Assembly: GCA_001773695.1 (NCBI GenBank)
Contig: MEXN01000005.1
Location: 139,316-203,315, forward strand
Length of the DNA stretch: 64,000 bases
Reading direction: 5' to 3'
From: Candidatus Amesbacteria bacterium RIFCSPLOWO2_01_FULL_48_25
GTDB lineage: Bacteria; Patescibacteriota; Microgenomatia; CAZETR01; Amesbacteraceae
Part shown: positions 1 to 64,000 of the stretch, piece by piece
Layout: each line of letters opens with the position of its first letter
How positions within the stretch are numbered: the stretch's first letter is position 1
Notes under the pieces: model-generated
Told to the model about the DNA's origin: nothing
Databases searched by the model: none
The model's input: the letters and a program-made list of their open reading frames with translations, nothing else
Program-made: the position numbers and the translations under genes

Positions 1-152
<152 letters not shown>

Positions 153-211
153 TTAGCAGGAAGCTAGGGTACGTTCAACTTGACAAACTGAGGAAATGAG
201 GGGATGGGTGG

Positions 212-601
212 TTAATCAAAGCGTTGGGGAAAGAGGCGGATTATGGCCTTGACGAAGCCTGGAAGCCGATCCCAATCTTGGTATCCATCGATGATGGCAT
301 CCATGATAGCCGGAGTGGCTTGGGCGACAATTTGATCTAATTCACGGTCGGGGAGGTGGTCTATTATTCTCTGTTTACCCGTGTCTAGTCTCATAGGATA
401 TTGTCCAGGCAGATTGTGATGGATTCTCATAAAAGGGATACCCGAATCTTCTGGTACTTCAGCGCAGGTTATGAGTCCTGAAGCCTCTGGAAGACCGTTT
501 TTCGCCAACGGTTTTTTTAAATCAATTTTTAAGTAGTGGATTTTTCGGTCAGGTGCAGACATATTATGTTTGAATTTATTCTCTGATCGGCCGGAAGTCA
601 A
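212..601 (-). CDS. Hypothetical small protein immediately upstream of gyrB (position matches YaaB/DUF721-like genes in dnaA-gyrB regions; not recognisable by motif)
   Basis: 129-aa ORF on the same strand as gyrB. No recognisable motif; the assignment rests on context only. Confidence 0.35.
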   Translation of the reverse strand: MTSGRSENKFKHNMSAPDRKIHYLKIDLKKPLAKNGLPEASGLITCAEVPEDSGIPFMRIHHNLPGQYPMRLDTGKQRIIDHLPDRELDQIVAQATPAIMDAIIDGYQDWDRLPGFVKAIIRLFPQRFD

Positions 602-1199
602 GGTTGAGAGCCAGGTGGTCTATGACGAGTTTGACGTTGCAGTTGGATTTAAGGAATTTTCTACACTCCGTGAGTAGGGAATATAACGCCCCCTCTGATC
701 CCCCTCTTAAATTAAGAGGGGGACGTAAGGGGGAGTTATTTAACGAGGCGTGGATGTAATACTCTATTTCATCTAGGAATTTTAAGGCCGTTTCGCGGGT
801 GAAGGATTGGGAGTCTAAAATTTTGAGGCGGTCCCCTACTCCGGCAGAAATAAGTTGCGGAATATAAGACGCATAGGACGAATTGGACGTATAGGGAGAA
901 GAAATGATTTGAACACGGGAGAGGATGGTGGGGAGGAGAGTGTCAGGGTACGAAGTAACAAGATAAATGAGGGAATTGCCGGGGGGCTCTTCTAGGGTTT
1001 TTAACAAGGCGTGTTGGGCAGGGAGAGTCAGCTTTTCGGCGGCGTAAATTATGACGGTATTGTGACTCCCTAAGGACTTTCGGGATAGGAAAGTTTGAAT
1101 TTGACGAACCTCTTCAATGCCTATTGATGTGTCGGGGGTAACTTTAAGAGTATCTGGACTGTCGGGAAGGTCAAGGACGCTGGTTAGGAAGGCGTGCAT
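576..1199 (-). CDS. holB: DNA polymerase III delta-prime-like clamp-loader subunit (short form, no Walker A); start chosen at the MHAFL Met so it does not overlap pilB
   Basis: Motif AEKLTLPAQHALLKTLEEPP...LPTILSRVQ is typical of HolB/clamp-loader delta-prime. The ORF-track start at 1376 would overlap pilB. Confidence 0.55.
   Translation of the reverse strand: MHAFLTSVLDLPDSPDTLKVTPDTSIGIEEVRQIQTFLSRKSLGSHNTVIIYAAEKLTLPAQHALLKTLEEPPGNSLIYLVTSYPDTLLPTILSRVQIISSPYTSNSSYASYIPQLISAGVGDRLKILDSQSFTRETALKFLDEIEYYIHASLNNSPLRPPLNLRGGSEGALYSLLTECRKFLKSNCNVKLVIDHLALNLDFRPIRE
700..722. repeat. Second copy of the CCCCCTCTTAA-N-TTAAGAGGGGG palindrome, embedded in-frame in the holB coding region (flanked by additional C5/G5 blocks)
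   Basis: ccccctcttaaattaagaggggg with cccctctgatc upstream and acgtaagggggag downstream. Confidence 0.6.
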
Positions 1200-1217
1200 G
1201 TGTAGTATTATATATGT

Positions 1218-2969
1218 ATGCCTGCCCAGAGAATTGGCGGAAGTGGTGATGTGGAATCCGCGGCGATTGTTGAAGTGTTGGTTCGGGATGGGAAGATAAC
1301 GGCGGAGCAGGCCAAAAGAGCAAACGACTCTTTTGTGACTACAGGTGTACCGGCGACTGCATTTTTGTTGCAACAAAAAATTGTCCGAGTGGAGGATGTG
1401 GTGGCGGCCCGGGCGAAGTATTACAACGTTCCGTTCTTGCGCCTTACTGAGACCGCGGTTTCGCCGGTGGCCTTGGGGTATGTGGACAAAGGTTTGGCGG
1501 CCCGATACCAGCTATTACCATTTAACTATGACAATGTGAAGCAGGAGTTGTCGGTGGCGATGGCCAACCCGGTGGACCTGGCTGCGATCGAGTTTTTGGA
1601 GAAGAAAACCGGAATGAGGATCAAGCCGTTTGCGGCCATACCGGCCGAGGTGGCAGAGGCGGTGGAGACAAGATATGAACAGACGTTGACGACTGAGGTG
1701 ACGGCGGCGCTTAAAGAGGCGGGAGGAGCGGCTGGAGAGGAAGTAAAGACGATAAATATCAGGAAGGTGGGAGAGTTTATTCGGGAGGCGCCCATTGCTA
1801 AGATTGTGACGACGATATTGGAATTTGCTATTAAATCCCGGGCGTCAGATGTGCATATTGAACCGTTGGAGGACAGGACGCGAGTGCGGTACCGGATTGA
1901 CGGGATCTTGCATGAGAAGTTGGTATTGCCCAAAAAAATCCATGATTCGTTGGTGTCGAGGATCAAGATTTTGTCGGATATGAAGATCGATGAGAGACGG
2001 ATTCCCCAGGACGGGAGGTTTAACTTCCAGACGGATACGGAGGAAGTGGACCTGAGGATATCGACGTTGCCGACGGTGCATGGGGAGAAAGTGGTGATGC
2101 GGTTACTTAAAAAAACCGGCGGAGTGCCGACTTTGGTTGAGTTGGGACTTCGGGGGCGGGCCTTGAAAAACCTGGAAGAAGCAGTTTTGCGGCCGCACGG
2201 GATTATTCTGGCTACAGGACCTACCGGATCGGGAAAAACCACGACTTTGTATTCGCTTTTGTCGCGAATTAATACCATTAAAGTCAACGTGGTGACTTTG
2301 GAGGATCCGGTGGAATATCAGATTGGCGGGGTGAACCAGGTGCAAATAAATCCCCAGGCGGGGCTGACGTTTGCCTCTGGGTTAAGATCGTTTTTGCGGC
2401 AAGACCCGAATGTGATCATGGTGGGAGAGATTCGGGACGAGGAGACGGTGGAGCTGGCGGTTCAGGCGTCACTCACCGGTCACTTGGTGTTTTCCACGCT
2501 GCACACTAATTCATCGGCCGGGGCACTGCCGCGGATGCTGGACATGCACGCGGAGCCGTATTTGCTGGCGTCTACTATCACGGCCATTGTGGGTCAGCGG
2601 GTATGCCGCCAGGTGTGCGGTGTGTGCAAAAAACCGTATGAACCGGCGCCGGAAGTGGTTATGGATATGAAGAAAGTGTTGGGGAAGCTATGGACTCCTT
2701 CGACAAGCTCAGGGCAAGCGGTGCAGTTGTATAGAGGGGCTGGGTGTAGCGAGTGCGCTAATACCGGCTATCGGGGGCGGGTCGGGATTTATGAGGTTCT
2801 GCCGGTGACGGAAAAGATAGGCCGTTTGATACTTGAACACGCGCCAGCATCGGAAATCGAGAAGTTGGCTATAGACGAAGGGATGATTACCATGAAACAA
2901 GATGGCTACTTGAAAGTGGTGGAAGGAATAACTACTATTGAAGAGGTGCTGCGGGTGGCGCAAGAATAA
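1218..2969 (+). CDS. pilB: Type IV pilus assembly ATPase PilB (GspE family)
   Basis: Walker A GPTGSGKTT, TGHLVFSTLHTN, tetracysteine motif CGVCKKPY...CSECANTGYRGR, and N-terminal GSPII-like domains. Confidence 0.85.
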   Translation: MPAQRIGGSGDVESAAIVEVLVRDGKITAEQAKRANDSFVTTGVPATAFLLQQKIVRVEDVVAARAKYYNVPFLRLTETAVSPVALGYVDKGLAARYQLLPFNYDNVKQELSVAMANPVDLAAIEFLEKKTGMRIKPFAAIPAEVAEAVETRYEQTLTTEVTAALKEAGGAAGEEVKTINIRKVGEFIREAPIAKIVTTILEFAIKSRASDVHIEPLEDRTRVRYRIDGILHEKLVLPKKIHDSLVSRIKILSDMKIDERRIPQDGRFNFQTDTEEVDLRISTLPTVHGEKVVMRLLKKTGGVPTLVELGLRGRALKNLEEAVLRPHGIILATGPTGSGKTTTLYSLLSRINTIKVNVVTLEDPVEYQIGGVNQVQINPQAGLTFASGLRSFLRQDPNVIMVGEIRDEETVELAVQASLTGHLVFSTLHTNSSAGALPRMLDMHAEPYLLASTITAIVGQRVCRQVCGVCKKPYEPAPEVVMDMKKVLGKLWTPSTSSGQAVQLYRGAGCSECANTGYRGRVGIYEVLPVTEKIGRLILEHAPASEIEKLAIDEGMITMKQDGYLKVVEGITTIEEVLRVAQE

Positions 2970-2970
2970 A

Positions 2971-4029
2971 ATGACTATCCAACAACTATTGAAATATGTA
3001 ATTGAAAAGAAGGCGTCGGATTTACACTTGCTGGTGGGATCGCCGCCAATTGTGCGGATAGACGGAGTGTTGGCACCGGCGGATGGGGAGAAACCGCTTA
3101 ACGTATCCGAGGTGGAGCAACTGTTGCATGGAGTAATGTCGGTGGAGCAGAAGCAGATATTATCTGTAAACAAGGAATTGGATTTTTCGTTTACCTTGGG
3201 GGAACACGCCAGGTTTAGGGCGAATGTGTATCATCAGAAAAACACTGTGGCTGGGAGTTTCCGGTTTATTCCGGTGGAGGTGGCGGGTATCGATTCCTTA
3301 GGTTTACCGGCGATTATTCGCAATTTGACCCGGCTGAAGCAGGGATTTGTGCTGGTGACCGGGCCGACTGGTCAGGGAAAGTCGACGACGCTGGCTGCCA
3401 TGATTGACGAGATAAATAAGACCAGGGCGGTGCATGTGGTAACGATTGAGGACCCGATCGAGTATGTATACACTCCGATTAAGTCCATTGTCTCCCAACG
3501 AGAGATTCACGGAGACACGCATTCTTGGGAGGTGGCGCTGCGATCAGTGCTGAGGGAAGACCCGGATGTGGTACTGATCGGCGAGATGCGCGATTTTGAG
3601 ACGATCGCGGCGGCTTTGACTATTGCGGAGACGGGACACTTGGTATTGGCTACACTGCACACTAATTCGGCGGCACAGACGATCGATCGGATTGTAGACG
3701 TATTCCCGGAAAACCAGCAGCCGCAAATTAGGCAGCAGTTGTCGGGAAGCCTAGAGGCGGTATTTTCTCAGAGGCTCGTGCCTTTGATTGCCGGGGGGAG
3801 GACGGTGGCTTCCGAGGTCATGCTGGGGACGGCGGCGGTTCGGACGGCAATTCGGGATGGGCGGACGCATACGATTGATAACGTGATAATGACATCGGCG
3901 GAATATGGAATGTTTACCCTGGAGGCGTCTTTGGCGCAGTTGGTAAAGTCCGGAAAAATTTCTGAGGATGTGGCGCTGTCTTATTCGTTTAGGCCGGCTG
4001 ATCTGACGCGGTTTCTTAAAGGAGGATAG
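2971..4029 (+). CDS. pilT: Twitching motility / pilus retraction ATPase PilT
   Basis: GPTGQGKSTT Walker A and HLVLATLHTNSAAQTIDRI; about 350 aa, typical of PilT. Start placed at the MTIQQLL Met. Confidence 0.85.
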   Translation: MTIQQLLKYVIEKKASDLHLLVGSPPIVRIDGVLAPADGEKPLNVSEVEQLLHGVMSVEQKQILSVNKELDFSFTLGEHARFRANVYHQKNTVAGSFRFIPVEVAGIDSLGLPAIIRNLTRLKQGFVLVTGPTGQGKSTTLAAMIDEINKTRAVHVVTIEDPIEYVYTPIKSIVSQREIHGDTHSWEVALRSVLREDPDVVLIGEMRDFETIAAALTIAETGHLVLATLHTNSAAQTIDRIVDVFPENQQPQIRQQLSGSLEAVFSQRLVPLIAGGRTVASEVMLGTAAVRTAIRDGRTHTIDNVIMTSAEYGMFTLEASLAQLVKSGKISEDVALSYSFRPADLTRFLKGG

Positions 4030-4038
4030 GGGTTTGAC

Positions 4039-5241
4039 ATGAGGTATAAGTACCGGGCGAGAAATGAACTGGGGCAACCGGTAGCGGGAGTGGTGGAGGC
4101 GATAACGGCGTTGTCCGCGGCGGGGGTGTTGCGGGAGCAAAAGCTGACGCCGATTTCTATTAATGAGACCGGAGGAGGAGTGAATTTGGGTAATGTGTTT
4201 TCGATGTTTGGGAAAGTGGGGACGGCCGAGCTGGCGACGTTTACCCGGCAGCTGTCGACGATGATTACCGCAGGGTTGCCTCTAACCGATGCACTGAATT
4301 TATTGAAAGCCCAGTCCGGAAGAGCGTTTTCGCCCATTATCGGGGCGGTAATGGCGGATGTGCAGGGCGGGGTGTCACTTTCTGGGGCTTTGGGCAAACA
4401 CCCGCAGGTTTTTTCCAAAGTTTATATCTCTTTGGTTCGGGCGGGGGAGGCGGCAGGGGTGATGGAGACGATTATGAACAGGCTGGCGGATACTTTGGAA
4501 AAAGGGCGGGAGTTCCGATCTAAAGTGATTGGGGCAATGATTTATCCGATAATAATCCTGATCGGTATGGTGGCCGTTGTGATTATCATGGTGGTGGTAG
4601 TTATCCCGAAGCTGACCGCGTTGTATGAGGACTTTGATGCCGAGTTACCGGCGGCAACTCAGGTACTGATAGCGGTATCGGATTTTGCTATAAATTACTG
4701 GTGGCTGGCTATTGCAATGGGGGTGGGAGCGGTATTTGGGATCGTTGCTTTTTTACGAACTCCAAATGGCCGGGAGATTAAAGACAGACTGGTAGTCAAG
4801 ATTCCAGTATGGGGGGAACTGGTGCAAAAAGTGATGCTGACCGAGGTGACGCGGACTTTGGGATTATTGGTTTCGGCGGGAGTGTCCATCGTCGAGGCGC
4901 TAACGATCGTTTCCGAGGCGGCGGGAAACGTGATTGTAGAACGGGATTTGCGACGGATTTCCCGGCAGGTGGAGAAGGGATTTCCGGTGTCGATTTCTTT
5001 TTCGGAAAGCATGGTGTTTCCGGCAATTGTCGGGCAGATGATAGCCGTGGGTGAGGAAACCGGAAAAATGGACGAGGTACTCACCAAAATGTCTACTTAT
5101 TTCGAGTCCGAATCTGAACAACGGGTTAAAGGCTTGACAACGGCAATTGAGCCAATAATAATAATGGTATTAGCAGTAGGGGTAGGATTTTTGATGTACG
5201 CTGTAGTTATGCCACTTTATAGTATTACGAATAGTTTGTAG
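4039..5241 (+). CDS. pilC: Type IV pilus platform protein PilC (GspF family)
   Basis: 400 aa, two GspF repeats, polytopic membrane protein downstream of pilB/pilT. AGGAGG ribosome-binding site upstream. Confidence 0.85.
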   Translation: MRYKYRARNELGQPVAGVVEAITALSAAGVLREQKLTPISINETGGGVNLGNVFSMFGKVGTAELATFTRQLSTMITAGLPLTDALNLLKAQSGRAFSPIIGAVMADVQGGVSLSGALGKHPQVFSKVYISLVRAGEAAGVMETIMNRLADTLEKGREFRSKVIGAMIYPIIILIGMVAVVIIMVVVVIPKLTALYEDFDAELPAATQVLIAVSDFAINYWWLAIAMGVGAVFGIVAFLRTPNGREIKDRLVVKIPVWGELVQKVMLTEVTRTLGLLVSAGVSIVEALTIVSEAAGNVIVERDLRRISRQVEKGFPVSISFSESMVFPAIVGQMIAVGEETGKMDEVLTKMSTYFESESEQRVKGLTTAIEPIIIMVLAVGVGFLMYAVVMPLYSITNSL

Positions 5242-5273
5242 TTTTTGAAAGGAGGTGAAACCGAAATAAATTT

Positions 5274-5729
5274 ATGACACTATTTAAAAAAGGCCTGCCT
5301 GCCGGCAGGCAAGGTTTCACCCTTATCGAACTACTGGTGACGATAGGTGTCTTGGCAGTGGTTGCGGCGGGAGTAATTGCGACCATTAATCCGCAGCAGA
5401 AGATATTCCAGGCCCGGGACGCGCAGACGCAAAGTGGAGTAGGCCAGATAGCTACCGCTTTACAGTCGTGGGCGGCAGTAAATAATGGGTTATATCCGGC
5501 CGCATTGGCTACTCTGGTTACGGATGGGGAAATGACAGTTTTACCGCCGGCGGCTCCTGGCGCAGGTGGTTGGGTTTACAGTGTGAGTGCAGGTAATGCG
5601 GCTGCAGAGTTGCATTCAAATCTCCAGGCGACTAGGAATTTGGTGGGTGGTGCTCCTTCCTTCTGGTGTTGGAGATCGGCTAGCGGTCTAACAGTGGCTG
5701 TTACAGCAGCATTCGGCTGTGCTCCTTAG
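5274..5729 (+). CDS. pilA: Type IV pilin with class III (prepilin) signal, probable major pilin
   Basis: N-terminus KKGLPAGRQGFTLIELLVTIGVLAVVAAG (G|FTLIE cleavage/methylation motif). Strong SD AAGGAGGTGA upstream. Followed by a strong terminator/attenuator. Confidence 0.7.
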   Translation: MTLFKKGLPAGRQGFTLIELLVTIGVLAVVAAGVIATINPQQKIFQARDAQTQSGVGQIATALQSWAAVNNGLYPAALATLVTDGEMTVLPPAAPGAGGWVYSVSAGNAAAELHSNLQATRNLVGGAPSFWCWRSASGLTVAVTAAFGCAP

Positions 5730-5752
5730 AGGTTTTGGTATGTGGTGTGGCG

Positions 5753-5782
5753 CACTGCCCCGGGAGGGGCAGTGTTTGGTTT
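5753..5782 (+). terminator. Rho-independent terminator/attenuator after pilA
   Basis: Perfect 9-bp stem cactgcccc-ggga-ggggcagtg followed by tttggttt. Confidence 0.6.
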
Positions 5783-5793
5783 ATACTTAGCGA

Positions 5794-6489
5794 ATGGGTT
5801 TGATCTTTTTTGTTTTGGGGGCGGTTGCGGGGAGTGCGGCGAATGCGGTTATAGACCGCTTGCCGAGAAATGAAAGTTGGCTACGCGGCAGGTCACACTG
5901 TGATAAATGTAAACACACTTTAGGATTTTGGGATTTGATTCCCCTACTCTCTTTTGTGTTTTTGGGTGGGAAATGCAGATATTGTCGGGAACCGATTGTG
6001 GTAAGAAATTTTTGGGTAGAACTGATGATGGGGTTAGGATTCGTGATGTTGCCGTGGCAGTTGTGGGCAATTTTTTGGGTAACTGTGGTGATTGCTGTGA
6101 TGGATTGGGAAACTAAACTTGTTTCTGAATTATTGGTTTTGATATGGGGAATACTAGTAGTTTTACAGTTGCACAGTTTTACGGTTGCACAGTTGATTGG
6201 GACTGCAGTGGGGGTGGGGCTGATTGGGGGGGTGTGGGCGGTATCTCGCGGGCGGGCGATGGGATTTGGGGATGTGGAGATCGCGGCGGTTATGGGATGG
6301 TGGTTGGGGTGGCCTAAAATTGCCGTAGGGTTATGGGTGGCTTTTATAATTGGAGCTATAGTTGGCAGTTATCAGTTATCAGTTGGCAAAGCTAGGTTGA
6401 AGAGCGAGATAGCGTTTGGGCCGTTTTTGATAATTGGCGCTTGGATTGGTTATATTTGGGGAAGCAACTTATGGAATTTGATATTTTAG
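5794..6489 (+). CDS. pilD: Prepilin peptidase / N-methyltransferase PilD (A24 family)
   Basis: CDKCKH...CRYC zinc-binding cysteines, catalytic Asp contexts (MDWETK, GFGDVEIAA), polytopic membrane protein. Contains short tandem nucleotide repeats (around 6161-6200 and 6361-6390). Confidence 0.85.
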   Translation: MGLIFFVLGAVAGSAANAVIDRLPRNESWLRGRSHCDKCKHTLGFWDLIPLLSFVFLGGKCRYCREPIVVRNFWVELMMGLGFVMLPWQLWAIFWVTVVIAVMDWETKLVSELLVLIWGILVVLQLHSFTVAQLIGTAVGVGLIGGVWAVSRGRAMGFGDVEIAAVMGWWLGWPKIAVGLWVAFIIGAIVGSYQLSVGKARLKSEIAFGPFLIIGAWIGYIWGSNLWNLIF

Positions 6490-6950
6490 ACTGGAAAAGA
6501 CGCGAGATAGTTTTTGTTGGAGTAGTTTTGACAATTGTTTTGGGGGTTTCGGTTTTCCAGTTGAAGATTGGGGAGATGAAGACTAGGGATGCACAACGGA
6601 AGGCAGATGTGGAGCTGGTCGCCAGGGCTATGGAGAGATATTACGCAGACTATGGCCAGTACCCGATTGGCAGTGAGGGGAAAATTGTGTCTTGCGGAGA
6701 CCGTGGCCTTGCAACGTGCGAATGGGGGGAGGGCAGTATGGTAGACGGTGATAACGTAGTTTATTTGAAAAAGTTGCCGGTTGACCCCCTAGCTTTTAGG
6801 GGTTGGGAGTACACATATGAAACAGGCGGGGAGGGGCAGAAATTTAGAATATACGTAGGGCTGGAGTACGGGCGGGATCCAGGTGCGAAGACGGGTTTGA
6901 CAAAGGAGTGCGGAGTAGGGATACAATGTAAGTGGTATGTTTCTGATTAG
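6471..6950 (+). CDS. Pilin/pseudopilin-like protein with atypical N-terminus
   Basis: TM segment EIVFVGVVLTIVLG followed by RDAQRKADVELVARAMERYYADYGQYP (GspG/pilin-like globular domain signature). Lacks the canonical G|FTLIE motif. Start uncertain (6441 or 6471). Confidence 0.45.
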   Translation: MEFDILDWKRREIVFVGVVLTIVLGVSVFQLKIGEMKTRDAQRKADVELVARAMERYYADYGQYPIGSEGKIVSCGDRGLATCEWGEGSMVDGDNVVYLKKLPVDPLAFRGWEYTYETGGEGQKFRIYVGLEYGRDPGAKTGLTKECGVGIQCKWYVSD

Positions 6951-7413
6951 AGGATATTCGCTTATAGAGTTAATAATTGTTATTGCTTTAATTGCGGTGT
7001 TGGCGGCGGCATCGATGTCTTTTTTGGGGCCGGGACAGCAGAGGTATGGGCGGGATGCCAGACGGCAGGCGGATTTACAATCTATAGCTTCGGCTGTTGA
7101 GTTGTACAGAACGGATAACGGGACGTATCCTCCAGGCAGCAGTTGGGCAAGCTTGACAACAATCCTTACCGGGACCGGGTACTTGAGGAATGTGCCTACG
7201 GACGTAACGACGGGAAGGCAATATGCTTACACGTCTTATTACTTTGGCGGGGCGGGGGCGGGGCCGACGCCGTGCGTGGCTCCCAATAGGTGTCCCGGGT
7301 TTGCCTTGTGCGCGGCCCTGGAGAGAAATACTACTCCAATACCTGCTAGTTATCCCGTTTGCGGGTCGTGCGGCGGGGCGGTTAGTTGCAGTTTTCGGGT
7401 AACCAATCCATGA
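6937..7413 (+). CDS. Type IV pilin (prepilin N-terminal domain), Cys-rich C-terminus
   Basis: MFLIRGYSLIELIIVIALIAVLAA... followed by RDARRQADLQSIASAVELYRTDNGTYP. Confidence 0.7.
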   Translation: MFLIRGYSLIELIIVIALIAVLAAASMSFLGPGQQRYGRDARRQADLQSIASAVELYRTDNGTYPPGSSWASLTTILTGTGYLRNVPTDVTTGRQYAYTSYYFGGAGAGPTPCVAPNRCPGFALCAALERNTTPIPASYPVCGSCGGAVSCSFRVTNP

Positions 7414-8621
7414 CTAAAGGATTTACATTAGTGGAGGTGATTTTAGCTATGGGATTGTCAGTGATACTTTTGGGTTTCGGGGCATCAACTTTTCAGAGTA
7501 CTGTCAGGAGGCAGGCAGTTGACCAGACGGCGGAAAGAATAAACCAAGTTTTGCAGGAAGCTAAAACTAATGCCCAGGCGGGCAAGAAAGATTGTGCGGT
7601 GTGCGGGTGCACCGGGGCGAGTACCGACTTGGCTTTGGAGGGCTGGGAAGTAACGATGACTACTAGTAGTTATACATTGTCGGGAAAGTGCGGGACGACA
7701 TACTTTTACACTTCGGGGGTGCAGCCGCTGCCCGGGGGGATAGTGGTCTCTTATAACCCTGGTAATTCGGTAATGTTTAAGCCACTTGGACAAGGGACGA
7801 ATTTGGCTGCAAATTACTCTGTGGTGGTATATCAGCCGGGGGTTGCGGCTAGAGGGTTCTCGGTTACTACAGGTGGGGAGATAAAGCCTCCTGTGCCGAC
7901 ACCGATTCCGACCGGGGCGGTTGCGACGGCTACTCCTTCCTCGCCTACGGCCACTCCAGCGACGTCTACTAGTACTCCGGTTCCGCCGTTACCTACATCT
8001 ACTCCGCCGGCTCCGACTCCCACACCGACTACCTCAGCGGCGATTGTAAAAGCCATCACCTTTGAAGGCGGAACGATTGTTAACGCCGCAAATGGTGTGG
8101 ATAGTACGGTGGGGACCGTGGACTTGGAGACGACCTCGCCACTTAAGGGGACTTATTCCGCAACTCCAGTAAATTCTGGTGTGGCTTACATGGTTGAGAA
8201 TTTTTCACCAGCGGTGAGTGATGTGTATGTATCCTTTTACCTGAGGGTGAACACTTTACCTACGACTAACGCTACGATGTTTGATTTGAGGGACACGGGA
8301 ACTGCGAGGAAGGGTATGCTTCAAGTAACTACGGCGAGTAAGTTGAGGCTGAGTAACAACGGATCTGTGGTGGGCTCTGACTCTCCGGCACTAACTCCGG
8401 GGACCATATACCGAGTCGGAATTCACGAGAAGGTGGGATCGGGAAACGGGATTTTGGAAGCATTTGTAGTAGCTGGAGAAGTGGCTTTTGGTGGGCCATT
8501 TGCTGCTAGTTCGACTCAGACATTTACAGCATCGATTAGCCGGGTAACGGTAGGACCAACCGTGAACAATATTGGGATAACCGTGGACGATATCCGGATA
8601 GGTTCGGGGGTGATGCCATAG
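7411..8621 (+). CDS. Large minor pilin with Pro/Thr-rich linker and C-terminal beta-sandwich (lectin/LamG-like) domain
   Basis: MTKGFTLVEVILAMGLSV prepilin motif. PVPTPIPTG...TPTPTTSA linker. C-terminal roughly 200-aa domain of beta-strand character. Confidence 0.6.
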
Positions 8622-8623
8622 AT

Positions 8624-9082
8624 ATGAGGAACGGCCAAGCGCTAGTGGAGGTAATAATATCTTTTGCCCTTATGCTGGTGGCGTTGGTGGGATTGGTAAC
8701 GGTGGCCACCAAGTCTACTTCTAATTCCGGTTTGTCCCAACGTGAGGCCCAGGCAACGGCTTATGCCTCGCAAGCTATGGCTTGGGTGAAGAGCCAGAGA
8801 AGTACTCTTAGTTGGACTGAATTTTCTGCCAAAAGAGGATCTGTATATTGTTTACCTGGCGTTGACAGTTTTGATTGGGGTACGACGGCTGTGGATTTGG
8901 CAAACTGTGGCTTGTTGTCCGGGACCGAGTATGTTAGGGGGGTGACGGTAACGGGAGTGACCTATTATCCTACCCCGGCGGGTACCCCCATCGACCAAAT
9001 TGTAGCGGATGTGGAGGTGAGGTGGAGAGAGGGGGAAAGATTGGTGAGGAGGAGGTTAACCGCGGTATTTACACCGCATTGA
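8624..9082 (+). CDS. Pilin-like protein (prepilin-type N-terminus)
   Basis: MRNGQALVEVIISFALMLVALVGLV. Confidence 0.6.
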   Translation: MRNGQALVEVIISFALMLVALVGLVTVATKSTSNSGLSQREAQATAYASQAMAWVKSQRSTLSWTEFSAKRGSVYCLPGVDSFDWGTTAVDLANCGLLSGTEYVRGVTVTGVTYYPTPAGTPIDQIVADVEVRWREGERLVRRRLTAVFTPH

Positions 9083-9083
9083 T

Positions 9084-9599
9084 ATGAAAAGACGAGGGTT
9101 TACATTAGTGGAAATACTGGTGTCCATGACGCTATTTGTGATTTTGGCTGTTTCGGTGACGGCATTGGTGGCGTCATTACTTCGCAGCGCTCGCAAGGCG
9201 GCGGTTCTGGGAATTGCTAAGACTGAAGGTGAGTATGCATTGATGGCGATGGCAGAGATGGTCAGGTATGCAGGGGAGGTGGTGTGCTCTGCTGCCGACG
9301 CGGGAGGTCAAACTTTGGAGGTTACGAAACAAAACGGTGACATTATTAATTATAGATATTATCTAACTCCCCTACCTCGGATAAGCTCAGAGAGCGGAGC
9401 GTTGGCGACCCCCTTAAATTCTAGCAGAGTAACACTTACGGCTTGTAGTGGAACCACGGTTTTTACATGTCCGGATCCCCAGACCGTGGATATTTGTTTT
9501 TGGGCGGATGTGCCGGGAGGATTGGATGTGAGCGAGAAGGTGGGGGTAAGTAGCGGGATTCAGTTTCAAACGAAGGTGGTATTGAGAAATAAGGACTGA
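9084..9599 (+). CDS. Pilin-like protein (prepilin-type N-terminal cleavage/methylation domain)
   Basis: MKRRGFTLVEILVSMTLFVILAV. Confidence 0.65.
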   Translation: MKRRGFTLVEILVSMTLFVILAVSVTALVASLLRSARKAAVLGIAKTEGEYALMAMAEMVRYAGEVVCSAADAGGQTLEVTKQNGDIINYRYYLTPLPRISSESGALATPLNSSRVTLTACSGTTVFTCPDPQTVDICFWADVPGGLDVSEKVGVSSGIQFQTKVVLRNKD

Positions 9600-9617
9600 T
9601 GTCTCTATAATGGATTA

Positions 9618-10526
9618 ATGTTTAAGAGTGGTCAGGCGCTTTTGGTAGTGCTTCTAATGTTGGGGGTGGCTCTGACTATTGGGATATCGATCGCTTCTCG
9701 AAGCACAACCGAAGTGGAAATTTCGACAACGCAACAAGAAGCGGCCAGAGCGTTGGAGGCGGCCGAGACGGGAATTGAAAAAGCTTTGGGGGGGGTGGTG
9801 GTTGGCAATGTGGTCGATCAGCCGGTGGATACTAACCCAATTGATACATACTCAGTGAATGTGCAAACGGTGGCCGGATTGCAACAACTAGTGTCGAGGA
9901 CTTATCTGGTGGGAGGTGATATCGCGACGTTTAATATTGAGGATATACCTTCCACAGTTGGTCCGGGAACACCGACTCCGACTCCGAATGAGGGGCCGGG
10001 TGGGCCGAATGCCCGGGTGAGGGTATGTTGGGGCGAGGCGGGGGTAAGTTCGGCCGTGGAGGTATCGCTTTTGTCTCGGCAAAACCCTAATCCTAAGGAC
10101 TACTTTGTCAGAAGGTGGGCTTATGATCCGGACGGGTCGAGAAGGGGTTCGAATAACTTTATGGCTCCGCCGGTGGCTACACCTAACCCGACGATGTGTC
10201 CACGACCGGATAGTGGGGGAAGTTTTAGGTATTATGCTGAGCCGGTGATAGGAAAAGTTGCCACGAAGCCGTTGTACTTACAAGTAAGGACTTTATATAA
10301 CGGCGAAACACCCCAACAGGTAGGAGTGTCGACGGTAAACGGCTCCCCGTGCGGTGGGGCCGGGTGGTGCTGGTTTTTTCCGATGCAGGGCAAAACGATA
10401 ACGGCGGTGGGGGTGGCGGGGCAAGTGACTAAGCGGTTACAGGTGACTGAGTCCTTTGCCGATCCGTGGCCGATATTTGCCGATGTGATATTTTCTGGCT
10501 CGGGATCGGTTGGTCATTCCAATTGA
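9618..10526 (+). CDS. PilX-like minor pilin / pilus assembly protein
   Basis: MFKSGQALLVVLLMLGVALTIGISIASRSTTEVEIS...QEAARALEAAETGIEKAL resembles PilX N-terminal domains. Confidence 0.5.
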   Translation: MFKSGQALLVVLLMLGVALTIGISIASRSTTEVEISTTQQEAARALEAAETGIEKALGGVVVGNVVDQPVDTNPIDTYSVNVQTVAGLQQLVSRTYLVGGDIATFNIEDIPSTVGPGTPTPTPNEGPGGPNARVRVCWGEAGVSSAVEVSLLSRQNPNPKDYFVRRWAYDPDGSRRGSNNFMAPPVATPNPTMCPRPDSGGSFRYYAEPVIGKVATKPLYLQVRTLYNGETPQQVGVSTVNGSPCGGAGWCWFFPMQGKTITAVGVAGQVTKRLQVTESFADPWPIFADVIFSGSGSVGHSN

Positions 10527-10539
10527 TATTTAGAAGTTT

Positions 10540-11571
10540 ATGTCTAATCTGCCCAAAATCGGAATTGATATCGGATCGGCTACTATTAAGGTGGTGGAAT
10601 TAGCGCCGGTTTCTAAAGGTCGGTGGAAATTACTGGCGGCGGCGTCGTCGGTGGTGCCGGTGGGAGGAGTAATGGCAGGAGCGAGCAATCAGGCGGCGAT
10701 AACCAATGCCATTGTCAAGATACTGCGCGAGGCGGGAGTGAGGAGCCGAAAGGCGATAGTGGCGCTGCCTGAGGACCAGATTTCTTCTCATGTGGTGGAG
10801 ATGCCGGTGATGAGTGAGGCGGAGGTGGAGCAGGCGCTACAGTGGCAGGTGGAGCAATATATTCCGATTCCGGCGGACCAGGCGGTGTGGAGCTATCAGA
10901 TTATTCGTCGGGAGCTACCGGGGAATGGAGGAGGAGGAATGGAAGTGCTTTTAGCGGCGGCGGCCCGCCGGATGGTGGAGACGTATCGGCAAGTGGTGGA
11001 ACAGGCGGGGTTGGAGGTGGTGGCCATGGAAACGGAGTTGATGGCGACTGCCCGGGCGGTGGTACCTGAGGCGACGCCGCCTTCTTTGATTGTGGATGTG
11101 GGAGCAAAAAGCACTGACGTGGGAGTGATCGTGGGGGGACAACTGGTATTTGCCAGGACGATTCCGACTGCCGGCCAAGCATTTACGAGGGCGATTGAAA
11201 CTACTTTGGGGTTGGATACTAAACAGGCAGAACAATATAAGAACACGTATGGTTTTTCGGCTACTCAATTGCAGGGAAAGTTGACAGCGGCTATGAAGCC
11301 GGTAATGATGGTCATTGCTTCCGAGATTAAAAAGACGATTGATTTTTATGTATCTAAGCATGCAGGAGAAGTGATCCGGATGGTGATATTGTCCGGGGGA
11401 ATCGCAGCTTTACCAGATATTGTGGGGGCGCTGTCGGAATTACTGGGGTTGGAGGTCACAGTGGGCAACCCGTTTTTGCGAGTGGCGGTGGATCAGATGC
11501 AAGCTCGGCAGTTGGCGGACGGTGGTCCGTTTTATGCAGTTTCGATTGGTTTGTCTATGAGGGAAATATGA
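10540..11571 (+). CDS. pilM: Type IV pilus assembly protein PilM (actin-like ATPase fold)
   Basis: MSNLPKIGIDIGSATIKVVEL start, about 343 aa, followed by PilN/PilO-like genes with overlapping stop/start codons. Confidence 0.8.
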   Translation: MSNLPKIGIDIGSATIKVVELAPVSKGRWKLLAAASSVVPVGGVMAGASNQAAITNAIVKILREAGVRSRKAIVALPEDQISSHVVEMPVMSEAEVEQALQWQVEQYIPIPADQAVWSYQIIRRELPGNGGGGMEVLLAAAARRMVETYRQVVEQAGLEVVAMETELMATARAVVPEATPPSLIVDVGAKSTDVGVIVGGQLVFARTIPTAGQAFTRAIETTLGLDTKQAEQYKNTYGFSATQLQGKLTAAMKPVMMVIASEIKKTIDFYVSKHAGEVIRMVILSGGIAALPDIVGALSELLGLEVTVGNPFLRVAVDQMQARQLADGGPFYAVSIGLSMREI

Positions 11572-12080
11572 TAAATTTTCTGCCGCGGGAACAGCAAAAG
11601 AAAGCTAAATTGGCTGGGATACAGCGGTTGGTCGTGACGTCAACCACAGTGGTGTTGACATTATATATCGTAGCTGGGGCTGGTTGGATGGGGTGGTGGG
11701 CGTATTTGGCGAGACGTGAAAGTTCGGTATCTTTGCAGGTTGAAAATCTAAACCGGGAAATAGAAAGGATGGCGGTTAAAGAGGGGCTGGTGAGACAGAT
11801 AGCTGCTCGTTTGGAGGTAGTAGGGACGGCTTTGGAAGAAAAGAAGATTTCGGGCTTGATCCCCCAAGTCTTGGACGAGCGCGTGGTGGTATCAGCATGG
11901 AATTATAGGTTGGGTGGGGTTTACAGGCTGACAGTTTCGGCAGCAAATCCTACTGATTTGGAAGATTATATGGAGAAATTGCAAAAGATTTACCCCAATT
12001 TGAAGGCGGGGACAGTTTCTTGGACCGCGGGAGGTGACTGGAAAGTAGATATCGTACTGGAAGGAGGAACCAATACGTGA
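11568..12080 (+). CDS. pilN: PilN-like bitopic pilus assembly protein
   Basis: MINFLPREQQKK... then a single TM; position after pilM. Confidence 0.6.
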   Translation: MINFLPREQQKKAKLAGIQRLVVTSTTVVLTLYIVAGAGWMGWWAYLARRESSVSLQVENLNREIERMAVKEGLVRQIAARLEVVGTALEEKKISGLIPQVLDERVVVSAWNYRLGGVYRLTVSAANPTDLEDYMEKLQKIYPNLKAGTVSWTAGGDWKVDIVLEGGTNT

Positions 12081-12781
12081 AGTCTAAATGGGGGTGGGCG
12101 GTTTACCCGGTGTTAGTGGGGTTGTTTATATTGTTTACGGTTAAGTCGGTGATCGATGCTAAAAGTTTTGGCTGGAGCCAAACACGAGAGAGACAAAAGA
12201 GGGTAGCTGAGGAGCAGCAGACCGTTTCTAGGTTGGAGGCAAAGCTTGCGATATTGAGAAAGTTATCGGAGGATGAGATGGAAGCTGACTTGTCGGAACT
12301 GATTACGGCCGTGCCGGTATCTAAGCAGTTGTTTGCAGCTGTCGCCCAGGTGAGGATGGCCGCGACAGTGTCGGGGATCAAGTTGGAAAAATACAGTGCG
12401 CAGGTGGGTGACATCCGTGAGGCGACGGTGAGTGCTCAGAAAGCCAATTCCGATGCGCTACAATTGGCAGTGCTTTTGAATGTGTTTGATCTGCATCAAT
12501 TACGGGAGTTTTTGGAGGTGCTGGAACGGCAGTTGCCCGTCGCTAGAGTGACTGAAGTTGAGTTTGGGGGAAAAAGTGGAGTTCGGGTGACGGTGAAACA
12601 GGGTTATTCCCCGTGGGTGAAGTCGGGAGCGACAGTAGACCAGCCATTGCCAGACTATCAGTCGAAACTGTTACAGGTGAAGAACAAACTGGAGTTGTAT
12701 GAAAGATTGTCCCAGTCGAACATGGCAGAGGCTGAGGAAATAGGGACGGCTAGTGGGAATCTGGGCGGGAGTCTGTTTTAG
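12077..12781 (+). CDS. pilO: PilO-like pilus assembly protein
   Basis: N-terminal TM, coiled-coil; position after pilN. Confidence 0.5.
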   Translation: MKSKWGWAVYPVLVGLFILFTVKSVIDAKSFGWSQTRERQKRVAEEQQTVSRLEAKLAILRKLSEDEMEADLSELITAVPVSKQLFAAVAQVRMAATVSGIKLEKYSAQVGDIREATVSAQKANSDALQLAVLLNVFDLHQLREFLEVLERQLPVARVTEVEFGGKSGVRVTVKQGYSPWVKSGATVDQPLPDYQSKLLQVKNKLELYERLSQSNMAEAEEIGTASGNLGGSLF

Positions 12782-13010
12782 AGATGGGTGGAGCATTTAA
12801 GGTGAGGGATGTGGGGGGGAGATTATGGAGGCTACAGTAAGCTTTGAAAAGAGTTCTGAGGCTGTTTATGATTTGGCCGTGTTTGCCTATTACCCGGCCT
12901 GTATCCTCGGGGCTGACTGAAATCGATATGTTGCCGGGGTTAGTGGAGATTTGTAGTGATTCGGGCTTGGAAAGGAGCGGGCGGATAAGAAAGGTTAAAA
13001 ATTCTTCCAT
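12750..13010 (-). CDS. KH-domain RNA-binding protein (YlqC/UPF0109-like) downstream of rpsP
   Basis: GRVIGKHGQIINSLR KH motif. Conserved rpsP-KH gene pair. Confidence 0.55.
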   Translation of the reverse strand: MEEFLTFLIRPLLSKPESLQISTNPGNISISVSPEDTGRVIGKHGQIINSLRTLFKAYCSLHNLPPTSLTLNAPPISKTDSRPDSH

Positions 13011-13219
13011 AGTTTTCGGAGGGAGTTGGTGGGTTGGGCACCCTTTTTTACCCAGGACTTAAGAAGGTTATGGTCCACTGTCAGCTTTTTGGAGTCTGGG
13101 TGGTAGTGACCTAAGGAGGCAATAAAGCGACCAGTAATTTTGGAATTTTCTTCCATGACTACTACCCGGTAGTGGATATCGTGCTTTTTTCCTGTGGGAG
13201 AAAGCTTAATTTTGAGCAT
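12995..13219 (-). CDS. rpsP: 30S ribosomal protein S16
   Basis: MLKIKLSPTGKKHDIHYRVVVMEENSKITGRFIASLGHYHP matches the S16 N-terminus. Confidence 0.85.
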   Translation of the reverse strand: MLKIKLSPTGKKHDIHYRVVVMEENSKITGRFIASLGHYHPDSKKLTVDHNLLKSWVKKGAQPTNSLRKLWKNF

Positions 13220-13237
13220 AAATATGGGGTTATTATA

Positions 13238-13894
13238 TCAGCTGGGAAATAGTTTATCCAGAGCAGCGATGGCTGCAGCAGTTTCGGCCTTTTGCTTGCT
13301 GGGGCCGGTGCCGGTAACAAGTGTATGCCCTGGGATTTGTACTTGGACTGTGAAAGTTTTGGCGTGATCCGGCCCGCTGGTTGAGTTTACATGGTATGCA
13401 GGGGTGCCGAGACCCTGGCTTTGGGATTTTTCCTGAAGAAGGCTTTTGGGGTCTTTGGTGGGAAGATCGCTGGTAAGAACTGAATCTGGGAAAACCTGGG
13501 TTAGGTAAGTCTCGCAAGTTGGTAGCCCGGAATCGAGATAAAGAGCACCCAAAACCGCTTCGAAAGTGTTGGCCAAGAGGGAGGGGTTGGACCTGCCCCC
13601 AGAGTCTTCTTCGCCACGACTTAAGAGAAGCATTTTGTCTAAGCCTAAGGAGAGTGCTTTTTGGGACAGAGTGGAAGTTTGAACCAGATAGGACCTACGA
13701 TTTGTGAGCTCACCCTCGGTAATATCGGGGAGAAGGCGGTAAAGGCGGTGGGAAATTACAAACGAGAGAATGGCGTCGCCTAAAAATTCTAGCCGTTCGT
13801 TGGAACTGATTCCAGGGTGTTCATTGCAGTAGGACCGGTGGACAAGGGCGGACTTGAGGTTGTTGGGCTCGTGAAAAAGTGAGGCGAGGTTCAT
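13238..13894 (-). CDS. rnc: Ribonuclease III
   Basis: [15 protein letters not shown] signature plus C-terminal dsRBD ([13 protein letters not shown]). Confidence 0.85.
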
Positions 13895-14493
13895 GAGGGT
13901 GGGGAGTCTGGCTCAGAATCTTGTTCCAAGGCGTTTATTAGGTCGCCAACCGTGAGTATTTGAGCCAGTTTGTCTTCTGGTAAGATGACGTTAAGTGAAT
14001 CCTGGAGGCGTTGGAGTAAGTCTGACACATTTTGCTCGGTTAGGTCCAAGTCAGTCGTAAAGTTGAGGTCAGGGGTAACCGTCGCCAGGTCTTTTTTGAA
14101 TTCGTCGGCGAGAAAGTTTAATATAGCGGATTTGAGGTTTGGGTTCATATGGGATTTGATAATGTGGCCCAGAGCACCGTTTATGAATGCCGGTGAGTTT
14201 GCCCCGCCGTATTCTTTGGCTAACTCGATGGCCTCATCAATGATAACCTTGTAAGGGGCTTTTTTGTCAACGGTCAATTCGTAGACGGCCAGCCTGAGAA
14301 TGGCCAGGTCGATGGGGTTGAGCTTGTCGATGGGCCACTCCGGGGCAGCGGCAGCAATGAGTGGGTCTATTTGGGGCAACTGTTTCCAGAGATCTGTGAC
14401 GAGAGGGTCCGGTTTGTTTTGAAACGAGGATGAAAAGAGATGTTGGATTATCTTGGTGCGGCGTTGGTGTCTGGGATCTGAGCGGGTTTTCAT
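13891..14493 (-). CDS. nusB: NusB antitermination factor fused to a C-terminal acyl-carrier-protein-like domain (phosphopantetheine Ser apparently replaced)
   Basis: N-terminal 135 aa is NusB-like ([10 protein letters not shown]..., [37 protein letters not shown]). The C-terminal 65 aa aligns to ACP helices ([18 protein letters not shown]...[11 protein letters not shown] versus [21 protein letters not shown]...). Sits where acpP lies next to rnc in the Firmicute/E. coli gene order. Confidence 0.6.
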
Positions 14494-14541
14494 TTCACCT
14501 TTGGGCCTTTGTATGAAATCGCATTGATATGGTAGTTATGG

Positions 14542-14715
14542 TCACGATCTCATATCTCTACCGTGATAGTAGCCGCAGTGGGAGCAGACGCGGTGGGGGC
14601 GGGTGGGTTGGTGGCAGTTGGAGCAAGGAACCAGGGCTGGAATGGAGATTTTGTGAGTGGCCCGGCGTTTGCCTTGGCGATGAGTGGACCAGCGACGCTT
14701 GGGAAGTGGAGTCAT
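14542..14715 (-). CDS. rpmF: 50S ribosomal protein L32 (below the 60-aa ORF-track threshold)
   Basis: Reverse strand translates MTPLPKRRWSTHRQGKRRATHKISIPALVPCSNCHQPTRPHRVCSHCGYYHGRDMRS, the L32 pattern with its C-x2-C...C-x2-C zinc ribbon. Confidence 0.75.
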   Translation of the reverse strand: MTPLPKRRWSTHRQGKRRATHKISIPALVPCSNCHQPTRPHRVCSHCGYYHGRDMRS

Positions 14716-14733
14716 GTGGCTAGATTATATAGC

Positions 14734-15096
14734 CTATTTTGGAATTTGCCTAGTTTGATGGTTGACGCCTAGCAGTGCGACACCGGTCAAGAGGACGTCC
14801 GTTATTTCGTAGCCGAGATAAAGAAGCTCAGGTGCTAATAACAATAGACCGGCAATGAGGGGAGGTATATGTTCGCTGGCGGTAGCGGTAAGCGATATGA
14901 TAAACCCGGCGGCGCAAACCCTAAATCCGTGTTGGAGGAGTTTTTTTTGGTTGTTCTGAGCAGTTGAAGGTATTTCAGCTTTAGAATTGGGACTCGTGAT
15001 TTGGGGGAAAATGGGAGCCAGCATGTGATTGGCAAATCGATTACCAGCGTCTTTGAGGACTCCTATTCCTACTGAAAAAGATGATTCTGATGACAT
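14734..15096 (-). CDS. Hypothetical small membrane protein
   Basis: 120-aa ORF with a hydrophobic C-terminal half, between recG and rpmF. Confidence 0.3.
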   Translation of the reverse strand: MSSESSFSVGIGVLKDAGNRFANHMLAPIFPQITSPNSKAEIPSTAQNNQKKLLQHGFRVCAAGFIISLTATASEHIPPLIAGLLLLAPELLYLGYEITDVLLTGVALLGVNHQTRQIPK

Positions 15097-17049
15097 TTAG
15101 TTGGGCTGGACAAGGGCAATCTTATCTTTTTGAGTGAGTTTGTGCAAAAGCGGGTATTGGTCTAGGTCAGGAAAGATTTCTTTGGCTTCCTTTTTGGCCT
15201 TTTCAATGAGCGATAGGTCGGTGTAGGCGGCGATTTTGAGTTGGGGTGTGCCGTGCTGGGCGGTGCCGTAAATTTGACCGGGGCCGCGAAGGCGGAGGTC
15301 AATTTCGGCAAGCTCGATACCGGAGTGGTGGGTTTCCAAGGCTTTAAGTCTTTGTGTATCTGAATCGGAAAATAAGAGGCAGTAGGACTGGTCGGAAGAG
15401 CGACCTACGCGGCCGCGAAGTTGATGAAGCTGGGCCAGGCCGAAGCGCTCGGCAGCCTCGATAACCATGAGTGTGGCATTGGGGATGTCCAGTCCGACTT
15501 CGACGACCGGAGTAGTAACTAATATATCTAACTCCCCGGCTCTGAATTTATTTATGACTTCATCCTTTTCTTTTGCCTTTAACTTGCCGTGAAGAAGACC
15601 AAGCCTATTTTTGGCAAACGTTTCTTTTAATTTTTTAAATTCGACAGTGGCTGCTTTGACTGATTTGACAGACTCGCTTTCTTCGATAAATGGACAGACG
15701 ATAAAAGCTTGTGATTGGCGATCGGTGATTAGTGATTTGATCCACTCATAAGCGGCGGCGCGTTTGGTTTCGGGGACGACCCAGGTTTTGACTTTGAGCC
15801 TTCCTTGGGGGGGGTCAGTTAGGACTGAGAGGTCCAGATCTCCATATAGAGACAGAGCGACAGTTCTGGGAATGGGGGTGGCGGTCATGGTGAGGATATG
15901 GGGAGATTCTCCTTTGGAAGCCGCAAGGGTGCGTTGGGTGACGCCAAAACGGTGCTGTTCGTCGATAACTACGAGACCTATCCGGTTGAAAGATTTATTA
16001 AGGAGAGCGTGAGTACCGACTATGACATGGCTTGCTTGCTGAATGGCTTTATGGCTGGAGGTTATTATGTCGACATTGATACCTAATGGTTCGAAGAGGG
16101 ATTTGAGAGTGATGTAGTGTTGGGAGGCAAGTATCTGGGTGGGGGCTAAAATGAGTGTTTGGAAGCCATTGAGGTGAGTGCTGTAAGCGGCGATAGTGGC
16201 GACTACAGTTTTACCTGAGCCGACGTCGCCTTCCAGAAGCCGGTTCATGGGATGAGGTAAAGAGAGATCGGCAAGAATTTCTTTCAGGCTTTGGTTTTGT
16301 GAAGGAGTTAGAGTGAATGGCAGGGAAGAGACAAACTGGAGAATTTTGGCTTGGTCGATGTGGAAAGGATGGGTAAGCTTGATTTGGTGCCAGGATTGTT
16401 TGTGAATGAGTGATGTGAGTTGAAGTAAAAATAGCTCATCAAAAGCCAAGCGACGATGGGCGGGAGCGACCTGATCCAGGCTTTCGGGGAAATGAATATG
16501 TCTTAGGGAGTTGGGGTCAAACGGGGGAATATTGTCAAGATGGCCAAGGAGAGGGAATATTTTGGCGCGGAGCCATTTGGAGCTTACCCCTGCCGTTTCC
16601 GGGTAAATCGGGACGATTCTTCCCATGTGGATAAGCGCTGGGTTATTAGTCGTTTGCTCATAATCGGGGGAAATAATGGACTTTTTGGGGCCGAAGAAAT
16701 CTACTTTTCCGTGGAGTCCGATGATGTCCCCCACTCTTAGGGTGCGAGTCAGAAAAGTCTGGTTGAACCAGACTATGTCAATGGGTCCTGAATCGTCGGA
16801 AACGACGGCTTTTTGGATGAGTTTGCGGCTGCGGGTGAACTCATTTTTGATCGATTCAATTTTGCCGATGATGGTGACTGTTTCCCCGGGCTGGACAGTA
16901 AAGAGGGAAGAAATTTGGGACCGGTCTTCATAGCGGAAGGGCAGATGATAGAGGAGATCGAAGATGGACGAGAGGCCCAACTTACTCAGTTTTTTGGCCA
17001 TGATGGGACCGACACCGGGAAGGGAGGTGACGGGAGATGCGAGGTCCAT
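15097..17049 (-). CDS. recG: ATP-dependent DNA helicase RecG
   Basis: N-terminal wedge region (LPGVGPIMAKKLSKLGLSSIFDLLYHLPFRYEDRS), DEQH helicase motifs, 650 aa. Confidence 0.85.
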   Translation of the reverse strand: MDLASPVTSLPGVGPIMAKKLSKLGLSSIFDLLYHLPFRYEDRSQISSLFTVQPGETVTIIGKIESIKNEFTRSRKLIQKAVVSDDSGPIDIVWFNQTFLTRTLRVGDIIGLHGKVDFFGPKKSIISPDYEQTTNNPALIHMGRIVPIYPETAGVSSKWLRAKIFPLLGHLDNIPPFDPNSLRHIHFPESLDQVAPAHRRLAFDELFLLQLTSLIHKQSWHQIKLTHPFHIDQAKILQFVSSLPFTLTPSQNQSLKEILADLSLPHPMNRLLEGDVGSGKTVVATIAAYSTHLNGFQTLILAPTQILASQHYITLKSLFEPLGINVDIITSSHKAIQQASHVIVGTHALLNKSFNRIGLVVIDEQHRFGVTQRTLAASKGESPHILTMTATPIPRTVALSLYGDLDLSVLTDPPQGRLKVKTWVVPETKRAAAYEWIKSLITDRQSQAFIVCPFIEESESVKSVKAATVEFKKLKETFAKNRLGLLHGKLKAKEKDEVINKFRAGELDILVTTPVVEVGLDIPNATLMVIEAAERFGLAQLHQLRGRVGRSSDQSYCLLFSDSDTQRLKALETHHSGIELAEIDLRLRGPGQIYGTAQHGTPQLKIAAYTDLSLIEKAKKEAKEIFPDLDQYPLLHKLTQKDKIALVQPN

Positions 17050-17208
17050 TTTTTAAAACGATATGTACGGAAGGATAGAAGTGGCGAGAAGTGCTAGGGA
17101 GGCAACTACGACCATGATGGTCCAGAGGCGTTTTTGACGACGGTTGAGGGTCATATTTGGTATTATTATACAACTGTGGACTGGTGGGAGTTGTTGCGAG
17201 AAAAGCAA

Positions 17209-19740
17209 ATGAAATTAAGATATCTTAAACCCCGGACGAAGATTTATATCGGGGGGAGGTGGATGGTGAGGCTGGCCGCTTTGGTGCTGATTAGCTTGGT
17301 GGTGGGGGTAGTGGGAATGGTGGCGGGACTAGCTTACATTGCCCGGGACTTGCCTAGTCCAGATCGGGTGGTAAGGAGAGAGGGTTTTTCGACAAAGATT
17401 TATGACCGGAACGGAAAACAATTGTACGACGTGTTTGAGAATGAAAGGCGGATTCCAGTGAGCTTGACCGATGTGCCGGAAGTATTACGCCAGGCTACTA
17501 TAGCTATTGAAGACCGAAATTTTTACTCGCATCAGGGGTTTGACCCCTGGGGAATTTTCCGCGCGGCTGTAAAGACCGTAGTTTACAGGCGATTGCAGGG
17601 CGGTTCCACGTTGACCCAGCAATTGGTAAAGAACACGCTTTTGACTTCTAGCCGGACGTTGTCGCGTAAGATCAAAGAATTTATTTTGACGCTTCAAGTG
17701 GAGAATCGGTATTCCAAGGATCAGATTTTGCAGATGTATTTGAATGAGGTGGCATACGGGGGAACGGCAGGGGGGGTAGAGGCGGCGGCGGAAACGTATT
17801 TTAATAAGCCGGTGAAAGATGTGAATTTGGCCGAGGCAGCAGTGCTAGCTGGTTTGCCCCAGTCGCCTTCGACGTATTCGCCCTTTGCGGGCCAGCTGTA
17901 CATTGGCCGGGCGGGGGAAGTATTGCGGCGGATGCGAGAAGATGGATATATCACTTCCCAGCAGGAGAAAGAAGCGAAAGTGCAGTTACCAAATCTGGTT
18001 ATTGCCAGTCAGTCCGGCGTGTTGAAAGCACCGCATTTCGTGTTTTATGTTAAGCAACGCTTGAGCGAAAGATACGGGGAGAAGATCGTGGAAACGGGCG
18101 GATTGAAAGTGACGACGACGCTTGATCTGGACTTGCAGGAGAAGGTGCAAAAAGCTGTTACGGAGGAGATATCTAAGGTTAAGCACCTGAAAATCACTAA
18201 CGGAGCGGCAGTAGTCGAAGATGTGAATACTGGTCAGATAATGGCAATGGTGGGCAGCCGGGGATGGGATGACCCGGATTATGACGGGAAATACAATGTG
18301 GCTACGGCAAAGAGGCAGCCGGGATCGGCTATAAAGCCGGTTACTTACCTGGCAGGTTTGCGCAAGGGGTACACGGCGGCTACGCTTCTTTTGGATACGA
18401 AAACTTCTTTTCCCGGGGGAGATAAGCCGGAATATGTTCCGGAAAACTATGACGGCAAATACCATGGACCAATGCTGGTGCGGGAAGCCCTGGGTAATTC
18501 TATTAACGTGCCGGCGGTGAAGATGCTGTCACTCGTGGGGATAAAAGAGATGCTAACCGTGGCATATGACTTGGGTGTGACAACGCTGGAACCGACTGCG
18601 GAACTTTTAAAAAGAGTAGGTTTGTCGGTGACACTGGGAGGCGGGGAAGTACGGCTTCTGGATCTGGTGACGGCGTATAGCGCGTTTGGAAATGGCGGAA
18701 CAAAGGTTGAGCCGGTGGCGATACTTAAAGTGACGGATAGTGAGGGAAAGGTACTTGAGGAATGGCGGGACGAACCTAGAAGAAAAGTAATTTCGGAGGG
18801 TGAGGCATTTATTGTTTCGTCGATTTTATCTGACGGGGCAGCGAGGTCCTTAACTTTCGGGACGAGGAGTTCGATTAATGTAGAGGGGCGGTCGATTGCT
18901 GTCAAGACCGGAACTACCAACGACAAGCGGGACAATTGGACTTTAGGGTGGACAAACCGCGGGGTAATTGCCGGGGTGTGGGTGGGCAATAATGACAACT
19001 CTTCCATGAAAGAAGTGGCGTCGGGAGTGACGGGTGCGGCTCCAATTTGGAGGAAAGTGATACTGGCGGCTATCGGAAACAGCGCGAACCGGCCATTTGA
19101 AAAGCCTGGTGATGTGGTTGAAGTGGATGTTGACGTCTTATCTGGGTATCCATCCCATGATGGTTTTGCTTCTAAAAAGGAATATTTCGTATCTGGGACG
19201 GAGCCGACCGGGGATGATCCGGTGCATAAAAAAATAAAAGTATGTAAAGGCGAAGGCAAGCTAGCTACGGTGACTGACGTGGGAAGCGGGAATTACGAGG
19301 AAAAAGAGGCCTATTACTTTAAGGAAGAGGATCCGTTTTTTGCCGCTAATGGTAATGTTAATAAGTGGCAGGAGGGTCTTTTGGGTTGGCTGAACGAGCA
19401 ACAAGATCCTAAATATCACCCGCCGACGGAGTATTGCTCCGGAACAAGTTCTCTGTGGATTAATATTCTATCTCCGGGCGACAAATCTCGAGTGAACACT
19501 AACGATGTGGAAGTGAGGATTGAGGTGTTGGATAACTATAAAGTGACGCAGGTGGAAGTGTATGTAGATGAAAGCTTGAAGACAGTTTTGAATAATGAGC
19601 CATGGACGGTGACTTTGACCGTACCCGACGGTGTGCACAGAATTGGTGTCAAAGCGAAGGATGAGAAAGGGTTTGACGGTTCGAGGTTTGTTGATATCGG
19701 GGTGAATCAAGACTGGCAGTCTCCCACCCCAGCCCCTTGA
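17209..19740 (+). CDS. Class A penicillin-binding protein (transglycosylase + transpeptidase) with C-terminal Ig-like extension
   Basis: Transglycosylase motifs (EDRNFYSHQGFDP, RLQGGSTLTQQLVKN), SxxK/KTG transpeptidase region, N-terminal TM. ORF-track start at 17134; the Met at 17209 is more likely. Confidence 0.8.
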   Translation: MKLRYLKPRTKIYIGGRWMVRLAALVLISLVVGVVGMVAGLAYIARDLPSPDRVVRREGFSTKIYDRNGKQLYDVFENERRIPVSLTDVPEVLRQATIAIEDRNFYSHQGFDPWGIFRAAVKTVVYRRLQGGSTLTQQLVKNTLLTSSRTLSRKIKEFILTLQVENRYSKDQILQMYLNEVAYGGTAGGVEAAAETYFNKPVKDVNLAEAAVLAGLPQSPSTYSPFAGQLYIGRAGEVLRRMREDGYITSQQEKEAKVQLPNLVIASQSGVLKAPHFVFYVKQRLSERYGEKIVETGGLKVTTTLDLDLQEKVQKAVTEEISKVKHLKITNGAAVVEDVNTGQIMAMVGSRGWDDPDYDGKYNVATAKRQPGSAIKPVTYLAGLRKGYTAATLLLDTKTSFPGGDKPEYVPENYDGKYHGPMLVREALGNSINVPAVKMLSLVGIKEMLTVAYDLGVTTLEPTAELLKRVGLSVTLGGGEVRLLDLVTAYSAFGNGGTKVEPVAILKVTDSEGKVLEEWRDEPRRKVISEGEAFIVSSILSDGAARSLTFGTRSSINVEGRSIAVKTGTTNDKRDNWTLGWTNRGVIAGVWVGNNDNSSMKEVASGVTGAAPIWRKVILAAIGNSANRPFEKPGDVVEVDVDVLSGYPSHDGFASKKEYFVSGTEPTGDDPVHKKIKVCKGEGKLATVTDVGSGNYEEKEAYYFKEEDPFFAANGNVNKWQEGLLGWLNEQQDPKYHPPTEYCSGTSSLWINILSPGDKSRVNTNDVEVRIEVLDNYKVTQVEVYVDESLKTVLNNEPWTVTLTVPDGVHRIGVKAKDEKGFDGSRFVDIGVNQDWQSPTPAP

Positions 19741-19763
19741 CGTATTTGATACAATCAGGGTGA

Positions 19764-20069
19764 ATGAGTTATCCGCCTAAGGTAGGGATAGCGGGTGCGG
19801 TGCACCATGAGAGGGAGAGCTTTCGGTCTGGGTGGGAAAAGGCGCGGGAGCTTTTGGGCCAGAAAGTGTATCGAGGAGAAATCCCGGCTGGAGATTTGGA
19901 GCTGTTGAGTGCTTGGTATGTGATTAGGAGTGAGTTGTTGGTGAGTCGTGATGGGAAAGCTTTTGATAAAAGGAGGGTGGAGTTTGAATCAGGACTGCCT
20001 GAGGGAAATGACAAATTGGATAACGCTATTGTTTTGATCACCCAGATTATGGCTGAGAACGGGATTTAG
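19764..20069 (+). CDS. Hypothetical protein
   Basis: 101-aa ORF, no recognisable motif. Confidence 0.3.
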   Translation: MSYPPKVGIAGAVHHERESFRSGWEKARELLGQKVYRGEIPAGDLELLSAWYVIRSELLVSRDGKAFDKRRVEFESGLPEGNDKLDNAIVLITQIMAENGI

Positions 20070-20125
20070 ACGGGTGAGAGTCGGCTGTAGATTTGGTGAG
20101 TTGACGGGGTTGATACAATGTTTGC

Positions 20126-21286
20126 ATGTCAAGACTTGAGCGCAACAAGGGAATGGGTGCGTCTGGGGAAGAGGTCGATTTATTTAAGTTGTATTCGGGC
20201 CAAGGGGATAAACTGGATGTTCTTTACCGTGCACTAGATGGATTGCGAAAGGTGCGCCAGGATCCTAACGACCGTGGAGTTTTGAATGATGTGTTAGCCC
20301 AAAGAGAGGGGGAATTTTTAGTTAAGGCGAGTCCACAGCTGGGGGGGAGGAGTCCGTTAATGTTGTTGCATGAGAAGTTGGATGAGGAACAGAGTAGAGC
20401 CAACTTTGGTCAAGCGGCTTCGATAAAGAGCTCTAGGCGTGGGCAAGAAGATTTTGGCCCAAATTTTGGGGCAGTATTTTCGAAAAAAGAAATAATGTCA
20501 TTGCCTGCGGGTGTGGAGACGGTGCACTTGTCGGCACAGGAGTTAATTAATAAGGCGGTTATCGACAGGCTTTTGCGGGCTCATCCGAATTTGAAAGTGT
20601 TGCAGATCCCAGAGAGTCATATGAGGATGGTGGGCCCGGGAATTCGAGCGATTTTGGAAAAACGTGGTATCGAATTGAGGATTGGAAGGGTAAGGGATAT
20701 ACCATTTTATGATGACGGGGGCGGAGGAAAGATGGAGCATGAAGATGGTTATCGGGAAAAGAAAGAGGTTTACGCCGCTTTATTGGAAGGTGGCCGAAAA
20801 GGTGAAATATTCGCTTTGATGGAGAAGCATGAGTTGAACGAAGCTTTGGTAGCAAAAGAGTATTTGAGTGGTTCTTGGAAGTCGTTGTCTGATGTGGCGA
20901 GCGAGTTGGGTTTGCCGTTAAGTCGGGTGCAGAGATGCATATCGGCTTTGATGTGTTGGGCGGGGCGTCCAATCCAAGATAAAATAGCACAAAGGCGAGC
21001 GGCTAATTTGGAAAAGTTGGTATTGAGATTGGAAAAGGCTGAGGCCCAGGGGAAGGAGCGGGATAGGTTGAGGAGCGAGTGTTCTGTGGGAGATGAACTG
21101 CCACCCAGGGAATTGCGGGTGGCGAGGTGGAAGGATTGGCAACGAGTAGTCACGTTATATAGGGCCAACCCCGACTCTTTAGAGAGGTTGAAGGAACGTC
21201 ACTCGGGTAGATATAGGGCGTTGATTAATTATCTTCATATTGAAGAACTGGGGGGGCAAAACCGGAACTTCGGGCGAATTGGCTGA
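20126..21286 (+). CDS. Hypothetical protein with sigma-70 region-4-like HTH
   Basis: Segment LSDVASELGLPLSRVQRCISAL resembles the sigma region 4.2 HTH. The rest is unrecognised. Confidence 0.35.
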   Translation: MSRLERNKGMGASGEEVDLFKLYSGQGDKLDVLYRALDGLRKVRQDPNDRGVLNDVLAQREGEFLVKASPQLGGRSPLMLLHEKLDEEQSRANFGQAASIKSSRRGQEDFGPNFGAVFSKKEIMSLPAGVETVHLSAQELINKAVIDRLLRAHPNLKVLQIPESHMRMVGPGIRAILEKRGIELRIGRVRDIPFYDDGGGGKMEHEDGYREKKEVYAALLEGGRKGEIFALMEKHELNEALVAKEYLSGSWKSLSDVASELGLPLSRVQRCISALMCWAGRPIQDKIAQRRAANLEKLVLRLEKAEAQGKERDRLRSECSVGDELPPRELRVARWKDWQRVVTLYRANPDSLERLKERHSGRYRALINYLHIEELGGQNRNFGRIG

Positions 21287-21370
21287 AAGATGGGGTTGCT
21301 CGAGACAAAACGTATCATGGTTGGTAAACGGGGCGTTGGAGTCCTTGGGTTTGTTGGATGACGAGTCAAG

Positions 21371-23173
21371 TTAGAGACGGAAGAGTTTTTCGCGGATGGG
21401 GGCAATGTCGGAAGATGAGAGTTGTTTGGTGTCGGAGTGGAAGGTGAGACGGAGAGTAAATTTGTCGCCGAACTTGTCAATGAGGTCGACTTGCTTAATA
21501 AGAGGGCTAATTTTTTTGATTTGATTAATTAAAGTATCGTAATTGGTGTTTAGCGTGACGTTGATGTCTTCGATAATGGGCGGGAATTGGGATATGGGAG
21601 TGAATTTGCGCAGGCTGGTAGCAGTGGGTAAGATCTTGGATAGATCGATTTCGCAACTTAAACAAGTCGGATTGGCATCAATTTGAAAGTGGAAATCGGC
21701 TCCAAGGTCTATCTGAAGAGCCTCGATTGTCCCCTTAAGTTTTGAGTGATTTAGATCGGTTGTTGAAATTAGGAGATGCATTTCTTCCGTGGGTAAGCCA
21801 TTTTTCTGGGGCAAATACACGTTTGCGATCTCGAACAAATTTAACTGTTTGACCCGGCCTAGGTTTTCCGAGATGACTTGGGAGTGAGAGAGAGAGGTGC
21901 GCAAATAAGTCCATTCGGAGGACAGCGGATTTTTGAGTCTGAGGCCAGAGTCTTCCCGGACCAGAGAATAGGTATAGGTTTCGGTGAAACCCCAATGTTT
22001 GAGGGCGGATTTGATGCGCGAGATCCAGTAAAATTCTGAGTCATTGGCGCGATTGGTGGGTAGTGGTCCGGACATGAGCTGTGAGGGGAGGTTGTGGTAA
22101 CCATAAATACGAGCCACTTCTTCGACCAAGTCCTCGGGGATATTGATGTCAGATTTTCGCCACCAGGGAATTTTGTCAGTAATGCCAATGCTGGCTAAAA
22201 TGTCCTTTATTTCTTTGGGGGCAAGGTCTATCCCCAGCCGGGAGTTGATAAAATCTGGCGAGGCTGTGACGGACTTGGAATAAGCTTTCTCGTTGATGAT
22301 ATCGATGGCGGTAGTTTCAGGTTGACCTCCAGTTAGGTCTTTAAATAATTGAAGAGCTTTCTCCATGGTGGGAAGGACGCTTTCTGACGGCAGTCCTTTT
22401 TCGAATAGGACTGCGGCTGAGGTTCGATGAGCCAGGGCCATAGATGTTCTACGGATGTGGTTGGGTTTGTATGTTTGGACGAAAAGTAAGACATTTTTGG
22501 TATCGTTCCCTACTGCAGAGTTCAATCCGCCCATAATGCCGCACAGATCGATTAATTTTCCAGAGCCGTCTTCGATAACAATGTCTTGGCCGGGAAGCTT
22601 GTGGGTCTTGCCATCCAAAGTAATAATTGACTCCCCTACCCTGCTTTCGCGAAGGGTCATGAGGCGATCTGCGATTTTGTCATAGTCGAATGTGTGGGTG
22701 GGCTGGCCCAACTCATGCATTAGCAGATTGCTGATGTCGACGACGTTGTTTAGTCCGCGCATTCCAACTGATTCAAGCTTTTTGATGAGCCAATTTGGGG
22801 GTGGTTTGACAGAGACGTTTTTGATTAAAATTGCCGAAAATCTTGAACAAAGGGTTGGATCTATTTTGACTTTTAGGTAGTCGACGGAATCCGCGGTTTT
22901 GAAAGAAAGTTTGGTGTCAAATGGGTCGGATAGCAACTTGGTTGGATGGTTGAACCTGGGCAAAATGGCAGCGGCTTCGCGGGCGATGCCGTAAACGCTC
23001 ATGCAGTCTACCCGGTTGGTTGTGACCTCAATGTCATAAATAAAATCATCCCCGGATTTATGCATCCGTTCAACCGACGGACCGCAAAGAGACAGAGCTT
23101 TTTGAATTTCTTTGAGCTTGGCATCTGTTTGCAAGTACTCTCTAAGCCACGAATCAGGAATCAATATTTGCAT
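21371..23173 (-). CDS. pheT: Phenylalanine--tRNA ligase beta subunit (short form)
   Basis: MQILIPDSWLREYL start typical of PheT. B3/4 and B5-like regions. Directly downstream of pheS. Confidence 0.85.
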   Translation of the reverse strand: MQILIPDSWLREYLQTDAKLKEIQKALSLCGPSVERMHKSGDDFIYDIEVTTNRVDCMSVYGIAREAAAILPRFNHPTKLLSDPFDTKLSFKTADSVDYLKVKIDPTLCSRFSAILIKNVSVKPPPNWLIKKLESVGMRGLNNVVDISNLLMHELGQPTHTFDYDKIADRLMTLRESRVGESIITLDGKTHKLPGQDIVIEDGSGKLIDLCGIMGGLNSAVGNDTKNVLLFVQTYKPNHIRRTSMALAHRTSAAVLFEKGLPSESVLPTMEKALQLFKDLTGGQPETTAIDIINEKAYSKSVTASPDFINSRLGIDLAPKEIKDILASIGITDKIPWWRKSDINIPEDLVEEVARIYGYHNLPSQLMSGPLPTNRANDSEFYWISRIKSALKHWGFTETYTYSLVREDSGLRLKNPLSSEWTYLRTSLSHSQVISENLGRVKQLNLFEIANVYLPQKNGLPTEEMHLLISTTDLNHSKLKGTIEALQIDLGADFHFQIDANPTCLSCEIDLSKILPTATSLRKFTPISQFPPIIEDINVTLNTNYDTLINQIKKISPLIKQVDLIDKFGDKFTLRLTFHSDTKQLSSSDIAPIREKLFRL

Positions 23174-23174
23174 A

Positions 23175-24200
23175 TCAAAATTGATTTAGGAATCTAATGT
23201 CGTTGGAGTATAACAGTCTTAAGTCTGGGATTTTGAGGCCGGATTTCATCATATAAGTGCGTTCTACTCCCCAACCGAAAGCAAAACCGGTGTATTTTTC
23301 GGAATCGATTTTTCCGGCCTTCAAAACATTTGGATGGACCATGCCGGCACCACCCAGCTCCAACCAACCTTCTTTGCACAACTTACAGCCCTTACCTAAA
23401 CAAATATCGCAGGTGACGTCAACTTCAAATGATGGTTCGGTAAACTGAAAATGATATGGTCTTAACCTGGATTTTCTATTAGGCCCAAAAAATTGTTTGA
23501 CGAAATAATCTATCGTGCCCTTGAGGTGGGTAATATTTATATTTTCGTCGATGACAAGCCCTTCAAATTGATGGAACATGGGAGTGTGGGAGACGTCCGA
23601 TTGGCGGCGATAACATTTGGCGATATTGACCATGCGGATGGGTGGGTGGCCCAGGCGTTCCATTTCCCGGACTTGGCCGTTTGAGGTATGAGGTGTGAGA
23701 ACGATCTTCCCCAGTTTTGGGTGTTCTGGCGCATCAACTATAAAAGTTTCCCAGTCATCACGGGCTGGATGACTAGCCGGCATATTCAGACTTTCGAATG
23801 CATACCAGTCCCAGTCGACTTCAGGATAGCGCACTCTGATAAAGCCGATTTTTTCGAAAATACTGGAAATTTCTTCGATGGCACTGGTGACAGGATGTAA
23901 GTGTCCTTGGGGAGGCCTAATTCCTGGTAGTGTGATGTCTAAGTTTTCCAGTTTTCCAGTTTTCCAGTTTTCCAGTTTGGGTTGGAGAGCCTGGCTGATT
24001 GCCGATTTGATTTCATTGAAGAGTCGGCCGGTTTCGGTTTTTTCCTCATCGAACAAACTCTTAAATTCTTTTGAAATTTGATTGAGAACTCCGGATTTAC
24101 CTAAGTAGTGGGCGCGCAGCCTTTCCAGTTCTTCGGGATCGGTTGCCTGGATGATTTGGGCCAGCGCCTCGTTTTTGAGATTGAGAAGTTTTTCCCGCAT
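23175..24200 (-). CDS. pheS: Phenylalanine--tRNA ligase alpha subunit
   Basis: Class II aaRS motifs (FTEPSFEVDV, GFAFGWGVERTYMM). Contains an in-frame 8-bp x4 tandem repeat near its N-terminus. Confidence 0.9.
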   Translation of the reverse strand: MREKLLNLKNEALAQIIQATDPEELERLRAHYLGKSGVLNQISKEFKSLFDEEKTETGRLFNEIKSAISQALQPKLENWKTGKLENLDITLPGIRPPQGHLHPVTSAIEEISSIFEKIGFIRVRYPEVDWDWYAFESLNMPASHPARDDWETFIVDAPEHPKLGKIVLTPHTSNGQVREMERLGHPPIRMVNIAKCYRRQSDVSHTPMFHQFEGLVIDENINITHLKGTIDYFVKQFFGPNRKSRLRPYHFQFTEPSFEVDVTCDICLGKGCKLCKEGWLELGGAGMVHPNVLKAGKIDSEKYTGFAFGWGVERTYMMKSGLKIPDLRLLYSNDIRFLNQF

Positions 24201-24217
24201 TCTTGGGAAATTATATC

Positions 24218-24568
24218 TTATTTGTAGATGGTGAGGCCGGCGGATTTGACGATGGATGCGAAGGTTTGTGGTTGGCGGGTGGCCAGGTCGGAGAGGATTT
24301 TGCGGTCGATATCGATGTTGGCTTTTTTTAGGGCGGGAATAAATTTGGAGTATTTAATGCCCATGGTACTTAGGGCGGAGTTGATGCGGACAATCCACGT
24401 GCGGCGCAGATCTCGGCGGCGAAGGCGACGACCGGCGAAGGCGTATTGACCGGCGTGGCGGACTGCCTCGTGGGCGACCTTGTATAGCCGATGACGAGTC
24501 ATTCGGTAACCACGGGCTAACTTCAGGATTTTTTTGTGTCTTTGAAGACGGGGTGATTTGACTCTCAT
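24218..24568 (-). CDS. rplT: 50S ribosomal protein L20
   Basis: MRVKSPRLQRHKKILKLARGYRMTRHRLYKVAHEAV... Confidence 0.9.
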   Translation of the reverse strand: MRVKSPRLQRHKKILKLARGYRMTRHRLYKVAHEAVRHAGQYAFAGRRLRRRDLRRTWIVRINSALSTMGIKYSKFIPALKKANIDIDRKILSDLATRQPQTFASIVKSAGLTIYK

Positions 24569-24571
24569 AAT

Positions 24572-24766
24572 CTATGCGAGGGCTAATAACCTTTTTATTT
24601 TACGGGCCCTGGGGCCGGTGACTAAGTGGTGACTTGAGTAACGGCGTTTTTGAGCGGCAGATTTAGAACGGCGCAAATGGCGGCCGAATGCTACCCGACG
24701 CAGGACCTTGCCCGATCCGGTGATTTTAAAACGGCGGGCAGCTGATTTTTTGGTTTTTTGTTTCAT
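24572..24766 (-). CDS. rpmI: 50S ribosomal protein L35
   Basis: MKQKTKKSAARRFKITGSGKVLRR... Confidence 0.85.
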   Translation of the reverse strand: MKQKTKKSAARRFKITGSGKVLRRVAFGRHLRRSKSAAQKRRYSSHHLVTGPRARKIKRLLALA

Positions 24767-25281
24767 TTCTTTTTAATGGGTGTAAAGGTAGCGATATATT
24801 GTTTGCCCATCCACTTGCCGGCTTGATCTATGGTGGCAAGATCAGCCAGAGCTAGTAGAGCTTTGTCCAACATTTGCGGGCCGAACTCTTTGTGCGTGAG
24901 CTGACGGCCGACGAATTTGATAGTGAGGCGTAGTTTGTGCCCTTCGGTCAAAAATTCCCGGGCCCGGTCAATTTTAATTGAAAAATCGTTTTCGGCCATG
25001 AATGGCGTGAGACGAATTTCTTTGAGATCGACTTTTTTTTGAGCGGCCTTGGCGGCTTGGTCCTTTTTGGCTAGCTGGTACAAGTATTTTTTGTAGTCGA
25101 TGATTTTGACTACCGGCGGGACCGCGTTGGGGGCGATTTCCACCGCGTCGACTCCTGCGGATTGGGCTTGGGAAAGTGCTTCTGTTAGTGGTACTACTCC
25201 AATTTGAGTTCCATCTTCGCGCAAAAGGCGAACCTGGCTGGCTTTGATTTGATGGTTGATTTTGAATTGGGCCGTACTCAA
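24763..25281 (-). CDS. infC: Translation initiation factor IF-3
   Basis: INHQIKASQVRLLREDGTQIGVV... IF3 N- and C-domains. Conserved thrS-infC-rpmI-rplT order. Confidence 0.85.
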   Translation of the reverse strand: MSTAQFKINHQIKASQVRLLREDGTQIGVVPLTEALSQAQSAGVDAVEIAPNAVPPVVKIIDYKKYLYQLAKKDQAAKAAQKKVDLKEIRLTPFMAENDFSIKIDRAREFLTEGHKLRLTIKFVGRQLTHKEFGPQMLDKALLALADLATIDQAGKWMGKQYIATFTPIKKK

Positions 25282-25541
25282 GACTTGTAGATTATATCAA
25301 TACTACTCTTTAAAGACAACGTTGAGGGATTTGAGAAACTCCACGTCGAAAGTTTCCAAAAACCCAAGTCTACCCAATAATGGGGGGATCTCGTCGCTGG
25401 CAAAGAAAGCCAGTGGAGCGTCACGGTTGAAATTTCCGATTTTTGTTGTAATCCTGTCTTTTAGGAGATAAATAGGCTGTTCTCCCCCTACTCCAACAGT
25501 GGCGTCTTTTAAGCAATCTTTCTCGAGTGAAATCTCTAAAT

Positions 25542-25745
25542 CTATAGTATTAGGGAGTGGGCTTTGGGGAGGTATGCGACTTGTGGAGTGACGTTGGGGT
25601 ATTGTTTGCGAACTTTTCTGAGTATTTCGGCGGCACCACTACCAGTATTGGCAGTGAAAACCTTACCCGCGGCCAATATAACGTGTTTTCCCCGGTAGCG
25701 AGGATTTTTGAAGACATCTTGCATAGTAATCTTTTTTGCTGACAT
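25542..25745 (-). CDS. Small hypothetical protein inserted between thrS and infC
   Basis: 67-aa ORF (MSAKKITMQDVFKNPRYRGKHVILAAGKVF...). No SD. The longer 171-aa version in the ORF track overlaps thrS and is unlikely. Confidence 0.3.
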   Translation of the reverse strand: MSAKKITMQDVFKNPRYRGKHVILAAGKVFTANTGSGAAEILRKVRKQYPNVTPQVAYLPKAHSLIL

Positions 25746-25845
25746 GGTTTTAGTATACCAAGTTTGGCAATGGCCGGGGGAGTCTTCGTCAGCCTGTAAT
25801 TTGGGTTGCTTTCTTTTGGGCCACTGATCTTTTAGCGGATCTGGG

Positions 25846-27636
25846 TTAGACGTTGGGAGTGGTAGTGGTAGTGGTAGTGGTACTTGTTCTAGAGGAGATT
25901 TCCTCGGAGATAGAGCTAGAGAATTGAGATAGAGATAGGGATTGGGACTCTTTGGAGCTGTGGCGGCGGACGGAAACCGATTTGGCCTCGGATTCGCGGT
26001 CGCCGACGACCAAAATATAGGAGATTTTTTGCATTTCAGCGTCTCTGACCCGGGCATTTAAAGGCTCAGATTTATCGTTGAGCTCGACGCGGATATTTTG
26101 GGATTTGAGTTCGGCCTCAACTTTTTTGGCGTAGTCGAGATGTTTGTCGGAAATGGGGAGGACGACGACTTGAATTGGCGCTAGCCAGGTGGGAAAGGCG
26201 CCTGCGTAATGTTCGATAAGGATGGCCATAAGCCGTTCTGGTGATCCTGAGATGGCCCGGTGGAGCATAACCGGGGTTTGTTTTTGACCTTTTTCGTCGA
26301 TATATGATAGACCAAATCTTTGAGGCATGAAGAAATCTATTTGGAGTGTGGAAAGTTGCCACTCCCGGCCGAGCGAATCAGTGGCGATGAGGTCGAGCTT
26401 GGGTGCATAGAAAGCGGCTTCCCCTACTCCCGGAAAATACTCCATGCCCCGGTCTTCGAGAATTTTTTCGGAGAGTTTTTCTGATTTGGCCCATGTTTCG
26501 GCATCACCTAGATACTTTTCGGGATGCTGGGGATCATGAAGCGACAGACGGTACTTATATTTAAATCCGTATGTTTCCATAATTTGTTTAGTCATGTCCA
26601 AGGCTTTGTTCATTTCTTCTTCAACTTGGTCAGGTCGGCAAAAGATGTGACAGTCGTCTTGGGAAAAAGATCTGGTACGAGTGAGTCCAATTAGTTCACC
26701 GGGTTTTTCGTCGCGATAGAGCATGGCAAAGTCGGCTAATCTGATGGGCAGATCGCGATAACTTCTGGATTGTGAGGCATAAATTTGGGTATGTTGTGGA
26801 CAATTCATGGGTTTTAGGAAGAACTCCTCATTGGAGTAATTGGAACGGACCGAGAATAAATTTTCGCGGTATTTGTCGTAGTGACCTGATATTTTAAAAA
26901 GTTCGGCCTTGGCGATTTGAGGAGTCCAGACTTGGGTGATATCTTGTTTACTTTGCAGCTCCTCGACAAACTCGTTAATGAGCTGGCGAATGAGAGCCCC
27001 TTTTGGTGTAAATAGAGGTAATCCGCCCCCGACATAATCGGAAAATGTCCAGAGTCCTAGCTGGATGCCAATCTTGCGGTGGTCGCGTTTTTTGGCTTCT
27101 TCCTGCTGCCAGAGATATTTATCCAGCTCGTCCTTGGTTGGGAAAATCGTGCCGTAGATACGGGTGAGCATTTTGTTTTTTTCGTCACCGCGCCAGTAGG
27201 CACCAGCAATTGAGAGAAGTTTGAAGTGATTAAGAGATTGAGATACTAAGTCTATATGGCCGCCGCGACAGAGGTCCTCGAAGCTGCCGGATTTATAGAT
27301 TGTGATAGGCTGATCGGTGAATTCGTTAATCAGTTCGAGTTTGTAGGGATTATCACTAAATTTCTTTTTGGCATCTTCGGGAGCGGTCTCTATTCGTTCG
27401 AAAGATTTCCAGGTTGGGGATAGTTGGTGCATTTTGGCTTCGATGGCAGGAAAATCTGCTTCAGAAATTTTCAAATTGTCGAAGTCGTAGTAGAAACCGT
27501 TTTCGATAGCTGGACCGATGGTGCGAAGAGCCTTGGGATAAAGCTCCATAACGGCGGCGGCTAATAAATGAGCCGCTGAGTGTCTGAGGTTGTCGAGATT
27601 TTGATCAGGCATATACAAAATGAGCCACTCTTTCAC
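25846..27636 (-). CDS. thrS: Threonine--tRNA ligase (short N-terminus; poly-Thr C-terminal tail from a hexanucleotide repeat)
   Basis: RHSAAHLLAAAV (SAD/editing-domain HxxxH), class II catalytic core, anticodon-binding domain. C-terminus TSTTTTTTTTPNV encoded by a (GGTAGT)n repeat at about 25855-25883. Confidence 0.9.
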   Translation of the reverse strand: MKEWLILYMPDQNLDNLRHSAAHLLAAAVMELYPKALRTIGPAIENGFYYDFDNLKISEADFPAIEAKMHQLSPTWKSFERIETAPEDAKKKFSDNPYKLELINEFTDQPITIYKSGSFEDLCRGGHIDLVSQSLNHFKLLSIAGAYWRGDEKNKMLTRIYGTIFPTKDELDKYLWQQEEAKKRDHRKIGIQLGLWTFSDYVGGGLPLFTPKGALIRQLINEFVEELQSKQDITQVWTPQIAKAELFKISGHYDKYRENLFSVRSNYSNEEFFLKPMNCPQHTQIYASQSRSYRDLPIRLADFAMLYRDEKPGELIGLTRTRSFSQDDCHIFCRPDQVEEEMNKALDMTKQIMETYGFKYKYRLSLHDPQHPEKYLGDAETWAKSEKLSEKILEDRGMEYFPGVGEAAFYAPKLDLIATDSLGREWQLSTLQIDFFMPQRFGLSYIDEKGQKQTPVMLHRAISGSPERLMAILIEHYAGAFPTWLAPIQVVVLPISDKHLDYAKKVEAELKSQNIRVELNDKSEPLNARVRDAEMQKISYILVVGDRESEAKSVSVRRHSSKESQSLSLSQFSSSISEEISSRTSTTTTTTTTPNV

Positions 27637-27750
27637 TCGTCCCGGGGTTCCAACGAGTTACTAGGTGGCTTGATTAAATTTGTTTGGCTTTGAGGTTGGT
27701 TAAGTCTCATGCGAGCGCCAAATTAAATTTTCTTTACTGTCTTTATTATA

Positions 27751-27999
27751 TCAGTTATGGCTAGGAATGCCAACCTCTTTTTCTAGAAGCTGAAGTCGGC
27801 CTTCGGTTTCTTGGAAAGATTTGACGAGTATTCCCTCGAGTTGTTCGAATTTGCGTTCTACTTTTTGCCACAGGCCACCTAGATCTGTTTTAGTGACAAA
27901 TTTCTGATCCTGGCGTTTTTCCATGGCGGATAAATCGATTTTGGTTGCAAACACACCTTTAAGGAGATTGATATCGTCTTTGTTTAATGATGGGGCCAT
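27751..27999 (-). CDS. Hypothetical small coiled-coil protein
   Basis: 82-aa ORF, no motif. Confidence 0.3.
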   Translation of the reverse strand: MAPSLNKDDINLLKGVFATKIDLSAMEKRQDQKFVTKTDLGGLWQKVERKFEQLEGILVKSFQETEGRLQLLEKEVGIPSHN

Positions 28000-28003
28000 G
28001 GGT

Positions 28004-28825
28004 TCATGATAGCATGGATTTCAAGGTGTCGATGTCTTGTTTTCTGGGGCCGTTTCCATCCCCGGGAACCTCAAGAATAAACGGGATAGTTTTTAGTCTT
28101 GCGTCACTCGCAAATTTTGCCAGGCTGACTTCGCCTATTTTTCCAAGACCAATGTTTTCGTGACGATCAATTTTGGATCCAAACTCGGTTTTAGAATCGT
28201 TGAGATGAATGACCGAGAGCCGTTTTAGACCTATGATTCGATCGAATTTTTCGAGAACAGTGTCGAGAGTGTAACCGGCTGCGAAACAGTGTTGGGTATC
28301 CAGGCAGACACCGATTTTGGATTTATCCCCTACTCTACTGATTATTTGAGCTAAATCCTCAAATTTTTCCCCAATAGCGCCACCTTGGCCAGCTGCGTTT
28401 TCTAAAATGAGTCTGACACCCTTGGGGCTGCTATCCAGAGTAAAGTTAATGGCGGCAACAACTTGGTCGATGGTTTTTTCCAAGCCTTCTCCCATGTGGC
28501 TGCCGATGTGGAAAATAGTTCCCACGGCATTTATTTCTCCAGCTAGTTGTTGATAGAAGATGAGAGAATTGATACTGGCTTTTAGGTACGACTTGCTTTT
28601 TGAGGCTAGATTGACCAGATAGACTCCATGGAAGAAATGAGGACCGATTCCTGATTCGTCCTTTTTATCCAGGTATTTTTGAATGAGTTTGGGATCGATG
28701 TTTTTGAATTGGAGTGAGCGGGGGGAGGAGGCGAAAGTCATAAGACAGTTGCCACCAATTTCGGCTATTCTATCTATGCACTTGTCAAAGCTACCGGCTA
28801 TAGAGACGTGACCACCTAAATGCAT
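28004..28825 (-). CDS. nfo: Endonuclease IV (AP endonuclease family 2); start reassigned to the Met whose A is shared with the CCA of the upstream tRNA-Val
   Basis: MHLGGHVSIAG... matches the Nfo start (E. coli MKYIGAHVSAAGG), plus HGVYLVNLAS, LENAAGQG, GVCLDTQHCFAAGY and HLNDSK metal-binding motifs. The ORF-track start (GTG 28834) would lie inside the tRNA. Confidence 0.85.
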   Translation of the reverse strand: MHLGGHVSIAGSFDKCIDRIAEIGGNCLMTFASSPRSLQFKNIDPKLIQKYLDKKDESGIGPHFFHGVYLVNLASKSKSYLKASINSLIFYQQLAGEINAVGTIFHIGSHMGEGLEKTIDQVVAAINFTLDSSPKGVRLILENAAGQGGAIGEKFEDLAQIISRVGDKSKIGVCLDTQHCFAAGYTLDTVLEKFDRIIGLKRLSVIHLNDSKTEFGSKIDRHENIGLGKIGEVSLAKFASDARLKTIPFILEVPGDGNGPRKQDIDTLKSMLS

Positions 28826-28899
28826 GGTGGGCACTGGAGGCTTTGCACCCCCGACCCTTGCAATGTCAATGCAATGCTCTACTCCTGAGCTAAGTGCCC
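28825..28899 (-). tRNA. tRNA-Val(GAC), CCA encoded; atypical T-loop (TGCAAAG)
   Basis: Hand-folded as GGGCACT-TA-GCTC-AGGAGTA-GAGC-A-TTGCA-TTGACAT-TGCAA-GGGTC-GGGGG-TGCAAAG-CCTCC-AGTGCCC-A-CCA. Perfect acceptor, D and anticodon stems; U33 and A37 present. Confidence 0.7.
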
Positions 28900-28923
28900 T
28901 ATATGGGCTATTTTAGCAGAAGA

Positions 28924-29127
28924 TTAGATCAGATTCCTCCCATCAGGCTTCCACTCGTCTTTCCTCACGATTCCAAATATGAAACAGATAGGATTAAGCT
29001 GGGCAAGTAGTTTTTGGAGCGGGTTGAGGGTGGGTTTTTCTAACTGTGGGGCACGCTCGGTGGGAGTTGCATCCGCGGTCATGCCCAACCTGGTCCGCTC
29101 TTCTGATGTAATTACTATTTCGCACAT
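28924..29127 (-). CDS. Small hypothetical protein (67 aa) with strong SD
   Basis: AGGAGGTGA 6 nt upstream of ATG. No recognisable family. Confidence 0.4.
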   Translation of the reverse strand: MCEIVITSEERTRLGMTADATPTERAPQLEKPTLNPLQKLLAQLNPICFIFGIVRKDEWKPDGRNLI

Positions 29128-29174
29128 TTTTATTGATCACCTCCTTTTGTCGGGTGCCAATCTGGTTCAAATAA

Positions 29175-29378
29175 TTATTGATTGGCGTGAATGGACAAAA
29201 CCTGTTCATGGTCAGTACGACCATTGTTGGCTTGTGCCTGTGCTTTGAGCTCCTCTTCCCTGGCGACTCCGACACCAAGAATGGCTTCTTTGGATAACTT
29301 TTCGGCTCCATTTGCAGGAGCTACGAGATAAGTGGATCCTTTGTAGGTAACTTTTTCTAATTTGGTCATGGTTTTCAC
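29175..29378 (-). CDS. Small hypothetical protein (67 aa) with strong SD
   Basis: GGAGGTGAAAACC-ATG. No recognisable family. Confidence 0.45.
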   Translation of the reverse strand: MKTMTKLEKVTYKGSTYLVAPANGAEKLSKEAILGVGVAREEELKAQAQANNGRTDHEQVLSIHANQ

Positions 29379-29397
29379 CTCCTTTCGGACAACTAAA

Positions 29398-29430
29398 AAA
29401 CCCCGCTGGTTGCGGGGTTTTGGGTTTAAT
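29398..29430. terminator. Bidirectional terminator-like hairpin (cccc-gc...gc-gggg flanked by A/T runs); a related imperfect hairpin lies at about 29452-29475
   Basis: aaaaccccgctggttgcggggttttgggttt; on the minus strand the stem is followed by tttttt. Confidence 0.45.
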
Positions 29431-29561
29431 AATATTTTGGTTAGTTAAAGATTACCCAAAGCTCCCCGCAATTGCGAGGTAAAAAAGAAAAAAGTAAACG
29501 CTTGGGTCGGATACATTGGGGTGATTATACTCTTATTGGGGGAGTTTGTGTCAAGACTTGC

Positions 29562-29612
29562 CCGCCACGCTTGCGCGATATGTTGCGTGATTATGGCGTG
29601 ATATACTTGAGA
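29562..29612. repeat. Left copy of a ~50-bp direct repeat flanking the fic gene
   Basis: ccacgcttgcgcgatatgttgcgtgattatggcgtgat... versus cgacgcctgcgcgatttattgcgtgattattgcgtgat... downstream of fic, about 45/54 identical. Contains internal GCGTGAT x2. Confidence 0.6.
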
Positions 29613-29617
29613 GATAA

Positions 29618-30670
29618 GTGTTTACACCCAGATACAGAATTACGGATAAGGTGGCCAAGTGGCTATCGGATATAGCAGAGATTAGGGCTATGGTGGAGTC
29701 GTCCCGGCTGCTGCCAGCCCGGGAAGCTTTTTTGCGCCGGACGGCCATAGTCAAAATGGCGCATACCTCCACTTCGATTGAGGGAAATGAACTGGATGAG
29801 TACCAGGTTGGGGAAGTGGCTCAGGGGAATAAAGTGAAGGCAGATGTAGATCAGGTGCGGGAGGTCCAGAATTATTTGGAGGCATTGGGGAAGATTGACC
29901 GGATTTCTGGAGAAAAAAGGACTTTTGGAACGGCAGAAGTATTGGAAATACATAAAACTGTGATTTCGGGACTAGTTGACTTACAGAAAACTGGAAGATT
30001 TAGATCCGGACCGGTGTATATAGTTAATACTTTGCCCAAAGGGGGAGAGGAGCTGGCCTACACCCCCCCCACTGCCTTGCATGTGGAAGTATTGGTAGAT
30101 GAACTTTTGGATTGGATCAGAAATCCGGGGGAGATTCATCCGGTAATTCGAGCGGGTTTGTTTCACTATCAATTTGAGAGTATTCACCCATTTACGGATG
30201 GTAACGGGCGAACCGGTCGGCTAATGACACTTTTGCATTTGTATCAGTCTGGTTGGGATTTCAAAAAAGTATTAGTGTTGGAGGATTTTTATAACCGGGA
30301 TAGACGTAGGTATTACCAGGCATTGCAAACGGGGGAAACTTATGTCGCTCGTCAGGGGGCGGACTTAACAGATTGGCTGGAGTATTTTGTGGGGGGGTTT
30401 TGGGACGAGGTGTTGCGGGTGAAAGAGCAAATACTAACTTTGAAAGTGGTGGGAGAGAAGGGCTTGACCCAACAGATATTAGATGAGGACGAATTGAGAA
30501 TCGTGGATTTTGTGGTGACGGTAGGGAGAGTTACCTCTTCTGATGCCGAGGATATTTTGCGGGTTCCCAAACGGACGGCGCAGTTTAAACTGAAGCGATT
30601 GGAGGATATTGGTGTACTTTCTAAGCAAGGGGCTGGTCCGGCGACGTATTATGTTATATCTAAAGTGTGA
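29618..30670 (+). CDS. Fic family protein (class II, N-terminal inhibitory SxxxEG helix) with C-terminal winged-helix-like domain
   Basis: Fic motif HPFTDGNGRTGRLMTLLHL. N-terminal TSTSIEGNELD matches the auto-inhibitory [S/T]xxxE[G/N] motif. Confidence 0.85.
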   Translation: MFTPRYRITDKVAKWLSDIAEIRAMVESSRLLPAREAFLRRTAIVKMAHTSTSIEGNELDEYQVGEVAQGNKVKADVDQVREVQNYLEALGKIDRISGEKRTFGTAEVLEIHKTVISGLVDLQKTGRFRSGPVYIVNTLPKGGEELAYTPPTALHVEVLVDELLDWIRNPGEIHPVIRAGLFHYQFESIHPFTDGNGRTGRLMTLLHLYQSGWDFKKVLVLEDFYNRDRRRYYQALQTGETYVARQGADLTDWLEYFVGGFWDEVLRVKEQILTLKVVGEKGLTQQILDEDELRIVDFVVTVGRVTSSDAEDILRVPKRTAQFKLKRLEDIGVLSKQGAGPATYYVISKV

Positions 30671-30675
30671 GGAAC

Positions 30676-30726
30676 GACGCCTGCGCGATTTATTGCGTGA
30701 TTATTGCGTGATTTTAAGAAGAGATA
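30676..30726. repeat. Right copy of the direct repeat flanking fic
   Basis: See the left copy; located immediately after the fic stop codon. Confidence 0.6.
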
Positions 30727-31350
30727 TTAACCAGTAGATGTTACCATATACCGCTCGGAGCTGAGCATGTACTTGGTGCCGGATTTGCCGACCTGACCCC
30801 AGTAGTAGGAGCGCTTTTGAGCTCTGGAATTGGTGGTGGCCAGCCAGTGGCGGGAATCCTCGACCTTGCGCCTGAGGGTGACGATTAGGGCCTTGAGCTG
30901 GTGGAAGAACGTAACGTGATAGACGCCGGGATTGGCCGGAGCCTGGGAGGCAGCAATTTCGACTTCATGAGCTAGACCGCCTGCGGATTTGACCAGGGAC
31001 TTGATTTCGGACTGGATAGCCTGGATGGTCTGGCGGATTTGAGTTTCTTGCCTCTGGCGGTAGGATTGTTCCTCTGCCTTGATTTGCTGGAGTCGCATCT
31101 GGAAGCGGGCTTCGGCTTTCTTTTCGCCTTGGTTTTCTGCTTGCTGAAGTTGGGCCACTGAGATTTGTTCGTTAGGCTGGAGCGTGCCTGAGGCGGGAGT
31201 AAGACCAATGGCCTCGGGAAGGTCGCTGATGACGATCTTTTTGACCTGGATTTTGGCCTCGGATTTGAGATCTGAGCCTAAATCGCGTAGAGCTTCCAGG
31301 AAGTTGACCGGAGCTGGTCTCTTGGACTTTACACTATGGGATACTTGCAT
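30727..31350 (-). CDS. Hypothetical coiled-coil protein
   Basis: 207-aa ORF, Gln/Glu-rich central coiled coil, no motif. Confidence 0.35.
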   Translation of the reverse strand: MQVSHSVKSKRPAPVNFLEALRDLGSDLKSEAKIQVKKIVISDLPEAIGLTPASGTLQPNEQISVAQLQQAENQGEKKAEARFQMRLQQIKAEEQSYRQRQETQIRQTIQAIQSEIKSLVKSAGGLAHEVEIAASQAPANPGVYHVTFFHQLKALIVTLRRKVEDSRHWLATTNSRAQKRSYYWGQVGKSGTKYMLSSERYMVTSTG

Positions 31351-31359
31351 AAACTGATG

Positions 31360-32064
31360 TTATACCAAAGAGGCTAAAAAATCAAGAGTTTTTTTGCGAT
31401 CTGGGAGCTGTTCTCCGTTACGTACCGTTTCAAGGATAAACTCGATTTCCAAATCTATTTTGGCCTGGGAGGCCGTTTGGGCCCGGAGGTCTTCGGTGGT
31501 CATTTTTTTGGATTGGAGGTAGCGGGGAAGGTCCAGAGATAGCTGGGCCAGATTTTCGGCTAGGTGCCCTAACCTGTGGTTGGATTCTTCCTCGATTAGG
31601 AGATGGGGAATTTGGAGTGTAGAGTGTTGGCGCAGGTAATCGACGATGGCGGTTAGTTTTTGATTAGCGTTTTTAATTTCTAGGTTTTTTATGGCCGATT
31701 TGTAGTCCGGGGGCAGTTTGACCTGGGGGGCCTCGCAGGTGGTAGCTATGAACTCCCAATCTTCGTTGGGCTGGCCCTTGGTGATTTTGATGTGGGGGTA
31801 GAGGACCGGCTTGAGTTTGTGGGCGTTTGCTATGGCCTGGTAGGCCGTCGGGAGGAGGGATTGGAGGGCGGCAGTTAAGAGCTTGTTTGTGTCCAGTTTT
31901 GGTTCAACAATATCGCGCGGAGCCTTGCCTTTTCTGAACCCTGAAATTTCTGTCTCTTCTACTGCCTTGACAATTTCTTTTTCGCGGGCGGCTTGGATAT
32001 CCGACCAAGGAATAGAAAAAATCAATTCGATGGTGCCGTTGTCCAGACGGGTTACTTGATTCAT
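31360..32064 (-). CDS. tig: Trigger factor, short form (N-terminal ribosome-binding domain plus C-terminal arm, no PPIase domain)
   Basis: Signature ISGFRKGKAPRDIVE (trigger-factor GFRxGxxP motif) within the N-terminal domain. Confidence 0.65.
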   Translation of the reverse strand: MNQVTRLDNGTIELIFSIPWSDIQAAREKEIVKAVEETEISGFRKGKAPRDIVEPKLDTNKLLTAALQSLLPTAYQAIANAHKLKPVLYPHIKITKGQPNEDWEFIATTCEAPQVKLPPDYKSAIKNLEIKNANQKLTAIVDYLRQHSTLQIPHLLIEEESNHRLGHLAENLAQLSLDLPRYLQSKKMTTEDLRAQTASQAKIDLEIEFILETVRNGEQLPDRKKTLDFLASLV

Positions 32065-32066
32065 TG

Positions 32067-32651
32067 TTACTTGGAGAGGATCGTAGTAGAGATTATTTTA
32101 TCCCCAGCTGAGAGTTTTTCTATAACGTCCATGCCGGACAGGACTCGGCCGAAGTAGGTGTAGTCGCCATTTAGGAACAGAGAGTCTTTCTTGGTAATGA
32201 AAAACTGGGAATCGTTGGAGACGGTTTTGGGATAGGGCTTGCGGGCAACACCCAAAGAACCGGCAGTAAAAGACGTATCGGAAGTTTCGGTAGGCAGGGA
32301 GTCGGCGCCACCGGTGCCGTCACCTTTGGGGTCACAGCCCTGGACAACCCAGTCTTCTATCCGATGAAAAGTTTTGCCGTCGCAGTAGCCGTTTACCCAT
32401 TTGGACAAAAAGTTGGTGATGGTTTTGGGGGCCAGATCCGGTCGGAGTTCGATCACAAAGACGCCTTTGGGGGTGGAGATTTCGACTTGGGGACGGTCTT
32501 TGAGAGGTTCTGGGGAAACAGAGAGGGAGGATGAGGGAAGGTCGTTTTGGATGAGGTTACCGCTAGGTAGACTAAGGTTTTTGATGTTTCTGGTAACTAG
32601 TATTGCGGCTAGAATAACGGCAGCACCTATTATTAATTTTCTCCGGGTCAT
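32067..32651 (-). CDS. Cyclophilin-type peptidyl-prolyl cis-trans isomerase, membrane-anchored/secreted
   Basis: GYCDGKTFHRIEDWVVQGCDPKGDGTGG cyclophilin core. N-terminal TM. Confidence 0.8.
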   Translation of the reverse strand: MTRRKLIIGAAVILAAILVTRNIKNLSLPSGNLIQNDLPSSSLSVSPEPLKDRPQVEISTPKGVFVIELRPDLAPKTITNFLSKWVNGYCDGKTFHRIEDWVVQGCDPKGDGTGGADSLPTETSDTSFTAGSLGVARKPYPKTVSNDSQFFITKKDSLFLNGDYTYFGRVLSGMDVIEKLSAGDKIISTTILSK

Positions 32652-32675
32652 CTGGCGCCGATGTTACTACGGGTC

Positions 32676-33137
32676 TTACTCTGTTGCAAGTACTGGCCGA
32701 AATTTGTATCCGTAGACGAGCATGCCTTTACTGCCCCCATCTTCTTTGATAAATCGGGTGACCATTTCTACGGGTGTGCCGATGTCGACTTTTTTCCCAA
32801 AGACATCTACTAGGCCGATTAAGACCAGCGCGTCTCCTTTCCGTTTATATTTCCTGTCTATATCCGTGAGCTGGGCCGTGATGATGGGACCTTCCTCGAG
32901 TTTTATGTGGGCTACAGTGTAAGGAACATGATTTTCGAACCCTTCGGGAGCGTCGTAGATGGTAGTGTGAGAATATATTTTGCCTTTGCCGGAAAATTGG
33001 TATGGGGTTTTGGCTTCGGCTGCGCAAGTGGGACAGACGTCGCGGGGGGGAAAGATTTTCTTTTTGCAGTGAGTGCAAACCTCGCCTACCAGGCCGTAGC
33101 GGGCTTTTTGTAGGCGCCAATAGCGGGAGATTTCCAT
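32676..33137 (-). CDS. Zn-ribbon + OB-fold protein (DUF35-like)
   Basis: CTHCKKKIFPPRDVCPTCAAE rubredoxin-like ribbon followed by an OB-fold-like beta region. Confidence 0.45.
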   Translation of the reverse strand: MEISRYWRLQKARYGLVGEVCTHCKKKIFPPRDVCPTCAAEAKTPYQFSGKGKIYSHTTIYDAPEGFENHVPYTVAHIKLEEGPIITAQLTDIDRKYKRKGDALVLIGLVDVFGKKVDIGTPVEMVTRFIKEDGGSKGMLVYGYKFRPVLATE

Positions 33138-33157
33138 GTAATTATTAGACGGGGGGT

Positions 33158-33469
33158 TTGGGAAAAACCCACGATTACTTCTTGACTTTCGTCTTTTGTT
33201 CGGTTACAAATGAGTTGATGGAGACCGTTAATGAAAGAATTGTGGTGGGGGTGGAGTTTGCGCTGGGGAAAGTAACGCCGCGGTGGTTTGGGTGGAGAGG
33301 GAGAGAGTATCAAGTAAAAAGAGTGCCGATGGTTTTTGAAAGAAAGGACGGAGGGAGGAGATACATCTGTTTTAACGTGACTACTGACGGCATGATAGCT
33401 GAACTTTCTTTAGACACGCAGAATTTTCAGTTTTCAATTACCAATTTCCAACCTATAACCCCCTCTTAA
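33158..33469 (+). CDS. Hypothetical protein
   Basis: 103-aa ORF. Its stop codon lies inside the 23-bp palindrome. Confidence 0.3.
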   Translation: MGKTHDYFLTFVFCSVTNELMETVNERIVVGVEFALGKVTPRWFGWRGREYQVKRVPMVFERKDGGRRYICFNVTTDGMIAELSLDTQNFQFSITNFQPITPS

Positions 33470-33481
33470 TCTAAGAGGGGG
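33459..33481. repeat. 23-bp perfect palindrome ccccctcttaatctaagaggggg, 7 nt upstream of the dinB ATG; second copy at 700-722 inside holB
   Basis: 10-11-bp arms with a 1-2-nt centre; seen in the sequence at both loci. Confidence 0.6.
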
Positions 33482-33488
33482 AACCGAT

Positions 33489-34658
33489 ATGAAAACGATA
33501 TTACATTTGGATATGAATAGCTACTTCGCGACGGCGGAGCAGCAGGCGAATCCTATTTACCGGGGTAGGCCGGTGGGAATAATTAAGGCTGAAGGCCGCG
33601 GGTGTGTGATTGCCGCTTCTGTCGAGGCCAAAAAGTTTGGAGTGAGAACAGGGTGTACGACCTGGGAAGCGAAGAAAATGTGCCCTTGGATTATTTTTGT
33701 GCCGTCGGATATGGATAAATATTTTGCATTGACGAACCGGATGATAAAAATTTTGGCTGATTACTCCCCCACTTTGGAAGCGTTCTCGATAGATGAATGT
33801 TTTATAGATGTGACGGAGACGCAAAAATTTTTTGGCGGCGGGATGTATCAAATGGCACTGGAGATAAAATCCCGGGTGAGAGAGGAGTTGGGAGAATGGA
33901 TGAAGTGTTCGATCGGGGTCTCATTTACCAAATTATTGGCCAAACTGGCCTCCGAAATGAACAAGCCGGATGGATTGACCTTTTTGACACCGGATAACTA
34001 TTTGGATGAGACGAAATGTGTAGCGGTATCGGAGGTGTGCGGAATAGGATATTCAAGAACAAAATACCTAAACTCTCGAGGGGCTTATACACTTGGGCAG
34101 GCCCGGAAATTGGACTTGCCCCGAGAGATTTGGGAGTTGGTTTGGCTGCGAAGTAATGATGAACTGACGACGATTGATGATTTGGAGCCGGCGAAGTCGG
34201 TGTCCCGAACATACACTACGTTTCAAGCCACAAGCCACAAATCCCAAGTCACAAAGTTAATTAGAAATTTGGTAGAGGAGGCGGCAGCGAAGCTCCGAGA
34301 GATGGGGATGGCGGGGAGGACGTTTTGCCTATCGCTGGATTCTTTCTGGGCCAGGAAGACCGTCGAAGCTCCGACAAGCGATCCGCTAGTTATTTTTGAT
34401 TTGTTAAATAGGGAGTATGAGAAAAATCCGATAGTGAATATAAGGCAAGCGGGAGTGTGGATTAGTAACTTAATGTTTAATACTCAATGTTTAATGTTTA
34501 ATAACAGGCGGCAACTACTTGATGCGACAGATAAGGTTAATCAAAAATTTGGCTTGTTTACGCTGTATCCGGCGACACTACTGGGTACCGAATTAGTTCG
34601 GCCCGAGGTGACGGGGTATTTAGGGGATAAATACTATCGGTTTGCAGGTGATCGATGA
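33489..34658 (+). CDS. dinB: DNA polymerase IV (Y-family translesion polymerase)
   Basis: MKTILHLDMNSYFATAEQ..., SIDECFIDVT catalytic region, little-finger domain. Confidence 0.85.
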   Translation: MKTILHLDMNSYFATAEQQANPIYRGRPVGIIKAEGRGCVIAASVEAKKFGVRTGCTTWEAKKMCPWIIFVPSDMDKYFALTNRMIKILADYSPTLEAFSIDECFIDVTETQKFFGGGMYQMALEIKSRVREELGEWMKCSIGVSFTKLLAKLASEMNKPDGLTFLTPDNYLDETKCVAVSEVCGIGYSRTKYLNSRGAYTLGQARKLDLPREIWELVWLRSNDELTTIDDLEPAKSVSRTYTTFQATSHKSQVTKLIRNLVEEAAAKLREMGMAGRTFCLSLDSFWARKTVEAPTSDPLVIFDLLNREYEKNPIVNIRQAGVWISNLMFNTQCLMFNNRRQLLDATDKVNQKFGLFTLYPATLLGTELVRPEVTGYLGDKYYRFAGDR

Positions 34659-34717
34659 ATATGGTATAATATGTATGCTATCGCAAGATAGTGGGAACCT
34701 CAGCAATGGTGTTCCCG

Positions 34718-34749
34718 AAAAACCCGTTGTCGCAAGATGACGGGTTTTT
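34718..34749. terminator. Bidirectional rho-independent terminator between convergent dinB and the 34749..35093 gene
   Basis: aaaaacccgttgtcgcaagatgacgggttttt. Two additional small hairpins immediately upstream (ctatcGCAAgatag, gggaacc...ggtgttccc). Confidence 0.6.
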
Positions 34750-35093
34750 CATTTGGGTTGGGATTTATTGGCCTCGGTTTGCCTTTCGAGAATTTCGAGG
34801 GGAAATTGATAGTCCCTGTACCTGATTTCGGTAATTTTGTCGCCGATAACTTTGTTGACTTTAAGAGATGCAGCCCAATACATCGGAAGAATGAGAATAT
34901 TTGGGCAGAGCCATAAATAGCTTTCTTCCATGCGAGTGACAGAATAGGCGAAGGTGGCGAGGCTCAAAGTGATGGCAGATGCCCAGAGGAATGTACGGAG
35001 AGCTTCGTATGGCCTTTTGTTGGCCAGATATCTTTCCCACGACCTTTTTTTGTTCGGGTCGATGATCAAGTAGTCAGGCATCTCAGGATACAC
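34749..35093 (-). CDS. Hypothetical membrane protein
   Basis: 114-aa ORF with two hydrophobic segments. Confidence 0.35.
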   Translation of the reverse strand: MYPEMPDYLIIDPNKKRSWERYLANKRPYEALRTFLWASAITLSLATFAYSVTRMEESYLWLCPNILILPMYWAASLKVNKVIGDKITEIRYRDYQFPLEILERQTEANKSQPK

Positions 35094-35128
35094 ATGCTAA
35101 TTATAGGCTATGTATGGCGGAGGTGCAA

Positions 35129-35728
35129 TTAAAGTGGGGCTGTTGCGAAGAGGATGTTGGTGGAGATACCTGCTACACCTGCGCAGCCGTGATCCCAGGC
35201 GGGGTCCAATTGGTTGGCGTTGTGTTCGGGCGAGCTCATATATACCCACTCTACCAAGTGGACACCGGTGAGAATAAAGCCATAAGAAGAGTTTTCCCCC
35301 AGCCTACCGTAACCCAGTTTGATAAACCCATCTTCGTTTTCTAGAAAGTCCTGGAATCCAGCGTGGGCATCGGTGCCTTCAATTTTTTCGAAATGTTGGG
35401 CCCGGCTTTGGGTATAGTCGCAAAGGCGGGGATCGGTTTTTAGGGGCTGGGAGCCGACACTCTGGCGCAGGTTGTTTATGGCAGATAATAATTCATCGGC
35501 AGTTGTCATTTGGGCATCATTTTCAACACGGATGGTGTAGGTGTGGTCGCTGACTTTTTTAATCTGACCCCAGGGATCGGTGTTTGGGTAAACATAGGAG
35601 AATTCTCGGGGGGTGGGTTGAGGAATTGATGCCGGTTTGGTCAGAGAGTATGCGGGCGAGAGAAGAGGGATGCGGTAAGTGAACTGGAGGGAAAGAAGAG
35701 TGAGGATGATGGCAAAAAGAAAGGGCAT
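35129..35728 (-). CDS. Hypothetical secreted/membrane-anchored protein; start reassigned to the Met 5 nt downstream of tRNA-Leu(TAG)
   Basis: MPFLFAIILTLLSLQF signal-like N-terminus. The ORF-track start (35809) would run through the tRNA. Confidence 0.4.
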   Translation of the reverse strand: MPFLFAIILTLLSLQFTYRIPLLSPAYSLTKPASIPQPTPREFSYVYPNTDPWGQIKKVSDHTYTIRVENDAQMTTADELLSAINNLRQSVGSQPLKTDPRLCDYTQSRAQHFEKIEGTDAHAGFQDFLENEDGFIKLGYGRLGENSSYGFILTGVHLVEWVYMSSPEHNANQLDPAWDHGCAGVAGISTNILFATAPL

Positions 35729-35733
35729 AGATG

Positions 35734-35815
35734 TGCCTCCGAGAGGACTCGAACCTCTAAGGGTTACCCCACAGGTTCCTAAAACCTGCGCGTATACCAA
35801 TTCCGCCACGGAGGC
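35734..35815 (-). tRNA. tRNA-Leu(TAG), class II with long variable arm
   Basis: GCCTCCG...CAGGT-TTTAGGA-ACCTG...GGTTCGAGTCC...CGGAGGC-A. Confidence 0.85.
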
Positions 35816-35942
35816 GTGAGGTTATTTTAGCATTGCCTTTGGTGCAACCAAAAAACCCCGGCTCCTGCCCGATGCCGAGGCTTTTTGATAAAATTCTGCC
35901 GCCAGGCCTTTCGACTCAGCCGCAGAATGTGGATGAATTGTA

Positions 35943-36700
35943 CTATGGGGTGGACTGCTTGTCAACCCGCTTGCATAAGATGAAGATACTGGGCCCGAAA
36001 TAGACTTTGGCTAGCGGACTCTGGGATATGGATTCTAGATAATTGAGAATGGGTGGGGGAATGAACCGTTTGACCGTTGGAGAGCGGAAGTTGGAGACGG
36101 ATAAAAGTCTCAAAGGCTTGAAATTGCAAAGGCTTAAGGTATTGAGGATGGACTGGGGATAATGGTTGACGAAGGGGATAGTGTGGCGGCGGATATTGGC
36201 TAGACTCCTTTTTTCGATTGGGGCAGTGGAAACAGGAAGACCGGTAATCAGGCTTTTTACTCTGGACATGAAGTGGTAGGAGTTGGCAAATTCTAGAAGG
36301 AGGTGGCCCCCGGGTTTTAGTAGTCGGTGGATTTCTAACAGGGCGGGAGTAGGATTTGGCAAGTGGTGGAGGACGCGAACAAGAACTACTAGGTCTGCGC
36401 TTGTCCGGGGGAGGGTGGTGCGCTGGATGTTGCCAGAGGTGATATTTAAGTTTGGCTGACCCTTGAGAAACCGGCGGGCGACTTGTCTTTGCTTGGCTGA
36501 TGGCTCGACTAAAGTAATGTGGTGGGAAAATTGGGATAAAGTGGGTATCAGGCGGCCGTATCCTCCACCTAGGTCGTAAACTTTGTTGAAGCGTAGAGAT
36601 TTGAGGAGTTTACTAATAGCGGTGACTTCTGATTGGTGCTCGTACTGCCTGCTTAACCAGTATTTGGGGTAGGAGAAGCGGGGGTCGTCGTAGTGGGTCA
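35943..36700 (-). CDS. Class I SAM-dependent methyltransferase
   Basis: VYDLGGGYGRLI (motif I) and LKPGGHLLL (post-I). Confidence 0.7.
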
Positions 36701-36702
36701 TG

Positions 36703-37284
36703 TTACTGGAGGTCGGAGAGGAATTGGGAAATGGCCTTGGCCCATGGACCACCTTTCTCCACCGACGGCGGGGTATATTTGGCCATTATTTCTTCGGGTG
36801 TATTTAAGCCATGGTCGATGTAATTTTTTTTGAGAGTGCTGGCTACGGTTTCGATGGCTTGGGGATAGTTATCGAAGCGGGTAACTTTGTCGCCGTATAT
36901 GCCAAAACCCCAGCAATTATGGGAGTCGGCGGGAATTTTTTTACACAGATTGGATTCTTGTTGGGCAATAGCTACCAGTAGTCTGTAATCAAGAAGATAT
37001 TTGTCCGAGATTTCTACCAGGTATTCGGAGTGAGGTTCTAGTGGGGAGTCGTACTCGTGTAAATACCGTCTGATAATTACTGGACGGGCATCACGGACGG
37101 AGAAACTGGCGAAGGTGGACGGAGCAGGGTCGGTAGAGGTAGCAATAACGGCGGGATTTTGGGTTGACAGGGAGAGAACTTGGGGAGGGGTGGAGAAGGG
37201 CTGGGTGTAGAGAATGTAGGCGCTGGTTATAAGGACCACTGGAGTGAGTGTAAAAAAAGAAATCAGGAGAAATGGTTTTGACAT
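36703..37284 (-). CDS. Secreted lysozyme-like / lytic transglycosylase-like protein (putative)
   Basis: N-terminal signal/TM. Segment LLVAIAQQESNLCKK...NCWGFGIYG resembles the SLT catalytic region (E-S motif). Confidence 0.4.
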   Translation of the reverse strand: MSKPFLLISFFTLTPVVLITSAYILYTQPFSTPPQVLSLSTQNPAVIATSTDPAPSTFASFSVRDARPVIIRRYLHEYDSPLEPHSEYLVEISDKYLLDYRLLVAIAQQESNLCKKIPADSHNCWGFGIYGDKVTRFDNYPQAIETVASTLKKNYIDHGLNTPEEIMAKYTPPSVEKGGPWAKAISQFLSDLQ

Positions 37285-37292
37285 ATTATTTG

Positions 37293-37363
37293 AGCGGCTA
37301 ACGGGAATCGAACCCGTGTCATCTCCTTGGCAAGGAGAAGTTCTACCATTGAACCATAGCCGC
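37293..37363 (-). tRNA. tRNA-Gly(GCC)
   Basis: GCGGCTA-TG-GTTC-AATGGTA-GAAC-T-TCTCC-TTGCCAA-GGAGA-TGAC-ACGGG-TTCGATT-CCCGT-TAGCCGC-T. Confidence 0.85.
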
Positions 37364-37416
37364 GAATTTTCTTCCTTTTTGATTTTACCAAATATGTGTG
37401 TCTTGGTGGTTTTTGT

Positions 37417-38070
37417 TCATATATAGAGCACGTATTTAAACATGAGCCAGAAATGGGAAAAACTGGCGGCGATGACAAAAAGATGAAACAGTTCGTGCAT
37501 TCCAAACCAGCTCTTCTGGGGTAAAACCCGACCTAGAATGAAAGGTATGACCCCCAGGGTGTATAGGGTGCCTCCCCACATGAGCCACCAGAGGCCGCCC
37601 AGTGGCAACGATTTGATAAGGACCGGTAAGGCAATGATCCCGAGCCACCCTAGAGCCACATAGGGGAGAGGGATGAGCCAGGCTTTCTCGTTCTTGACGG
37701 CGATCTTGAGCGCGATTCCGATAATCGCCAAGCCCCAGACAACGCTAAAGAGGCTCCATCCCCATCCTCTTTGTGGCAGGACCAACAGGATTGGCGTGTA
37801 TGTACTGGCGATGAAAATATAAATCATTGAGTGGTCGATGATTCGAAAAATTTCTTTGGCCCAATGCGTTTTCGGAATGAGATGATAAATGGTGCTGATG
37901 AGATAAAGGAGGATAAGCCCTGAACCAAAAATAGAGAATCCAACAACGTGACGAGTCTGACCGTAGTGGGCAGCAAAGACGACCAGGAGCACGAGTCCAG
38001 CAATCGAAAGAAGAAATCCGATAAAAGCCGTGAGGCTACTAACCGGTTCACTGTTGCGCAGGAGATTCAT
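37417..38070 (-). CDS. Hemolysin III / PAQR family membrane protein
   Basis: 7-TM protein with STIYHLIP...DHSMIY...HELFHLFV motifs. ATG is 3 nt after the tRNA-Leu(TAA) 3' end. Confidence 0.8.
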   Translation of the reverse strand: MNLLRNSEPVSSLTAFIGFLLSIAGLVLLVVFAAHYGQTRHVVGFSIFGSGLILLYLISTIYHLIPKTHWAKEIFRIIDHSMIYIFIASTYTPILLVLPQRGWGWSLFSVVWGLAIIGIALKIAVKNEKAWLIPLPYVALGWLGIIALPVLIKSLPLGGLWWLMWGGTLYTLGVIPFILGRVLPQKSWFGMHELFHLFVIAASFSHFWLMFKYVLYI

Positions 38071-38073
38071 TTG

Positions 38074-38158
<85 letters not shown>

Positions 38159-38166
38159 TTTTTTAG

Positions 38167-38240
38167 GTGGAGCCAACAGGACTCGAACCTGTGACCTTCT
38201 CTGTGTAAAAGAGACGCTCTACCAACTGAGCCATGGCTCC
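38167..38240 (-). tRNA. tRNA-Val(TAC)
   Basis: GGAGCCA-TG-GCTC-AGTTGGTA-GAGC-G-TCTCT-TTTACAC-AGAGA-AGGTC-ACAGG-TTCGAGT-CCTGT-TGGCTCC-A. Confidence 0.85.
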
Positions 38241-38250
38241 AGATTTTTTG

Positions 38251-38333
38251 TGCGGCGAGAGGGAGTTGAACCCACACGTCCTTGCGGACACTGGCTCCTG
38301 AAGCCAGCGCGTCTGCCATTTCGCCATCGCCGC
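38251..38333 (-). tRNA. tRNA-Leu(CAG)
   Basis: GCGGCGA...CTGGC-TTCAGGA-GCCAG...long variable arm...GGGTTCAACTCCC...TCGCCGC-A. Confidence 0.85.
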
Positions 38334-38400
38334 TCTGGTTGTATTTTATCATTTGTATTAGGGATGATTTGATTTGTCTTGGGGTATAATTGACAGGTAA

Positions 38401-38484
38401 GCCGGGATGCTGAAACTGGTAGACAGGCATGCTTGAGGGGCATGTGTCAGCAATGGCGTGGAGGTTCGAGTCCTCTTCCCGGCA
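38401..38484 (+). tRNA. tRNA-Leu(GAG), preceded by a ggTATAAT -10 element
   Basis: GCCGGGA...CATGC-TTGAGGG-GCATG...long variable arm...GGTTCGAGTCC...TCCCGGC-A. Confidence 0.85.
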
Positions 38485-38510
38485 CATTAATTAGTATAAT
38501 TTTGTTTCCC

Positions 38511-38583
38511 GCAGCGGTAGCCAAGGTGGTCAAGGCACCTGTCTGAAGAACAGGCCATGCAGGTTCGACTCCTGCCTGCTGCA
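38511..38583 (+). tRNA. tRNA-Phe(GAA), preceded by a tagTATAAT -10 element
   Basis: GCAGCGG...CCTGT-CTGAAGA-ACAGG-CCAT-GCAGG-TTCGACT-CCTGC-CTGCTGC-A; 3-bp D-stem with a long D-loop. Confidence 0.75.
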
Positions 38584-38603
38584 CAAGTGAAACGGTTGCT
38601 TGC

Positions 38604-39137
38604 GTGCTGTGGAGTGTGTATTATGAAAAGTGGAGTATGAGGCCGACGGATGAGATTGTTAAAGCAAGTTTGGGTTGGGTAAATGTGGGGTTGGGGTTAT
38701 TTATTGGGGTGATTGTGGCGGGGGTGGGAGCGTTTTTGTGGGTATTTAGGGATAAATTGCGAGATGCGAGAGCATTACTGACAATTGCAGCATTGTTGAT
38801 CTCTCTGCCCCTGGGGGTAAGGTTGATTTTGGAAAGAACCAGTTTCAGAAACATTGCGGCGGAGGAGCTGAGTATCGTGGCGGTGGAGATAAACCAAACT
38901 ACGGCCGGTGAGCTGGTAATTTATCTGACGTTGTCGCGGCCGGCGGTGGCTTATATGGAGTATAAGCCGTCTGGTTTGAATAAGAGCACTTTGGTCTTTG
39001 CCTTGGGCAAGGTGGAACCAAGAATCGGGCATACATTTGTGCTGAGCGACGTGGGGCAGGGTGGGGAGGCGGTTTTTGTGCTGAATGGGCAGAAAGTACT
39101 GTGGCAAGGGGTGCCGCTGGTGATTCCGGGGAGGTGA
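38604..39137 (+). CDS. Hypothetical membrane protein (start uncertain: GTG 38604 or ATG about 38637)
   Basis: N-terminal TM (WVNVGLGLFIGVIVAGVGAFLWVF) and a second TM. 20 nt after tRNA-Phe, no SD. Confidence 0.4.
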   Translation: MLWSVYYEKWSMRPTDEIVKASLGWVNVGLGLFIGVIVAGVGAFLWVFRDKLRDARALLTIAALLISLPLGVRLILERTSFRNIAAEELSIVAVEINQTTAGELVIYLTLSRPAVAYMEYKPSGLNKSTLVFALGKVEPRIGHTFVLSDVGQGGEAVFVLNGQKVLWQGVPLVIPGR

Positions 39138-39158
39138 AGGAGTAAAATATGGGAGTGG

Positions 39159-39233
39159 CGGAGACTAGTTCATCGGTAGAACGCTCGGTTTGGGACCGAG
39201 AGGTGCAGGGTTCAATTCCCTGGTCTCCGACCA
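39159..39233 (+). tRNA. tRNA-Pro(TGG), CCA encoded
   Basis: CGGAGAC-TA-GTTC-ATCGGTA-GAAC-G-CTCGG-TTTGGGA-CCGAG-AGGTG-CAGGG-TTCAATT-CCCTG-GTCTCCG-A-CCA. The ORF-track ATG at 39149 lies inside or upstream of this tRNA. Confidence 0.85.
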
Positions 39234-39235
39234 AA

Positions 39236-40243
39236 TTGGTGATAGGTGCGGTGGCCATTTTTTGCTCGCTAGTTTTTGGATTAGTCGGCTATTATTTGGG
39301 TATAAGACAAAACCGACCTGGTTCTGTATCAACTGTTTCTGAATCGAACCCCACTACTATTTGGAAAACTTACAAGAACGGAGGTATCGCTTTTGAGTAT
39401 CCGCCGAATTGGATAGAAAAGCCTGTTCTTGTCCAAGGAAGCGGTTTTACTCAGGAATTTGATGATCCGGAAGATAAATACATTTTTTCATTTTCGAGCA
39501 TTGGGAATTATAACCAGGTGACAGGCAAACCTTATGCGACCATAGATGAATTTGTGGGCATGCCTTACAAAGTTGGTGCGGTAACGGCAGATGGTCAGGA
39601 AGGTAGGCAACCGCTTCCTCGGGCTGGGAGTGAGGACGTAAACTCAGCCGTTTTTTTCTCGGTTGACGCAAAGGCTATATATACTCTGGAGCTAAAAGCT
39701 GTCGATATTGGGGGAGGTCGAAAGTTGTTTGAGCAAATTCTTTCAACTTTGAAGTTTTCGAGGTTACAGGCGGAGCCGACTCTAGCTCCGGCGAAAAATG
39801 TCAAGAGACTTACTTATTACTTGCCCAGTGGTTGGCTGACTATGACTGATGCTGCCGGAACACTTGAGGTGGGGTATAACCCGAAAGTTTCATCGGCGAG
39901 CACCGTTCGGGGAGTGGATATTGAGTTGACCCCCAATGACCCGAACGTAATCTTGCGGTCGCATATTGTAGTCCGGTTGCTGCCGTATGATGGTGGGTCA
40001 CGCCATAGGTTTATATACGAGTCAATGGGGGGAGTTCCTATAGCAGAGGAGCGAATGGCGGGTTATACCGAGAAAGAATACTTGTATGGCGGCCGGTCTT
40101 GCTTGTTTTTAGTTGGGATCAGTTATTCTCAGTTTCCGACAACGTGGGGAATGTGCGATGCGGGGAGCGGCCGGGCGTTTTTGATTACTGCTAATGGCGA
40201 GGCCTACGAGGATACAGTGCGGACTATCAGGTTGGTTAAGTAG
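39236..40243 (+). CDS. Hypothetical membrane-anchored extracytoplasmic protein; start reassigned to TTG/GTG 2-5 nt after the tRNA-Pro CCA
   Basis: The first plausible start is immediately followed by the TM (L)VIGAVAIFCSLVFGLVGYYLGI. No in-frame ATG for about 110 codons. Confidence 0.45.
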   Translation: MVIGAVAIFCSLVFGLVGYYLGIRQNRPGSVSTVSESNPTTIWKTYKNGGIAFEYPPNWIEKPVLVQGSGFTQEFDDPEDKYIFSFSSIGNYNQVTGKPYATIDEFVGMPYKVGAVTADGQEGRQPLPRAGSEDVNSAVFFSVDAKAIYTLELKAVDIGGGRKLFEQILSTLKFSRLQAEPTLAPAKNVKRLTYYLPSGWLTMTDAAGTLEVGYNPKVSSASTVRGVDIELTPNDPNVILRSHIVVRLLPYDGGSRHRFIYESMGGVPIAEERMAGYTEKEYLYGGRSCLFLVGISYSQFPTTWGMCDAGSGRAFLITANGEAYEDTVRTIRLVK

Positions 40244-41021
40244 ATATTTGGGATCCTTTTTCGGGTTTGAGGCGCAGGGATCCGGTGCGTTTGACGCGGC
40301 GGGCGACCAATAATAGGTTGAGAAGGGCGACCGTTGATAGCCCCAAGAGCATGGGAAGAAGGAGCTGGTATTGGCGAAAAGAGGGGTTGGTGTGACGGAT
40401 GCTTTGGAAAATCAGAGCCAGAGCCAGCCAGCAGGCTAGAAACGTGGCCTTGAGATCCGCCCAGCGACCGACGTACTGGTCCTTGGAGTGAGTGTAGCGG
40501 TACATGGCAATGAAAGCTAGAGCGCCAATACCAATGCCCGTAAGTATCGGTCCGGTCCAGGAAGCGTAGTTAAAATCCGGAACGTGGTTAAGCTCTAGAA
40601 GAACGAGCCCAGACATGATAAAAAATGTGCCCATCAGAATAAGATTATGGGAGAAGTTCATGTGAAAGTATCGATTAAGTTGACCGACTTCTGATTCGTC
40701 CCAGCGGAGATCTGATTCTGCCAGCATCTTGGCGACTGAATGGATGGCTGCACCGCCGTAAGCTAGTAGCATGGAGAGAAGGGTGGCTTTGACCAGGATG
40801 GAATCGGAAATAAAAGTGGTAGGTGCAGGAGGTTGCTCGACGATTTGTTGCATGTAAGTGTAGAGAAGGAGAAAGACAGTTCCTGGAATGACAATGAGGT
40901 AAACAATTTGAAGTAAGGACATATGGAATAAGTGTTTGTTGTGGAGGAATGAAGAACGATAGGCGATGGCGCCGGCGAAAAAGATGATGAGAATGCCAGC
41001 TAGGACGTTGGAGCTAAACAT
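40236..41021 (-). CDS. Hypothetical polytopic membrane protein
   Basis: 261-aa ORF with about 7 hydrophobic segments. Confidence 0.4.
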   Translation of the reverse strand: MFSSNVLAGILIIFFAGAIAYRSSFLHNKHLFHMSLLQIVYLIVIPGTVFLLLYTYMQQIVEQPPAPTTFISDSILVKATLLSMLLAYGGAAIHSVAKMLAESDLRWDESEVGQLNRYFHMNFSHNLILMGTFFIMSGLVLLELNHVPDFNYASWTGPILTGIGIGALAFIAMYRYTHSKDQYVGRWADLKATFLACWLALALIFQSIRHTNPSFRQYQLLLPMLLGLSTVALLNLLLVARRVKRTGSLRLKPEKGSQIST

Positions 41022-41060
41022 TATTAGTAATATTCTACACGAATTTGGTATATTGGGAGG

Positions 41061-41504
41061 GTGAAGAGATGGGAGGGGGTTGTGTCGTTATTGATAGTGG
41101 CGGCGGTGTTGCCGGTTGTTTTGTTTGGGGCATTGAACCGGGATAAAGTGCTGTTTTTGATCGGCGCCAGCACGCAACTTGAGCTTTCAATATGGTTGGA
41201 GCCAGCTGAAGTGATAACTGATGTTGGTGTGCCAGTGGAATTTACTGTTTTGGCTGAGTATGGAGAACCGAATCGGTTGGTGCCTCAGGTGGTGGTGCGA
41301 GTGGTTGGCTCCGGGGAAGTTGAGATATCTCCCGACAACGTGTCTTATATGCAGGCATTTTCCGGGCGAGTGAGTTTGGGTAAAGTTACGGTCGTGGCTT
41401 TGAAAAGAGGGAAATTCGAAGTGGGTTTGGATCCAGCTTCCATTGATACTAAATTGCCGGACTTGCCGATCGTGGTGGGGAAGGCAAATTTGATAGTGAG
41501 GTAA
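41061..41504 (+). CDS. Hypothetical secreted protein, first gene of the second pseudopilin operon
   Basis: N-terminal signal/TM (VVSLLIVAAVLPVVLFGAL). Confidence 0.35.
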   Translation: MKRWEGVVSLLIVAAVLPVVLFGALNRDKVLFLIGASTQLELSIWLEPAEVITDVGVPVEFTVLAEYGEPNRLVPQVVVRVVGSGEVEISPDNVSYMQAFSGRVSLGKVTVVALKRGKFEVGLDPASIDTKLPDLPIVVGKANLIVR

Positions 41505-41509
41505 ACATA

Positions 41510-41947
41510 ATGCGAAAAATACCTGCCCTGACATTGGTGGAAGTTCTATTGTTGCTTTCCGTATTGGCGGTGTTGGTCTCCGGAGGAATGTCTGTTTTGG
41601 TAGGAGTGAGACTGAATCAGGCGATGGTTGCTTCGGCGGAAAAATTTGCTACGGTTATCCGCCAAGCCCACATTTTTGCCAGAGAAGAGAAGGATGACCG
41701 GGCGTGGGGAGTAAGATATGAGGGGGTAAATAGTTATTCTTTAATCGCTTTCGGGGAGACCGTGGAAGTTAGAGCCGGCTACAAGTTGGGAAGCCCCAGC
41801 GTGTTTGAAGATAATTTTGGGTTGATAATATTTGCTCAGGGGACGGGAGCGCTGACAGATAAAAGGGAGATTAAAATTAGGAGTTCTAATGGTCGGGCGG
41901 TGAGGGTGAACATTTTGGAAACGGGGGTAGTGGAGGCACAGAGATGA
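41510..41947 (+). CDS. Pseudopilin-like protein (atypical Ala at cleavage position)
   Basis: MRKIPALTLVEVLLLLSVLAVLVSGG. Confidence 0.5.
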   Translation: MRKIPALTLVEVLLLLSVLAVLVSGGMSVLVGVRLNQAMVASAEKFATVIRQAHIFAREEKDDRAWGVRYEGVNSYSLIAFGETVEVRAGYKLGSPSVFEDNFGLIIFAQGTGALTDKREIKIRSSNGRAVRVNILETGVVEAQR

Positions 41948-42420
41948 TGAGAAAAGGGGCGTTGCTTTTAGAGATTGTGATCTCGTTAGTAATATTGGGG
42001 ATGGTGTCGGCGGTGTTTTTCCCGGCGATTGTGACTTTGGTTAAAAGGTCGCACCAATTGAAACATGCGGCGGTTGCGGCTGCAATATTACAGGAAGGCA
42101 TGGAGGCGACGTATAACGTATTTTTGAGCGGGTGGTCGGGTTGGGAAGAAGGGGTGTATCACCCGGTGGTGGTTGTGGGGCCGGGTACAAAACATTGGAC
42201 GCTTATCTCGGGGGAAGAGACAGCTCTCGAGACCAGGTTTACCAGACGGCTGGAGATAAGTAATATTTGCCGGAATCCACGGACGGGCGATATAAGGCCC
42301 AATTGCGGTAATGGAGAAAGTATCGATGAATATAGTAGATTGGTGACCGAGACCGTGATTTGGAGTGAAAGCGGGCAGACGCGCCAGTTAACTACCAGTT
42401 GGGTGGTGGCAAAAATATGA
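41944..42420 (+). CDS. Pseudopilin-like protein
   Basis: MMRKGALLLEIVISLVILGMVSAVF. Confidence 0.55.
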   Translation: MMRKGALLLEIVISLVILGMVSAVFFPAIVTLVKRSHQLKHAAVAAAILQEGMEATYNVFLSGWSGWEEGVYHPVVVVGPGTKHWTLISGEETALETRFTRRLEISNICRNPRTGDIRPNCGNGESIDEYSRLVTETVIWSESGQTRQLTTSWVVAKI

Positions 42421-42875
42421 CTAGAAGAGGATTTACACTGGTGGAATTGGTGGTGGTGATTGGGCTTTCTGGCTTGATATTTGTAGTAGTATCCGGTTTG
42501 ACTGTATCGCTACTAACAGTGGGGACAAAAAACCGCCACCAACAGACTTTGGAACAGGCACGTGACGATGTGACGAGTGACATATCAAACATAGTCAAGT
42601 GGCGGGAGGGAATTCTGGCTTGGGATAACAATAGGTTACAGGTGGGAGACGTGGTGTATGAGAAAAGCGGTGATAGATTTTTGAAGAACGGAGTGAGTCT
42701 ATTGGGTGAAAATGTGGTGGTAACAGAAATGGGGATCGAGAATTACTCTGCCCTTGAGGACTATCCGAGTTTGATCGTGGGCCTGAAAATTGAGAGCCGG
42801 GTACTGCCACAGGTGAAGGATGAAATTAAACTGGTAGTTTCCAGACGCAAAACAACTATTGAGACGGACTTATGA
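42399..42875 (+). CDS. Pilin/pseudopilin with canonical prepilin motif
   Basis: MTRRGFTLVELVVVIGLSGLIFVVV. Confidence 0.65.
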   Translation: MGGGKNMTRRGFTLVELVVVIGLSGLIFVVVSGLTVSLLTVGTKNRHQQTLEQARDDVTSDISNIVKWREGILAWDNNRLQVGDVVYEKSGDRFLKNGVSLLGENVVVTEMGIENYSALEDYPSLIVGLKIESRVLPQVKDEIKLVVSRRKTTIETDL

Positions 42876-44005
42876 AACAGGGCATATCTACACTACTTAC
42901 TGTATTTGTGGTCATGTTTATAGGCATTTTTTTGGTGGCGGTGATGCAATCGCAATTTCTTTTGGCGGTATATCGGGGTCAGTCGGGAGCTGACCGGGTG
43001 GTATCGGGGTATAAAGCCGAGTCGGCTGTTTATGACATTGTGGCTAAATTTTTAGGGGGATATCCGCAGGCGTTCGCGTTTCCGTTTAGTACTTCTAAAA
43101 CTCTTGATGATGGAACGACACTTACGGTAGAGGGGGTAACCGAGGGAATGGGGCAAAAGCTATTGGTGACGGCAGATAGGGAATACGCAATGACCCGCTT
43201 GGAAATGAGCCGGGGGGTGCGGGAAGTACAGACACTTCCAGTGGAGGCTCAGGTGGTATTAGCACTGGACTGTTCAGCTCGGATGGATGAGCAGGCTGAT
43301 CCAACGTGCGTGACCGGTTGCGGGAAGCGGATTGTGGAGGAGAAAAACGGGACGCTGCAATTTATCAACTCGGTAATCTCTCGGCCGGTGAATGCCCGGT
43401 TTAAATTGGGCGTTGCTGTATTTCGCGTGGGTGCGGCGTGGCTTATTGAACCGACTTACGATATGAATGCGGTTAAAGATGCGGTGCACGATGGCCTGAG
43501 ACAAGATACAGCTAGCAGTCCGGCTTGCCAGAGTCTTTCGGGAGAGCCAGGTGAGGTGAGCCTGGGCTCGGGCTTGTCTTTTTCTCTGGAGAGCCTAAAA
43601 GATTCGGCGGGAGAGGGAATGGCCCAGGCGGTGGTGTTGGTATCTGGAGAACAGACTAATTCCAGAATTCCTTACGACCCATGTCCACCAAGCGTACTTT
43701 GTACGGGGGCGGGTTGTAGGCCGGCTGCCTTGGAGATGCTAAAGTGTACGGCCGCTGATGACGCGGACAGTAAAAATACCGGTTACCTGGGAGTTCGGGG
43801 CCAGAAAGTAAGTTTGTATGCCGTGGGGGTGGGGGGTGGAACTGAGACTGAGGAGGAGATGATGTTGCGCTTGTATGCCAATAAATATTTCCATACGGCG
43901 AATGCCACGGTGCTGCCGAGGTTATTGCAAGAGGTATTTGGGTTGGAAGTGAACAGGGTAGCGACGATGAAGATAAGGAAAGTGGTGCCTGTTATAATTC
44001 CCTGA
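42872..44005 (+). CDS. vWA-like domain protein, membrane-anchored; putative pilus-associated adhesin
   Basis: N-terminal TM. VVLALDCSARMDE (degenerate MIDAS DxSxx) followed by beta-alpha-beta segments typical of the vWA fold. Confidence 0.45.
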   Translation: MKQGISTLLTVFVVMFIGIFLVAVMQSQFLLAVYRGQSGADRVVSGYKAESAVYDIVAKFLGGYPQAFAFPFSTSKTLDDGTTLTVEGVTEGMGQKLLVTADREYAMTRLEMSRGVREVQTLPVEAQVVLALDCSARMDEQADPTCVTGCGKRIVEEKNGTLQFINSVISRPVNARFKLGVAVFRVGAAWLIEPTYDMNAVKDAVHDGLRQDTASSPACQSLSGEPGEVSLGSGLSFSLESLKDSAGEGMAQAVVLVSGEQTNSRIPYDPCPPSVLCTGAGCRPAALEMLKCTAADDADSKNTGYLGVRGQKVSLYAVGVGGGTETEEEMMLRLYANKYFHTANATVLPRLLQEVFGLEVNRVATMKIRKVVPVIIP

Positions 44006-44008
44006 GTT

Positions 44009-45040
44009 ATGAAGAATTGGTTGATCGGGGTTTTGGTTGTGATTGGTCTGGGAGTTGGGTTGTGGAAAATGACGTCGACTAAACCGTCGACACAAGATTC
44101 AAAACTTAAAATTCAAGATTCAATTGAAATCACTGAGAGTGATTGGGTGAGGGGGAAGAGGGAGGCGCCGGTTACCCTGGTTGAGTACGGGGATTTTCAG
44201 TGTCCGGCTTGCGGGGCGTATTATCAGGTATTACTTCAGCTGGAGAAAGAATTTCCTGACAGATTGCGGGTGGTGTGGCGGCAGTTTCCGCTGACTACGA
44301 TTCATGCCAATGCCTGGGATGCGGCTGAGGCGGCCGAGGCGGCGGGACGCCAGGGAAAGTTTTGGGAGATGCATGACGTGTTGTTTGAAAATCAAAAGGA
44401 GTGGACTGAATCTGGAAAATTCGACGGGTATGCTTCTAGGATCGGGTTAGACGTGACTAAGTGGAAGGAAGATTTGGGTGAGAAGTCGATTGAGGAAAAA
44501 GTCAGAAAAGATCAAAACTCGGGAATTGATTTGGGGGTGACGGGGACGCCGTCGTTTTTTCTAAACGGCGAAAAGATTGGTTTGCCGGGAAGTTATGAGA
44601 AATTTAAGGCAATAATCGAAGGAGAGGTGGCTAGTCTGCCCGAGCCGGAAACAGTGCATATGCATTTTGACATAGCGGTTTATGTGGATGGGAAGAAACT
44701 CGATTTTTCGGCGGATAAGTACCAAGAGAAACATCCGGCGGTGCATTTCCACGACAATAACGGTGAAGTAGCGCATATTCATCAAAAGGGGGCGACTTTG
44801 GGGGTATTCATTGACTCGTTGGGATTGAAATTGGACTTGATCCCCAAGGTGAATGACAAGTTGGTTGATGATTGGAGGGATTACGTGCCGGCCGATTTGG
44901 ATAGAATAGTTTTTGGGGACGGGGTGGTTACCGATAAAGCGTGTATTTATTCGGAAACTTGTCCCGAGCGGGGAAAGCCGCCGACGGAGAATTGCGTCGG
45001 AGGATTAGGTACTGAGTGTGATGACCATGAAACTCAATGA
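44009..45040 (+). CDS. DsbA-like thiol:disulfide oxidoreductase fused to a His-rich C-terminal domain
   Basis: N-terminal TM. EYGDFQCPACGAYY CxxC thioredoxin-fold motif. C-terminal HMHFD...HPAVHFHDNNGEVAHIHQKG His cluster. Confidence 0.65.
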   Translation: MKNWLIGVLVVIGLGVGLWKMTSTKPSTQDSKLKIQDSIEITESDWVRGKREAPVTLVEYGDFQCPACGAYYQVLLQLEKEFPDRLRVVWRQFPLTTIHANAWDAAEAAEAAGRQGKFWEMHDVLFENQKEWTESGKFDGYASRIGLDVTKWKEDLGEKSIEEKVRKDQNSGIDLGVTGTPSFFLNGEKIGLPGSYEKFKAIIEGEVASLPEPETVHMHFDIAVYVDGKKLDFSADKYQEKHPAVHFHDNNGEVAHIHQKGATLGVFIDSLGLKLDLIPKVNDKLVDDWRDYVPADLDRIVFGDGVVTDKACIYSETCPERGKPPTENCVGGLGTECDDHETQ

Positions 45041-45383
45041 GCTTACACCGGAAGAGGAGAGGGTCATTGTTCACAAGGGGACGGAGGCGCCGGGGACGGG
45101 AGAGTATGATGATTTTTGGCAAAAGGGGGTGTTTGTATGTAGAAGGTGTGGCTCCCCACTTTTTAGGTCTGAGGATAAGTTTGAGGCGCATTGCGGCTGG
45201 CCGGCATTTGATAAATTTATTCCGGGCGCAGTTAAACAACTTCCGGATGAAGACGGAATGAGAACGGAAATTCAGTGTGCCAAGTGCGGAGCCCATTTGG
45301 GGCATGTGTTTGTGGGCGAAAGGTTTACGGATACGAACACTAGACATTGCGTGAACTCGATTAGTTTGAGATTTAAAGCATAA
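45018..45383 (+). CDS. msrB: Peptide methionine sulfoxide reductase MsrB
   Basis: CRRCGSPLF...HCGWPAF...IQCAKCGAHLGHVF. Confidence 0.85.
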   Translation: MMTMKLNELTPEEERVIVHKGTEAPGTGEYDDFWQKGVFVCRRCGSPLFRSEDKFEAHCGWPAFDKFIPGAVKQLPDEDGMRTEIQCAKCGAHLGHVFVGERFTDTNTRHCVNSISLRFKA

Positions 45384-45480
45384 ACAATGCGCTCGATACT
45401 CGCAAAAATCCGTCCTCGACTGCCTGGCGTTTGCCGGCGTCCGGCTGCGGGCGGTTTTTGCTGGAGTATCTGCGCGCCCT

Positions 45481-46014
45481 TTGTTTATGACTGAAGCAAT
45501 TGTTCTGGGGGGTGGGTGTTTTTGGTGCACGGAGACCGTTATGAAGCGGCTGCGAGGGGTAATATCGGTAATGTCGGGATATGCGGGGGGAAATATCCAA
45601 AACCCTGATTATGAGCAGGTGAGTACAGGCCAAACGGGACACGCGGAAGTGATAAGAGTCGTCTTTGACCCTGATCAGATCGGGTTGGAGACGATACTGG
45701 AAGTGTTTTTTGCCACGCATGATCCGACTACTATGAATAGGCAGGGGGCGGACGTGGGCAGCCAATACCGATCGATAATTTTATTTGCAGATGATAAACA
45801 AAGAGAAAAGATATCTGAAGTGATTAAGAGATTAAGGTCTAGTTTTGACTCCCCTATCGTGACAGAAGTTAAGAGATTGGAAAAGTTTTATGAGGCTGAA
45901 GAATATCACCGAAATTTTTACGAGAGAAATGAAGGTAAACCCTATTGCCAGGTAGTGATTAACCCCAAACTGGCCAAGCTGAGAGCTAAATTCGCGGATC
46001 TTTTGATAAAATAG
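45481..46014 (+). CDS. msrA: Peptide methionine sulfoxide reductase MsrA
   Basis: AIVLGGGCFWCTE active-site motif. Confidence 0.85.
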   Translation: MFMTEAIVLGGGCFWCTETVMKRLRGVISVMSGYAGGNIQNPDYEQVSTGQTGHAEVIRVVFDPDQIGLETILEVFFATHDPTTMNRQGADVGSQYRSIILFADDKQREKISEVIKRLRSSFDSPIVTEVKRLEKFYEAEEYHRNFYERNEGKPYCQVVINPKLAKLRAKFADLLIK

Positions 46015-46021
46015 ATACAGT

Positions 46022-46092
46022 GCGGGTGTAGCTCAATGGTAGAGCGCCAGTTTTCCAAACTGGTGACGAGGGTCCGATTCCCTTCACCCGCT
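46022..46092 (+). tRNA. tRNA-Gly(TCC); T-loop TCCGATT (C55)
   Basis: GCGGGTG-TA-GCTC-AATGGTA-GAGC-G-CCAGT-TTTCCAA-ACTGG-TGAC-GAGGG-TCCGATT-CCCTT-CACCCGC-T. Confidence 0.85.
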
Positions 46093-46104
46093 CAGGGCTT
46101 GGTC

Positions 46105-46113
46105 TGATATAAT
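46105..46113 (+). promoter_or_regulatory. Extended -10 promoter element TGATATAAT upstream of the first RRM gene
   Basis: Perfect TGnTATAAT. A similar TGATATAAA lies at about 58664-58672 upstream of the paralog. Confidence 0.45.
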
Positions 46114-46146
46114 GATGGGAGTATGGAACTGGGGGTGAAGATATAG

Positions 46147-46503
46147 GTGGCAGCTAAACTTTTTGTAGGAGGGCTTTCTTGGGATACGACAGATGATTCC
46201 TTGCGCAATTTTTTTGCCCAAGCAGGAACGGTGGTATCGGCGACAGTTATCTCTGATAAATTTTCCGGTAGATCCAAGGGATTTGGATTTGTGGAGATGA
46301 GTTCGGACGAGGAGGCTCAGGCGGCAATCGCCAAACTAAATGGTCAAAATCTGGATGGACGGACAATCGCGATTAATGAAGCCAGGCCCCAGGCCCCGCG
46401 GGACAATAACTTTTCCCGTAGGCCAAGTGGCGGCGGTGGCGGAAGAGGCGATTATCGCCGAGACAACAGAAGTCCCCGAGGTGGGGGTAGATCTTTTAGA
46501 TGA
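46147..46503 (+). CDS. RRM-type RNA-binding protein with Gly/Arg-rich tail
   Basis: RNP-2 LFVGGL and RNP-1 KGFGFVEM. C-terminal RRPSGGGGGRGDYRRDNRSPRGGGRS. Confidence 0.8.
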   Translation: MAAKLFVGGLSWDTTDDSLRNFFAQAGTVVSATVISDKFSGRSKGFGFVEMSSDEEAQAAIAKLNGQNLDGRTIAINEARPQAPRDNNFSRRPSGGGGGRGDYRRDNRSPRGGGRSFR

Positions 46504-47135
46504 TTCCTTTGAGGGACCATAACAAGAGTCTGACATGGCCGGTAGTAACATACCTGCTTATCGGTATTAATTTGTGGGTCTTTTTCCAGATGTGGGGAAT
46601 GTCACCATCTGGGCTGGAGGAATTTGTGGAAACGTGGTCGGTGAGGCCGGCGAGTATTATGAGTGGGATGGGATTGGTAACTCTTCTGACATCGATGTTT
46701 TTGCATGGAGGAATCGCCCACGTATTGGGAAACATGCTTTTCTTACATATTTTTGGAGATAATTTGGAAGACAGACTGGGTCATATTGGTTATTTGATTT
46801 ACTATTTGGTGAGCGGGGTGGCGGGGTCGGTGGCGCAAATATGGGCGGATCCATCCTCTACCATACCCATGCTTGGGGCTTCCGGAGCGATCGCAGGATT
46901 GATGGGGGGATATCTGGTGTTGTTTCCGCGGCACAGAATTGACGTTTTGATTCCGTGGGGGTTTTGGTTCGAAGAGTTGACGCTTCCGGCCTGGACGATG
47001 CTAATTTATTGGATAATATTTCAGGTGTTTGGATCGTTAGGCTCTTTAGGTGTGGACGGGGGCGGGATTGCCTATATGGCCCACGTGGGTGGATTTGCGG
47101 CGGGAGTAGTGTTGGTTAAATTTTTTCTTCGTTGA
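46500..47135 (+). CDS. Rhomboid family intramembrane serine protease
   Basis: GASGAIAGLMG (GxSG) and AHVGGFAAG (catalytic His). 6 TMs. Confidence 0.8.
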   Translation: MIPLRDHNKSLTWPVVTYLLIGINLWVFFQMWGMSPSGLEEFVETWSVRPASIMSGMGLVTLLTSMFLHGGIAHVLGNMLFLHIFGDNLEDRLGHIGYLIYYLVSGVAGSVAQIWADPSSTIPMLGASGAIAGLMGGYLVLFPRHRIDVLIPWGFWFEELTLPAWTMLIYWIIFQVFGSLGSLGVDGGGIAYMAHVGGFAAGVVLVKFFLR

Positions 47136-47775
47136 TTTGGACGGAAGTGATGGAGACGGGAGAGACTGGTTGGGAATTTTCTCCGAAGCGGTTGGCTGAA
47201 ACCTCGGCGGTGGCGATTTTGTCGACGACTTCGAGGCCTGCAGTTACTTTCCCGAAAATGACATAGTTTTTGGGCAGAGGATAGTCGGCGTGCATGATGA
47301 AAAACTGGGAGCCATTGGTGTTGGGACCGGAGTTGGCCATGGCGACGGTGCCGCGGGAATATTCGCCCGTTATGGGCTCGTCGGCAAATTTGTAGCCCGG
47401 TCCCCCACTCCCATCACCGTTGGGATCGCCGCCCTGGATCATAAAGCCCTTGATCACTCGGTGAAAGATGGTTTTGTCGTAGAAGTTTTTGCGGGCGAGG
47501 GAAATAAAATTATTGACAGTGATGGGTGTATCTTTGGCATTTAAGGAGATGATAATTGGGCCGGTGGAAGTTTGGAGAACGGCTGTGTAGGACTTTTGGG
47601 CGTCGATTTGCATGGCGGGTGGGCCGGATGTGGGTTGAGGAGTGGGGTCAAGCATGGGTGTGGGGTTGGGAAGTGATTGTATAGTATCGGGGGCGGGTTT
47701 GGAAAGCCAGAAATAAGACCCGGTGAGGACGGCTACTAAAATTAGAGAAGTTATGATCCAAGCAGTTTTAGTCAT
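47116..47775 (-). CDS. Cyclophilin-type PPIase, membrane-anchored (second copy)
   Basis: HRVIKGFMIQGGDPNGDGSGGPGYKF. N-terminal TM plus Pro-rich linker. Confidence 0.8.
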   Translation of the reverse strand: MTKTAWIITSLILVAVLTGSYFWLSKPAPDTIQSLPNPTPMLDPTPQPTSGPPAMQIDAQKSYTAVLQTSTGPIIISLNAKDTPITVNNFISLARKNFYDKTIFHRVIKGFMIQGGDPNGDGSGGPGYKFADEPITGEYSRGTVAMANSGPNTNGSQFFIMHADYPLPKNYVIFGKVTAGLEVVDKIATAEVSANRFGENSQPVSPVSITSVQINEEKI

Positions 47776-48447
47776 TTAGAGAGTGGTGCGGGCGTTGTGG
47801 ATTGAGCCGGCGCCCAGGATGCGCCAGGATTTTTTTATTTTAACATAAGCGGTATTTTCGTCGATGCCGATAATTTTTCCAATTTTGGGTAGGTTTTTTT
47901 TGACAAGCTCGATTTGTTCCGGGTTGAAATAATGGGGGATTTCGTTGAAATGGGGAATTAGACCGAAGTTGACTAGATTTAGACCCGGTTCCCAGGGTAG
48001 GACTTCCCCTTTTTTGTCAAAGGCGTAAACCCGAGCCCAAACTGAATTACCTATGACCATGGCACCGGCTGAAGCTGCTGCCAGAGTGGCCCCGGATTTG
48101 AACTTATTTAATATTACTTTCCAGGCGGGAGAACCTTTGAGGGTGTCTAACAGATGGCCGGGATCGCCGCCTGAGAAATAGAAAAAATTAAAATTGGTTA
48201 GATGGTTACTTAGTTCATTGTTCATAGCATCCTTGCGATTGAGTAGGTGGATGCCGGTGGCGGTGGCCCCGAGTTTTTTGAAATGAGCTATGCCGTCGTT
48301 TATCCATTTTTGGAAGTCGGGCTCGAGGCCGGCGGCGGTGGGAAGAATGGCGATTTTGGGATTTTTGGTCTGAGAAATCAGGAATTTATCAACCTCGTTG
48401 CCGGCAGGGGTAAATTCTCCCGATCCAATTAAAGCTAAAATTCCCAT
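47776..48447 (-). CDS. Peptidase S51 (dipeptidase E / cyanophycinase-like) family protein
   Basis: Type-1 glutamine-amidotransferase-like fold cues: IAILPTAAG, FYFSGGDPGHL, AASAGAMV (nucleophile Ser). Confidence 0.5.
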   Translation of the reverse strand: MGILALIGSGEFTPAGNEVDKFLISQTKNPKIAILPTAAGLEPDFQKWINDGIAHFKKLGATATGIHLLNRKDAMNNELSNHLTNFNFFYFSGGDPGHLLDTLKGSPAWKVILNKFKSGATLAAASAGAMVIGNSVWARVYAFDKKGEVLPWEPGLNLVNFGLIPHFNEIPHYFNPEQIELVKKNLPKIGKIIGIDENTAYVKIKKSWRILGAGSIHNARTTL

Positions 48448-48464
48448 GTTACAATTCTAACATC

Positions 48465-49490
48465 ATGATTGATACGGTGGTGTGCCCGAATTGCGGAAAG
48501 GAAGTGGAGATTTCGGAAGCCTTGTCGCACGAGATGATGGAGAAAATTAAGCAGACGGAGAGGATGAAATATGAAGCAGAAATGAGAATAAGAAGCAAGA
48601 AATATATTGATGAGTTGGCGCAAAAAGAAAAAGATTTGAGGGAGTTGAAGCGAAAGGACGAAGAGCGGAGTTTGGAAATGGAGAAAAAACTATCGCAAGT
48701 CGAGGATAAAATGAGATTGGAAGCGAAAAAGAAAGCAGAAGAAGAGCAGAATCTTAAAGTTTTGGAGTTGCAAAAACAGCTGACGGACGCGCTTAAAGTC
48801 AATGACGAATTGAAGCATAAGCTGCAACAAGGATCACAGCAAACACAGGGAGAGGTGTTGGAGTTGGAGTTGGAGCAAATGCTGAAACGGGAGTTTCCCA
48901 ATGACAAGATTTCCGAAGTGGCTAAAGGGATGCGGGGGGCGGACGTAGTACAGGAAGTGTTTGAAAAGACTGGCAAAAGGACGGGGGTAGTTTTGTGGGA
49001 AAGTAAAAACGCCAAGTGGAGTGAGGGATGGATTGACAAACTGCGTGAGGACATGCGGCGGCTGAATGCCAACGAGGCAGTTCTGGTGTCGGTGGAATTA
49101 CCACGGGAGATTGGCACTTTTGGATTTTATAAGGGAGTGTGGGTGACTGGTCGGGTGAGTATGGTGGGGTTGGCTTGGGCGTTGCGGAAGAATTTTTGGG
49201 AGGTATTTAAACAAAACCGGCAAAATGAGGGTAAGAAGGAAAAGGCTGAGGAAGTTTATGAATATGTAAATAGTTTGGAATTTGGACACAGAGTGGAAAG
49301 CATTGTGGAAGCGTTTAATAACTTAAATGAAGATTTGGAAAAGGAAAAGAGGTGGTTTGGCTTGAAGTGGGCTAGACAGGAAAAAGAAATCCGAAAGATA
49401 ATGGATAGTACGGCCGGGATGTATGGGGAATTGCAGGGGGTAACTGGACGGGCTTTGCCGGAAATTAAGGCTCTGGAGTCGGGGGAATGA
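48465..49490 (+). CDS. DUF2130-like protein (N-terminal zinc ribbon, coiled coil, C-terminal nuclease-like domain)
   Basis: VCPNCGKEVEI ribbon, long Lys/Glu coiled coil, C-terminal FPNDKISEVAKGMRGADVVQEV...GVVLWESKNAKWSEGWIDKLRED pattern recalled for DUF2130. Confidence 0.5.
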   Translation: MIDTVVCPNCGKEVEISEALSHEMMEKIKQTERMKYEAEMRIRSKKYIDELAQKEKDLRELKRKDEERSLEMEKKLSQVEDKMRLEAKKKAEEEQNLKVLELQKQLTDALKVNDELKHKLQQGSQQTQGEVLELELEQMLKREFPNDKISEVAKGMRGADVVQEVFEKTGKRTGVVLWESKNAKWSEGWIDKLREDMRRLNANEAVLVSVELPREIGTFGFYKGVWVTGRVSMVGLAWALRKNFWEVFKQNRQNEGKKEKAEEVYEYVNSLEFGHRVESIVEAFNNLNEDLEKEKRWFGLKWARQEKEIRKIMDSTAGMYGELQGVTGRALPEIKALESGE

Positions 49491-50594
49491 CTTGGTAGAC
49501 GACCCCCTTCTTGTCGTCGGAGACATATAAATTCCCAGAAGAGTCGAAGATGAGATCAACTGGACGGCCTAAAGCCCCAGCCAGAGGCTGGTCGGCCTTT
49601 GGCTCGAAGCCGGTGATAAAGTCTGTAATTTGTTTAGTTTTCGGATCGATGATGACTATTTTGTAGCCGGTGGGCGGGTTTCTGTTCCAGGAACCGTGGT
49701 ACGCGACTAAAAGTTTGCCTCGATAATTTTGAGGCCAGCTGTCGGGGATAAAAGCTAGTCCCAAGGGAGCGGAGTGGGCGGGGAGGTCGATAAAGCTGGG
49801 TTTCTCGAGCGGCTCTTGGCAAGGATTTCTGATGTAGGTGTTTTTGTCGAAGTTGGTGTCGTGAATGTTTTGGCCGTAGCAGATGGGCCAGCCATAATTC
49901 CCCTCCCCAATAATATTGATTTCGTCGGGGGGGGTGTCGTTGCCGATTAGATCGCGACCCATGTCCGTGGCCCAGATATTTTTTTGAGAATCAAGAGTCA
50001 TGAAGACTGAATTTCGTAATCCAGTAGCGAAGGAGCGAAAACTTGAACCGTCTAAGTTTGAGACGTAGATGGCGGCACGGTGAGGATCTGGTTCATGACA
50101 AACATTGCAACTTGACCCAATTGAGATGTATAGCTGATTGTCTTTGACCAAGAGTGAGCGGGTGACATGGTTTCCCCCTTCCGGTAAATCCAAGATTTTT
50201 TTGCCGTCGATTGTCACCTTGTCTTCTTCGGCGATGTAGAGATGTCCATTTGTATAAGCTAGTCCGTGGGGCCGGTTGAGGCCAGAGACAATAATTTTTT
50301 TGTCGGGTAGAAGTACCACTTGTCCCCTACTGGGAATGCTAACTAGTAAGTTTCCTGTTGGATCAAATTCAAGGTCGCGAGGGTTGCCTAAATCGGAGGC
50401 AAAAATAGAAATCGAGAAACCTTTTGGCAGGCTCAGAGGCAGGCCGGTGGAATTTATACCCGGAGATTGTGTTGAGGTAGGAATAGCTGGTGCCGGTAAA
50501 ATTGCAGGCTTGAGACCGCGGAGATTTTGCCAGTAGAAGTTGACTAGCCAAACTAGAGGGATAATTATAGCGGCGGACAGGATAATTTTTTTCA
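49465..50594 (-). CDS. PQQ-dependent sugar dehydrogenase (GSDH / sorbosone dehydrogenase family beta-propeller); start reassigned to GTG 3 nt after tRNA-Arg
   Basis: LNRPHGLAYTNGHLYIAE, GGNHVTRSL, PDEINIIGEGNYGWP, HGSWNR. The ORF-track TTG start (50628) lies inside the tRNA-Arg. (V)KKIILSAAIIIPLVWL signal follows the GTG. Confidence 0.7.
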
Positions 50595-50597
50595 CTT

Positions 50598-50670
50598 GTG
50601 CCCCCGAGAGGAATCGAACCTCTATCAACTGTTCCGAAGACAGTTACTCTATCCGTTGAGCTACGAGGGC
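50598..50670 (-). tRNA. tRNA-Arg(TCG)
   Basis: GCCCTCG-TA-GCTC-AACGGATA-GAGT-A-ACTGT-CTTCGGA-ACAGT-TGATA-GAGGT-TCGATTC-CTCTC-GGGGGC-A. Confidence 0.85.
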
Positions 50671-50713
50671 GAATGAAATGAGCCAAGTAGCCAATGGATT
50701 AGCCGAAGGCGCT

Positions 50714-50732
50714 TCCGTTGAGCTACGAGGGC
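50714..50732. repeat. 19-bp direct duplicate of the tRNA-Arg 5' end (partial pseudo-tRNA), 43 bp upstream of the intact tRNA
   Basis: tccgttgagctacgagggc occurs at about 50652-50670 (tRNA) and about 50714-50732. Confidence 0.6.
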
Positions 50733-50744
50733 AGTAGGTAAATT

Positions 50745-51242
50745 TTAACATTTGAGGCTCGCTTTGGCTTTGTGGAGACTAGATTTAACCCCACCTGGGG
50801 TGGTATCGAGTATCTGGGCAATTTGTTCGATTGGGACAGGTTCTGACTGAAAATACCTGAGGTTGATGGCCAGTTGCTGTCTAGGTGGAAGTTTTGATAT
50901 AGCTTCATGGAGGCGGTTTGTTTGATCACGCTCTTCTATTACTCGCTCAGGTGAGGGGGCGGTAAGTTGGTTTTCTAGGTCGTCTAGCGAGAGAGAAGAA
51001 GCGTGTCTGTAAGCTGATCTTCTTAAATAATCGGCCCATCTAGATCGGACTTTCATTCCAAGGAGGGCTCTGGCTTGGGGATCGGTGGTGTAGATGAATT
51101 CGGAGACAAGTAGTTCGAGCATAATTTCGGCGACTAAATCGTCGGCAAAAAAAGCATCTCTCCCTATCAAAGATCGAGCATAACGGTAGGCATAAGGATA
51201 CATCTCGTTGAAGAGACGTTCTGTGTCTTTGTGACTGGCCAC
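50745..51242 (-). CDS. ECF-type RNA polymerase sigma factor (sigma-70 regions 2 and 4)
   Basis: C-terminal LPPRQQLAINLRYFQSEPVPIEQIAQILDTTPGGVKSSLHKAKASL region-4 HTH. N-terminal region-2-like helices. Confidence 0.7.
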   Translation of the reverse strand: MASHKDTERLFNEMYPYAYRYARSLIGRDAFFADDLVAEIMLELLVSEFIYTTDPQARALLGMKVRSRWADYLRRSAYRHASSLSLDDLENQLTAPSPERVIEERDQTNRLHEAISKLPPRQQLAINLRYFQSEPVPIEQIAQILDTTPGGVKSSLHKAKASLKC

Positions 51243-51318
51243 GGCTGGGAGTATAACTCTATATAGTGTAAAATTACAGAGGGTGTGGTGGTTGTAGTCC
51301 TGGTGCTATAATAGCTTT

Positions 51319-51573
51319 ATGTCGGAAGTCGAGTTTCAAGGTCGGATGGTATCAGTAAAGGCTTTGAATGTGTCCAGGGCTTTATTGGATATGGCAATTT
51401 ATTGGGGCGATGCCACATTGGAGGATCCGTATTTGCACAGAAAGGGGCGCCGGGTGTCGGTGGCTAGATTTGTAGGTGGAGATGGGAGAATAGATTTGGA
51501 TAAAATTGCCTTGACGAGTCCTGAGTTTGCAGGCAAGCTGAAGGGGGCCGGGCTAAAGAGATCCGAGCGGTAG
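51319..51573 (+). CDS. Hypothetical small protein divergent from the sigma factor
   Basis: 84-aa ORF, TATAAT-like element upstream, no motif. Confidence 0.3.
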   Translation: MSEVEFQGRMVSVKALNVSRALLDMAIYWGDATLEDPYLHRKGRRVSVARFVGGDGRIDLDKIALTSPEFAGKLKGAGLKRSER

Positions 51574-51610
51574 AGAGGACTGGGTTAGAGTGTAGTAAAA
51601 TTGGTATAGG

Positions 51611-51683
51611 TGGTGGTTGTAGTTCAACAGTAGAACGCTAGGTTGTGGACCTAGAGGTCGCGGGGGCAGCACCCGTCAACCAC
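51611..51683 (+). tRNA. tRNA-His(GTG) with encoded G-1; non-canonical T-loop (GGCAGCA) and D-loop lacking GG
   Basis: G(-1)-GTGGTTG-TA-GTTC-AACAGTA-GAAC-G-CTAGG-TTGTGGA-CCTAG-AGGTC-GCGGG-GGCAGCA-CCCGT-CAACCAC-C. Good stems; anticodon loop U33/A37-like context. Confidence 0.55.
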
Positions 51684-51866
51684 CCAGATCGTTTGTTCTT
51701 ATGCTATTCTTGATACGTGAAGGAGGCAATTGATGGGATAAGGAGCGGATTGGAGGTGATGTGGGAAAATATCGTTGTTCTGAATGTGTTTGGGATTGGC
51801 GACGTGACCAGGTTCGTTCATGGATTGATGGCAAGGTTGGGTAGAAATCAGAAGGGATAGCGGATG

Positions 51867-52865
51867 TTATTTCCTTCTCTCTTCGGTTTCTTCGGTTTCG
51901 ACTTTGCCGATCTGGTCGAATTCGTGGTAGCGGGATTTGGACAATTCGTCTTTGGCCCAATCCCACACCTCTTTTTTTGTAATACTGGCTACTCCTATAA
52001 CGGTGTCGGCTCCTCCGTAATAGACCCAGTAGTTGCCGTCGTCTTCGATGACGCCGCAAGTAAAAACGACATTATTTACCCGTCCCTGTTTTTCCCATGA
52101 CGTTTCTGGTTCTAGGACCGGCTCTGCCGTTCGCCCTATTACTAAGCTTGGATCATGCAGATCTAATAGCGCAACACCTAGGCGGTAAACTTTGTTTCTA
52201 TCCACGCCGTGATAAAACAAAACCCAGCCATAAGGGCATCTGATTGGCGGGGCTCCTACTCCAACTTTGACCTCATCCCACATATTTTCCCTGGGCCCAA
52301 ATACCGGCCCTCTCTCTTTATACCTGCGGCCGTCGGTGGATATGGAAATCCGGACGTGGGGGAGGACTCGATGTAGAAGGCAAAAATTTCCATCGATCTT
52401 TTCGGGGAACAGGGCTGCATCTTTGCTGTCGATATGGCTGATGATCACTCCATATCTGGACCAACTGGAAAAGTCTGACGTTTTAGATAAACTTACCCGG
52501 ACCCGCCAGTCTGACCCTCTGGGATGAGCTGGAATAGCCATTAAAGTCGGGTATTTTGAAGCCGCAACATACAGCATGAAGTATTCGTTATCGATTCGGG
52601 TGACGCGCGGATCTTCCACTCCCATACTTTCGTATTCACTGTCCGGATCCGGTTCGAAAACAGGTTCAGGTTTCCTCTCTGCGATTTCTGTTGGTGAACT
52701 TAATTTTACTATTCCCAACCTAGATACTCCATCTTCTCCCTGGGCCCGGTACACAAGGTGGATATTTCCGCGCCATTGGGAGGCCGCAGGGTTGAATACT
52801 GCTTTGTTTTCCCAAGGTTTTCCCGTTGATGTCAGAATTGGATTTTCGTGTCTGATTAGCTTCAT
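51867..52865 (-). CDS. GH130 family glycoside phosphorylase/hydrolase (beta-mannoside-acting family)
   Basis: NPAASQWRGNIHLVYRA, GVEDPRVT, DKDAALFPEKIDG, YYGGAD. Confidence 0.75.
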   Translation of the reverse strand: MKLIRHENPILTSTGKPWENKAVFNPAASQWRGNIHLVYRAQGEDGVSRLGIVKLSSPTEIAERKPEPVFEPDPDSEYESMGVEDPRVTRIDNEYFMLYVAASKYPTLMAIPAHPRGSDWRVRVSLSKTSDFSSWSRYGVIISHIDSKDAALFPEKIDGNFCLLHRVLPHVRISISTDGRRYKERGPVFGPRENMWDEVKVGVGAPPIRCPYGWVLFYHGVDRNKVYRLGVALLDLHDPSLVIGRTAEPVLEPETSWEKQGRVNNVVFTCGVIEDDGNYWVYYGGADTVIGVASITKKEVWDWAKDELSKSRYHEFDQIGKVETEETEERRK

Positions 52866-52875
52866 TGTTTTTAGA

Positions 52876-53817
52876 TTAGCTGGTCACTTCTTCTAATGCA
52901 ATATGAGCTATAACAAAGCTTAGCACTGCTTCAGCTCCCTCGTTTAAACTGCAGCCTTGTGGACTAAAGCCGTCTCTTATACCTCCGGTTCGGCTGTCGA
53001 TAAGCTTCTCACCTATAATGTTGCGTCCGGAATACCACTGCCAGGCTTTGTGTGCCCAGTCTAAGTACTTTTTGTCTTTGGTGGTAGAATAGGCTACCGC
53101 ACAGGCTTCCACAATGCTGCCTGCTTCTACCGGCTGTTGATCAAATTCGGCTTTTGCTTCGCCTTTTTTCCACCATCCGGTCTGGCCGACAAAACTGAAA
53201 CAGTTTTTTTGTTTACTCCACAATTTGTCGATTAACCAGTCGAGGGTTTTTCGTCCAACTTCCTCATAACCGGTTATAAACAAAGCATGAGGTAAACGGC
53301 CATTATCGTAATATAAACCCGGCTCAAACCATTCCCAGTCATCAGACCGATATTTTTTCCAGGCGGCGACTAGTTTATCCGTCATATGTGGTACCCCGGC
53401 TATTGCTAACTGTGCAATTGTCCTGGGCGAAGTGACTTTGTCAAACTGCGATTTGGCTGCATCCCAAATTTGCCGACACACCATTTTTTCATTGCGGTCG
53501 CCGGACTTGATTCCCCGACCTGCTGCCACCACTGCTCGCCCAAACCATTCCCCCAATCCAGGCTTGTCTACCCACTGTCCAAGTATGTCCATTTCGTTAT
53601 GAAATCCACTAACATTTGCTGCCCTGCGTAAGAAATCCAGATAAATCTTGCGAGGTTGTCCTAATTTCAACATCACCTGATATGCCCGAGCGTTGTCGTC
53701 CGTGGTGTAACCCTCCGCAATGTCTGGTTTACCCAACTTAGCATGCTCTAATATGCCCGTCTTGTCGGTCATTTTGCGAATGTACGACAAGGTCAGATCA
53801 AGGTTTATTGAGGGCAT
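52876..53817 (-). CDS. Putative six-hairpin (alpha/alpha-toroid) glycosidase-like protein, family unassigned
   Basis: Helical, Trp-rich (WWKKGE, AWQWYSG). Context between GH130 and GT4. Weak. Confidence 0.3.
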   Translation of the reverse strand: MPSINLDLTLSYIRKMTDKTGILEHAKLGKPDIAEGYTTDDNARAYQVMLKLGQPRKIYLDFLRRAANVSGFHNEMDILGQWVDKPGLGEWFGRAVVAAGRGIKSGDRNEKMVCRQIWDAAKSQFDKVTSPRTIAQLAIAGVPHMTDKLVAAWKKYRSDDWEWFEPGLYYDNGRLPHALFITGYEEVGRKTLDWLIDKLWSKQKNCFSFVGQTGWWKKGEAKAEFDQQPVEAGSIVEACAVAYSTTKDKKYLDWAHKAWQWYSGRNIIGEKLIDSRTGGIRDGFSPQGCSLNEGAEAVLSFVIAHIALEEVTS

Positions 53818-54982
53818 GTTGCATTAAGTGATAGTACTGGTGGCCAACATAATACCAGGTCATTGTCCGGCCTAGGTCATAAGCTTTCCCTTCGCATTCG
53901 ACTCGGCTTTGTTTATCCTTCCACGTTTCTATTACTGTCCGGGCGATGGCTTCGCTATCTGCAAATGGAACCAGCTTACCGCAACCTAAGTCAAACATTT
54001 CCCGGGCGTACAAATAGGGGGTGGAGATACAGGCTTTGCCTGCTCCTATGGCGTAGGCTAATGAACCCGATGCTGCTTGCTGCGGGTCCAAGTAGGGAGT
54101 GATATATAAATCGCTTGCAGCCACATATTTGATTAGTGTTTGGAGTGGTAAGTACTTGTTTACGAATCTGACGTGTCGGCCCAGATTCAGATCTTTGGCC
54201 ATTTTTTTGAGTTTGTGGCGGTACTTTTCTCCCTCGGTTAGTTTGACTACCGGGTGAGTTTCTCCGACCACTAAATACACAATTTCGGGAATTTCCTTGA
54301 TAATTTCAGGCATGGCGGCAATTACGTACTCAATACCTTTGGAAGAACTGACCAAATTGGCGCTGGTCATGACGACCTTTCCATAGAGACCGAGTTTCTT
54401 TTTTCCATTTGTAAATCTGGGAAAGTCCGGTACTCCATGGGGAATGACCACTACTTTACGTCGGTCAACTTTGTACTTATTGACCAACATTTCTCTGGCT
54501 GTCTCCAGCATAACTATCAAGTAATTGGCTTTATGGCCTATGCGCCTTATTATTTCTTTCATTTTCGGCGTCGGCTTTTCCAAAACGGTGTGCAAGGTAG
54601 CTATCACCGGTTTTTGGAGCTTTTCCATAAATTCTAAAATTAGATTTCCGCTCTCCCCTCCAAAAATGCCGAATTCATGCTGGATGACTACTATGTCTAC
54701 TTCCCCGGTCTCGTTTACATATTTGACCACCTCGTCGTAATCGTCTTTTACTTCCTGACCTATCCTGAATCTGACTTCATGTGGGTACCTTAAAATCTCG
54801 GTGATTTTATTGTCCATGGCAGCGATCTGAGCCAGGGCCAGCGGGTTTAGGAGATTGATGGCGTTGGTCAGATCTTTAGTAAATGTCGCTATACCGCACT
54901 TTCTGGGAATATATGTCGAGACGTATAGGGCTTTTATCGGCTGAGTAAGTTTTTTCAGGCTAATCATCTTTCTCTTTGACAT
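53798..54982 (-). CDS. Glycosyltransferase family 4 (GT-B, group 1)
   Basis: Typical GT4 C-terminal domain (sugar-nucleotide-binding E/K-rich region); 394 aa. Confidence 0.75.
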   Translation of the reverse strand: MSKRKMISLKKLTQPIKALYVSTYIPRKCGIATFTKDLTNAINLLNPLALAQIAAMDNKITEILRYPHEVRFRIGQEVKDDYDEVVKYVNETGEVDIVVIQHEFGIFGGESGNLILEFMEKLQKPVIATLHTVLEKPTPKMKEIIRRIGHKANYLIVMLETAREMLVNKYKVDRRKVVVIPHGVPDFPRFTNGKKKLGLYGKVVMTSANLVSSSKGIEYVIAAMPEIIKEIPEIVYLVVGETHPVVKLTEGEKYRHKLKKMAKDLNLGRHVRFVNKYLPLQTLIKYVAASDLYITPYLDPQQAASGSLAYAIGAGKACISTPYLYAREMFDLGCGKLVPFADSEAIARTVIETWKDKQSRVECEGKAYDLGRTMTWYYVGHQYYHLMQHALNKP

Positions 54983-56357
54983 TATAAACCTTCCAGTCTG
55001 TGGATGAGTAAATTGTTGGGTAGGGCATGATTTGGGTCGTTATGATGTAGTTTATGCCGTATTCTGTTATGAGTTTGTTAATTTTTTTACTGTCTAGATT
55101 GTAGTAGTCTGTAAGACGCTGTTGTCTTTTGGCCCACTCAAGGGCGAGTTTTCGCGAATAGAGGGAATCGCCGCCTTCCTTGCGCTCGACTACGACCGAA
55201 CGCTGGCTAAAGAAACGAAACCCAGAAATTTCCGGAGGGACGAGAAATAGACTATCTGTTGGGGTATTAGTTTTGGCCCAGAGGGCCGAATTTACATAAC
55301 CGGCTGGGGGCGTGTAAGCATAGCTCTTTTCATCCGATTTGTTTTTTAGAGTTAGCAGAATTGACGCGATTGATAAAACAATTACTACTGATGTAAGTAA
55401 TTTTTTGTTGATCCTTGAAGTTAAGGTTTTGGCGGTATAAAGAATGAGAAAGATAAAAACCAAATATAGGTTTCGTGTGAGTTGAAGCTCTAAGCCTAAA
55501 TGAATTGATAACAGATCCGAAATGATGTTTATCAGAAATAATAAGTAAGAAGTGAAAACGGCGGTGACGGCTACGGGATGGATTTTTTTGAGGTAAATAA
55601 AGAAAAGAGGAATTAGGGCAGTGGCCACTTGCCATTTCCATGACCACGTTCGGGCAAATATATAAGGCATGCGGGAGACTAGTATTTCGCGCCAAGCGGG
55701 ATCGACAAAGAAGGGATTTGAAGATTGAGATAAATAGTAGCTGATTGCCCAGGGAAGTGATAGTAGAGAAATCCCGAAGAGCCAATATAATATTTTTGGT
55801 GGTTTGAAGTAACCGGTTAGCGTGAGTATCCCTAGAATAAGTGGGTACGGGATGAGAGTTAGGGGGTGGAAGAGAAAGCCGATTACGGCGGGCAAGATCG
55901 AGAGACGAAACCTTTTTTTGAGTAGGAGGTAAACAGAGATCAGTAAGAAAACGTCGCCTAAGAATCTGGGCATTAGAGAAGCTTCGACAGTGTTGATGCT
56001 GCTTTGGGCTACCGGAAATGGGTAAATGAATAAAAATAACGATAACCAAATAGTCTTTTTGTCGAAACCTAAAGCCTGTCCGATTTTGAAAATGACCCGA
56101 TAGAATGCGAAGAGGGTTATAACGTAAATGCCTAAGGCTGACAGTTCTTGGGAGTGGGTTAGTTGGGTGGTGAAATTGACAAAACTGGGAAATAGAGTGG
56201 GAGATAACTTATGTGTGGCTAGCAGATAATCTCTGGGGTAAAGGGAGGGACTTTTTTGATAATTGGCGTAAATTAGATAATGGATTTGGTTGCCCTGGCC
56301 ATACTGGTAACCGCGAATGAACATCGAAAAAATAGTGAATAAGAATATTAAAAACAT
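54960..56357 (-). CDS. Polytopic membrane protein, GT-C-like glycosyltransferase (putative) with C-terminal extracytoplasmic domain
   Basis: About 11 TM segments followed by a roughly 120-aa soluble C-terminus; sits in the carbohydrate cluster. Confidence 0.3.
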   Translation of the reverse strand: MFLIFLFTIFSMFIRGYQYGQGNQIHYLIYANYQKSPSLYPRDYLLATHKLSPTLFPSFVNFTTQLTHSQELSALGIYVITLFAFYRVIFKIGQALGFDKKTIWLSLFLFIYPFPVAQSSINTVEASLMPRFLGDVFLLISVYLLLKKRFRLSILPAVIGFLFHPLTLIPYPLILGILTLTGYFKPPKILYWLFGISLLSLPWAISYYLSQSSNPFFVDPAWREILVSRMPYIFARTWSWKWQVATALIPLFFIYLKKIHPVAVTAVFTSYLLFLINIISDLLSIHLGLELQLTRNLYLVFIFLILYTAKTLTSRINKKLLTSVVIVLSIASILLTLKNKSDEKSYAYTPPAGYVNSALWAKTNTPTDSLFLVPPEISGFRFFSQRSVVVERKEGGDSLYSRKLALEWAKRQQRLTDYYNLDSKKINKLITEYGINYIITTQIMPYPTIYSSTDWKVYNVKEKDD

Positions 56358-56396
56358 GAGAGAAAGTTCAAACCGGCAGGAGATTTTTATTTTTGG

Positions 56397-58598
56397 TTAG
56401 TTGTTGCCTATTAGCTCGAGGTCGAAGCTCATATCTGCACTTGTTGCCGAGGCCTGATGAACCTCTACGGCGATTACGTTTGTGCCGCTAACTAAAATGG
56501 ATTGGGGGGAAATGGTTTTGGAATTGAATGTAGATTCTTCCGGTGTGCCTAGACTGGTAGCGGCCAGTGTTTTCCAGTCGATAGGGCCTGGAGGCATATT
56601 GGTGATTCTGACTTGACTTCCGTTTATATAAACTACGGCTCCGTCATCTTTGAGAATATTGATGGTGAGACTGGTGAGACTCTCGGGGTTCGCTACCTCG
56701 AAGTATTTTCTGAAATAAGTGGTTATGTACTTATTTGCCGAATTTGAACCGTAACTTACTATGGTGGCTTCGTCGCCGTCACCGTAACCAAATTGGGCTA
56801 CACCCTGTTTCCAGGAACTGTCGTTAAAACCCAAATGCCTCCATGAGCTACCGCGGTTTGAACCATCGTCAAGATAGTTCCAGGCTGATTCTTTTTGGAC
56901 CAGGGTGGTGTTTGAAGGAACGGGTGAGGTTGTGGGAGTGGGTGTGGGGGTGGATGTGGGTGCGGGGGTGGGAGTTGGGTCAGGTTCTGGTGTGGGAGTT
57001 GGTGTGGGCTCCAATGAGGGTGTCGGGATGGGAGTAGGCGTAGAGATGGGAGTCGGGGTGGGTGAGGGTGAATTGGAGACGGCGGTCGCATCTAGATAAA
57101 AATCGAAACTGAGGTCGATACTATCTCTTGTACCCTGGTGTACTTCGACGGCGATTTGGTTATTGCCGGGTACTAAGAAGGCCGGACTTAGAGTGATGGA
57201 ATAATAAGTAGTCTCATATGTGCCGCCGATTAGGGAAGAGGCGAGAGTCGAGTTGTATATGATCCCACCGGGCATGTTGGTACGGTAAATCTCGGAATTG
57301 TTGAGATAGACGACGGCGCCATCATCCCTGAGGACACCTAATTTTAGGGAGATTACTCGGGCGGGATCATCGATCCAGAAGTTTTTCCTAAAGTAGGTGG
57401 TGACATATTTGTTTGCCGAGTCAGGTCCGTAACTAATGACAGTTTTTTCGTCGCCGTCACCGTAACCAAATTGAGCGATCCCCTCTTTCCAGGCGGAATC
57501 GTCGAATGAGGATTGTTTCCAACTGGATCCGGGTTTGGTGCCGTTGTCAAGATATTTCCAACCGTCGCCTTTGGAGACCAGGCTTAGATTTTGGACGGAA
57601 TTTATGTCCGAGGTAATGGAAAAGGCATCTGAGAAAGCTGGTGGCGATCCGACGCCTACAAATTGGCCCGAGATTGCAGTGTCACTGACGTCGAACTTTA
57701 GAAAGCCGAATGTGGGGTAAAGATTTGCGCCCATGAGTCTTGTAAAATAAGAAATTTCCGGGTCGGAAAAGTTGATGTTACTTAAGTTTCTCCCGCCGGT
57801 GCCGGCGATGACAAAAACCGGGCCGGACCCTTTGGCGTAAGCGTCGGTAAAGCCAGTTTGATTGACGCAGTCGCTGTTGTAGCTGCCGGGGGTGACGGAG
57901 GGACAGGATGTGGTGCCGTTTATGAGCTGTTTTGATCTTTGGTAGTTGTGATTGTGGGCTTGCAGGACAAGGTCGACTTTTTTGCTGATTAAAAGATTTT
58001 CCAAGTCGGGACCAATGAGACAGACTGAATTTTCGGCATTCAGGCAGGGCTTGTGCATGGCGACAATTATCCAAGGAATGTTCTGGTTACGGGCCGAATC
58101 AATTGCGTTTGACAGCCAATCGAAGTGGCTGGTGCCAGAGCTATAGTCGTAGTAGTCTCCCGCGAAAGTCAGGTCCGGTGAGAATAAAATGAACCGGGCA
58201 AGATTTTGGTAGTCGAAGTAATACTCTTTACCATACTCGCCAACGAGACCGCCGATGCGATCAGGCAGACAGGCAGCGAAGGCGTCGATATTGGCTTCTC
58301 CTCCATCGGAATCGTGATTACCTGACAATAGTTCAAATGGGTAAGTGCTGCCCACGAAACTTTTTACGTAATCACACCAGGCGGATTCGGGTGAGAGAGT
58401 GCCATAGCTGAAATCGCCTGTTGCCAAGTGAAAATCGGCCCCCGCTTGGGAAATTTTGGCTAGAACTGCCGAAGTATCGCTGGTTGACTGGTAATCACTA
58501 ATGGCTGTAAAACTAAATCCTTCAGAATTAGCCAGAGCCGAAGAAGGCCAGGTAGCCAGAAGTACAAATAGGAGGGAGGTGAAGAGCGATTTTTTCAT
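56397..58598 (-). CDS. Secreted metallophosphoesterase (calcineurin-like/purple-acid-phosphatase-like) with two tandem C-terminal beta-sandwich domains separated by Pro/Thr linkers
   Basis: N-terminal signal. GDFSYG, GNHD and HNHNYQRS metal-ligand motifs. Two roughly 130-aa repeats (SSWK...FGYGDGDE...TTYFRK...DDGAVVY) flank a PT-rich linker. Confidence 0.7.
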   Translation of the reverse strand: MKKSLFTSLLFVLLATWPSSALANSEGFSFTAISDYQSTSDTSAVLAKISQAGADFHLATGDFSYGTLSPESAWCDYVKSFVGSTYPFELLSGNHDSDGGEANIDAFAACLPDRIGGLVGEYGKEYYFDYQNLARFILFSPDLTFAGDYYDYSSGTSHFDWLSNAIDSARNQNIPWIIVAMHKPCLNAENSVCLIGPDLENLLISKKVDLVLQAHNHNYQRSKQLINGTTSCPSVTPGSYNSDCVNQTGFTDAYAKGSGPVFVIAGTGGRNLSNINFSDPEISYFTRLMGANLYPTFGFLKFDVSDTAISGQFVGVGSPPAFSDAFSITSDINSVQNLSLVSKGDGWKYLDNGTKPGSSWKQSSFDDSAWKEGIAQFGYGDGDEKTVISYGPDSANKYVTTYFRKNFWIDDPARVISLKLGVLRDDGAVVYLNNSEIYRTNMPGGIIYNSTLASSLIGGTYETTYYSITLSPAFLVPGNNQIAVEVHQGTRDSIDLSFDFYLDATAVSNSPSPTPTPISTPTPIPTPSLEPTPTPTPEPDPTPTPAPTSTPTPTPTTSPVPSNTTLVQKESAWNYLDDGSNRGSSWRHLGFNDSSWKQGVAQFGYGDGDEATIVSYGSNSANKYITTYFRKYFEVANPESLTSLTINILKDDGAVVYINGSQVRITNMPPGPIDWKTLAATSLGTPEESTFNSKTISPQSILVSGTNVIAVEVHQASATSADMSFDLELIGNN

Positions 58599-58629
58599 CT
58601 ACAGGTCTAGTTTATGCTGAATTGGATTA

Positions 58630-58651
58630 ATAATCAATGCCCATTGATTAT
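58630..58651. promoter_or_regulatory. Palindrome ataatcaatg-cc-cattgattat upstream of the second RRM gene (candidate operator)
   Basis: 10-bp perfect inverted arms about 15 bp upstream of a TGATATAAA extended -10-like element. Confidence 0.35.
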
Positions 58652-58758
58652 GTTGCAGGGGTGTGATATAAAGGGGGCTAGAGTTACTGATACTTCGCGA
58701 AAGAGTTTAGGTTGGAGCGGGTGCAGAGCTTACTAACGAATTGAGGTGAATAAGTAAA

Positions 58759-59079
58759 ATGTCTAGATTATTTGTAGGCGGATTGTCGTGGGAAACCACG
58801 GAAGACGCTTTAAAATCCCTTTTTTCCCAAGCGGGAACAGTGGTGTCTGCGACTATCATTGTTGACAGAGACACCAACAGGTCTAAAGGATTTGGATTTG
58901 TGGAGATGAGTTCCGATGGGGAAGCCAATGCGGCTATCCAGAAGTTTAACGGTTATGAGTTGGATGGCAGAAAACTGGCCGTGAATATAGCCAGACCCAA
59001 GACAGAGGACAGCAGACCTTCCGGAGGATTTAACCGTGGAGGTGACAGGGGAGATAGGAGAGGTGGGTATAGTAGGTAA
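58759..59079 (+). CDS. RRM-type RNA-binding protein, paralog of 46147..46503
   Basis: MSRLFVGGLSWETTEDALKSLFSQAGTVVSATIIVDRDTNRSKGFGFVEMSSDGEANAAIQKFNG... followed by an RGG tail. Confidence 0.8.
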   Translation: MSRLFVGGLSWETTEDALKSLFSQAGTVVSATIIVDRDTNRSKGFGFVEMSSDGEANAAIQKFNGYELDGRKLAVNIARPKTEDSRPSGGFNRGGDRGDRRGGYSR

Positions 59080-59095
59080 AGATCTAGACTGAATG

Positions 59096-59117
59096 GCGGC
59101 CCCGTATCCGGGGCCGC
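59096..59117 (+). terminator. Terminator-like hairpin after the RRM paralog (weak U tract)
   Basis: gcggcccc-gtatcc-ggggccgc with an 8-bp stem, followed by tt. Confidence 0.35.
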
Positions 59118-59146
59118 TTGAGGTGTGTGGTGTAAAATGATGGTCT

Positions 59147-59890
59147 ATGGTCGGCGCGAGTGAGGTTGTGGGAATATTGGGGAAGGGGGAAGTTGGTCGG
59201 GCGGTGGGTAGGATTTGCCGGGAGGCGGGATATAAAGTGTTGGTCAGAGAGTTGAAATATGACGAGATTTCGGAAAAACAAATCGATTATTTGCATGTAA
59301 ACATTCCGGAAAAGGTAAAAGCTGATTTTGTCCGAGTGGTGGTAAAAAATATCAGGGAGTTGAGGCCGAAGTTAACTGTCATAAACAGCTCATGCTCGGT
59401 GGGGGCGACGCGGGAGATTTATGAGAAAGTCGGATTGCCTATTGTTCACTCTCCCGTAATTGGAGTGCATCCCCATTTATATGAATCAATAAAGCTACGG
59501 TTCAGGAAAATTATCGGGCCTGTTAATAAAAAATCATTGGTTTTGGCCAAGGCACATTTTAAAAAGTTGGGTTTGAAAATTGAAATTTATGGCAGTTCGG
59601 AAAATTCTGAAGCCGCTAAACTTCTAGATTTGGTGTATTACGCTTGGAATATAGTTTTTTGTAAATGGATGGACGAGATATGTGGAAAAATGGGGGTTGA
59701 TTTTGACCAGGTGTATACCAGGCATAACCAGAATTACAATGAGGGCTATAAAAAATTGCGGCCGAACGTGATCCGGCCGGTTCTGTCCCCTACTCCGGGC
59801 CCGATCGACGGACATTGTACTATTCCGGATGTGGAATTAATCGAGCGAGATTTTCCCAAGACTGACGGAGTTTATTCTGAAGGAGAATAA
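59147..59890 (+). CDS. UDP-glucose/GDP-mannose dehydrogenase family-like NAD-binding protein (truncated, no C-terminal domain)
   Basis: N-terminal GxGxxG (GILGKGEVGRAVG). Central SSENSEAAKLLDLVYYAWNIVFCKWMDEICGKMGVDFDQV resembles the UDPGDH dimerisation-domain consensus. Confidence 0.4.
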   Translation: MVGASEVVGILGKGEVGRAVGRICREAGYKVLVRELKYDEISEKQIDYLHVNIPEKVKADFVRVVVKNIRELRPKLTVINSSCSVGATREIYEKVGLPIVHSPVIGVHPHLYESIKLRFRKIIGPVNKKSLVLAKAHFKKLGLKIEIYGSSENSEAAKLLDLVYYAWNIVFCKWMDEICGKMGVDFDQVYTRHNQNYNEGYKKLRPNVIRPVLSPTPGPIDGHCTIPDVELIERDFPKTDGVYSEGE

Positions 59891-59893
59891 AAA

Positions 59894-60424
59894 TTACTGA
59901 TAGATGGGTTTATATAGAGTTTTGAATGTGTCTGGATAGCTGAGAGGTGGGTAGAGGTGGCCATGCTCTTTGGTAAAATTATCGCAGTTTCTTTCCATAG
60001 TGGTTAAGTCTGGGCTGATGCGTAGAGCTTTTAAGAGGGCGGCTAAGAGTTGAATGTAATTATTTTGATCGTGGATGTCTATGTTTGCCCGGCGGGAAAT
60101 CTCTTCAAATTTGGTGAGGCTGACAACGTGGATAACGGGATTGGAGTGGAGGATTCTGAGTATTTTGTCTCTCCAGGCGATGCAGCCAGCCCCTTTTCCT
60201 TGAACAATAAGGGCCGATTGGACGCCGGCTGACTTGGTGAAGTAGGTGCATTCTCCTTCCCATTCAGACAGAGCGAGGATAAGTCCCTGGGCTAGCTGCA
60301 TTGGCTGTCCGGTTGCGATCAAGTGAAGTAAATGATCTAGGAAGAAATGTTCAGCCAATTCGCAGGCGGGATCAGAGTAGGGATCCTCTTTGTTAATGAC
60401 TATCCGAAATAATTTTCTGTCCAT
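59894..60424 (-). CDS. Hypothetical protein
   Basis: 176-aa ORF, no motif. Confidence 0.3.
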   Translation of the reverse strand: MDRKLFRIVINKEDPYSDPACELAEHFFLDHLLHLIATGQPMQLAQGLILALSEWEGECTYFTKSAGVQSALIVQGKGAGCIAWRDKILRILHSNPVIHVVSLTKFEEISRRANIDIHDQNNYIQLLAALLKALRISPDLTTMERNCDNFTKEHGHLYPPLSYPDTFKTLYKPIYQ

Positions 60425-60540
60425 GTGACCATTTTATATTATAGGCTTGGGATGTAAAGGTGGAGCTATGAGGGACTTTTTTCGGTTTTTCTGCGGGCGT
60501 GGAGTGGAAGTGAGTAGGGTCGGTTGACAATTTTAGCAGA

Positions 60541-61836
60541 ATGAGTATGCTATGGGCTGTAGTTATGAACAGAAGGGATTTTATTACTGGAAAGTGGATG
60601 AGGGACTTGGTGTCTGGCCCGGGGAGATCCCCTGAGGGAAAAGCGATTGACAATGCGGTTGAAATAGGTGGTGAGGCGGCGGCAGTGGCATTGATGTTAC
60701 TCCTGGCTTATCAGGGAAGCCGGGACAGATTGGTGTGGTACGAGATGAATGCTCCGAGAGTAAAAGGATCGCCAAATTTTGAAAAGCTAATGGGCTCAGT
60801 CGATCGTTTAGGTGAGGTGATAGGCGTGTTGACACCGGCTGTTTCTAGTTTGGAAGAGAAATGGAAAAGTAAATATTATAAAAGCAAAACCGAAACATAC
60901 ATTGTTATTGTGGACAATAAACCGGAAGTGAGATTTAAGACGGTTTGGTATTGGGATGAGCCAAGAGAGTTGAAAGAGGAGGGGTTGCATCATGATTCGT
61001 TGAAAAATTGGAGAGAGTTTGGGGATGGGTTTGGGAGAAAAGTTAATGACTTGGCGGCGAATGGGTCGGAGGCTTATGATTTGGAAAGAGGAACGGGGAG
61101 CATAAGTTATACAGGTCACGAGCAGGACGCTGGGACACAAAATATATTGGCGGGCTTAGGATATGGATTGGTTGGTGGTGCTTACGCGCTTTATGAAGAA
61201 TTTGATGAATGGTTAAGCGGGATTGATCATTTGCCTGTCTTTAAGGCGAGTAGCCATATGAAAAGACGAACATTTCTTAAGTTGGCGGCAGCAGCCGGAG
61301 CATACCCGGCTGTCAGATGGTTGCAAAATCTCACAGCTACAAGTAACAAGGCACTTCTGGGAGATATTCAAGAAAATTCAGCGAATGTGATAAAAGGAAT
61401 GGATGTGGAAGATGAAGAGGCTTTTCGTCGCCAATTTGGTGTAGACCCTGTGGATGTTGGAAACCATGTTCTCGGTGTTCAGAAAGTGGTCAATGCGGCC
61501 CTTGACCAGAAAGGAGACAACATTGAGAGGTGGGATGAAATTAGGCCATTGGTGAAAGATGTGCAGGTGGAATGTGAGAGGGCTGGAGGAAAGTTTTTGA
61601 AGTTTTTTGATGTTCATGTTGGGACAATGAGGATACCGGTCGAGCTGACTAAAGTGAGTAAATACTTGTGGGCGACTAGACAATTGAAAGGTTATGTTGA
61701 AGGGAGGCAGGTGGGGTTGGATACTCGGCATTTGTGGAATGCTGGGTTTTTGGGTTTGGGTTTAGCCGGGGTGATGGCCTTGGGAGAGTTTGGGTTGTTT
61801 CCGGTAATTGATAGGGCGATGGGGATAGAGGAATAG
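60541..61836 (+). CDS. Hypothetical protein carrying two twin-arginine-like motifs (N-terminal MNRRDFITG and internal MKRRTFLKLAAAAGA); possibly two fused/tandem genes
   Basis: RRDFI and RRTFLK match the S/T-R-R-x-F-L-K consensus. The internal motif is followed by an Ala-rich h-region. TTGACA at about 60522. Confidence 0.4.
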   Translation: MSMLWAVVMNRRDFITGKWMRDLVSGPGRSPEGKAIDNAVEIGGEAAAVALMLLLAYQGSRDRLVWYEMNAPRVKGSPNFEKLMGSVDRLGEVIGVLTPAVSSLEEKWKSKYYKSKTETYIVIVDNKPEVRFKTVWYWDEPRELKEEGLHHDSLKNWREFGDGFGRKVNDLAANGSEAYDLERGTGSISYTGHEQDAGTQNILAGLGYGLVGGAYALYEEFDEWLSGIDHLPVFKASSHMKRRTFLKLAAAAGAYPAVRWLQNLTATSNKALLGDIQENSANVIKGMDVEDEEAFRRQFGVDPVDVGNHVLGVQKVVNAALDQKGDNIERWDEIRPLVKDVQVECERAGGKFLKFFDVHVGTMRIPVELTKVSKYLWATRQLKGYVEGRQVGLDTRHLWNAGFLGLGLAGVMALGEFGLFPVIDRAMGIEE

Positions 61837-61838
61837 AG

Positions 61839-63824
61839 TTATTTTTGGGGGAGGCGGGAGGGGGAGATGCCCAGGGATTCGAGTTTTTCTAAATATTGAA
61901 TAATGGTGGTAACGAATTCGGCGTGAGACCAGGCTAGAGGGGTGGCTGACAAGGGACTTCCGGTTTGGGAATGAAGCTGTTCGGGTAGAATACCGGTGGG
62001 AAGGGCCGACTTTGCGGTCCATTCCAGCCAATTTTTGACGGGCTCGAGATCGGCTTCTGATTTGGCTCGGAAGAGATGATATTGAGCCAGCCAAAGGGAG
62101 GTAATTACCCAGGGGTTGCCGGGGATATTATCGGAGGAGCGGAAATACATATCCCCTTGATATCTAGCCAGGCCACCTACCGATGTGGGAAGAGTGAGCT
62201 GATCTACTACTCCCGTAAAAGCGGGGTGCAGGCGGGGGTCGTCTTTTTCTAGCAGGCCGAATCTGAAAATGGCATAGGCTGTAGACATATCTGGAGTGGG
62301 ATCGGAAACTGGGTGGTTGGTCTCGGTACCGGACAGACTTTTGAAAAATAACCCGGTGTCGGGACTGAATAGATACTTAAGTGTTGCCGATTTGATTTCG
62401 GTGGCGGCGTCTTCATATTTGCGTTCGGCTTCGGTTTTCCCTAAGAGTTTGGCAAATTTGGCGGCGCAAATTAGAGCCGCGTAAGTTACGGCGGCGGTGT
62501 AGGTAAAAACGCCATACCGCTCTTCCCACAAGTCGTAGCTTTCTTTGGGTAAGCCGGTGTGGGGGTCGCGGTAAGCCACTAGAAAATCCGAGGCCTTTTT
62601 GATGAGGGAGTTGTAAACAGTTTCGATAAATTCCAAATCCAGGGAACGAAGATAATATTGCCAGAGGGCATAGATGACGAGAGCGGTCTCGTCTTCTTGG
62701 ATTGGCAACTGGGCGTGACCTCCTCTGACCCAGGGGTGCCAAGAACTGCCTAAGGATTGGTCGGAGCGATATTTGTGCATAAAATAGCCGTCGGGGGACA
62801 AAATGGAGTTGGCGTATTCGAAAAATCTGCGAGCGGAGTTGAGTTCGCCGGCTAAAATCATGGTTAGAGTGCAGTAGGCGGCGTCACGAGGCCAGACGTA
62901 GGAATAGGTGTCCCGGCCGTATTTGAGAAGATCCGAATCCCCCGAGGCGATGACGGCCCCTCGGTTGTCGGTATGGGAGCGGATGACAAAAAGAGATTTT
63001 TTGAACAGGTCTACCAGATGGGGTGAGAGGTGGTTGAAATTGAAGCGCTGGCGGTTGACCCAGGCCTTCCAGAAGTCCTGGGCGGACTTGATGAGATATT
63101 GGGGTGTTTTGGACAAAACATAACTGTTGAGATCAAAAACTTCCTGGAATTGTTTCGAGGCCGCTAGCCAGTAATAAATATTGTCCGATTGGTGGGGACG
63201 CAAGTGGCAGGTGATGCCAATGACCGAATCTACCATGCCGTGCTCTATGGGATTTTGGGAAAGAGTCCCATCTTCGGCGTCTTTGTGTGTGCCTTCGTGG
63301 CCTTCGATGTTGAATAGTCCTACGGAATAGTCGTCGAAGCTTCGATCCCCGTGGATGGCGTTTATGAGAAATACCCGGCGGCCCTTGTAGTGGATGACAG
63401 TTTGGGTTTGGGGGTCGAAATAAGCGGTGTCACCCCGGCGGGCCTGGTAAATTTCGAATTGTTGGTGGAAGAAGAGTTTGATGGTCCGGTTTTGGTCGGA
63501 AAGATTTTTGAGGACAACTTTTCGCAAAAAGATGTTTTTTTCGTTATATACCGTGTCGGTGAAGTCTAACTGTACCTGGAGGTCGGCGTGAACTGCGACT
63601 AGGTAGCTGGCCATGGTGTCTTTGAGATAGTTGATGGTGACGTGCCAGTGGCCGTCGTCTAGCCAGCTGAAGCGGTTGTCCACCCAAACGCCGATTTTGT
63701 GGACGTAGTGGCCGTCCACATGGTTTTCCAGGCCGACGTAGGGAAAATAAAGATCGCGAACCTGGCCGTGGTTGTCCAGGCCGATAAGCATTTCTCCGTT
63801 ACCTAAATTGATAAAACGAGCCAT
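61839..63824 (-). CDS. GH15 family glycoside hydrolase (glucoamylase/glucodextranase-like; N-terminal beta-domain plus (alpha/alpha)6 catalytic domain)
   Basis: LWEERYGVFTYTAAVTYAAL (catalytic Glu context), SGDSDLLKYGRDTYSYVWPRDAAY; 661 aa. Confidence 0.7.
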   Translation of the reverse strand: MARFINLGNGEMLIGLDNHGQVRDLYFPYVGLENHVDGHYVHKIGVWVDNRFSWLDDGHWHVTINYLKDTMASYLVAVHADLQVQLDFTDTVYNEKNIFLRKVVLKNLSDQNRTIKLFFHQQFEIYQARRGDTAYFDPQTQTVIHYKGRRVFLINAIHGDRSFDDYSVGLFNIEGHEGTHKDAEDGTLSQNPIEHGMVDSVIGITCHLRPHQSDNIYYWLAASKQFQEVFDLNSYVLSKTPQYLIKSAQDFWKAWVNRQRFNFNHLSPHLVDLFKKSLFVIRSHTDNRGAVIASGDSDLLKYGRDTYSYVWPRDAAYCTLTMILAGELNSARRFFEYANSILSPDGYFMHKYRSDQSLGSSWHPWVRGGHAQLPIQEDETALVIYALWQYYLRSLDLEFIETVYNSLIKKASDFLVAYRDPHTGLPKESYDLWEERYGVFTYTAAVTYAALICAAKFAKLLGKTEAERKYEDAATEIKSATLKYLFSPDTGLFFKSLSGTETNHPVSDPTPDMSTAYAIFRFGLLEKDDPRLHPAFTGVVDQLTLPTSVGGLARYQGDMYFRSSDNIPGNPWVITSLWLAQYHLFRAKSEADLEPVKNWLEWTAKSALPTGILPEQLHSQTGSPLSATPLAWSHAEFVTTIIQYLEKLESLGISPSRLPQK

Positions 63825-63842
63825 GAAAAATTTCCAATTGAT

Positions 63843-64000
63843 CTAAATGGTGATGTTGCTTGAGGTTGACTGACTAATTCTCAGTTTTAAATCTTGCAGG
63901 GCGTTCATAAATGAGATGAAGGCTTCGTAGGGGGTATCGTGGGGATTGAAATATTTGTGGACGTCGCCGTCAGAAAACCACTTTGTACACATATAATAAA
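63843..64000 (-). CDS. C-terminal fragment of an unidentified CDS (runs off window end)
   Basis: Open frame ...YYMCTKWFSDGDVHKYFNPHDTPYEAFISFMNALQDLKLRISQSTSSNITI-stop. Upstream of and co-directional with the GH15 gene. Confidence 0.35.
   Translation of the reverse strand, partial: YYMCTKWFSDGDVHKYFNPHDTPYEAFISFMNALQDLKLRISQSTSSNITI

Follow-up and report, generated by a model that had tools for sequence, protein, structure and literature searches.

A NusB protein fused to a serine-less, acyl carrier protein (ACP)-derived domain in Candidatus Amesbacteria, and its possible part in rRNA transcription and processing

The window, that is, the whole 64,000-nucleotide (64-kb) stretch of contig MEXN01000005.1 of Candidatus Amesbacteria bacterium RIFCSPLOWO2_01_FULL_48_25 that was analysed, carries between rpmF and rnc an ORF in which nusB is joined to an ACP-like unit. 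The neighbouring genes had been named from the sequence as recG, rpmF, rnc, rpsP and a KH gene, and domain matches confirmed their products as RecG, L32, RNase III, S16 and a KhpA-type KH protein.

12750..13010, minus strand: KhpA-type KH-domain protein (PF13083, E=7.8e-16)
12995..13219, minus strand: rpsP, ribosomal protein S16 (PF00886, E=4.9e-15)
13238..13894, minus strand: rnc, RNase III, the downstream neighbour (PF14622, PF00636 and dsrm)
13891..14493, minus strand: complete nusB::ACP-like fused ORF, 200 aa plus stop (ORF list, domain matches and independent homologues)
14542..14715, minus strand: rpmF, ribosomal protein L32, the upstream neighbour (PF01783, E=3.6e-20)
15097..17049, minus strand: recG helicase, the upstream end of the conserved block (RecG_wedge, DEAD and Helicase_C)

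A YceD/DUF177 identity was considered for ORF120, which lies between recG and rpmF, and was dropped, as no Pfam match was obtained. The fused ORF starts with the ATG at 14493-14491 and ends with the stop codon at 13893-13891; the original prediction had given its coordinates exactly, while the strand has to be corrected to minus. Its parts, read from the 3′-end, are the following.

13891..13894, minus strand: ATGA, in which the nusB::ACP-like stop overlaps the rnc start (ORF coordinates)
13894..13917, minus strand: acidic and proline-rich C-terminal tail, aa 193-200 (pLDDT <50, predicted disordered)
13918..14142, minus strand: ACP-like four-helix domain, aa 118-192 (PF00550, NCBIfam, PDB ACPs, AF2 and Foldseek)
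13999..14022, minus strand: helix II face D158-L-L-Q-R-L-Q-D165, equal to ACP positions 41-48 (family alignments)
14035..14040, minus strand: Thr152-Glu153, at the canonical ACP Asp35-Ser36 positions (gapless alignment to Helicobacter pylori ACP, and model)
14146..14148, minus strand: Met116 codon, the fusion junction and former start codon of the free-standing ACP-like gene (comparison with the unfused locus L001)
14149..14493, minus strand: NusB domain, aa 1-115 (PF01029, TIGR01951 and Foldseek)
14494..14502, minus strand: Shine-Dalgarno-like AAAGGTGAA, directly 5′ of the nusB ATG (sequence reading)

Ahead of the Met116 codon, reading of the sequence revealed no Shine-Dalgarno-like motif comparable to that of nusB. 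At the other end of the ORF, the ATGA overlap suggests that translation of nusB::ACP-like is coupled to that of rnc, and the residues of the tail (193-200) differ among the homologues.

The N-terminal part matched Pfam PF01029 (NusB) with E=3.4e-24 and NCBIfam TIGR01951 (nusB) with 94.8 bits vs. a cutoff of 88.35, which is an equivalog-level match. In the AF2 model its helices span residues 7-22, 30-37, 39-49, 60-76, 81-95, and 100-116, and the model matched the NusB structures 1eyv, 1tzt, and 3d3b in Foldseek (E=8e-6 to 3e-4, TM 0.67-0.74 normalised to target). Residues 1-115 form a genuine NusB of compact size with the all-helical NusB fold; the claim of a NusB therefore held, although its length had been put at about 135 aa and is actually about 115 aa.

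The 65 C-terminal residues had been read as a degenerate ACP domain; the ACP likeness stood, but the length did not, as about 75 folded residues are followed by a tail of 8-10 residues. In HMM searches, PF00550 (PP-binding) spanned profile positions 2-67 of 67, scoring 23.2 bits on the isolated domain (E=8.5e-5, gathering threshold 20.8) and 20.5 bits when the whole protein was scored, and eight NCBIfam ACP models matched with E=2e-8 to 1e-4, all far under their trusted cutoffs (for TIGR00517, 26.3 bits vs. a cutoff of 70.45). With phmmer against the PDB, only ACPs were retrieved (best E=6e-7). Since the same domain forms a conserved family of about 80 distinct sequences, the match is not a chance one. 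Structure prediction, like the HMM searches, upheld the likeness: AF2 gave the isolated domain a four-helix ACP fold (pLDDT 85.5; helices 3-14, 36-50, 56-59, and 65-76), which in the window protein corresponds to helices I 120-131, II 153-167, III 173-178, and IV 182-191. These boundaries presumably follow the helix layout of E. coli AcpP residue-for-residue. The best 50 Foldseek matches in the PDB were all ACPs (TM 0.76-0.82, rmsd 1.6-2.0 Å over 72 residues), with TM of about 0.8 to ACPs of fatty-acid synthesis (FAS); outside its own family, the nearest relatives of the domain are FAS-type ACPs. Weak matches also included chains of PDB 6sga and 7aoi and Ribosomal_L50 (PF10501). The full-length AF2 model had a pTM of 0.59 and showed no confident packing between the two domains. 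Literature searches for an ACP-like domain on NusB, or for an ACP in Microgenomates or Patescibacteria, returned nothing relevant.

The gapless alignment of DLDLTEQNV in the window protein with DLGADSLDV in H. pylori ACP put Glu153 at the position of Ser36 and Thr152 at that of Asp35, and helix II of the AF2 model begins at E153, agreeing with the alignment. The acceptor serine is thus replaced, as had been supposed. Throughout the family, Ser is absent from position 36 in 76 of 81 sequences and present in five. The window protein, with TVGDL kept and Ser36 missing, fits this family of ORFs or domains of about 80 aa between nusB and rnc, which is marked by F-L-A-N-E-F in helix I and by T-V-G-D-L; its identity to stand-alone members is 47-63%. 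Because the acceptor serine has been lost throughout Microgenomates, the ACP-like protein should be unable to act as an acyl carrier. On helix II, R45 and Q47 are invariant and D41 is nearly invariant in the Amesbacteria alignment, and across Microgenomates R occupies position 45 in 59/81 and Q position 47 in 60/81 sequences. Judged from these alignments, the helix II face DLLQRLQD is the most conserved surface of the family and takes the place of the acidic recognition helix of true ACPs.

The 80 GTDB Microgenomates species loci sampled, which were collected with a NusB-containing alignment, share the order recG-rpmF-nusB-[ACP-like]-rnc-rpsP-KH. For the rpmF...acpP order, the proposed parallel with E. 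coli yceD-rpmF-plsX-fabHDG-acpP was borne out. The slot of the ACP-like gene, directly upstream of rnc, is presumably that of acpA in B. subtilis, in the order recG-fapR-plsX-fabD-fabG-acpA-rnc...rpsP-ylqC. To our knowledge, rnc is not near acpP in E. coli, so the synteny model is a composite of two organisms. The parallel of the ACP-like position and of recG...rpsP-KH with B. subtilis stands. The operon part of the B. subtilis order is documented (PMC1950310). No FAS, PKS or NRPS partner enzymes were found in the window or in the conserved block of the 80 related loci, and a phmmer search of the ORFs of the 64-kb window for AcpS, Sfp, FabG, and PlsX, a weak test over this span, gave nothing below E=0.2.

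The original prediction pictured an ACP remnant that was retained by being fused. This was contradicted by the distribution of the family, as the ACP-like unit is a separate ORF in 32 of the 80 loci, is fused to nusB in only 11 (plus the window), and is absent from about 35. The suggested survey of related genomes accordingly did recover the fusion in 11 further species, while showing what had been missed, that the gene is normally a separate one. Stand-alone homologues within Candidatus Amesbacteria have 69-87 aa and are 39-63% identical. No Microgenomates locus was found with a canonical DSL-motif ACP in the nusB-rnc slot. In the databases, the stand-alone genes are labelled 'acyl carrier protein' or 'hypothetical protein', and the fusions plain NusB.

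All 43 loci with an ACP-like unit, and the window, have it in an uninterrupted reading frame. Selection was measured on pairs of closer relatives, because synonymous sites had reached saturation when the window was compared with the nearest relatives available; in the unsaturated pairs, dN/dS of the ACP-like region was 0.07-0.15, for separate and fused forms alike, vs. 0.13-0.25 for NusB and 0.05-0.10 for RNase III. The ACP-like domain is under purifying selection similar to that on NusB and RNase III. Between the relic and the recruited interaction module that had been offered as alternatives, the dN/dS values speak against the former, and the latter is the option that fits. The gene has nevertheless been lost in about 45% of the sampled Microgenomates species, so its role must be dispensable or replaceable.

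How the fusion came about can be read from the unfused locus L001, in which the order is recG-orf-nusB-ACP-like-rnc-rpsP-KH, with overlaps of 17 nt between nusB and the ACP-like gene (out of frame) and of 4 nt between the ACP-like gene and rnc. Compared with L001, the window has a net length difference of 2 nt shortly before the Met116 ATG; this change removed the out-of-frame 17-nt overlap and thereby joined the ACP-like unit to NusB, with a linker of about three residues. In a tree of recG, rnc, and NusB (986 columns, NJ only, 100 bootstraps), the window was sister to the unfused L023 and L025 (97/100), while the fused loci L009, L013, L014, and L021 formed one clade (100/100), the fused L079, L033, and L047 another (100/100), and the fused L028 was sister to L078 and L035 (100/100). 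Junction sequences differ among these four fused groups, and a relative of the 'type D' fusions has the unit unfused in the same slot. Judged by the tree and the junctions, the fusion is secondary and recurrent, having arisen at least four times.

It is near-certain, then, that in the window NusB is truly fused to an ACP-derived module which lacks the serine, is under selection and was ancestrally a gene of its own. A functional link of this module to NusB and rRNA, which rests on the gene neighbourhood and on the logic of the fusions, is about an even chance. The statement as a whole, that is, a fusion whose non-carrier, ACP-derived interaction module cooperates with NusB in the transcription and processing of rRNA, we consider moderately probable. 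By this account, the ACP-like gene would descend from an ACP of type II fatty-acid synthesis, and synteny with distant model organisms suggests that it did so in situ from acpP. The acceptor serine has been lost and the acidic four-helix protein kept by purifying selection, with a re-tuned helix II surface (DLLQRLQD). As NusB does in other bacteria, the NusB part would bind S10 and the rRNA leader's BoxA RNA, and the ACP-like part might serve as a protein-protein adaptor on NusB that recruits or positions another component of rRNA transcription or processing. RNase III, whose gene is predicted to be translationally coupled to the ACP-like unit, would be the leading candidate partner. In the 64-kb window itself, no rRNA operon, rpsJ, rRNA leader or BoxA was found, and an Rfam scan returned tRNAs only. 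A more specific version, in which the ACP-like protein is a lineage-specific Nus-type accessory factor derived from AcpP that binds NusB and bridges the antitermination/processing complex to RNase III or another factor, is put forward only tentatively; physical binding of NusB by the protein would explain the at least four fusions to NusB.

The module could instead be functional with a partner unrelated to NusB, its target being RNase III alone or ribosome assembly with S16 and KhpA, or it could be a general acidic chaperone; the NusB fusions would then be opportunistic products of the 17-nt overlap. With such an overlap one small indel is enough for a fusion; overlapping frames make fusion mutationally cheap, so the repeated fusions may in part be a matter of opportunity and not of a functional link. 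The 4-nt overlap likewise couples the ACP-like gene to rnc, the genes around it form a ribosome-biogenesis block, and ACPs occur as structural modules in mitoribosome assembly intermediates, with 6sga and 7aoi among the matches. However, the at least four independent fusions were all to NusB, and no ACP-like::rnc fusion was found among the 80 loci, although that junction overlaps too. Fused forms also persist under purifying selection across diverged species (L013, L014, and L021), so permanent tethering to NusB by a linker of about three residues is compatible with function. We therefore rate a NusB-independent partner as rather unlikely, though still to be reckoned with.

Decay of a functionless acpP remnant, which after the loss of fatty-acid synthesis would survive solely because it sits in an essential operon, would account for the missing acceptor serine, for the absence of the gene from about 35 of 80 related species, and for ACP equivalog scores far under their cutoffs. 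It is improbable, being largely refuted by the selection analysis, in which the low dN/dS was on a par with that of NusB and RNase III, and it is further opposed by the intact frames in 43 loci and the window, by the confidently predicted four-helix fold, and by R45 and Q47, invariant in Amesbacteria and predominant elsewhere.

A working carrier, phosphopantetheinylated on Thr152 or another hydroxyl by a PPTase encoded elsewhere, is a very improbable reading. In its favour, position 35 is Ser or Thr in 55/81 family members, position 36 is Ser in the five noted above (e.g., L061, 'NLSSLE'), and the PPTase search covered 64 kb of the genome. However, the window has Thr, not Ser, at position 35, and other members have D, N, G, E, Q, K or F; S, T, D or N, the helix N-cap preference, accounts for 72/81 sequences. 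A shifted attachment site at a position-35 Ser or Thr was considered and rejected on this residue range (S, T, D, N, G), which is that of a helix N-cap, and on a 2-4 residue deletion at the helix II N-terminus, just after position 35, in the fused L009/L013 group. The invariant Arg45 further changes the acidic recognition helix, the search of the window returned no ORF resembling a PPTase, FabG or PlsX, and Microgenomates and other CPR bacteria are reported to be without fatty-acid synthesis (PMC7143001, PMC7242380).

An origin of the fusion in faulty assembly or sequencing, with a spurious frameshift that merged overlapping genes, is scarcely credible: only a small length change at the junction separates the unfused arrangement, and contigs of the family do show artefacts (an N-gap gene call in P0121, apparently chimeric contigs in P0002 and P0007), but the fusion recurs across independent assemblies, with a 99% identical protein and fused homologues of 66-69% identity, the window junction in L004 (identical, on an independent scaffold) and L090, the same junction architecture in homologues from other samples that share just 56-75% identity (P0004 alone on 9 contigs), and more fused lineages with different junctions in GTDB MAGs. 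The stand-alone copy P0121, identical to the window C-terminus, was considered as a split gene and discarded, as a run of N in scaffold L004 breaks the gene call.

The preferred reading of a non-carrier module that works with NusB suggests that, in a tiny-genome CPR/Microgenomates bacterium, an ancient protein of lipid synthesis was retained and given a second use as a binding module of the ribosome-making machinery. CPR bacteria are reported to have given up fatty-acid synthesis (PMC7143001, PMC7242380). The position in an rRNA/ribosome block, together with the repeated fusion to NusB, points to a concrete moonlighting function of the ACP fold in the transcription or processing of rRNA that can be put to the test, and the 'Rosetta-stone' prediction of an interaction between NusB and the ACP-like protein could be tested with recombinant proteins, without culturing the organism. 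For annotation, ACP labels on these genes wrongly imply residual lipid metabolism.

Compared with AcpP and AcpA, the ACP-like domain has the same four-helix fold; as in AcpP, it is acidic (D+E 14 vs. K+R 5) and keeps the equivalents of F28, D31, L32, L42, L46, P55, and T64-V65. In contrast to AcpP and AcpA, it has Glu at Ser36 and no DSL motif, it forms one protein with NusB, and its surroundings in the 64-kb window yielded no FAS or PPTase genes; unlike true ACPs, it conserves Q-R-L-Q in helix II in place of the acidic M-A-L-E-E. The NusB part, for its part, keeps the Arg-rich N-terminal helix of NusB (TIGR01951), but is shorter than E. coli NusB (115 vs. 139 aa) and bears the additional C-terminal ACP-like domain.

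Among ACP-fold modules in ribosome biogenesis, the T. brucei chains annotated mt-SAF32/mt-ACP (PDB 6sga, 7aoi) and Ribosomal_L50 (PF10501) resemble the domain by weak matches, and a mitochondrial ACP-LYRM module, MALSU1-L0R8F8-mtACP, reportedly takes part in mitoribosome assembly. The ACPs of mitoribosome assembly are generally holo or acylated forms whose acyl-Ppant arm engages LYR-motif proteins. Unlike these mitochondrial modules, the window domain is without an attachment site, and the likeness does not extend beyond the general ACP fold. A parallel to its serine-less state is the mitochondrial ACP of Plasmodium falciparum, which lacks the Ppant group and has the Isd11-Nfs1 Fe-S complex as its partner (Falekun et al., 2021, PMC8547962). 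In both cases FASII has been lost, in the bacterium presumably so, and a divergent ACP without prosthetic group kept, with a role as a protein-binding subunit, which for the window protein is a predicted one; the Plasmodium ACP belongs to a eukaryotic organelle, whereas the window protein is bacterial, lies in an rRNA/ribosome gene block, and is fused to NusB. The serine-less ACP descendant of Microgenomates, under strong purifying selection, would thus be a bacterial counterpart to the 'ACP without Ppant' of Plasmodium.

The fusion under study is encoded by a single ORF that is directly preceded by a Shine-Dalgarno-like AAAGGTGAA, and its stop shares 4 nt (ATGA) with the start of the next gene:

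13891-14493, minus strand: nusB::ACP-like ORF (ACP, acyl carrier protein), uninterrupted, 200 codons

The N-terminal part of the fusion is NusB by every test run, as residues 31-113 matched Pfam NusB (E=3.4e-24) and the score of the part for the NCBIfam nusB equivalog, 94.8 bits, exceeded the 88.35 cutoff; the closest NusB sequences came from Candidatus Amesbacteria (Microgenomates, CPR/Patescibacteria). Residues 123-189 aligned along the full Pfam PP-binding profile (2-67 of 67) with scores close to the gathering threshold of 20.8 bits, at 23.2 for the isolated domain and 20.5 when the full protein was searched. The ACP-like residues also hit eight NCBIfam models of acyl carrier proteins (E=2e-8 to 1e-4), each time well under the trusted cutoff. 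A phmmer search of all PDB sequences returned ACPs only, the best being Helicobacter pylori ACP (E=6e-7), to which a gapless alignment placed DLDLTEQNV of the fusion opposite DLGADSLDV.

When the full protein was modeled with AF2 (pLDDT 82.7), the NusB part formed six helices and was followed by a connector of about 3 residues (N-P-N) and helices 120-131, 153-167, 173-178, and 182-191; Foldseek matched this model to the NusB crystal structures 1eyv, 1tzt, and 3d3b and, separately, to ACP structures. The C-terminal part modeled alone on 28 family sequences (pLDDT 85.5) gave helices 3-14, 36-50, 56-59, and 65-76, which is the layout of E. coli AcpP, and its best 50 PDB matches were all ACPs (TM 0.76-0.82, rmsd 1.6-2.0 Å over 72 residues). 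Because helix II starts at Glu153, this residue is the structural equivalent of the acceptor Ser36, while Thr152 corresponds to Asp35 in both model and alignment. The original prediction of a NusB joined to a degenerate ACP with a replaced acceptor serine was therefore confirmed by profiles, PDB alignment, and AF2, with small corrections: NusB spans about 115 rather than about 135 aa, and the ACP-like unit is a fold of about 75 aa that ends in a disordered acidic/proline tail.

Among 81 distinct sequences of the ACP-like family, the Ser36-equivalent column carried P, E, A, D, Q, and other residues, with Ser in only five. The domain is clearly ACP-derived, and since the defining serine was tested and found missing, it does not belong to the carrier-protein family in a functional sense. 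The preceding column was S/T/D/N in 72 of the 81; this pattern matches the known helix N-cap preference, and S/T at position 35 was rejected as a site of modification, also because 2-4 residues are deleted directly after it, at the helix II N-terminus, in one fused clade. Helix II is the best-conserved surface of the family, with Arg45 and Gln47 (ACP numbering) being invariant in Amesbacteria and predominant elsewhere; these residues take the place of part of the acidic helix through which true ACPs dock onto AcpS and FAS enzymes. A few divergent members keep a serine at or near the canonical site, among them one in a Candidatus Beckwithbacteria locus (L061, 3350-3613, 'DFNLSSLEM', Ser at position 36) and one at L026 (3364-3615, 'DLNIDSKIAL'), and may from their sequences mark intermediate steps from a true ACP to the serine-less form. 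Among the ORFs of the 64-kb window, none similar to AcpS, Sfp, FabG, or PlsX was found, which is a weak test, and genome analyses have reported Microgenomates (PMC7143001) and CPR bacteria generally (PMC7242380) to be without fatty-acid/lipid synthesis.

The dN/dS ratios of the ACP-like unit and its neighbors were then compared.

dN/dS (Nei-Gojobori, pairs with unsaturated synonymous sites)
ACP-like: 0.07-0.15
NusB: 0.13-0.25
RNase III: 0.05-0.10

The ACP-like range was the same for the separate gene (loci L029/38/50) and the fused form (L013/14/21). Such low values indicate that the ACP-like protein is functional, and of the two readings first offered, a relic or a recruited acidic module, the decaying relic is contradicted by this purifying selection. 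The domain has remained acidic (D+E 14 vs. K+R 5).

With the C-terminal-domain profile, about 30 free-standing proteins (69-87 aa) were recovered that are 39-63% identical to the domain of the window, one of which carries the NCBI name 'Acyl carrier protein [Candidatus Amesbacteria...]'. Its contig (L001) reads recG-orf-nusB(119 aa)-ACP-like(86 aa)-rnc-rpsP-KH, with a 17-nt nusB/ACP-like overlap in different frames and a 4-nt ACP-like/rnc overlap. A scan of one genome per GTDB species yielded 80 Microgenomates loci, which were classed by the family HMM and by phmmer searches for neighbors. All 80 share recG-rpmF-nusB-...-rnc-rpsP(-KH). Of these, 32 carry the ACP-like unit as an ORF of its own and 11 as an in-frame nusB fusion (L009, L013, L014, L017, L021, L028, L033, L037, L039, L047, L079), so that an ACP remnant retained by fusing, as first proposed, does not describe the family; the fusion does recur within the group. 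About 35 loci are without the unit, with nusB adjoining or overlapping rnc directly, and two, cut off by a contig edge, were left unclassified. The loci without it (L036, L040, L043, L046, L056, L064, L067, L068, and about 27 others) belong to Levy-, Gottesman-, Shapiro-, and some Woesebacteria. As the nusB-rnc pairing downstream of rpmF is present without the insert, the pairing is itself a conserved trait of the group. A further unfused example in the same slot (L089) is related to one fused clade. Many GTDB/TPA MAG records with this unmistakable Microgenomates block (L008, L009, L012, L013, L015, L017, L020, L026-L033, L043, and others) bear titles such as 'uncultured Gammaproteobacteria', 'uncultured Pseudomonadales', or 'Bacteriovorax sp.', so that their source entries appear to be taxonomically mislabeled. 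The family is small, as a HMMER scan of 1.84 billion representative proteins gave about 20-25 single-domain clusters (50% identity) above about 65 bits; the next single-domain hits were mainly ordinary ACPs at about 45-58 bits, and multi-domain PKS-type proteins were scattered throughout the ranking.

The window junction reads ...GGCCACATTATCAAATCCCATATGAACCCAAAC..., and that of the unfused L001 ...GGCCAAATCATATCAACGTATGAATCCCAACC...; a net 2-nt length difference just 5' of the ACP-like ATG shifts nusB into the ACP-like frame and removes the nusB stop with the few codons before it, Met116 of the fusion being the former ACP-like initiator. An assembly artefact is excluded, because the same junction occurs in the independent scaffold L004 and, in other samples, in a homologue with 56-75% protein identity (L090/L091; protein P0004, on 9 contigs). 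Inside nusB, L004, a scaffold near-identical to the window, has an N run with unrelated flanking bases (3890-3960), and the 85-aa P0121, a candidate stand-alone ACP-like protein, proved to be a spurious gene call split by that run. Protein P0002 equals the window protein over its first ~95 residues and P0004 thereafter, and P0007 joins a P0018-like N-terminus to the C-terminus of P0004; these metagenome sequences suggest that the assembly is chimeric or that co-occurring strains have recently recombined.

In a neighbor-joining tree of concatenated RecG, RNase III, and NusB (986 columns, 100 bootstraps), the fused forms occupied four separate positions, with varying junction peptides. The window was sister to two unfused species (97/100) within the core Amesbacteria clade, otherwise of 16 unfused species (86/100); L009/13/14/21 and L079/33/47 each formed a clade (both 100/100), and L028 was sister to one unfused and one ACP-like-less species (100/100). 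The fusion arose at least four times, and the separate state is widespread and presumably ancestral. No ACP-like::rnc fusion was found among the 80 loci, though that junction overlaps too.

The gene order in the window is RecG, a 120-aa ORF, L32, the fusion, RNase III, S16, and a KhpA-type KH protein:

14734-15096, minus strand: 120-aa ORF between recG and rpmF, no Pfam hit, hydrophobic C-terminal half

With no Pfam hit, this ORF does not correspond to YceD/DUF177, whose gene lies ahead of rpmF in E. coli; L004 and L091 have a same-length ORF called, and L001 a 106-aa one, in that position. By consensus matches only, a promoter-like site lies 5' of rpmF, and no terminator-like site was found on the coding strand within the block. 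The order resembles B. subtilis recG-fapR-plsX-fabD-fabG-acpA-rnc-...-rpsP-ylqC in the slot just upstream of rnc, where recG precedes fapR-acpA and rnc ... rpsP-ylqC follow, and E. coli yceD-rpmF-plsX-fabHDG-acpP in having rpmF upstream of the ACP gene. The synteny template first proposed was a composite of two organisms, because E. coli rnc, unlike that of the window, is located elsewhere. The B. subtilis operon is fapR-plsX-fabD-fabG-acpA (PMC1950310). The nearest relatives outside the family were FAS-type ACPs, and no canonical DSL ACP was found in the slot in any Microgenomates locus examined. Judged from gene order and sequence, the simplest reading would be in-situ descent from acpP after fab-gene deletion.

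A type IV pilus-like cluster (8624-12781, plus strand), which also adjoins the KH gene in the relatives L001 and L006, encodes several small proteins with prepilin-type N-termini (e.g., 'RGFTLVEILV' at 9084-9599), and a PilM/FtsA-like protein (10540-11571); two further ORFs of the cluster (11568-12080, 12077-12781) had no Pfam hit. Rfam identified twelve tRNA genes in the window, six within about 500 bp (38074-38583, both strands) and others at 28828, 35734, 37293, 39159, 46022, 50599, and 51613, and no rRNA, RNase P RNA, or riboswitch. A 386-aa ORF (20126-21286, plus strand) scored sub-threshold for DUF1699 (31.4 bits vs. gathering 33.4), and the adjacent 101-aa ORF (19764-20069) had no hit.

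The fusion, serine loss, selection, and distribution are solid descriptive findings. NusB and the ACP-like protein are probably co-transcribed, and their overlapping frames suggest translational coupling; together with the at least four fusions via a linker of about 3 residues and the purifying selection on fused forms, these argue for a functional link. Following Rosetta-stone logic, both proteins most likely act within a single complex. In other bacteria, NusB binds S10 and BoxA of rRNA leaders and nucleates an antitermination complex, which in addition helps to present the stem processed by RNase III. The ACP-like module could be a protein-protein adaptor on NusB, with RNase III as the first candidate partner because the ACP-like gene is coupled to rnc. 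This proposal is weakened as the overlap makes fusion mutationally easy and nearly half of the sampled species are without the ACP-like gene; it is a specific hypothesis, testable with recombinant proteins. The original interpretation is partly supported, namely as an ACP-derived non-carrier module and not as a relic.

That an ACP fold can take part in ribosome biogenesis is shown by the ACP modules of mitoribosome assembly intermediates, which require their acyl-Ppant arm. Conceptually, the nearest parallel is the mitochondrial ACP of Plasmodium, whose Ppant site was lost after FASII loss and which persists as a subunit stabilising Isd11-Nfs1 (PMC8547962). In the fusion, a NusB thus bears an ACP-derived non-carrier module as an accessory domain, and literature searches turned up no account of such a NusB-ACP protein or of this serine-less Microgenomates family.

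Follow-up and report, generated by a model that had tools for sequence, protein, structure and literature searches.

The window, a stretch of 64,000 nucleotides from Candidatus Amesbacteria bacterium RIFCSPLOWO2_01_FULL_48_25, contains six places at which a protein-coding gene (CDS) starts directly behind a tRNA gene on the same strand. On the minus strand, tRNA-Val(GAC) (28825–28899; Rfam, 58 bits) precedes nfo (28004–28825), the gene of endonuclease IV with 273 amino acids and the N-terminus MHLGGHVS (Pfam AP_endonuc_2, E = 6e-40; 273 amino acids also in JGI and ENA). The CCA of this tRNA is encoded, and its A (28825) is at the same time the A of the nfo ATG. An extended −10 promoter, TGCTAAAAT (28910–28918), lies 10 nt upstream of the tRNA. 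The same promoter sequence, TGCTAAAAT (35824–35832, minus strand), is found 8 nt upstream of tRNA-Leu(TAG) (35733–35815; Rfam; CCA not encoded), where the discriminator (35734) is followed by CATCT and by ATG 35728 of a gene for a secreted or membrane CAP-domain protein (35129–35728; 199 amino acids, as in JGI). Upstream of this promoter a stem with a T-run can be seen by eye, resembling a terminator of the preceding gene. At the third place on the minus strand, TGGTAAAAT (37382–37390) precedes tRNA-Gly(GCC) (37292–37363; Rfam; CCA not encoded), and the discriminator (37293) is followed by CAAATAAT and, 8 nt past the discriminator, by ATG 37284 of a membrane-anchored protein of 193 amino acids (36703–37284). 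The fourth is a longer unit, also on the minus strand, headed by TGATAAAAT (38343–38351) and consisting of a cluster of three tRNAs with spacers of 8–10 nt (38073–38333), namely Leu(CAG) (38250–38333), Val(TAC) (38166–38240) and Leu(TAA) (38073–38157), and of a gene for an hlyIII-family membrane protein of 217 amino acids (37417–38070; Pfam HlyIII, E = 8e-41; homologues of 214–217 amino acids). Between the discriminator of tRNA-Leu(TAA) (38074) and the hlyIII ATG (38070) there is only CAA.

On the plus strand, tRNA-Pro(TGG) (39159–39233) with a −10 box TAAAAT at 39143–39148 ends in an encoded CCA (39233). After AA follow TTG 39236 and GTG 39239, 2 and 5 nt past the CCA, as possible starts of a membrane-anchored protein of 335 amino acids (39236–40243; also 335 in JGI). 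The sixth place, on the minus strand, comprises the promoter TGTTAAAAT (50742–50750), the 5′ half of a pseudo-tRNA-Arg (50714–50732), the intact tRNA-Arg(TCG) (50598–50670; Rfam; CCA not encoded) and the gene of a PQQ/GSDH-type sugar dehydrogenase (49465–50595), whose 376 amino acids are identical to JGI product P0241. Here the arrangement CAA, GTG had been read correctly from the sequence but with coordinates off by one; the discriminator is 50599 and the GTG 50595.

All six tRNA-CDS junctions described in the sequence-only reading proved to be real, with coordinates within ±1 nt. From discriminator to start codon they measure 2 (Val), 5 (Leu(TAG)), 8 (Gly(GCC)), 3 (Leu(TAA)), 5 (Pro) and 3 nt (Arg), the start codons are ATG in four cases, GTG in one and TTG or GTG in one, and the spacers of 0–8 nt contain no G anywhere. 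The arrangement had been claimed for every tRNA with a CDS behind it on the same strand; it applies, however, to six of eight in the window. One exception is the plus-strand locus at 46004–46503, where a promoter and tRNA-Gly(TCC) (46022–46093) are followed by a gap of 54 nt carrying a second promoter, TGATATAAT (46105–46113), and an SD-like GGGGGTGA in front of the RRM gene (46147–46503, starting with GTG 46147). The other is tRNA-Phe(GAA), located with tRNA-Leu(GAG) at 38401–38584 on the plus strand with TATAAT (38385–38390) as the driver. Its gap to the following CDS, formerly given as 20 nt, is 20 or 53 nt. Behind its discriminator we read from the sequence CAA and, 3 nt on, the GTG of a putative small ORF of 17 codons (38587–38640, plus strand), the TGA of which overlaps (ATGA) with ATG 38637 of a CDS of 166 amino acids (38637–39137, plus strand; the JGI and ENA product). 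Under a random-position null, in which 7.1% of positions have an ORF start (≥100 amino acids) within the next 0–8 nt, the probability that at least six of eight tRNAs are followed by a CDS start at 0–8 nt is 3e-6. Tight packing alone is nevertheless normal in the window, as 20 of 47 same-strand CDS-CDS pairs have gaps of 8 nt or less, so that compaction alone could yield short tRNA-CDS gaps. The junctions could thus be neutral: in a CPR genome of small size, a bias towards deletions would have removed spacers that no SD or leader required. Adjacency would then have no part in the mechanism, and the downstream genes would be expressed as far as read-through permits. The distances of 8–10 nt between tRNAs, and between −10 boxes and tRNA 5′ ends, fit this explanation as well.

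The motif TGNTAWAAT, which defines the extended −10 promoters named above, occurs 18 times in the window compared with 4.9 ± 2.1 expected, and six of the 18 sites are located directly 5′ of tRNAs or tRNA clusters. A motif scan of the six junctions detected no −10 box between tRNA and CDS start, nor space for one, and no TAnAAT within the tRNA 3′ halves at a useful distance from the starts. As an extended −10 promoter stands in front of each tRNA or cluster and none in front of the CDS, tRNA(s) and downstream CDS very likely form a single transcript. At their 3′ ends the six CDSs meet other CDSs, convergent genes, or a promoter and the next tRNA, and are thus not punctuated by tRNAs on both sides.

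Such short distances could also arise if the starts were mis-assigned, with the real ones lying downstream and led by an SD, or if promoters were hidden within the tRNA genes. Indeed, the gene callers conflict at four loci (226 vs 199, 364 vs 335, 387 vs 376 and 276 vs 273 amino acids). However, the longer calls extend into the tRNA and carry translated tRNA sequence (‘ALSSGVEHCIDIA..VPT’). As had been proposed, the starts fit the family N-termini, since the homologues of Nfo, GSDH and HlyIII align there, and the Nfo N-terminus is conserved in more than 40 homologues. Within the first 50 codons of the six CDSs there is no in-frame start preceded by an SD, and the tRNA 3′ halves offer no TAnAAT at a useful distance. 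We therefore consider mis-assignment or hidden promoters very improbable.

Many promoter-proximal genes of this organism appear to be initiated without leaders. TAnAAT ends 6–10 nt before the start codon in 13 of 68 genes, compared with six genes for the remaining offsets between 0 and 54 nt together; these promoter-adjacent starts have no SD, and 12 of the 13 are ATG. The peak at 6–10 nt is also present in Amesbacteria relatives (32 of 70 motif-start pairs); control loci show it far less clearly (53 of 215). At the level of sequence, the genes with a −10 box 6–10 nt upstream of the start, at least 13 in number, mark the genome as one with many leaderless mRNAs. The spacing matches the GeneMarkS-2 ‘group C’ pattern (PMC6028130) known from leaderless-rich genomes of Actinobacteria and Deinococcus-Thermus (PMC6028130, PMC4633059). 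As in those genomes, a Pribnow box is placed about 6–10 nt upstream of many starts, these starts are ATG or GTG without SD, and other genes are SD-led. In the literature searched, neither CPR bacteria nor Amesbacteria are listed among the leaderless-rich genomes.

Comparison with relatives shows how far the junctions are conserved. All 12 metagenome loci with 61–80% Nfo identity have tRNA-Val(GAC) directly 5′ of nfo, and an equivalent −10 box is found upstream of tRNA-Val in relatives. The distances from discriminator to nfo ATG, across two different tRNA-Val sequence types, are 2, 3, 3, 8, 3, 3, 1 and 10 nt; orthologous junctions keep the same start codons, with spacers no longer than 10 nt. 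Three more junction genes have tRNA-adjacent orthologues in locus L025, 2 nt (Pro(TGG), ATG), 1 nt (Gly(GCC)) and 1 nt (Leu(TAG)) past the discriminator, and at Gly(GCC) in L030 the A of the CCA is again common to the ATG. For GSDH, compared across L108, L106 and L104, the junction is kept in L108 (Arg(TCG), CC, GTG), and in L104 about 120 nt separate the tRNA from the GTG, and no −10 box is suitably placed. The gaps in L015 measure 18, 35 and 45 nt and show neither an SD nor a clear −10 box; in L027 and L028 only the nfo junction is kept, none of the four non-nfo tRNAs in each being CDS-adjacent. Among 15 tRNAs in 0.8 Mb of control loci, none has a CDS within 15 nt, and the distant nfo genes of other phyla (L040, L041) have no tRNA upstream and an AAGGAGG SD. 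Where three of the genes are not adjacent to a tRNA, a −10 box stands 6–7 nt upstream of the same start: TATAAT + 7 nt + ATG for nfo in L032, TGCTACAAT + 6 nt + ATG for the orthologue of the Leu(TAG)-downstream gene in L027, and TGCTACAAT + 6 nt + GTG for GSDH in L106. Judged from these replacements, the tRNA 3′ end and the transcription start look interchangeable.

These comparisons also bear on neutral compaction. Spacer length and sequence drift in the relatives between 1 and 10 nt, as compaction would predict. However, the tRNA-Val-nfo linkage has persisted in all 12 loci although the proteins have diverged by about 40%, and where spacers are longer, a new −10 box stands at the distance typical of leaderless genes. 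Furthermore, the junction genes are conserved, full-length members of functional families, and therefore must be translated by some mechanism. Compaction accounts for the geometry and not for initiation; it is compatible with a role of the tRNAs rather than a true alternative to it, and as the sole explanation we regard it as unlikely.

We propose that excision of the tRNA from the co-transcript probably leaves an effectively leaderless mRNA of each of the six genes, with a leader of 0–8 nt. Transcription from the promoter upstream of the tRNA(s) would yield the joint tRNA-CDS transcript. An endonuclease would then mature the tRNA 3′ end, probably through a cut of the RNase Z type at the discriminator or immediately behind it, and CCA would be added or repaired after the cut. 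The freed mRNA would begin 0–8 nt before its start codon, and this processed, 5′-monophosphorylated RNA is presumably the translated species, using the SD-independent, leaderless-type initiation that is apparently in use for many promoter-proximal genes. All sequence-level tests proposed in the sequence-only reading came out in favour of tRNA-punctuated leaderless mRNAs. The reading is only partly supported, though, because the pattern is not universal (six of eight tRNAs; none of the non-nfo tRNAs in L027 and L028), because the supposed contrast to SD-led genes mostly fails (see below), and because several leaders exceed those of classical leaderless mRNAs: 5–10 nt at Leu(TAG), Gly(GCC), Pro(TGG), L027 and L033, which counts against the proposal. 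Leaderless translation in E. coli and mycobacteria is most efficient when the mRNA begins with the start codon itself. The nucleotide after the discriminator is C in 54 of 54 Amesbacteria tRNA genes examined; this is not the preferred context of the B. subtilis RNase Z and counts against an RNase Z cut.

Alternatively, the co-transcript could be translated unprocessed, by SD-independent internal initiation at an AUG or GUG abutting the folded tRNA. The tRNA would then be a stable, cap-like structure at the 5′ end, G-runs of the acceptor 3′ strand could serve as SD in some cases, and release of the tRNA and translation of the mRNA would proceed independently of each other, or exclude one another, on the same transcript. 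In contrast to the earlier claim that none of the six starts has an SD, two of them do have an SD-like run, both inside the tRNA acceptor stem: GGAGG 7 nt before ATG 35728, in the acceptor 3′ strand of tRNA-Leu(TAG), and GGGGG 5 nt before GTG 50595 at tRNA-Arg(TCG). The Arg G-run is present in L108 too, and L104 keeps GAGGG in an unpaired tRNA 3′ remnant beside the GTG. On the other hand, the GGAGG of Leu(TAG) is not conserved, the orthologous site in L025 reading TTCCGCCCAC, and SD-like runs are absent at four of the six junctions. The strong AGGAGG sites that had been ascribed to the other genes exist in only about 12 of 68; as most genes in the window lack an SD, the claimed contrast to SD-led genes largely fails. 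Most operon-internal genes in the window lack one as well, so that this organism must be capable of internal initiation without an SD, and leaders of 5–10 nt fit internal initiation as well as leaderless initiation. However, positions −20 to −1 would be occupied by the acceptor and T-arm of a stable tRNA, which would be expected to block loading of the 30S subunit, and the gain of a −10 box exactly 6–7 nt upstream of the start in tRNA-less orthologues is left unexplained. Translation of the unprocessed transcript is thus the less probable course, though we give it some weight.

Release of the mRNA by tRNA excision, the reading preferred here, recalls mitochondrial tRNA punctuation (Ojala-Montoya-Attardi), in which RNase P and ELAC2 excise tRNAs and leave leaderless mRNAs. 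In both, tRNAs abut CDSs at 0 to a few nt, an SD is missing, and the mRNA 5′ end presumably results from excision at the tRNA 3′ end. A further shared trait is seen at one junction, where tRNA and start codon have a nucleotide in common and CCA addition or repair would be needed to obtain both products. In contrast to mitochondria with their one or two genome-length transcripts, the DNA here is a bacterial chromosome with a promoter for each tRNA or cluster, punctuation is confined to the 5′ side of the mRNA, and SD-led and promoter-driven leaderless genes coexist with the tRNA junctions. The difference to group C genomes lies in the 5′ end, which is there a primary triphosphate start at the start codon; the six Amesbacteria mRNAs would have a processed monophosphate end 0–8 nt upstream. 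The E. coli thrU-tyrU-glyT-thrT-tufB operon expresses its tRNAs together with a protein gene from a single promoter and separates them by RNA processing, as is proposed for the units described here. In operons of the tufB type the ORF stands well apart from the last tRNA, behind a long spacer that holds a normal SD-led leader; the spacers here measure 0–8 nt, and no such 5′ UTR is present at the six junctions. In plant mitochondrial t-elements and archaeal tRNA-like elements, recognition of a tRNA or tRNA-like fold by RNase P or RNase Z sets the mRNA terminus. These elements are often non-functional tRNA mimics; the tRNAs at the Amesbacteria junctions, with Rfam scores in the window of 46–75 bits, are bona fide genes.

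Both tRNA punctuation and leaderless mRNA are thus already known, and on the strength of the gene arrangement it is their combination on a bacterial chromosome that appears to be new; our literature search found no report of leaderless mRNAs made by tRNAs in bacteria. If the proposed reading is true, the chromosome of a bacterium, a groundwater member of the Amesbacteria within the CPR, would make the starts of mRNAs by excising tRNAs, much as mitochondria do.

At six of the eight places where a protein gene follows a tRNA gene on the same strand, the coding sequence begins within a few nucleotides of the tRNA 3' end. The sequence-only reading had stated this for every such case, which goes too far; the six junctions that it named were borne out with coordinates within 1 nt when the junction sequences were read directly. 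After the discriminator, the last tRNA base before the CCA position, tRNA-Val(GAC) has an encoded CCA whose A is also the A of the nfo ATG (28825). tRNA-Leu(TAG) is followed by CATCT and ATG 35728, tRNA-Gly(GCC) by CAAATAAT and ATG 37284, tRNA-Leu(TAA) by CAA and the hlyIII ATG (38070), tRNA-Pro(TGG) by CCA, then AA and TTG 39236 or GTG 39239, and tRNA-Arg(TCG) by CAA and GTG 50595. Judged by their sequences, all six products are real genes: Pfam matches among them are AP_endonuc_2, HlyIII, CAP and GSDH, and the remaining two have orthologues. HlyIII and Nfo of the window are 100% identical to proteins of RIFCSPHIGHO2_01_FULL_48_32 (CPR/Microgenomates, Rifle aquifer), and Rifle metagenomes hold contigs identical to the window. 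In line with the suspicion that ORF-track starts at the tRNA loci are wrong, some ENA calls extend into the tRNA, and the JGI calls use exactly the proposed starts for all six genes. The RRM gene after tRNA-Gly(TCC) lies 54 nt further on, with its own TGATATAAT promoter and an SD-like (Shine-Dalgarno-like) GGGGGTGA, and the gap behind tRNA-Phe(GAA) is also longer (20 or 53 nt). A 17-codon sORF at 38587-38640 (+) (VKRLLACCGVCIMKSGV) has its GTG start 3 nt (CAA) past tRNA-Phe, in the context CAAGTGAAA that it has in common with the Arg(TCG) junction, and its stop overlaps ATG 38637 of a 166-aa CDS (ATGA); it may represent a seventh tRNA-adjacent start with translational coupling. ARAGORN found 11 tRNAs in the window and missed the twelfth, tRNA-His(GTG) at 51613-51684 (+), which Rfam detects with 52 bits. 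It has an encoded G-1 and an odd T-arm, a TAAAAT box of its own precedes G-1 by 10 nt, and a convergent gene follows. The 10 kb beyond each window end (contig extensions L022 and L023) added no tRNAs.

For 7.1% of random positions, an ORF of 100 aa or more begins 0-8 nt further on, and against this null the probability of at least six such junctions in eight is 3e-6. Because same-strand CDS-CDS gaps are equally tight (at most 8 nt in 20 of 47 pairs), geometry alone leaves selection unproven, and the argument therefore rests on promoters and on the comparison with relatives. Compactness of the genome is also shown by convergent genes whose 3' ends overlap, with 26 nt in common at 49465-49490 and 8 nt at 40236-40243. 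Neutral compaction and nothing else would account for the geometry but leaves initiation unaccounted for, and we give this explanation a small chance.

There are 18 copies of the extended -10 motif TGNTAWAAT versus 4.9 ± 2.1 expected, a count reached in 0 of 100 shuffles. Six of the 18 immediately precede tRNAs or tRNA clusters, namely Val(GAC), Leu(TAG), Gly(GCC), the Leu(CAG)-Val(TAC)-Leu(TAA) cluster, Gly(TCC) and the Arg region. Upstream of the six junction CDSs neither a -10 box nor room for one was found, which leaves co-transcription with the tRNA as the only evident route by which these genes would be expressed. Internal promoters in the tRNA genes were considered and rejected for want of a -10 box at a usable distance. 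A generic sigma-70 -35/-10 scan was discarded as detector, its sites being not above shuffles and extended -10 promoters being missed; promoters were detected instead by TGNTAWAAT and by TAnAAT spacing statistics. In 26 of 54 tRNAs of the window and relatives the mature 5' end is 8-10 nt past the end of a -10 box, so that tRNA 5' leaders would be only about 1-3 nt long and the tRNAs nearly "leaderless" too. Five further extended -10 motifs, at 35886-35894 (+), 59971-59979 (+), 22246-22254 (+), 60530-60538 (-) and 47837-47845 (-), are not at leaderless distance from any obvious gene start; one of them is antisense to a methyltransferase gene, and the five may drive antisense or non-coding transcripts. 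The region 34641-34755 (+) has a good promoter (TTTGCA-18-TATAAT with TG) and, after it, about 75 nt that contain three hairpins with GCAA loops, the third being a strong bidirectional terminator; this region is a candidate small RNA or mini-ORF.

TAnAAT ends 6-10 nt before the start codon in 13 of 68 genes, and all other offsets from 0 to 54 nt contribute six genes only. The gene set comprises JGI/ENA calls and manual calls; it replaced a codon-usage gene caller that missed genes under the bias of a strong GC skew. The skew is very strong and positive across 1-64000 whatever the gene strand (0.12-0.41), except in a single 2-kb bin, 52001-54000 (-0.11), which could represent a recent inversion or acquisition. 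An ORF-based histogram of motif-to-start pairs has the same peak at 6-10 nt, with 15 of 35 pairs in the window and 32 of 70 in 135 kb of Amesbacteria relatives; in 0.8 Mb of control loci it is much weaker (53 of 215). GeneMarkS-2 defines leaderless-rich "group C" bacteria by such a -10-to-start signature (PMC6028130), and the spacing found here argues that the organism very probably translates leaderless mRNAs routinely.

The absence of SD sequences claimed for the junctions holds in part. Two of the six tRNAs carry SD-like runs at good distance, GGAGG 7 nt upstream of ATG 35728 in tRNA-Leu(TAG) and GGGGG 5 nt upstream of GTG 50595 in tRNA-Arg(TCG), and at the remaining junctions there is none. 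Both runs are within the base-paired acceptor stem, and that of Leu(TAG) is missing at the orthologous junction of the syntenic second species (L025). An SD inside the tRNA was thus rejected as general explanation, being limited to two of six junctions and not conserved at Leu(TAG). The supposed contrast with SD-led genes elsewhere is weak, as no more than about 12 of 68 genes are preceded by any SD-like motif. Translation of the unprocessed co-transcript as such, for which the acceptor-stem G-runs might be an aid, appears unlikely to us, though less so than compaction alone.

The comparison is most extensive for nfo. A metagenome scan placed tRNA-Val(GAC) directly upstream of nfo in 12 of 12 loci with 61-80% Nfo identity. 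The distances from discriminator to nfo ATG are 2, 3, 3, 8, 3, 3, 1 and 10 nt, and two tRNA-Val sequence types are involved. The sole exception in spacing is L032, with a 32-nt spacer that contains TATAAT 7 nt before the ATG. Distant nfo genes of other phyla (L040, L041) lack the tRNA and have an AAGGAGG SD. In the window tRNA-Val(GAC) (28825-28899 (-)) has a non-canonical T-loop, TGCAAAG/TGCGAAG instead of TTCGAAT, which is kept in the relatives L024, L027, L029, L030 and L033; a canonical tRNA-Val(GAC) occupies the same place in L025, L026, L028 and L032. Nfo homologues of 60-80% identity have the N-terminus M-x-[LI]-G-[AG]-H-V-S in common. Several database entries are 22-45 aa longer, four of these extensions being translated tRNA-Val ("ALSSGVEHCIDIA..VPT"), and others are truncated to Met29, as expected of a gene caller that avoids the tRNA. 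That the starts are wrong or promoters hidden is contradicted by the conserved N-termini, by the long calls that translate tRNA, by the lack of usable -10 boxes in the tRNAs and by the finding that none of the six CDSs has an SD-preceded in-frame start further down within 50 codons; this explanation is hardly credible.

At other loci, short spacers are kept in some relatives and lost in others. L025 has Pro(TGG)-ATG at 2 nt and Gly(GCC)-ATG and Leu(TAG)-ATG at 1 nt each, and in L030 the Gly(GCC) CCA and the ATG share one A. In L027 the orthologue of the gene downstream of Leu(TAG) is 22 nt away, behind TGCTACAAT and 6 nt; L027 and L028 keep the nfo junction alone. For GSDH, the PQQ/GSDH-type sugar dehydrogenase gene downstream of tRNA-Arg(TCG), L108 (64% identity) has only CC between Arg(TCG) and the GTG. 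In L106 and L107 (79%) the gene lacks tRNA adjacency and follows TGCTACAAT and 6 nt with its GTG. In L104 (78%) the tRNA-Arg is intact and followed by a spacer of about 120 nt, and the GTG is directly adjoined by a duplicated 3' fragment of the tRNA. Three independent genes thus have either a tRNA 3' end or a leaderless promoter in the same place before a shared start codon. The Leu(TAA)-hlyIII junction is not conserved in relatives at 68-81% identity (L015, L016, L019, L109-L111) and is therefore lineage-specific; hlyIII lies elsewhere there, once 45 or 9 nt, by the start chosen, after tRNA-Arg(GCG). A HlyIII scan of GTDB genomes gave distant matches only (at most 56% identity) without tRNA linkage and was uninformative. 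None of 15 tRNAs in the control loci has an ORF start within 15 nt. Tight tRNA-adjacent starts are a tendency of the lineage, not a rule. In the spacers of 18 unique junctions of window and relatives, which are not independent, about 47 nt beyond the obligatory C contain no G. The promoter is separated from the intact tRNA-Arg(TCG) by a pseudo-tRNA-Arg 5' half with a CTTCGG anticodon-loop remnant (50714-50732 (-)), and L104 has the reciprocal layout at about 1150-1179, with its 3' fragment directly before the GTG. Rfam found no second tRNA around these pieces in the window or L104, and they are therefore fragments; the layouts suggest a tandem duplication in an ancestor whose copies then decayed reciprocally, or else the scar of an integration.

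We propose as the most likely mechanism, and probably the correct one, that a promoter drives one RNA of short 5' leader, tRNA or tRNAs and CDS, that an endonucleolytic cut at the tRNA 3' end frees an mRNA with a 0-8-nt leader, and that this mRNA initiates in a leaderless manner. At Val(GAC)-nfo, a cut after the discriminator or after CC would leave a tRNA in need of CCA completion and an mRNA starting with CCAUG or AUG. A point against this mechanism is that 5-10 nt is a long leader by the standard of classical leaderless initiation. RNase J, RNase III and PNPase are reported to be retained in CPR genomes (PMC12641178). A C directly follows the discriminator in all 54 unique Amesbacteria tRNA genes drawn from the window, L024-L033 and L104-L108 (26 CA, 17 CC, 11 CT), and only 10 of the 54 encode the full CCA; the cut site may for this reason be unusual, and the universal C may reflect the mechanism of 3' processing or CCA addition. 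We further hypothesize, at about even chances, that in Amesbacteria and possibly other CPR tRNA 3' maturation serves as a general "post-transcriptional transcription start" that makes translatable leaderless mRNAs. It would be freely interchangeable in evolution with a -10 box placed 6-7 nt in front of the start, and would extend to junctions where CCA and AUG share an A and both products need CCA repair. Bacteria would thereby have an equivalent of mitochondrial tRNA punctuation.

The junctions resemble mitochondrial tRNA punctuation combined with bacterial leaderless translation. A similar working, as the sequence-only reading had supposed, is what we propose, but the system does not fully belong to the mitochondrial scheme, since every tRNA unit carries a promoter of its own and punctuation is confined to mRNA 5' ends. 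The SD-led spacer of tufB-type tRNA-mRNA operons is absent here. Full-text searches with incomplete coverage of the literature turned up neither a description of tRNA-punctuated leaderless mRNAs in bacteria nor one of leaderless usage in CPR. If the proposed mechanism is true, mRNA ends with a 5'-monophosphate are predicted at discriminator +1 or +2, and tRNA-Val-nfo synteny would be locked because nfo has no promoter of its own; the question of initiation on 5'-processed mRNAs with 1-10-nt leaders is raised. Confirmation would expose systematic start-codon errors in CPR annotations, with ORFs running into tRNAs or starts truncated to avoid them, and Amesbacteria would join the leaderless-rich bacteria. 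The combination of tRNA punctuation and leaderless translation would then be no mitochondrial oddity, but one also reached by a free-standing bacterial lineage with tiny genomes.

Follow-up and report, generated by a model that had tools for sequence, protein, structure and literature searches.

Octamer arrays at both ends of a class II fic gene in Candidatus Amesbacteria: probable autoregulation with a new two-ended operator layout of direct repeats

The window analysed here, i.e. the whole stretch of 64 kb, harbours on its plus strand a fic gene which, together with two orphan small ORFs, occupies the space between nfo and a DUF5660 gene; no other genes lie there, and the 0.67-kb segment with the two small ORFs is the only lineage-specific piece of the locus. 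The preliminary description had placed a tRNA-Val and two related hairpins with cccc-gc and gc-gggg arms next to the fic segment, and all of these were found. It had also reported two 67-aa ORFs with strong ribosome-binding sites: AGGAGGTGA indeed precedes each of these two minus-strand ORFs, but the ATG at 29370 is the likelier start of sORF_B, giving a product of 64 aa, as called in L001. Neither small ORF matched a Pfam or NCBIfam family. They were also rejected as phage or mobile genes, having no phage or family matches and matching only themselves among 5.8 billion proteins. The promoter/terminator scan flagged the minus-strand hairpin at 29397-29421, and an Rfam scan of 28000-31500 returned the tRNA only, plus a sub-threshold Phe_leader match on the hairpin element. 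The features of the locus are as follows:

28825-28899, minus strand: tRNA-Val(GAC), from the tRNA search
29397-29421 and 29464-29479: CCCCGC/GCGGGG hairpins, two copies, from sequence reading and scan
29567-29616, plus strand: upstream repeat copy (U array), from the repeat search, above chance, with homologous triples upstream of fic
29572-29579, plus strand: U octamer 1, TGCGCGAT, read from the sequence
29584-29591, plus strand: U octamer 2, TGCGTGAT, read from the sequence
29595-29602, plus strand: U octamer 3, GGCGTGAT, read from the sequence
29599-29607, plus strand: putative extended -10 element, TGATATACT, read from the sequence and predicted from conservation
29618-30670, plus strand: fic, class II Fic of 350 aa with a GTG start, from the ORF, a Pfam match and homologues
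29768-29785, plus strand: inhibitory motif S51-T-S-I-E55-G56 (STSIEG)
30185-30220, plus strand: catalytic motif HPFTDGNGRTGR, residues 190-201, satisfying the pattern HxFx(D/E)GNGRxxR
[quoted passage not shown]
30677-30726, plus strand: downstream repeat copy (D array), from the repeat search, with homologous arrays near the fic stop
30682-30689, plus strand: D octamer 1, TGCGCGAT, read from the sequence
30694-30701, plus strand: D octamer 2, TGCGTGAT, read from the sequence
30705-30712, plus strand: D octamer 3, TGCGTGAT, read from the sequence

The product of fic is a class II Fic protein, i.e. a predicted AMP-transferase, with a C-terminal winged helix. It matched the Pfam family Fic (PF02661) with an E-value of 4.7e-20 (72.7 bits against a cut-off of 24) and Fic_N with an E-value of 2.6e-5, slightly below the cut-off, and the earlier assignment to class II by an inhibitory SxxxEG helix was borne out, STSIEG being invariant in 29 homologues. 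The GTG start at 29618 is backed by N-terminal conservation across homologues, and this codon, not the internal Met of the gene callers, should be annotated as the start of fic. No small gene for a separate antitoxin lies upstream on the fic strand. Full-length sequence and fold matches were obtained with 4rgl, CccR (7xux), CbFic2 (8cil) and SoFic (3eqx); Foldseek aligned 352-372 columns to 7xux, 3eqx, 3zcn and 8cil, and the phmmer matches extended to residue 344. The NCBIfam SoFic model NF046030 aligned over residues 26-348 with 88.9 bits against an equivalog cut-off of 550, i.e. the protein has the SoFic architecture and belongs to a different subfamily. In the AF2 model (pLDDT 86), the C-terminal part folds as a canonical wHTH, with helices at residues 290-302, 307-314 and 318-330 and a beta-hairpin at 334-347. 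The recognition helix comprises residues 318-330, with P317 just before it, and the wing loop runs from Q338 to T343, including G340-P341. This region gave weak profile matches to HTH_20, SoFic-like_C, TrmB and MarR_2.

The repeats flanking fic, first given as 29562-29612 and 30676-30726 with about 45 of 54 positions identical, are real direct repeats whose limits were slightly off: the repeat search placed them at 29567-29616 and 30677-30726, with 40 of 50 positions identical (80 %). The tandem GCGTGAT half-site initially read in each copy gave way to a different structure, i.e. three same-strand octamers [T/G]GCG[C/T]GAT per copy, spaced by 12 and then 11 bp. The arrays thus consist of tandem asymmetric octamers, without dyad or attC-like structure. 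Five of the six matches to TGCGYGAT in the 64 kb window fall inside the two repeat blocks, and the 31-nt triple pattern was found twice, whereas 100 shuffles gave an expectation of 0.00; the window holds no further arrays beyond U and D.

The putative extended -10 element TGATATACT is partly built from the 3' end of the third U octamer and lies 10 nt before the GTG start. Of 63 orthologous loci, 40 have TG[A/G]TATAAT at 6-9 nt ahead of the ATG, 26 of them at exactly 6 nt, with the third octamer abutting or overlapping TGnTATAAT; in the nearest relatives (L206-L208), TGATATACT lies 6-7 nt before the ATG. Such a position of TGnTATAAT implies a leaderless mRNA, and the 5' UTR of the window gene would be near-leaderless, judging from a promoter predicted by consensus and conservation. 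The consensus promoter/terminator scan did not flag the fic promoter, and its site count was no higher than in shuffled sequence. We interpret the U array as a candidate operator, which would extend over roughly -45 to -10 of the fic promoter.

At the other end of the gene, the D array takes up the 56 bp that separate the fic stop codon from that of the convergent DUF5660 gene. In many loci it extends into the 3' end of fic, sharing bases with the stop codon and the two codons before it, and its start is tied to the stop codon (-10 or 0 to +2 in 25 loci). It is missing in around 22 % of the loci, including the close relatives L007 and L008, and is therefore not essential. A role in place of an intrinsic terminator was rejected, as a hairpin with a T-run accompanied 32 of the 60 fic genes with the array and 4 of the 17 without it. 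Arrays were also seen near dinB (L008, L020, L017) and uvrA (L079); a DNA-repair regulon is unsupported in the window, where the small-ORF-dinB unit has no array in front of it, and examples of this kind are uncommon.

The octamer arrays are an old, conserved attribute of the fic family and not an insertion scar. Orthologues with flanking arrays, sharing 45-82 % protein identity, occur across Microgenomates in unrelated genomic contexts, i.e. in Ames-, Gottesman-, Davies- and Woesebacteria and in WWE3. A triple-octamer score of at least 17/24 was reached upstream of fic in 74 of 78 loci and downstream in 60 of 78, the 99th percentile of the background being 15/24, and class-aware scoring located a D-side array at most 130 nt from the fic stop in 60 of 77 loci. 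Extra arrays are rare in the flanks of around 9 kb of the 78 loci. A search of metagenomes, suggested earlier to distinguish a generic motif, pointed to a fic-bound one: of 124 perfect arrays in 120 stretches, 84 adjoin fic (74 triples at its 5' end versus 10 at its 3' end), and the others mostly lie at contig ends with a visible fic start or beside fic remnants. Moreover, U and D of one locus are of one class and resemble each other more closely than do arrays of different loci (0.816 versus 0.766; a value attained in 0 of 2000 permutations). Both arrays are oriented along the coding strand in nearly all loci, and the promoter spacing is unchanged in L058 and L204, where the U array is inverted. 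Perfect arrays are also kept beside fic pseudogenes or remnants (L011, L035, L090, L141, L149) and in two phage-like contigs (L105, L201), which could be due to a binder acting in trans or just to another fic copy in that genome.

The octamer class co-varies with residue 317 and the wing dipeptide of the protein. TTCGCGAT units were seen only where Thr or Ser precedes the recognition helix. Among 124 non-redundant fic genes, and by Fisher tests without correction for phylogeny, at least two TTCGYGAT units occurred in all nine genes with Thr before this helix and in 2 of the 115 others, both with Ser (p = 4e-12), and TGCGCAAGA-type units in all eight genes with a Thr-Thr wing and in none of the 116 others (p = 1e-10). 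On a crude NJ tree built without the wHTH, the octamer classes appear at several places, corresponding to around two to three independent switches per class, a number that is itself uncertain. Two Thr-type genes (L107, L165) each have one class-A and one class-B array, and specificity may be relaxed rather than switched. The octamer arrays are most likely read by the DNA-binding tail of Fic itself.

Related proteins offer points of comparison. CccR of Yersinia pseudotuberculosis (PDB 7XUX) represses its own promoter via its HTH, the sites of which cover the -35/-10 region; its enzyme and repressor activities are separable, and its AMPylation target is FtsZ (PMC9755527). It is likewise a class II Fic protein in which an inhibitory helix in cis is combined with an HTH at the C-terminus, and its fold matches the window Fic over the full length, at a sequence identity of only around 23 %. 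However, the CccR operator consists of two 10-bp inverted repeats 26 bp apart, read by a dimer, whereas the window has three 8-bp direct repeats spaced by 12 and 11 bp, and the D array has no counterpart in a reported 3' operator copy of CccR. Furthermore, CccR is a T6SS-secreted effector, whereas nothing points to secretion of the window Fic. SoFic of Shewanella oneidensis (PDB 3EQX/3ZCN) binds, as a dimer, the 100-bp stretch in front of its own start codon and, as a glutamate-gated enzyme, AMPylates EF-Tu (bioRxiv 10.64898/2026.07.09.737422). The window Fic shares its architecture, as seen from the alignment of residues 26-348 to the SoFic model, but scores far below the equivalog cut-off (89 versus 550 bits). 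The SoFic operator sequence is undefined and a two-ended arrangement has not been described for it, whereas the window gene has both arrays; similarly, the SoFic promoter region includes a 300-bp leader, whereas the window fic mRNA is predicted to be leaderless. Both CccR and SoFic depend on dimers, and the CccR sites are inverted, so that direct repeats have to be bound in another geometry. The difference is one of layout and is compatible with a working principle in common. Binding to DNA makes CbFic2 of Coxiella burnetii (PDB 8CIL) dimerise, and both AMPylation and de-AMPylation are stimulated (PMC10628234). This Fic-wHTH protein, also a full-length fold match, offers a model in which the arrays might additionally gate the enzyme activity of Fic. 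Its DNA binding is, however, without known sequence specificity and its targets are host histones, whereas the window sites are highly specific and confined to the gene's own flanks.

Outside the Fic family, the layout recalls phage lambda, where OR and OL, arrays of three operators each, bracket the gene for the CI repressor and their cooperation through DNA looping tightens autoregulation. In lambda, the sites are palindromes of 17 bp, arranged as mirror-image sets around 2.4 kb apart and read by HTH dimers, whereas the two window arrays, 1.1 kb apart, repeat an asymmetric octamer in direct orientation, and looping between them is hypothetical. Asymmetric head-to-tail repeats around one helical turn apart, read by winged-helix domains, are known from OmpR/PhoB-type sites and plasmid iterons; here, in contrast, the winged helix is part of a Fic enzyme that has neither a receiver domain nor Rep function.

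Taken together, the 1.16-kb unit, i.e. fic preceded by three octamers with an extended -10 element and followed by three octamers, is in our judgement probably a regulatory module complete in itself and passed on vertically, belonging to a Microgenomates class II Fic-wHTH subfamily. Our verdict is autoregulation of fic, with a new operator layout in which direct repeats stand at both ends of the gene; we infer from sequence that Fic would be the binder of the octamers and that its binding would repress. The C-terminal winged helix of Fic would bind each [T/G]GCG[C/T]GAT octamer, with the 5' half read by the beginning of the recognition helix and the 3' half by the wing, and the three head-to-tail sites, around one helical turn apart, would bring the proteins bound there onto the same side of the duplex. 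The U array would span the RNA polymerase footprint of an extended -10 promoter without a -35 element, giving a leaderless or near-leaderless mRNA, so that occupancy would shut off fic in a negative autoregulation of a potentially toxic AMPylase. The D array at the stop codon would be a second operator for the same protein. Our preferred guess is that symmetric Fic dimers would be unable to put their two winged helices on neighbouring direct repeats and would instead bridge U and D, forming a loop of around 1.1 kb around fic; a decoy (titration) or roadblock function of the D array is equally open. A 1.1-kb loop is too long to constrain the helical phase of U versus D. It is tempting to speculate on a closed self-referential switch, in which dimers would loop out fic and the DNA-bound state, as in CbFic2, would set AMPylation versus de-AMPylation, making the locus both the operator and the sole scaffold for enzyme activity. 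We hold this to be rather unlikely; if true, it would amount to a molecule-counting or gene-dosage sensor in an ultra-small cell.

Other readings of the arrays concern who reads them and at which end. The octamers might be operators for a different, trans-encoded regulator, with fic as its target, as the intact arrays beside fic pseudogenes or remnants and in phage-like contigs would suggest, as would the 11-12 bp head-to-tail repeats, which are typical of OmpR/PhoB-type monomer arrays and unlike the inverted repeats of CccR. We think this unlikely, considering that arrays almost exclusive to fic would mean a one-gene regulon, that the octamer class follows the residues of Fic itself at the recognition-helix N-cap and in the wing, that no conserved regulator gene accompanies fic across contexts, and that homologous Fic-wHTH proteins bind their own promoters. 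There is only a small chance that U alone is functional and D a neutral duplicate maintained by gene conversion, or an operator or promoter element of the next gene. The absence of D from around a fifth of the loci (the 22 % given above) and its less perfect octamers fit that view, as does its position just upstream of the promoter of the following RRM protein gene in Daviesbacteria and ahead of a small-ORF-dinB unit in L020 and L017 and of uvrA in L079. In the window, however, D faces the 3' end of a convergent gene, and across loci it occurs irrespective of the strand on which the next gene lies (31 of 49 on the same strand versus 15 of 26 on the opposite one), on which ground a role as operator of that gene was rejected. 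D also stays with fic where genes are inserted before the RRM gene (L036, L037, L059, L063, L082, L084), keeps its start position tied to the fic stop codon in 25 loci and follows the class switches of the wHTH, and three perfect octamers would not be expected to survive neutrally across such divergence. An action in RNA, with the repeats as 5' and 3' UTR motifs for an RNA-binding factor, would suit the coding-strand orientation of both arrays in nearly all loci and the transcription of D within a 3' UTR. Yet we regard it as extremely improbable: the U array precedes the -10 box and hence falls outside the fic transcript, its inversion in L058 and L204 leaves the promoter spacing as it is, a periodicity of 11-12 bp suits duplex DNA, and the arrays have no Rfam match.

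The direct repeats and the adjacent tRNA gene had originally been taken to suggest a small integrated mobile cassette. In favour of att-like recombination sites or insertion scars that delimit an excisable or capturable fic cassette, the arrays are direct repeats enclosing exactly one gene, and the unit does occur in different neighbourhoods in different lineages. Likewise, other genes lie between fic and the D array in L018, L076, L079, L102 and L203, L049 has the order array-fic-array-gene-array, solo arrays and fic deletion remnants occur, and two perfect arrays lie in phage-like contigs. We nevertheless consider this reading very improbable. Integrase, transposase and other recombinase genes are absent in and beside the fic unit, here and in relatives, and no flank examined held a tyrosine recombinase. 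The Amesbacteria-like clade keeps thrS/nfo, tRNA-Val, fic and DUF5660: in a non-exhaustive search for the presence or absence of the segment in syntenic regions, as proposed earlier, fic was found at the same place, between thrS/nfo/tRNA-Val and DUF5660-tig, in L007, L008, L012, L203 and L206-L208, and no empty site was seen. Daviesbacteria, in turn, keep the order membrane protein, fic, RRM gene. The two copies are merely 80 % alike, yet their octamers are conserved over 45-82 % protein identity; the -10 box joins directly onto the U copy, with the spacing to the ATG kept constant, the arrays vary in step with the wHTH, and they lack any dyad or attC-like structure. Nor does base composition show a break or a sign of horizontal transfer, the GC content being 0.43-0.53 throughout. 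The tRNA-Val was rejected as an att site: the far boundary has no direct repeat of the tRNA end, only a 73 % inverted match, and fic lies on the 5' side of the minus-strand tRNA, not on the 3' side favoured by integrases. A recent insertion of a fic cassette is thus largely refuted, and the repeats around fic should not be annotated as mobile-element boundaries. By contrast, the fallback of the preliminary description, i.e. paired operator sites controlling fic, is supported and sharpened by the position of the U copy in the promoter and the co-variation of both copies with the wHTH.

Fic-wHTH proteins have only recently been shown to act as both enzyme and transcription factor, with CccR in 2022 (PMC9755527) and SoFic in 2026 (bioRxiv 10.64898/2026.07.09.737422). 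The Microgenomates Fic-wHTH family offers a sharply defined 8-bp site, and its natural specificity variants point to the residues that would read each half of the octamer. We know of no recognition code for Fic-wHTH proteins. The second operator array at the stop codon, if it acts as proposed, is an unreported layout. Finally, the fic module is among the few cis-regulatory units confidently readable in the uncultured Microgenomates (Candidate Phyla Radiation), and it carries evidence for an extended -10, leaderless promoter type.

The fic gene of the window is bracketed by two direct repeats, an upstream copy (U array, 29567-29616) and a downstream copy (D array, 30677-30726), which were identical at 40 of 50 bases in a repeat search of the window. 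The bracketing noted in the preliminary description thus holds, while the two half-sites assigned to each copy do not: each contains three octamers (consensus [T/G]GCG[C/T]GAT), and all six lie on the fic strand with a spacing of 12 and then 11 bp in both copies. TGCGYGAT has six matches in the 64 kb window, five of them inside the U and D blocks, and the 31-nt triple pattern occurs twice (0.00 expected in shuffled sequence); a relaxed pattern search found no further convincing array elsewhere in the window. The Fic motifs, the tRNA-Val, the two small ORFs with their AGGAGGTGA and two CCCCGC/GCGGGG hairpins described earlier were all found in the sequence. The features concerned are as follows.

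28825-28899, minus strand: tRNA-Val(GAC)
28924-29127 and 29175-29370, minus strand: two small ORFs, the latter termed sORF_B, each behind a perfect AGGAGGTGA
~29385-29520, both strands: two-hairpin non-coding element between sORF_B and the putative fic operator
29572, 29584 and 29595, plus (fic) strand: U array octamers TGCGCGAT, TGCGTGAT and GGCGTGAT, from the sequence
29599-29607, plus strand: predicted extended -10, TGATATACT, 10 nt before the GTG
29618-30670, plus strand: fic, 350 aa, GTG start
30682, 30694 and 30705, plus (fic) strand: D array octamers TGCGCGAT, TGCGTGAT and TGCGTGAT, from the sequence
Fic residues 290-302, 307-314 and 318-330: helices of the C-terminal winged helix (wHTH), the last being the recognition helix, in the AlphaFold model
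Fic residues 334-347: wing hairpin, in the AlphaFold model

The octamer arrays are a conserved property of the Microgenomates fic family containing the window gene. An alignment-based scan with one genome per species yielded 79 orthologue loci (45-77 % identity) from Ames-, Gottesman-, Davies- and Woesebacteria, WWE3 and other Microgenomates, and 78 loci including the window were scored by their best octamer triple at 12/11 spacing, out of 24. Against a 99th percentile of 15 in random 170-nt windows from the same loci, a triple scoring at least 17/24 was present upstream of the fic start in 74 of the 78 loci and within 130 nt of the fic stop in 60 (60/77 with class-aware scoring), additional arrays being rare elsewhere in the ~9-kb loci. 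A distant Fic-wHTH protein (27 % identity; L093, reverse strand, where L numbers denote loci or contigs retrieved for comparison) has three CTAATATCTTCT-like repeats directly before its start (~300-356), which suggests that each Fic-wHTH subfamily may have its own operator repeats.

The arrays are also specific to fic. When the repeat was searched in metagenomes, a check raised in the preliminary description, perfect triples were found in at least 120 stretches (at least 124 arrays), and 84 of the 124 listed arrays adjoin fic, i.e. 74 directly 5' and 10 directly 3' of it. Most other listed arrays are close to contig ends with a fic start visible, and in L203 and L102 a small gene separates fic from the array. 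In L141 and L149 the array is followed by only the last ~12 fic codons, as decay products, and L090 has an hsdS-like gene of a type I restriction-modification system joined to the first 11 codons of fic; the triple pattern is also matched by unrelated GC-rich sequences (L109, L168, L174, L188 and L196). Two phage-like contigs carry perfect solo triples (L105 from Rifle, 4132-4162; L201, 3737-3767, minus strand) with no fic within 1.15 kb, the former adjoining a terminase gene. The fic gene of L011 has an in-frame stop and that of L035 has frameshifts; together with L141, L149 and L090, these loci show frequent decay of fic.

The flanking repeats and the adjacent tRNA had suggested a small integrated element; a recently integrated mobile cassette is not supported by the comparison of loci. 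Genes encoding a 67-82 % identical Fic (L007, L008, L012, L203 and L206-L208) occupy the same neighbourhood as in the window, with the shared order thrS/nfo, tRNA-Val(GAC), U array, fic, DUF5660, tig, ppi, ChsH2 and dinB. No recombinase, repeat of the tRNA end or compositional break was found at the fic locus, and fic lies on the 5' side of the tRNA-Val. What the relatives do lack is the 0.67-kb small-ORF segment: their tRNA-Val adjoins the putative fic operator, 12-25 nt from the U array in L007, L012 and L207, and therefore this segment, not fic, is the lineage-specific insert. Daviesbacteria have a separate conserved context, i.e. a membrane protein gene, fic and an RRM protein gene.

Several other observations concern the neighbourhood. 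The tRNA-Val(GAC) varies in orientation, being on the minus strand in the window and L007 (3861-3933) and on the plus strand in L008 (3722-3796) and L012 (3874-3948). The RRM-type RNA-binding protein gene follows fic in the Daviesbacteria loci L030, L038, L041, L043, L044, L055 and others, and its long, conserved leader (~60-200 nt past the fic stop) contains AATTCACCTC, able to pair with that gene's own SD, GGAGGTGAATT. A small ORF of 75-103 aa and dinB form a two-gene unit in the window (33158-33469/33489-34658), L008 (7403-8955), L020, L202 and L206; upstream of it L008 has a TGCGCGAT pair, and the window has no such pair, only a TTGACT-17-TACAAT promoter. Plus-strand GC skew is +0.0 to +0.3 throughout 25500-35000, regardless of gene strand.

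Among 5.8 billion proteins, the small ORFs matched only 100 % identical copies named Candidatus Amesbacteria bacterium RIFCSPHIGHO2_01_FULL_48_32, and no match was found in Pfam, NCBIfam or phage sequences. The adjacent hairpin element is ~75-80 % conserved in L203 (~700-830) at another location, after the displaced 3' array and beside DUF5660. On the minus strand it contains CUUUUUUACCUC, able to pair with the sORF_B SD GGAGGUGAAAA, and has a terminator-like hairpin at its end (z = -2.6). It could be driven by a minus-strand TTGACA (29554-29549)-19 nt-TATAAT (29529-29524), and may be an attenuator, an SD-sequestering leader or a bidirectional terminator module.

Public gene calls begin fic at Met25 (326 aa), but residues 1-24 are conserved among homologues (M1, F2 and P4 at 90 % or more), so GTG 29618 is the real start. 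Since HPFTDGNGRTGR and the cis inhibitory motif S51xxxE55G56 occur in one chain, the protein is a class II Fic. Its AlphaFold model (pLDDT 86) has a winged helix at the C-terminus and superposes over the full chain on the Fic-wHTH proteins 4rgl, CccR (7xux), CbFic2 (8cil) and SoFic (3eqx/3zcn); the NCBIfam SoFic model covers residues 26-348 with a score far under the equivalog cut-off. In L012 (Ca. Amesbacteria GW2011_GWB1_47_19, ~4001-5017) the Fic motif reads YPFTDGNGR (catalytic His to Tyr) and there is an internal deletion, while the wHTH and both arrays are retained; this protein may be a repressor-only derivative.

The upstream array overlaps the predicted fic promoter. In the orthologues, an extended -10 (TG[A/G]TATAAT) is abutted or overlapped by the third octamer, and the ATG follows 6-9 nt after it in 40 of 63 loci (exactly 6 nt in 26), implying leaderless transcripts; in L206-L208, the nearest relatives, the box of the window precedes an ATG by 6-7 nt. 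Given this position, the three U octamers would cover ~-45 to -10, within the RNA polymerase footprint. A role at the RNA level is ruled out for the U array, because it is upstream of the transcript and is inverted in L058 and L204 with an unchanged distance to the -10. Inserts are found here too, i.e. ~290 nt between array/-10 and the fic ATG in L113 (215-531) and a ~100-nt hairpin-forming insert between degenerate and intact U array copies in L008 (3842-3982).

Three octamer classes exist, and both arrays of one locus nearly always belong to the same class; U-D similarity is 0.816 within loci vs 0.766 between loci, the within-locus value being reached by 0/2000 permutations. Among 124 non-redundant fic genes with complete 3' ends, at least two TTCGYGAT units accompany all nine genes with Thr before the recognition helix (xTKR[S/A]AQ instead of [P/A]KRTAQ) and 2/115 others, both with Ser and mixed arrays (Fisher p 4e-12), and TGCGCAAGA-type units accompany all eight genes with a G-x-T-T rather than G-x-G-P wing and 0/116 others (p 1e-10), both p-values ignoring kinship among the genes. 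Two Thr-type genes (L107 and L165) have one array of each class. A crude neighbour-joining tree from which the wHTH was excluded places each variant class at ~3 positions. The TTCGYGAT class is altered in the 5' half of the site and the TGCGCAAGA-type class in the 3' half. Winged helices read the major groove with the N-terminal end of the recognition helix and the neighbouring groove or backbone with the wing. The pattern is that which would be expected if Fic's own wHTH reads each octamer directly.

Position, conservation and this co-variation argue for the alternative in the preliminary description, i.e. paired operator sites for fic, with the U array probably serving as operator in the autorepression of an enzyme that may be toxic. 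This reading draws on known Fic-wHTH proteins: the HTH of CccR represses its own promoter via sites over -35/-10 (PMC9755527), a SoFic dimer binds within the 100 bp that precede its own start codon (bioRxiv 10.64898/2026.07.09.737422), and CbFic2 is dimerised and activated through DNA binding (PMC10628234). However, the CccR operator consists of inverted repeats, while the fic arrays are direct repeats.

The D array is tied to the stop codon of fic. In 13 loci the final two codons plus the stop (…TTGCGCGA-TAA) are overlapped by its first octamer, which begins 0-2 nt past the stop in 12 more. In the window it occupies the 56-bp gap between the converging stops of fic and the DUF5660 gene; its presence does not hinge on whether the next gene runs on the same or the opposite strand (31/49 vs 15/26), and it remains with fic where genes have entered ahead of the usual neighbour. 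About 22 % of loci, among them those of the close relatives L007 and L008, have no D array. It does not take the place of an intrinsic terminator. In L018, L049, L076, L079, L102, L203 and L206 the 3' array is separated from the fic stop by small unrelated genes, including those for a GIY-YIG nuclease, a LuxR-like protein and an 80-aa protein, with the order array-fic-array-gene-array in L049; the 3' end of fic may be an insertion hot spot.

For the 3' array, our preferred guess, a tentative one by analogy with lambda OL/OR, is a loop between U and D. A symmetric Fic dimer would be unable to set both winged helices on neighbouring direct repeats of one duplex, which suggests that partner helices could reach the D array, looping out the 1.1-kb gene. 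Alternatively, the 3' array may provide titration or decoy sites, a roadblock, or a DNA scaffold gating Fic enzyme activity. Taken together, the data support a putative Fic-wHTH autoregulator whose gene has operator arrays of direct repeats at either end and whose specificity code is readable; its interest, which is moderate, would lie in a testable recognition code and an unexplained 3' array rather than in a new class of element.
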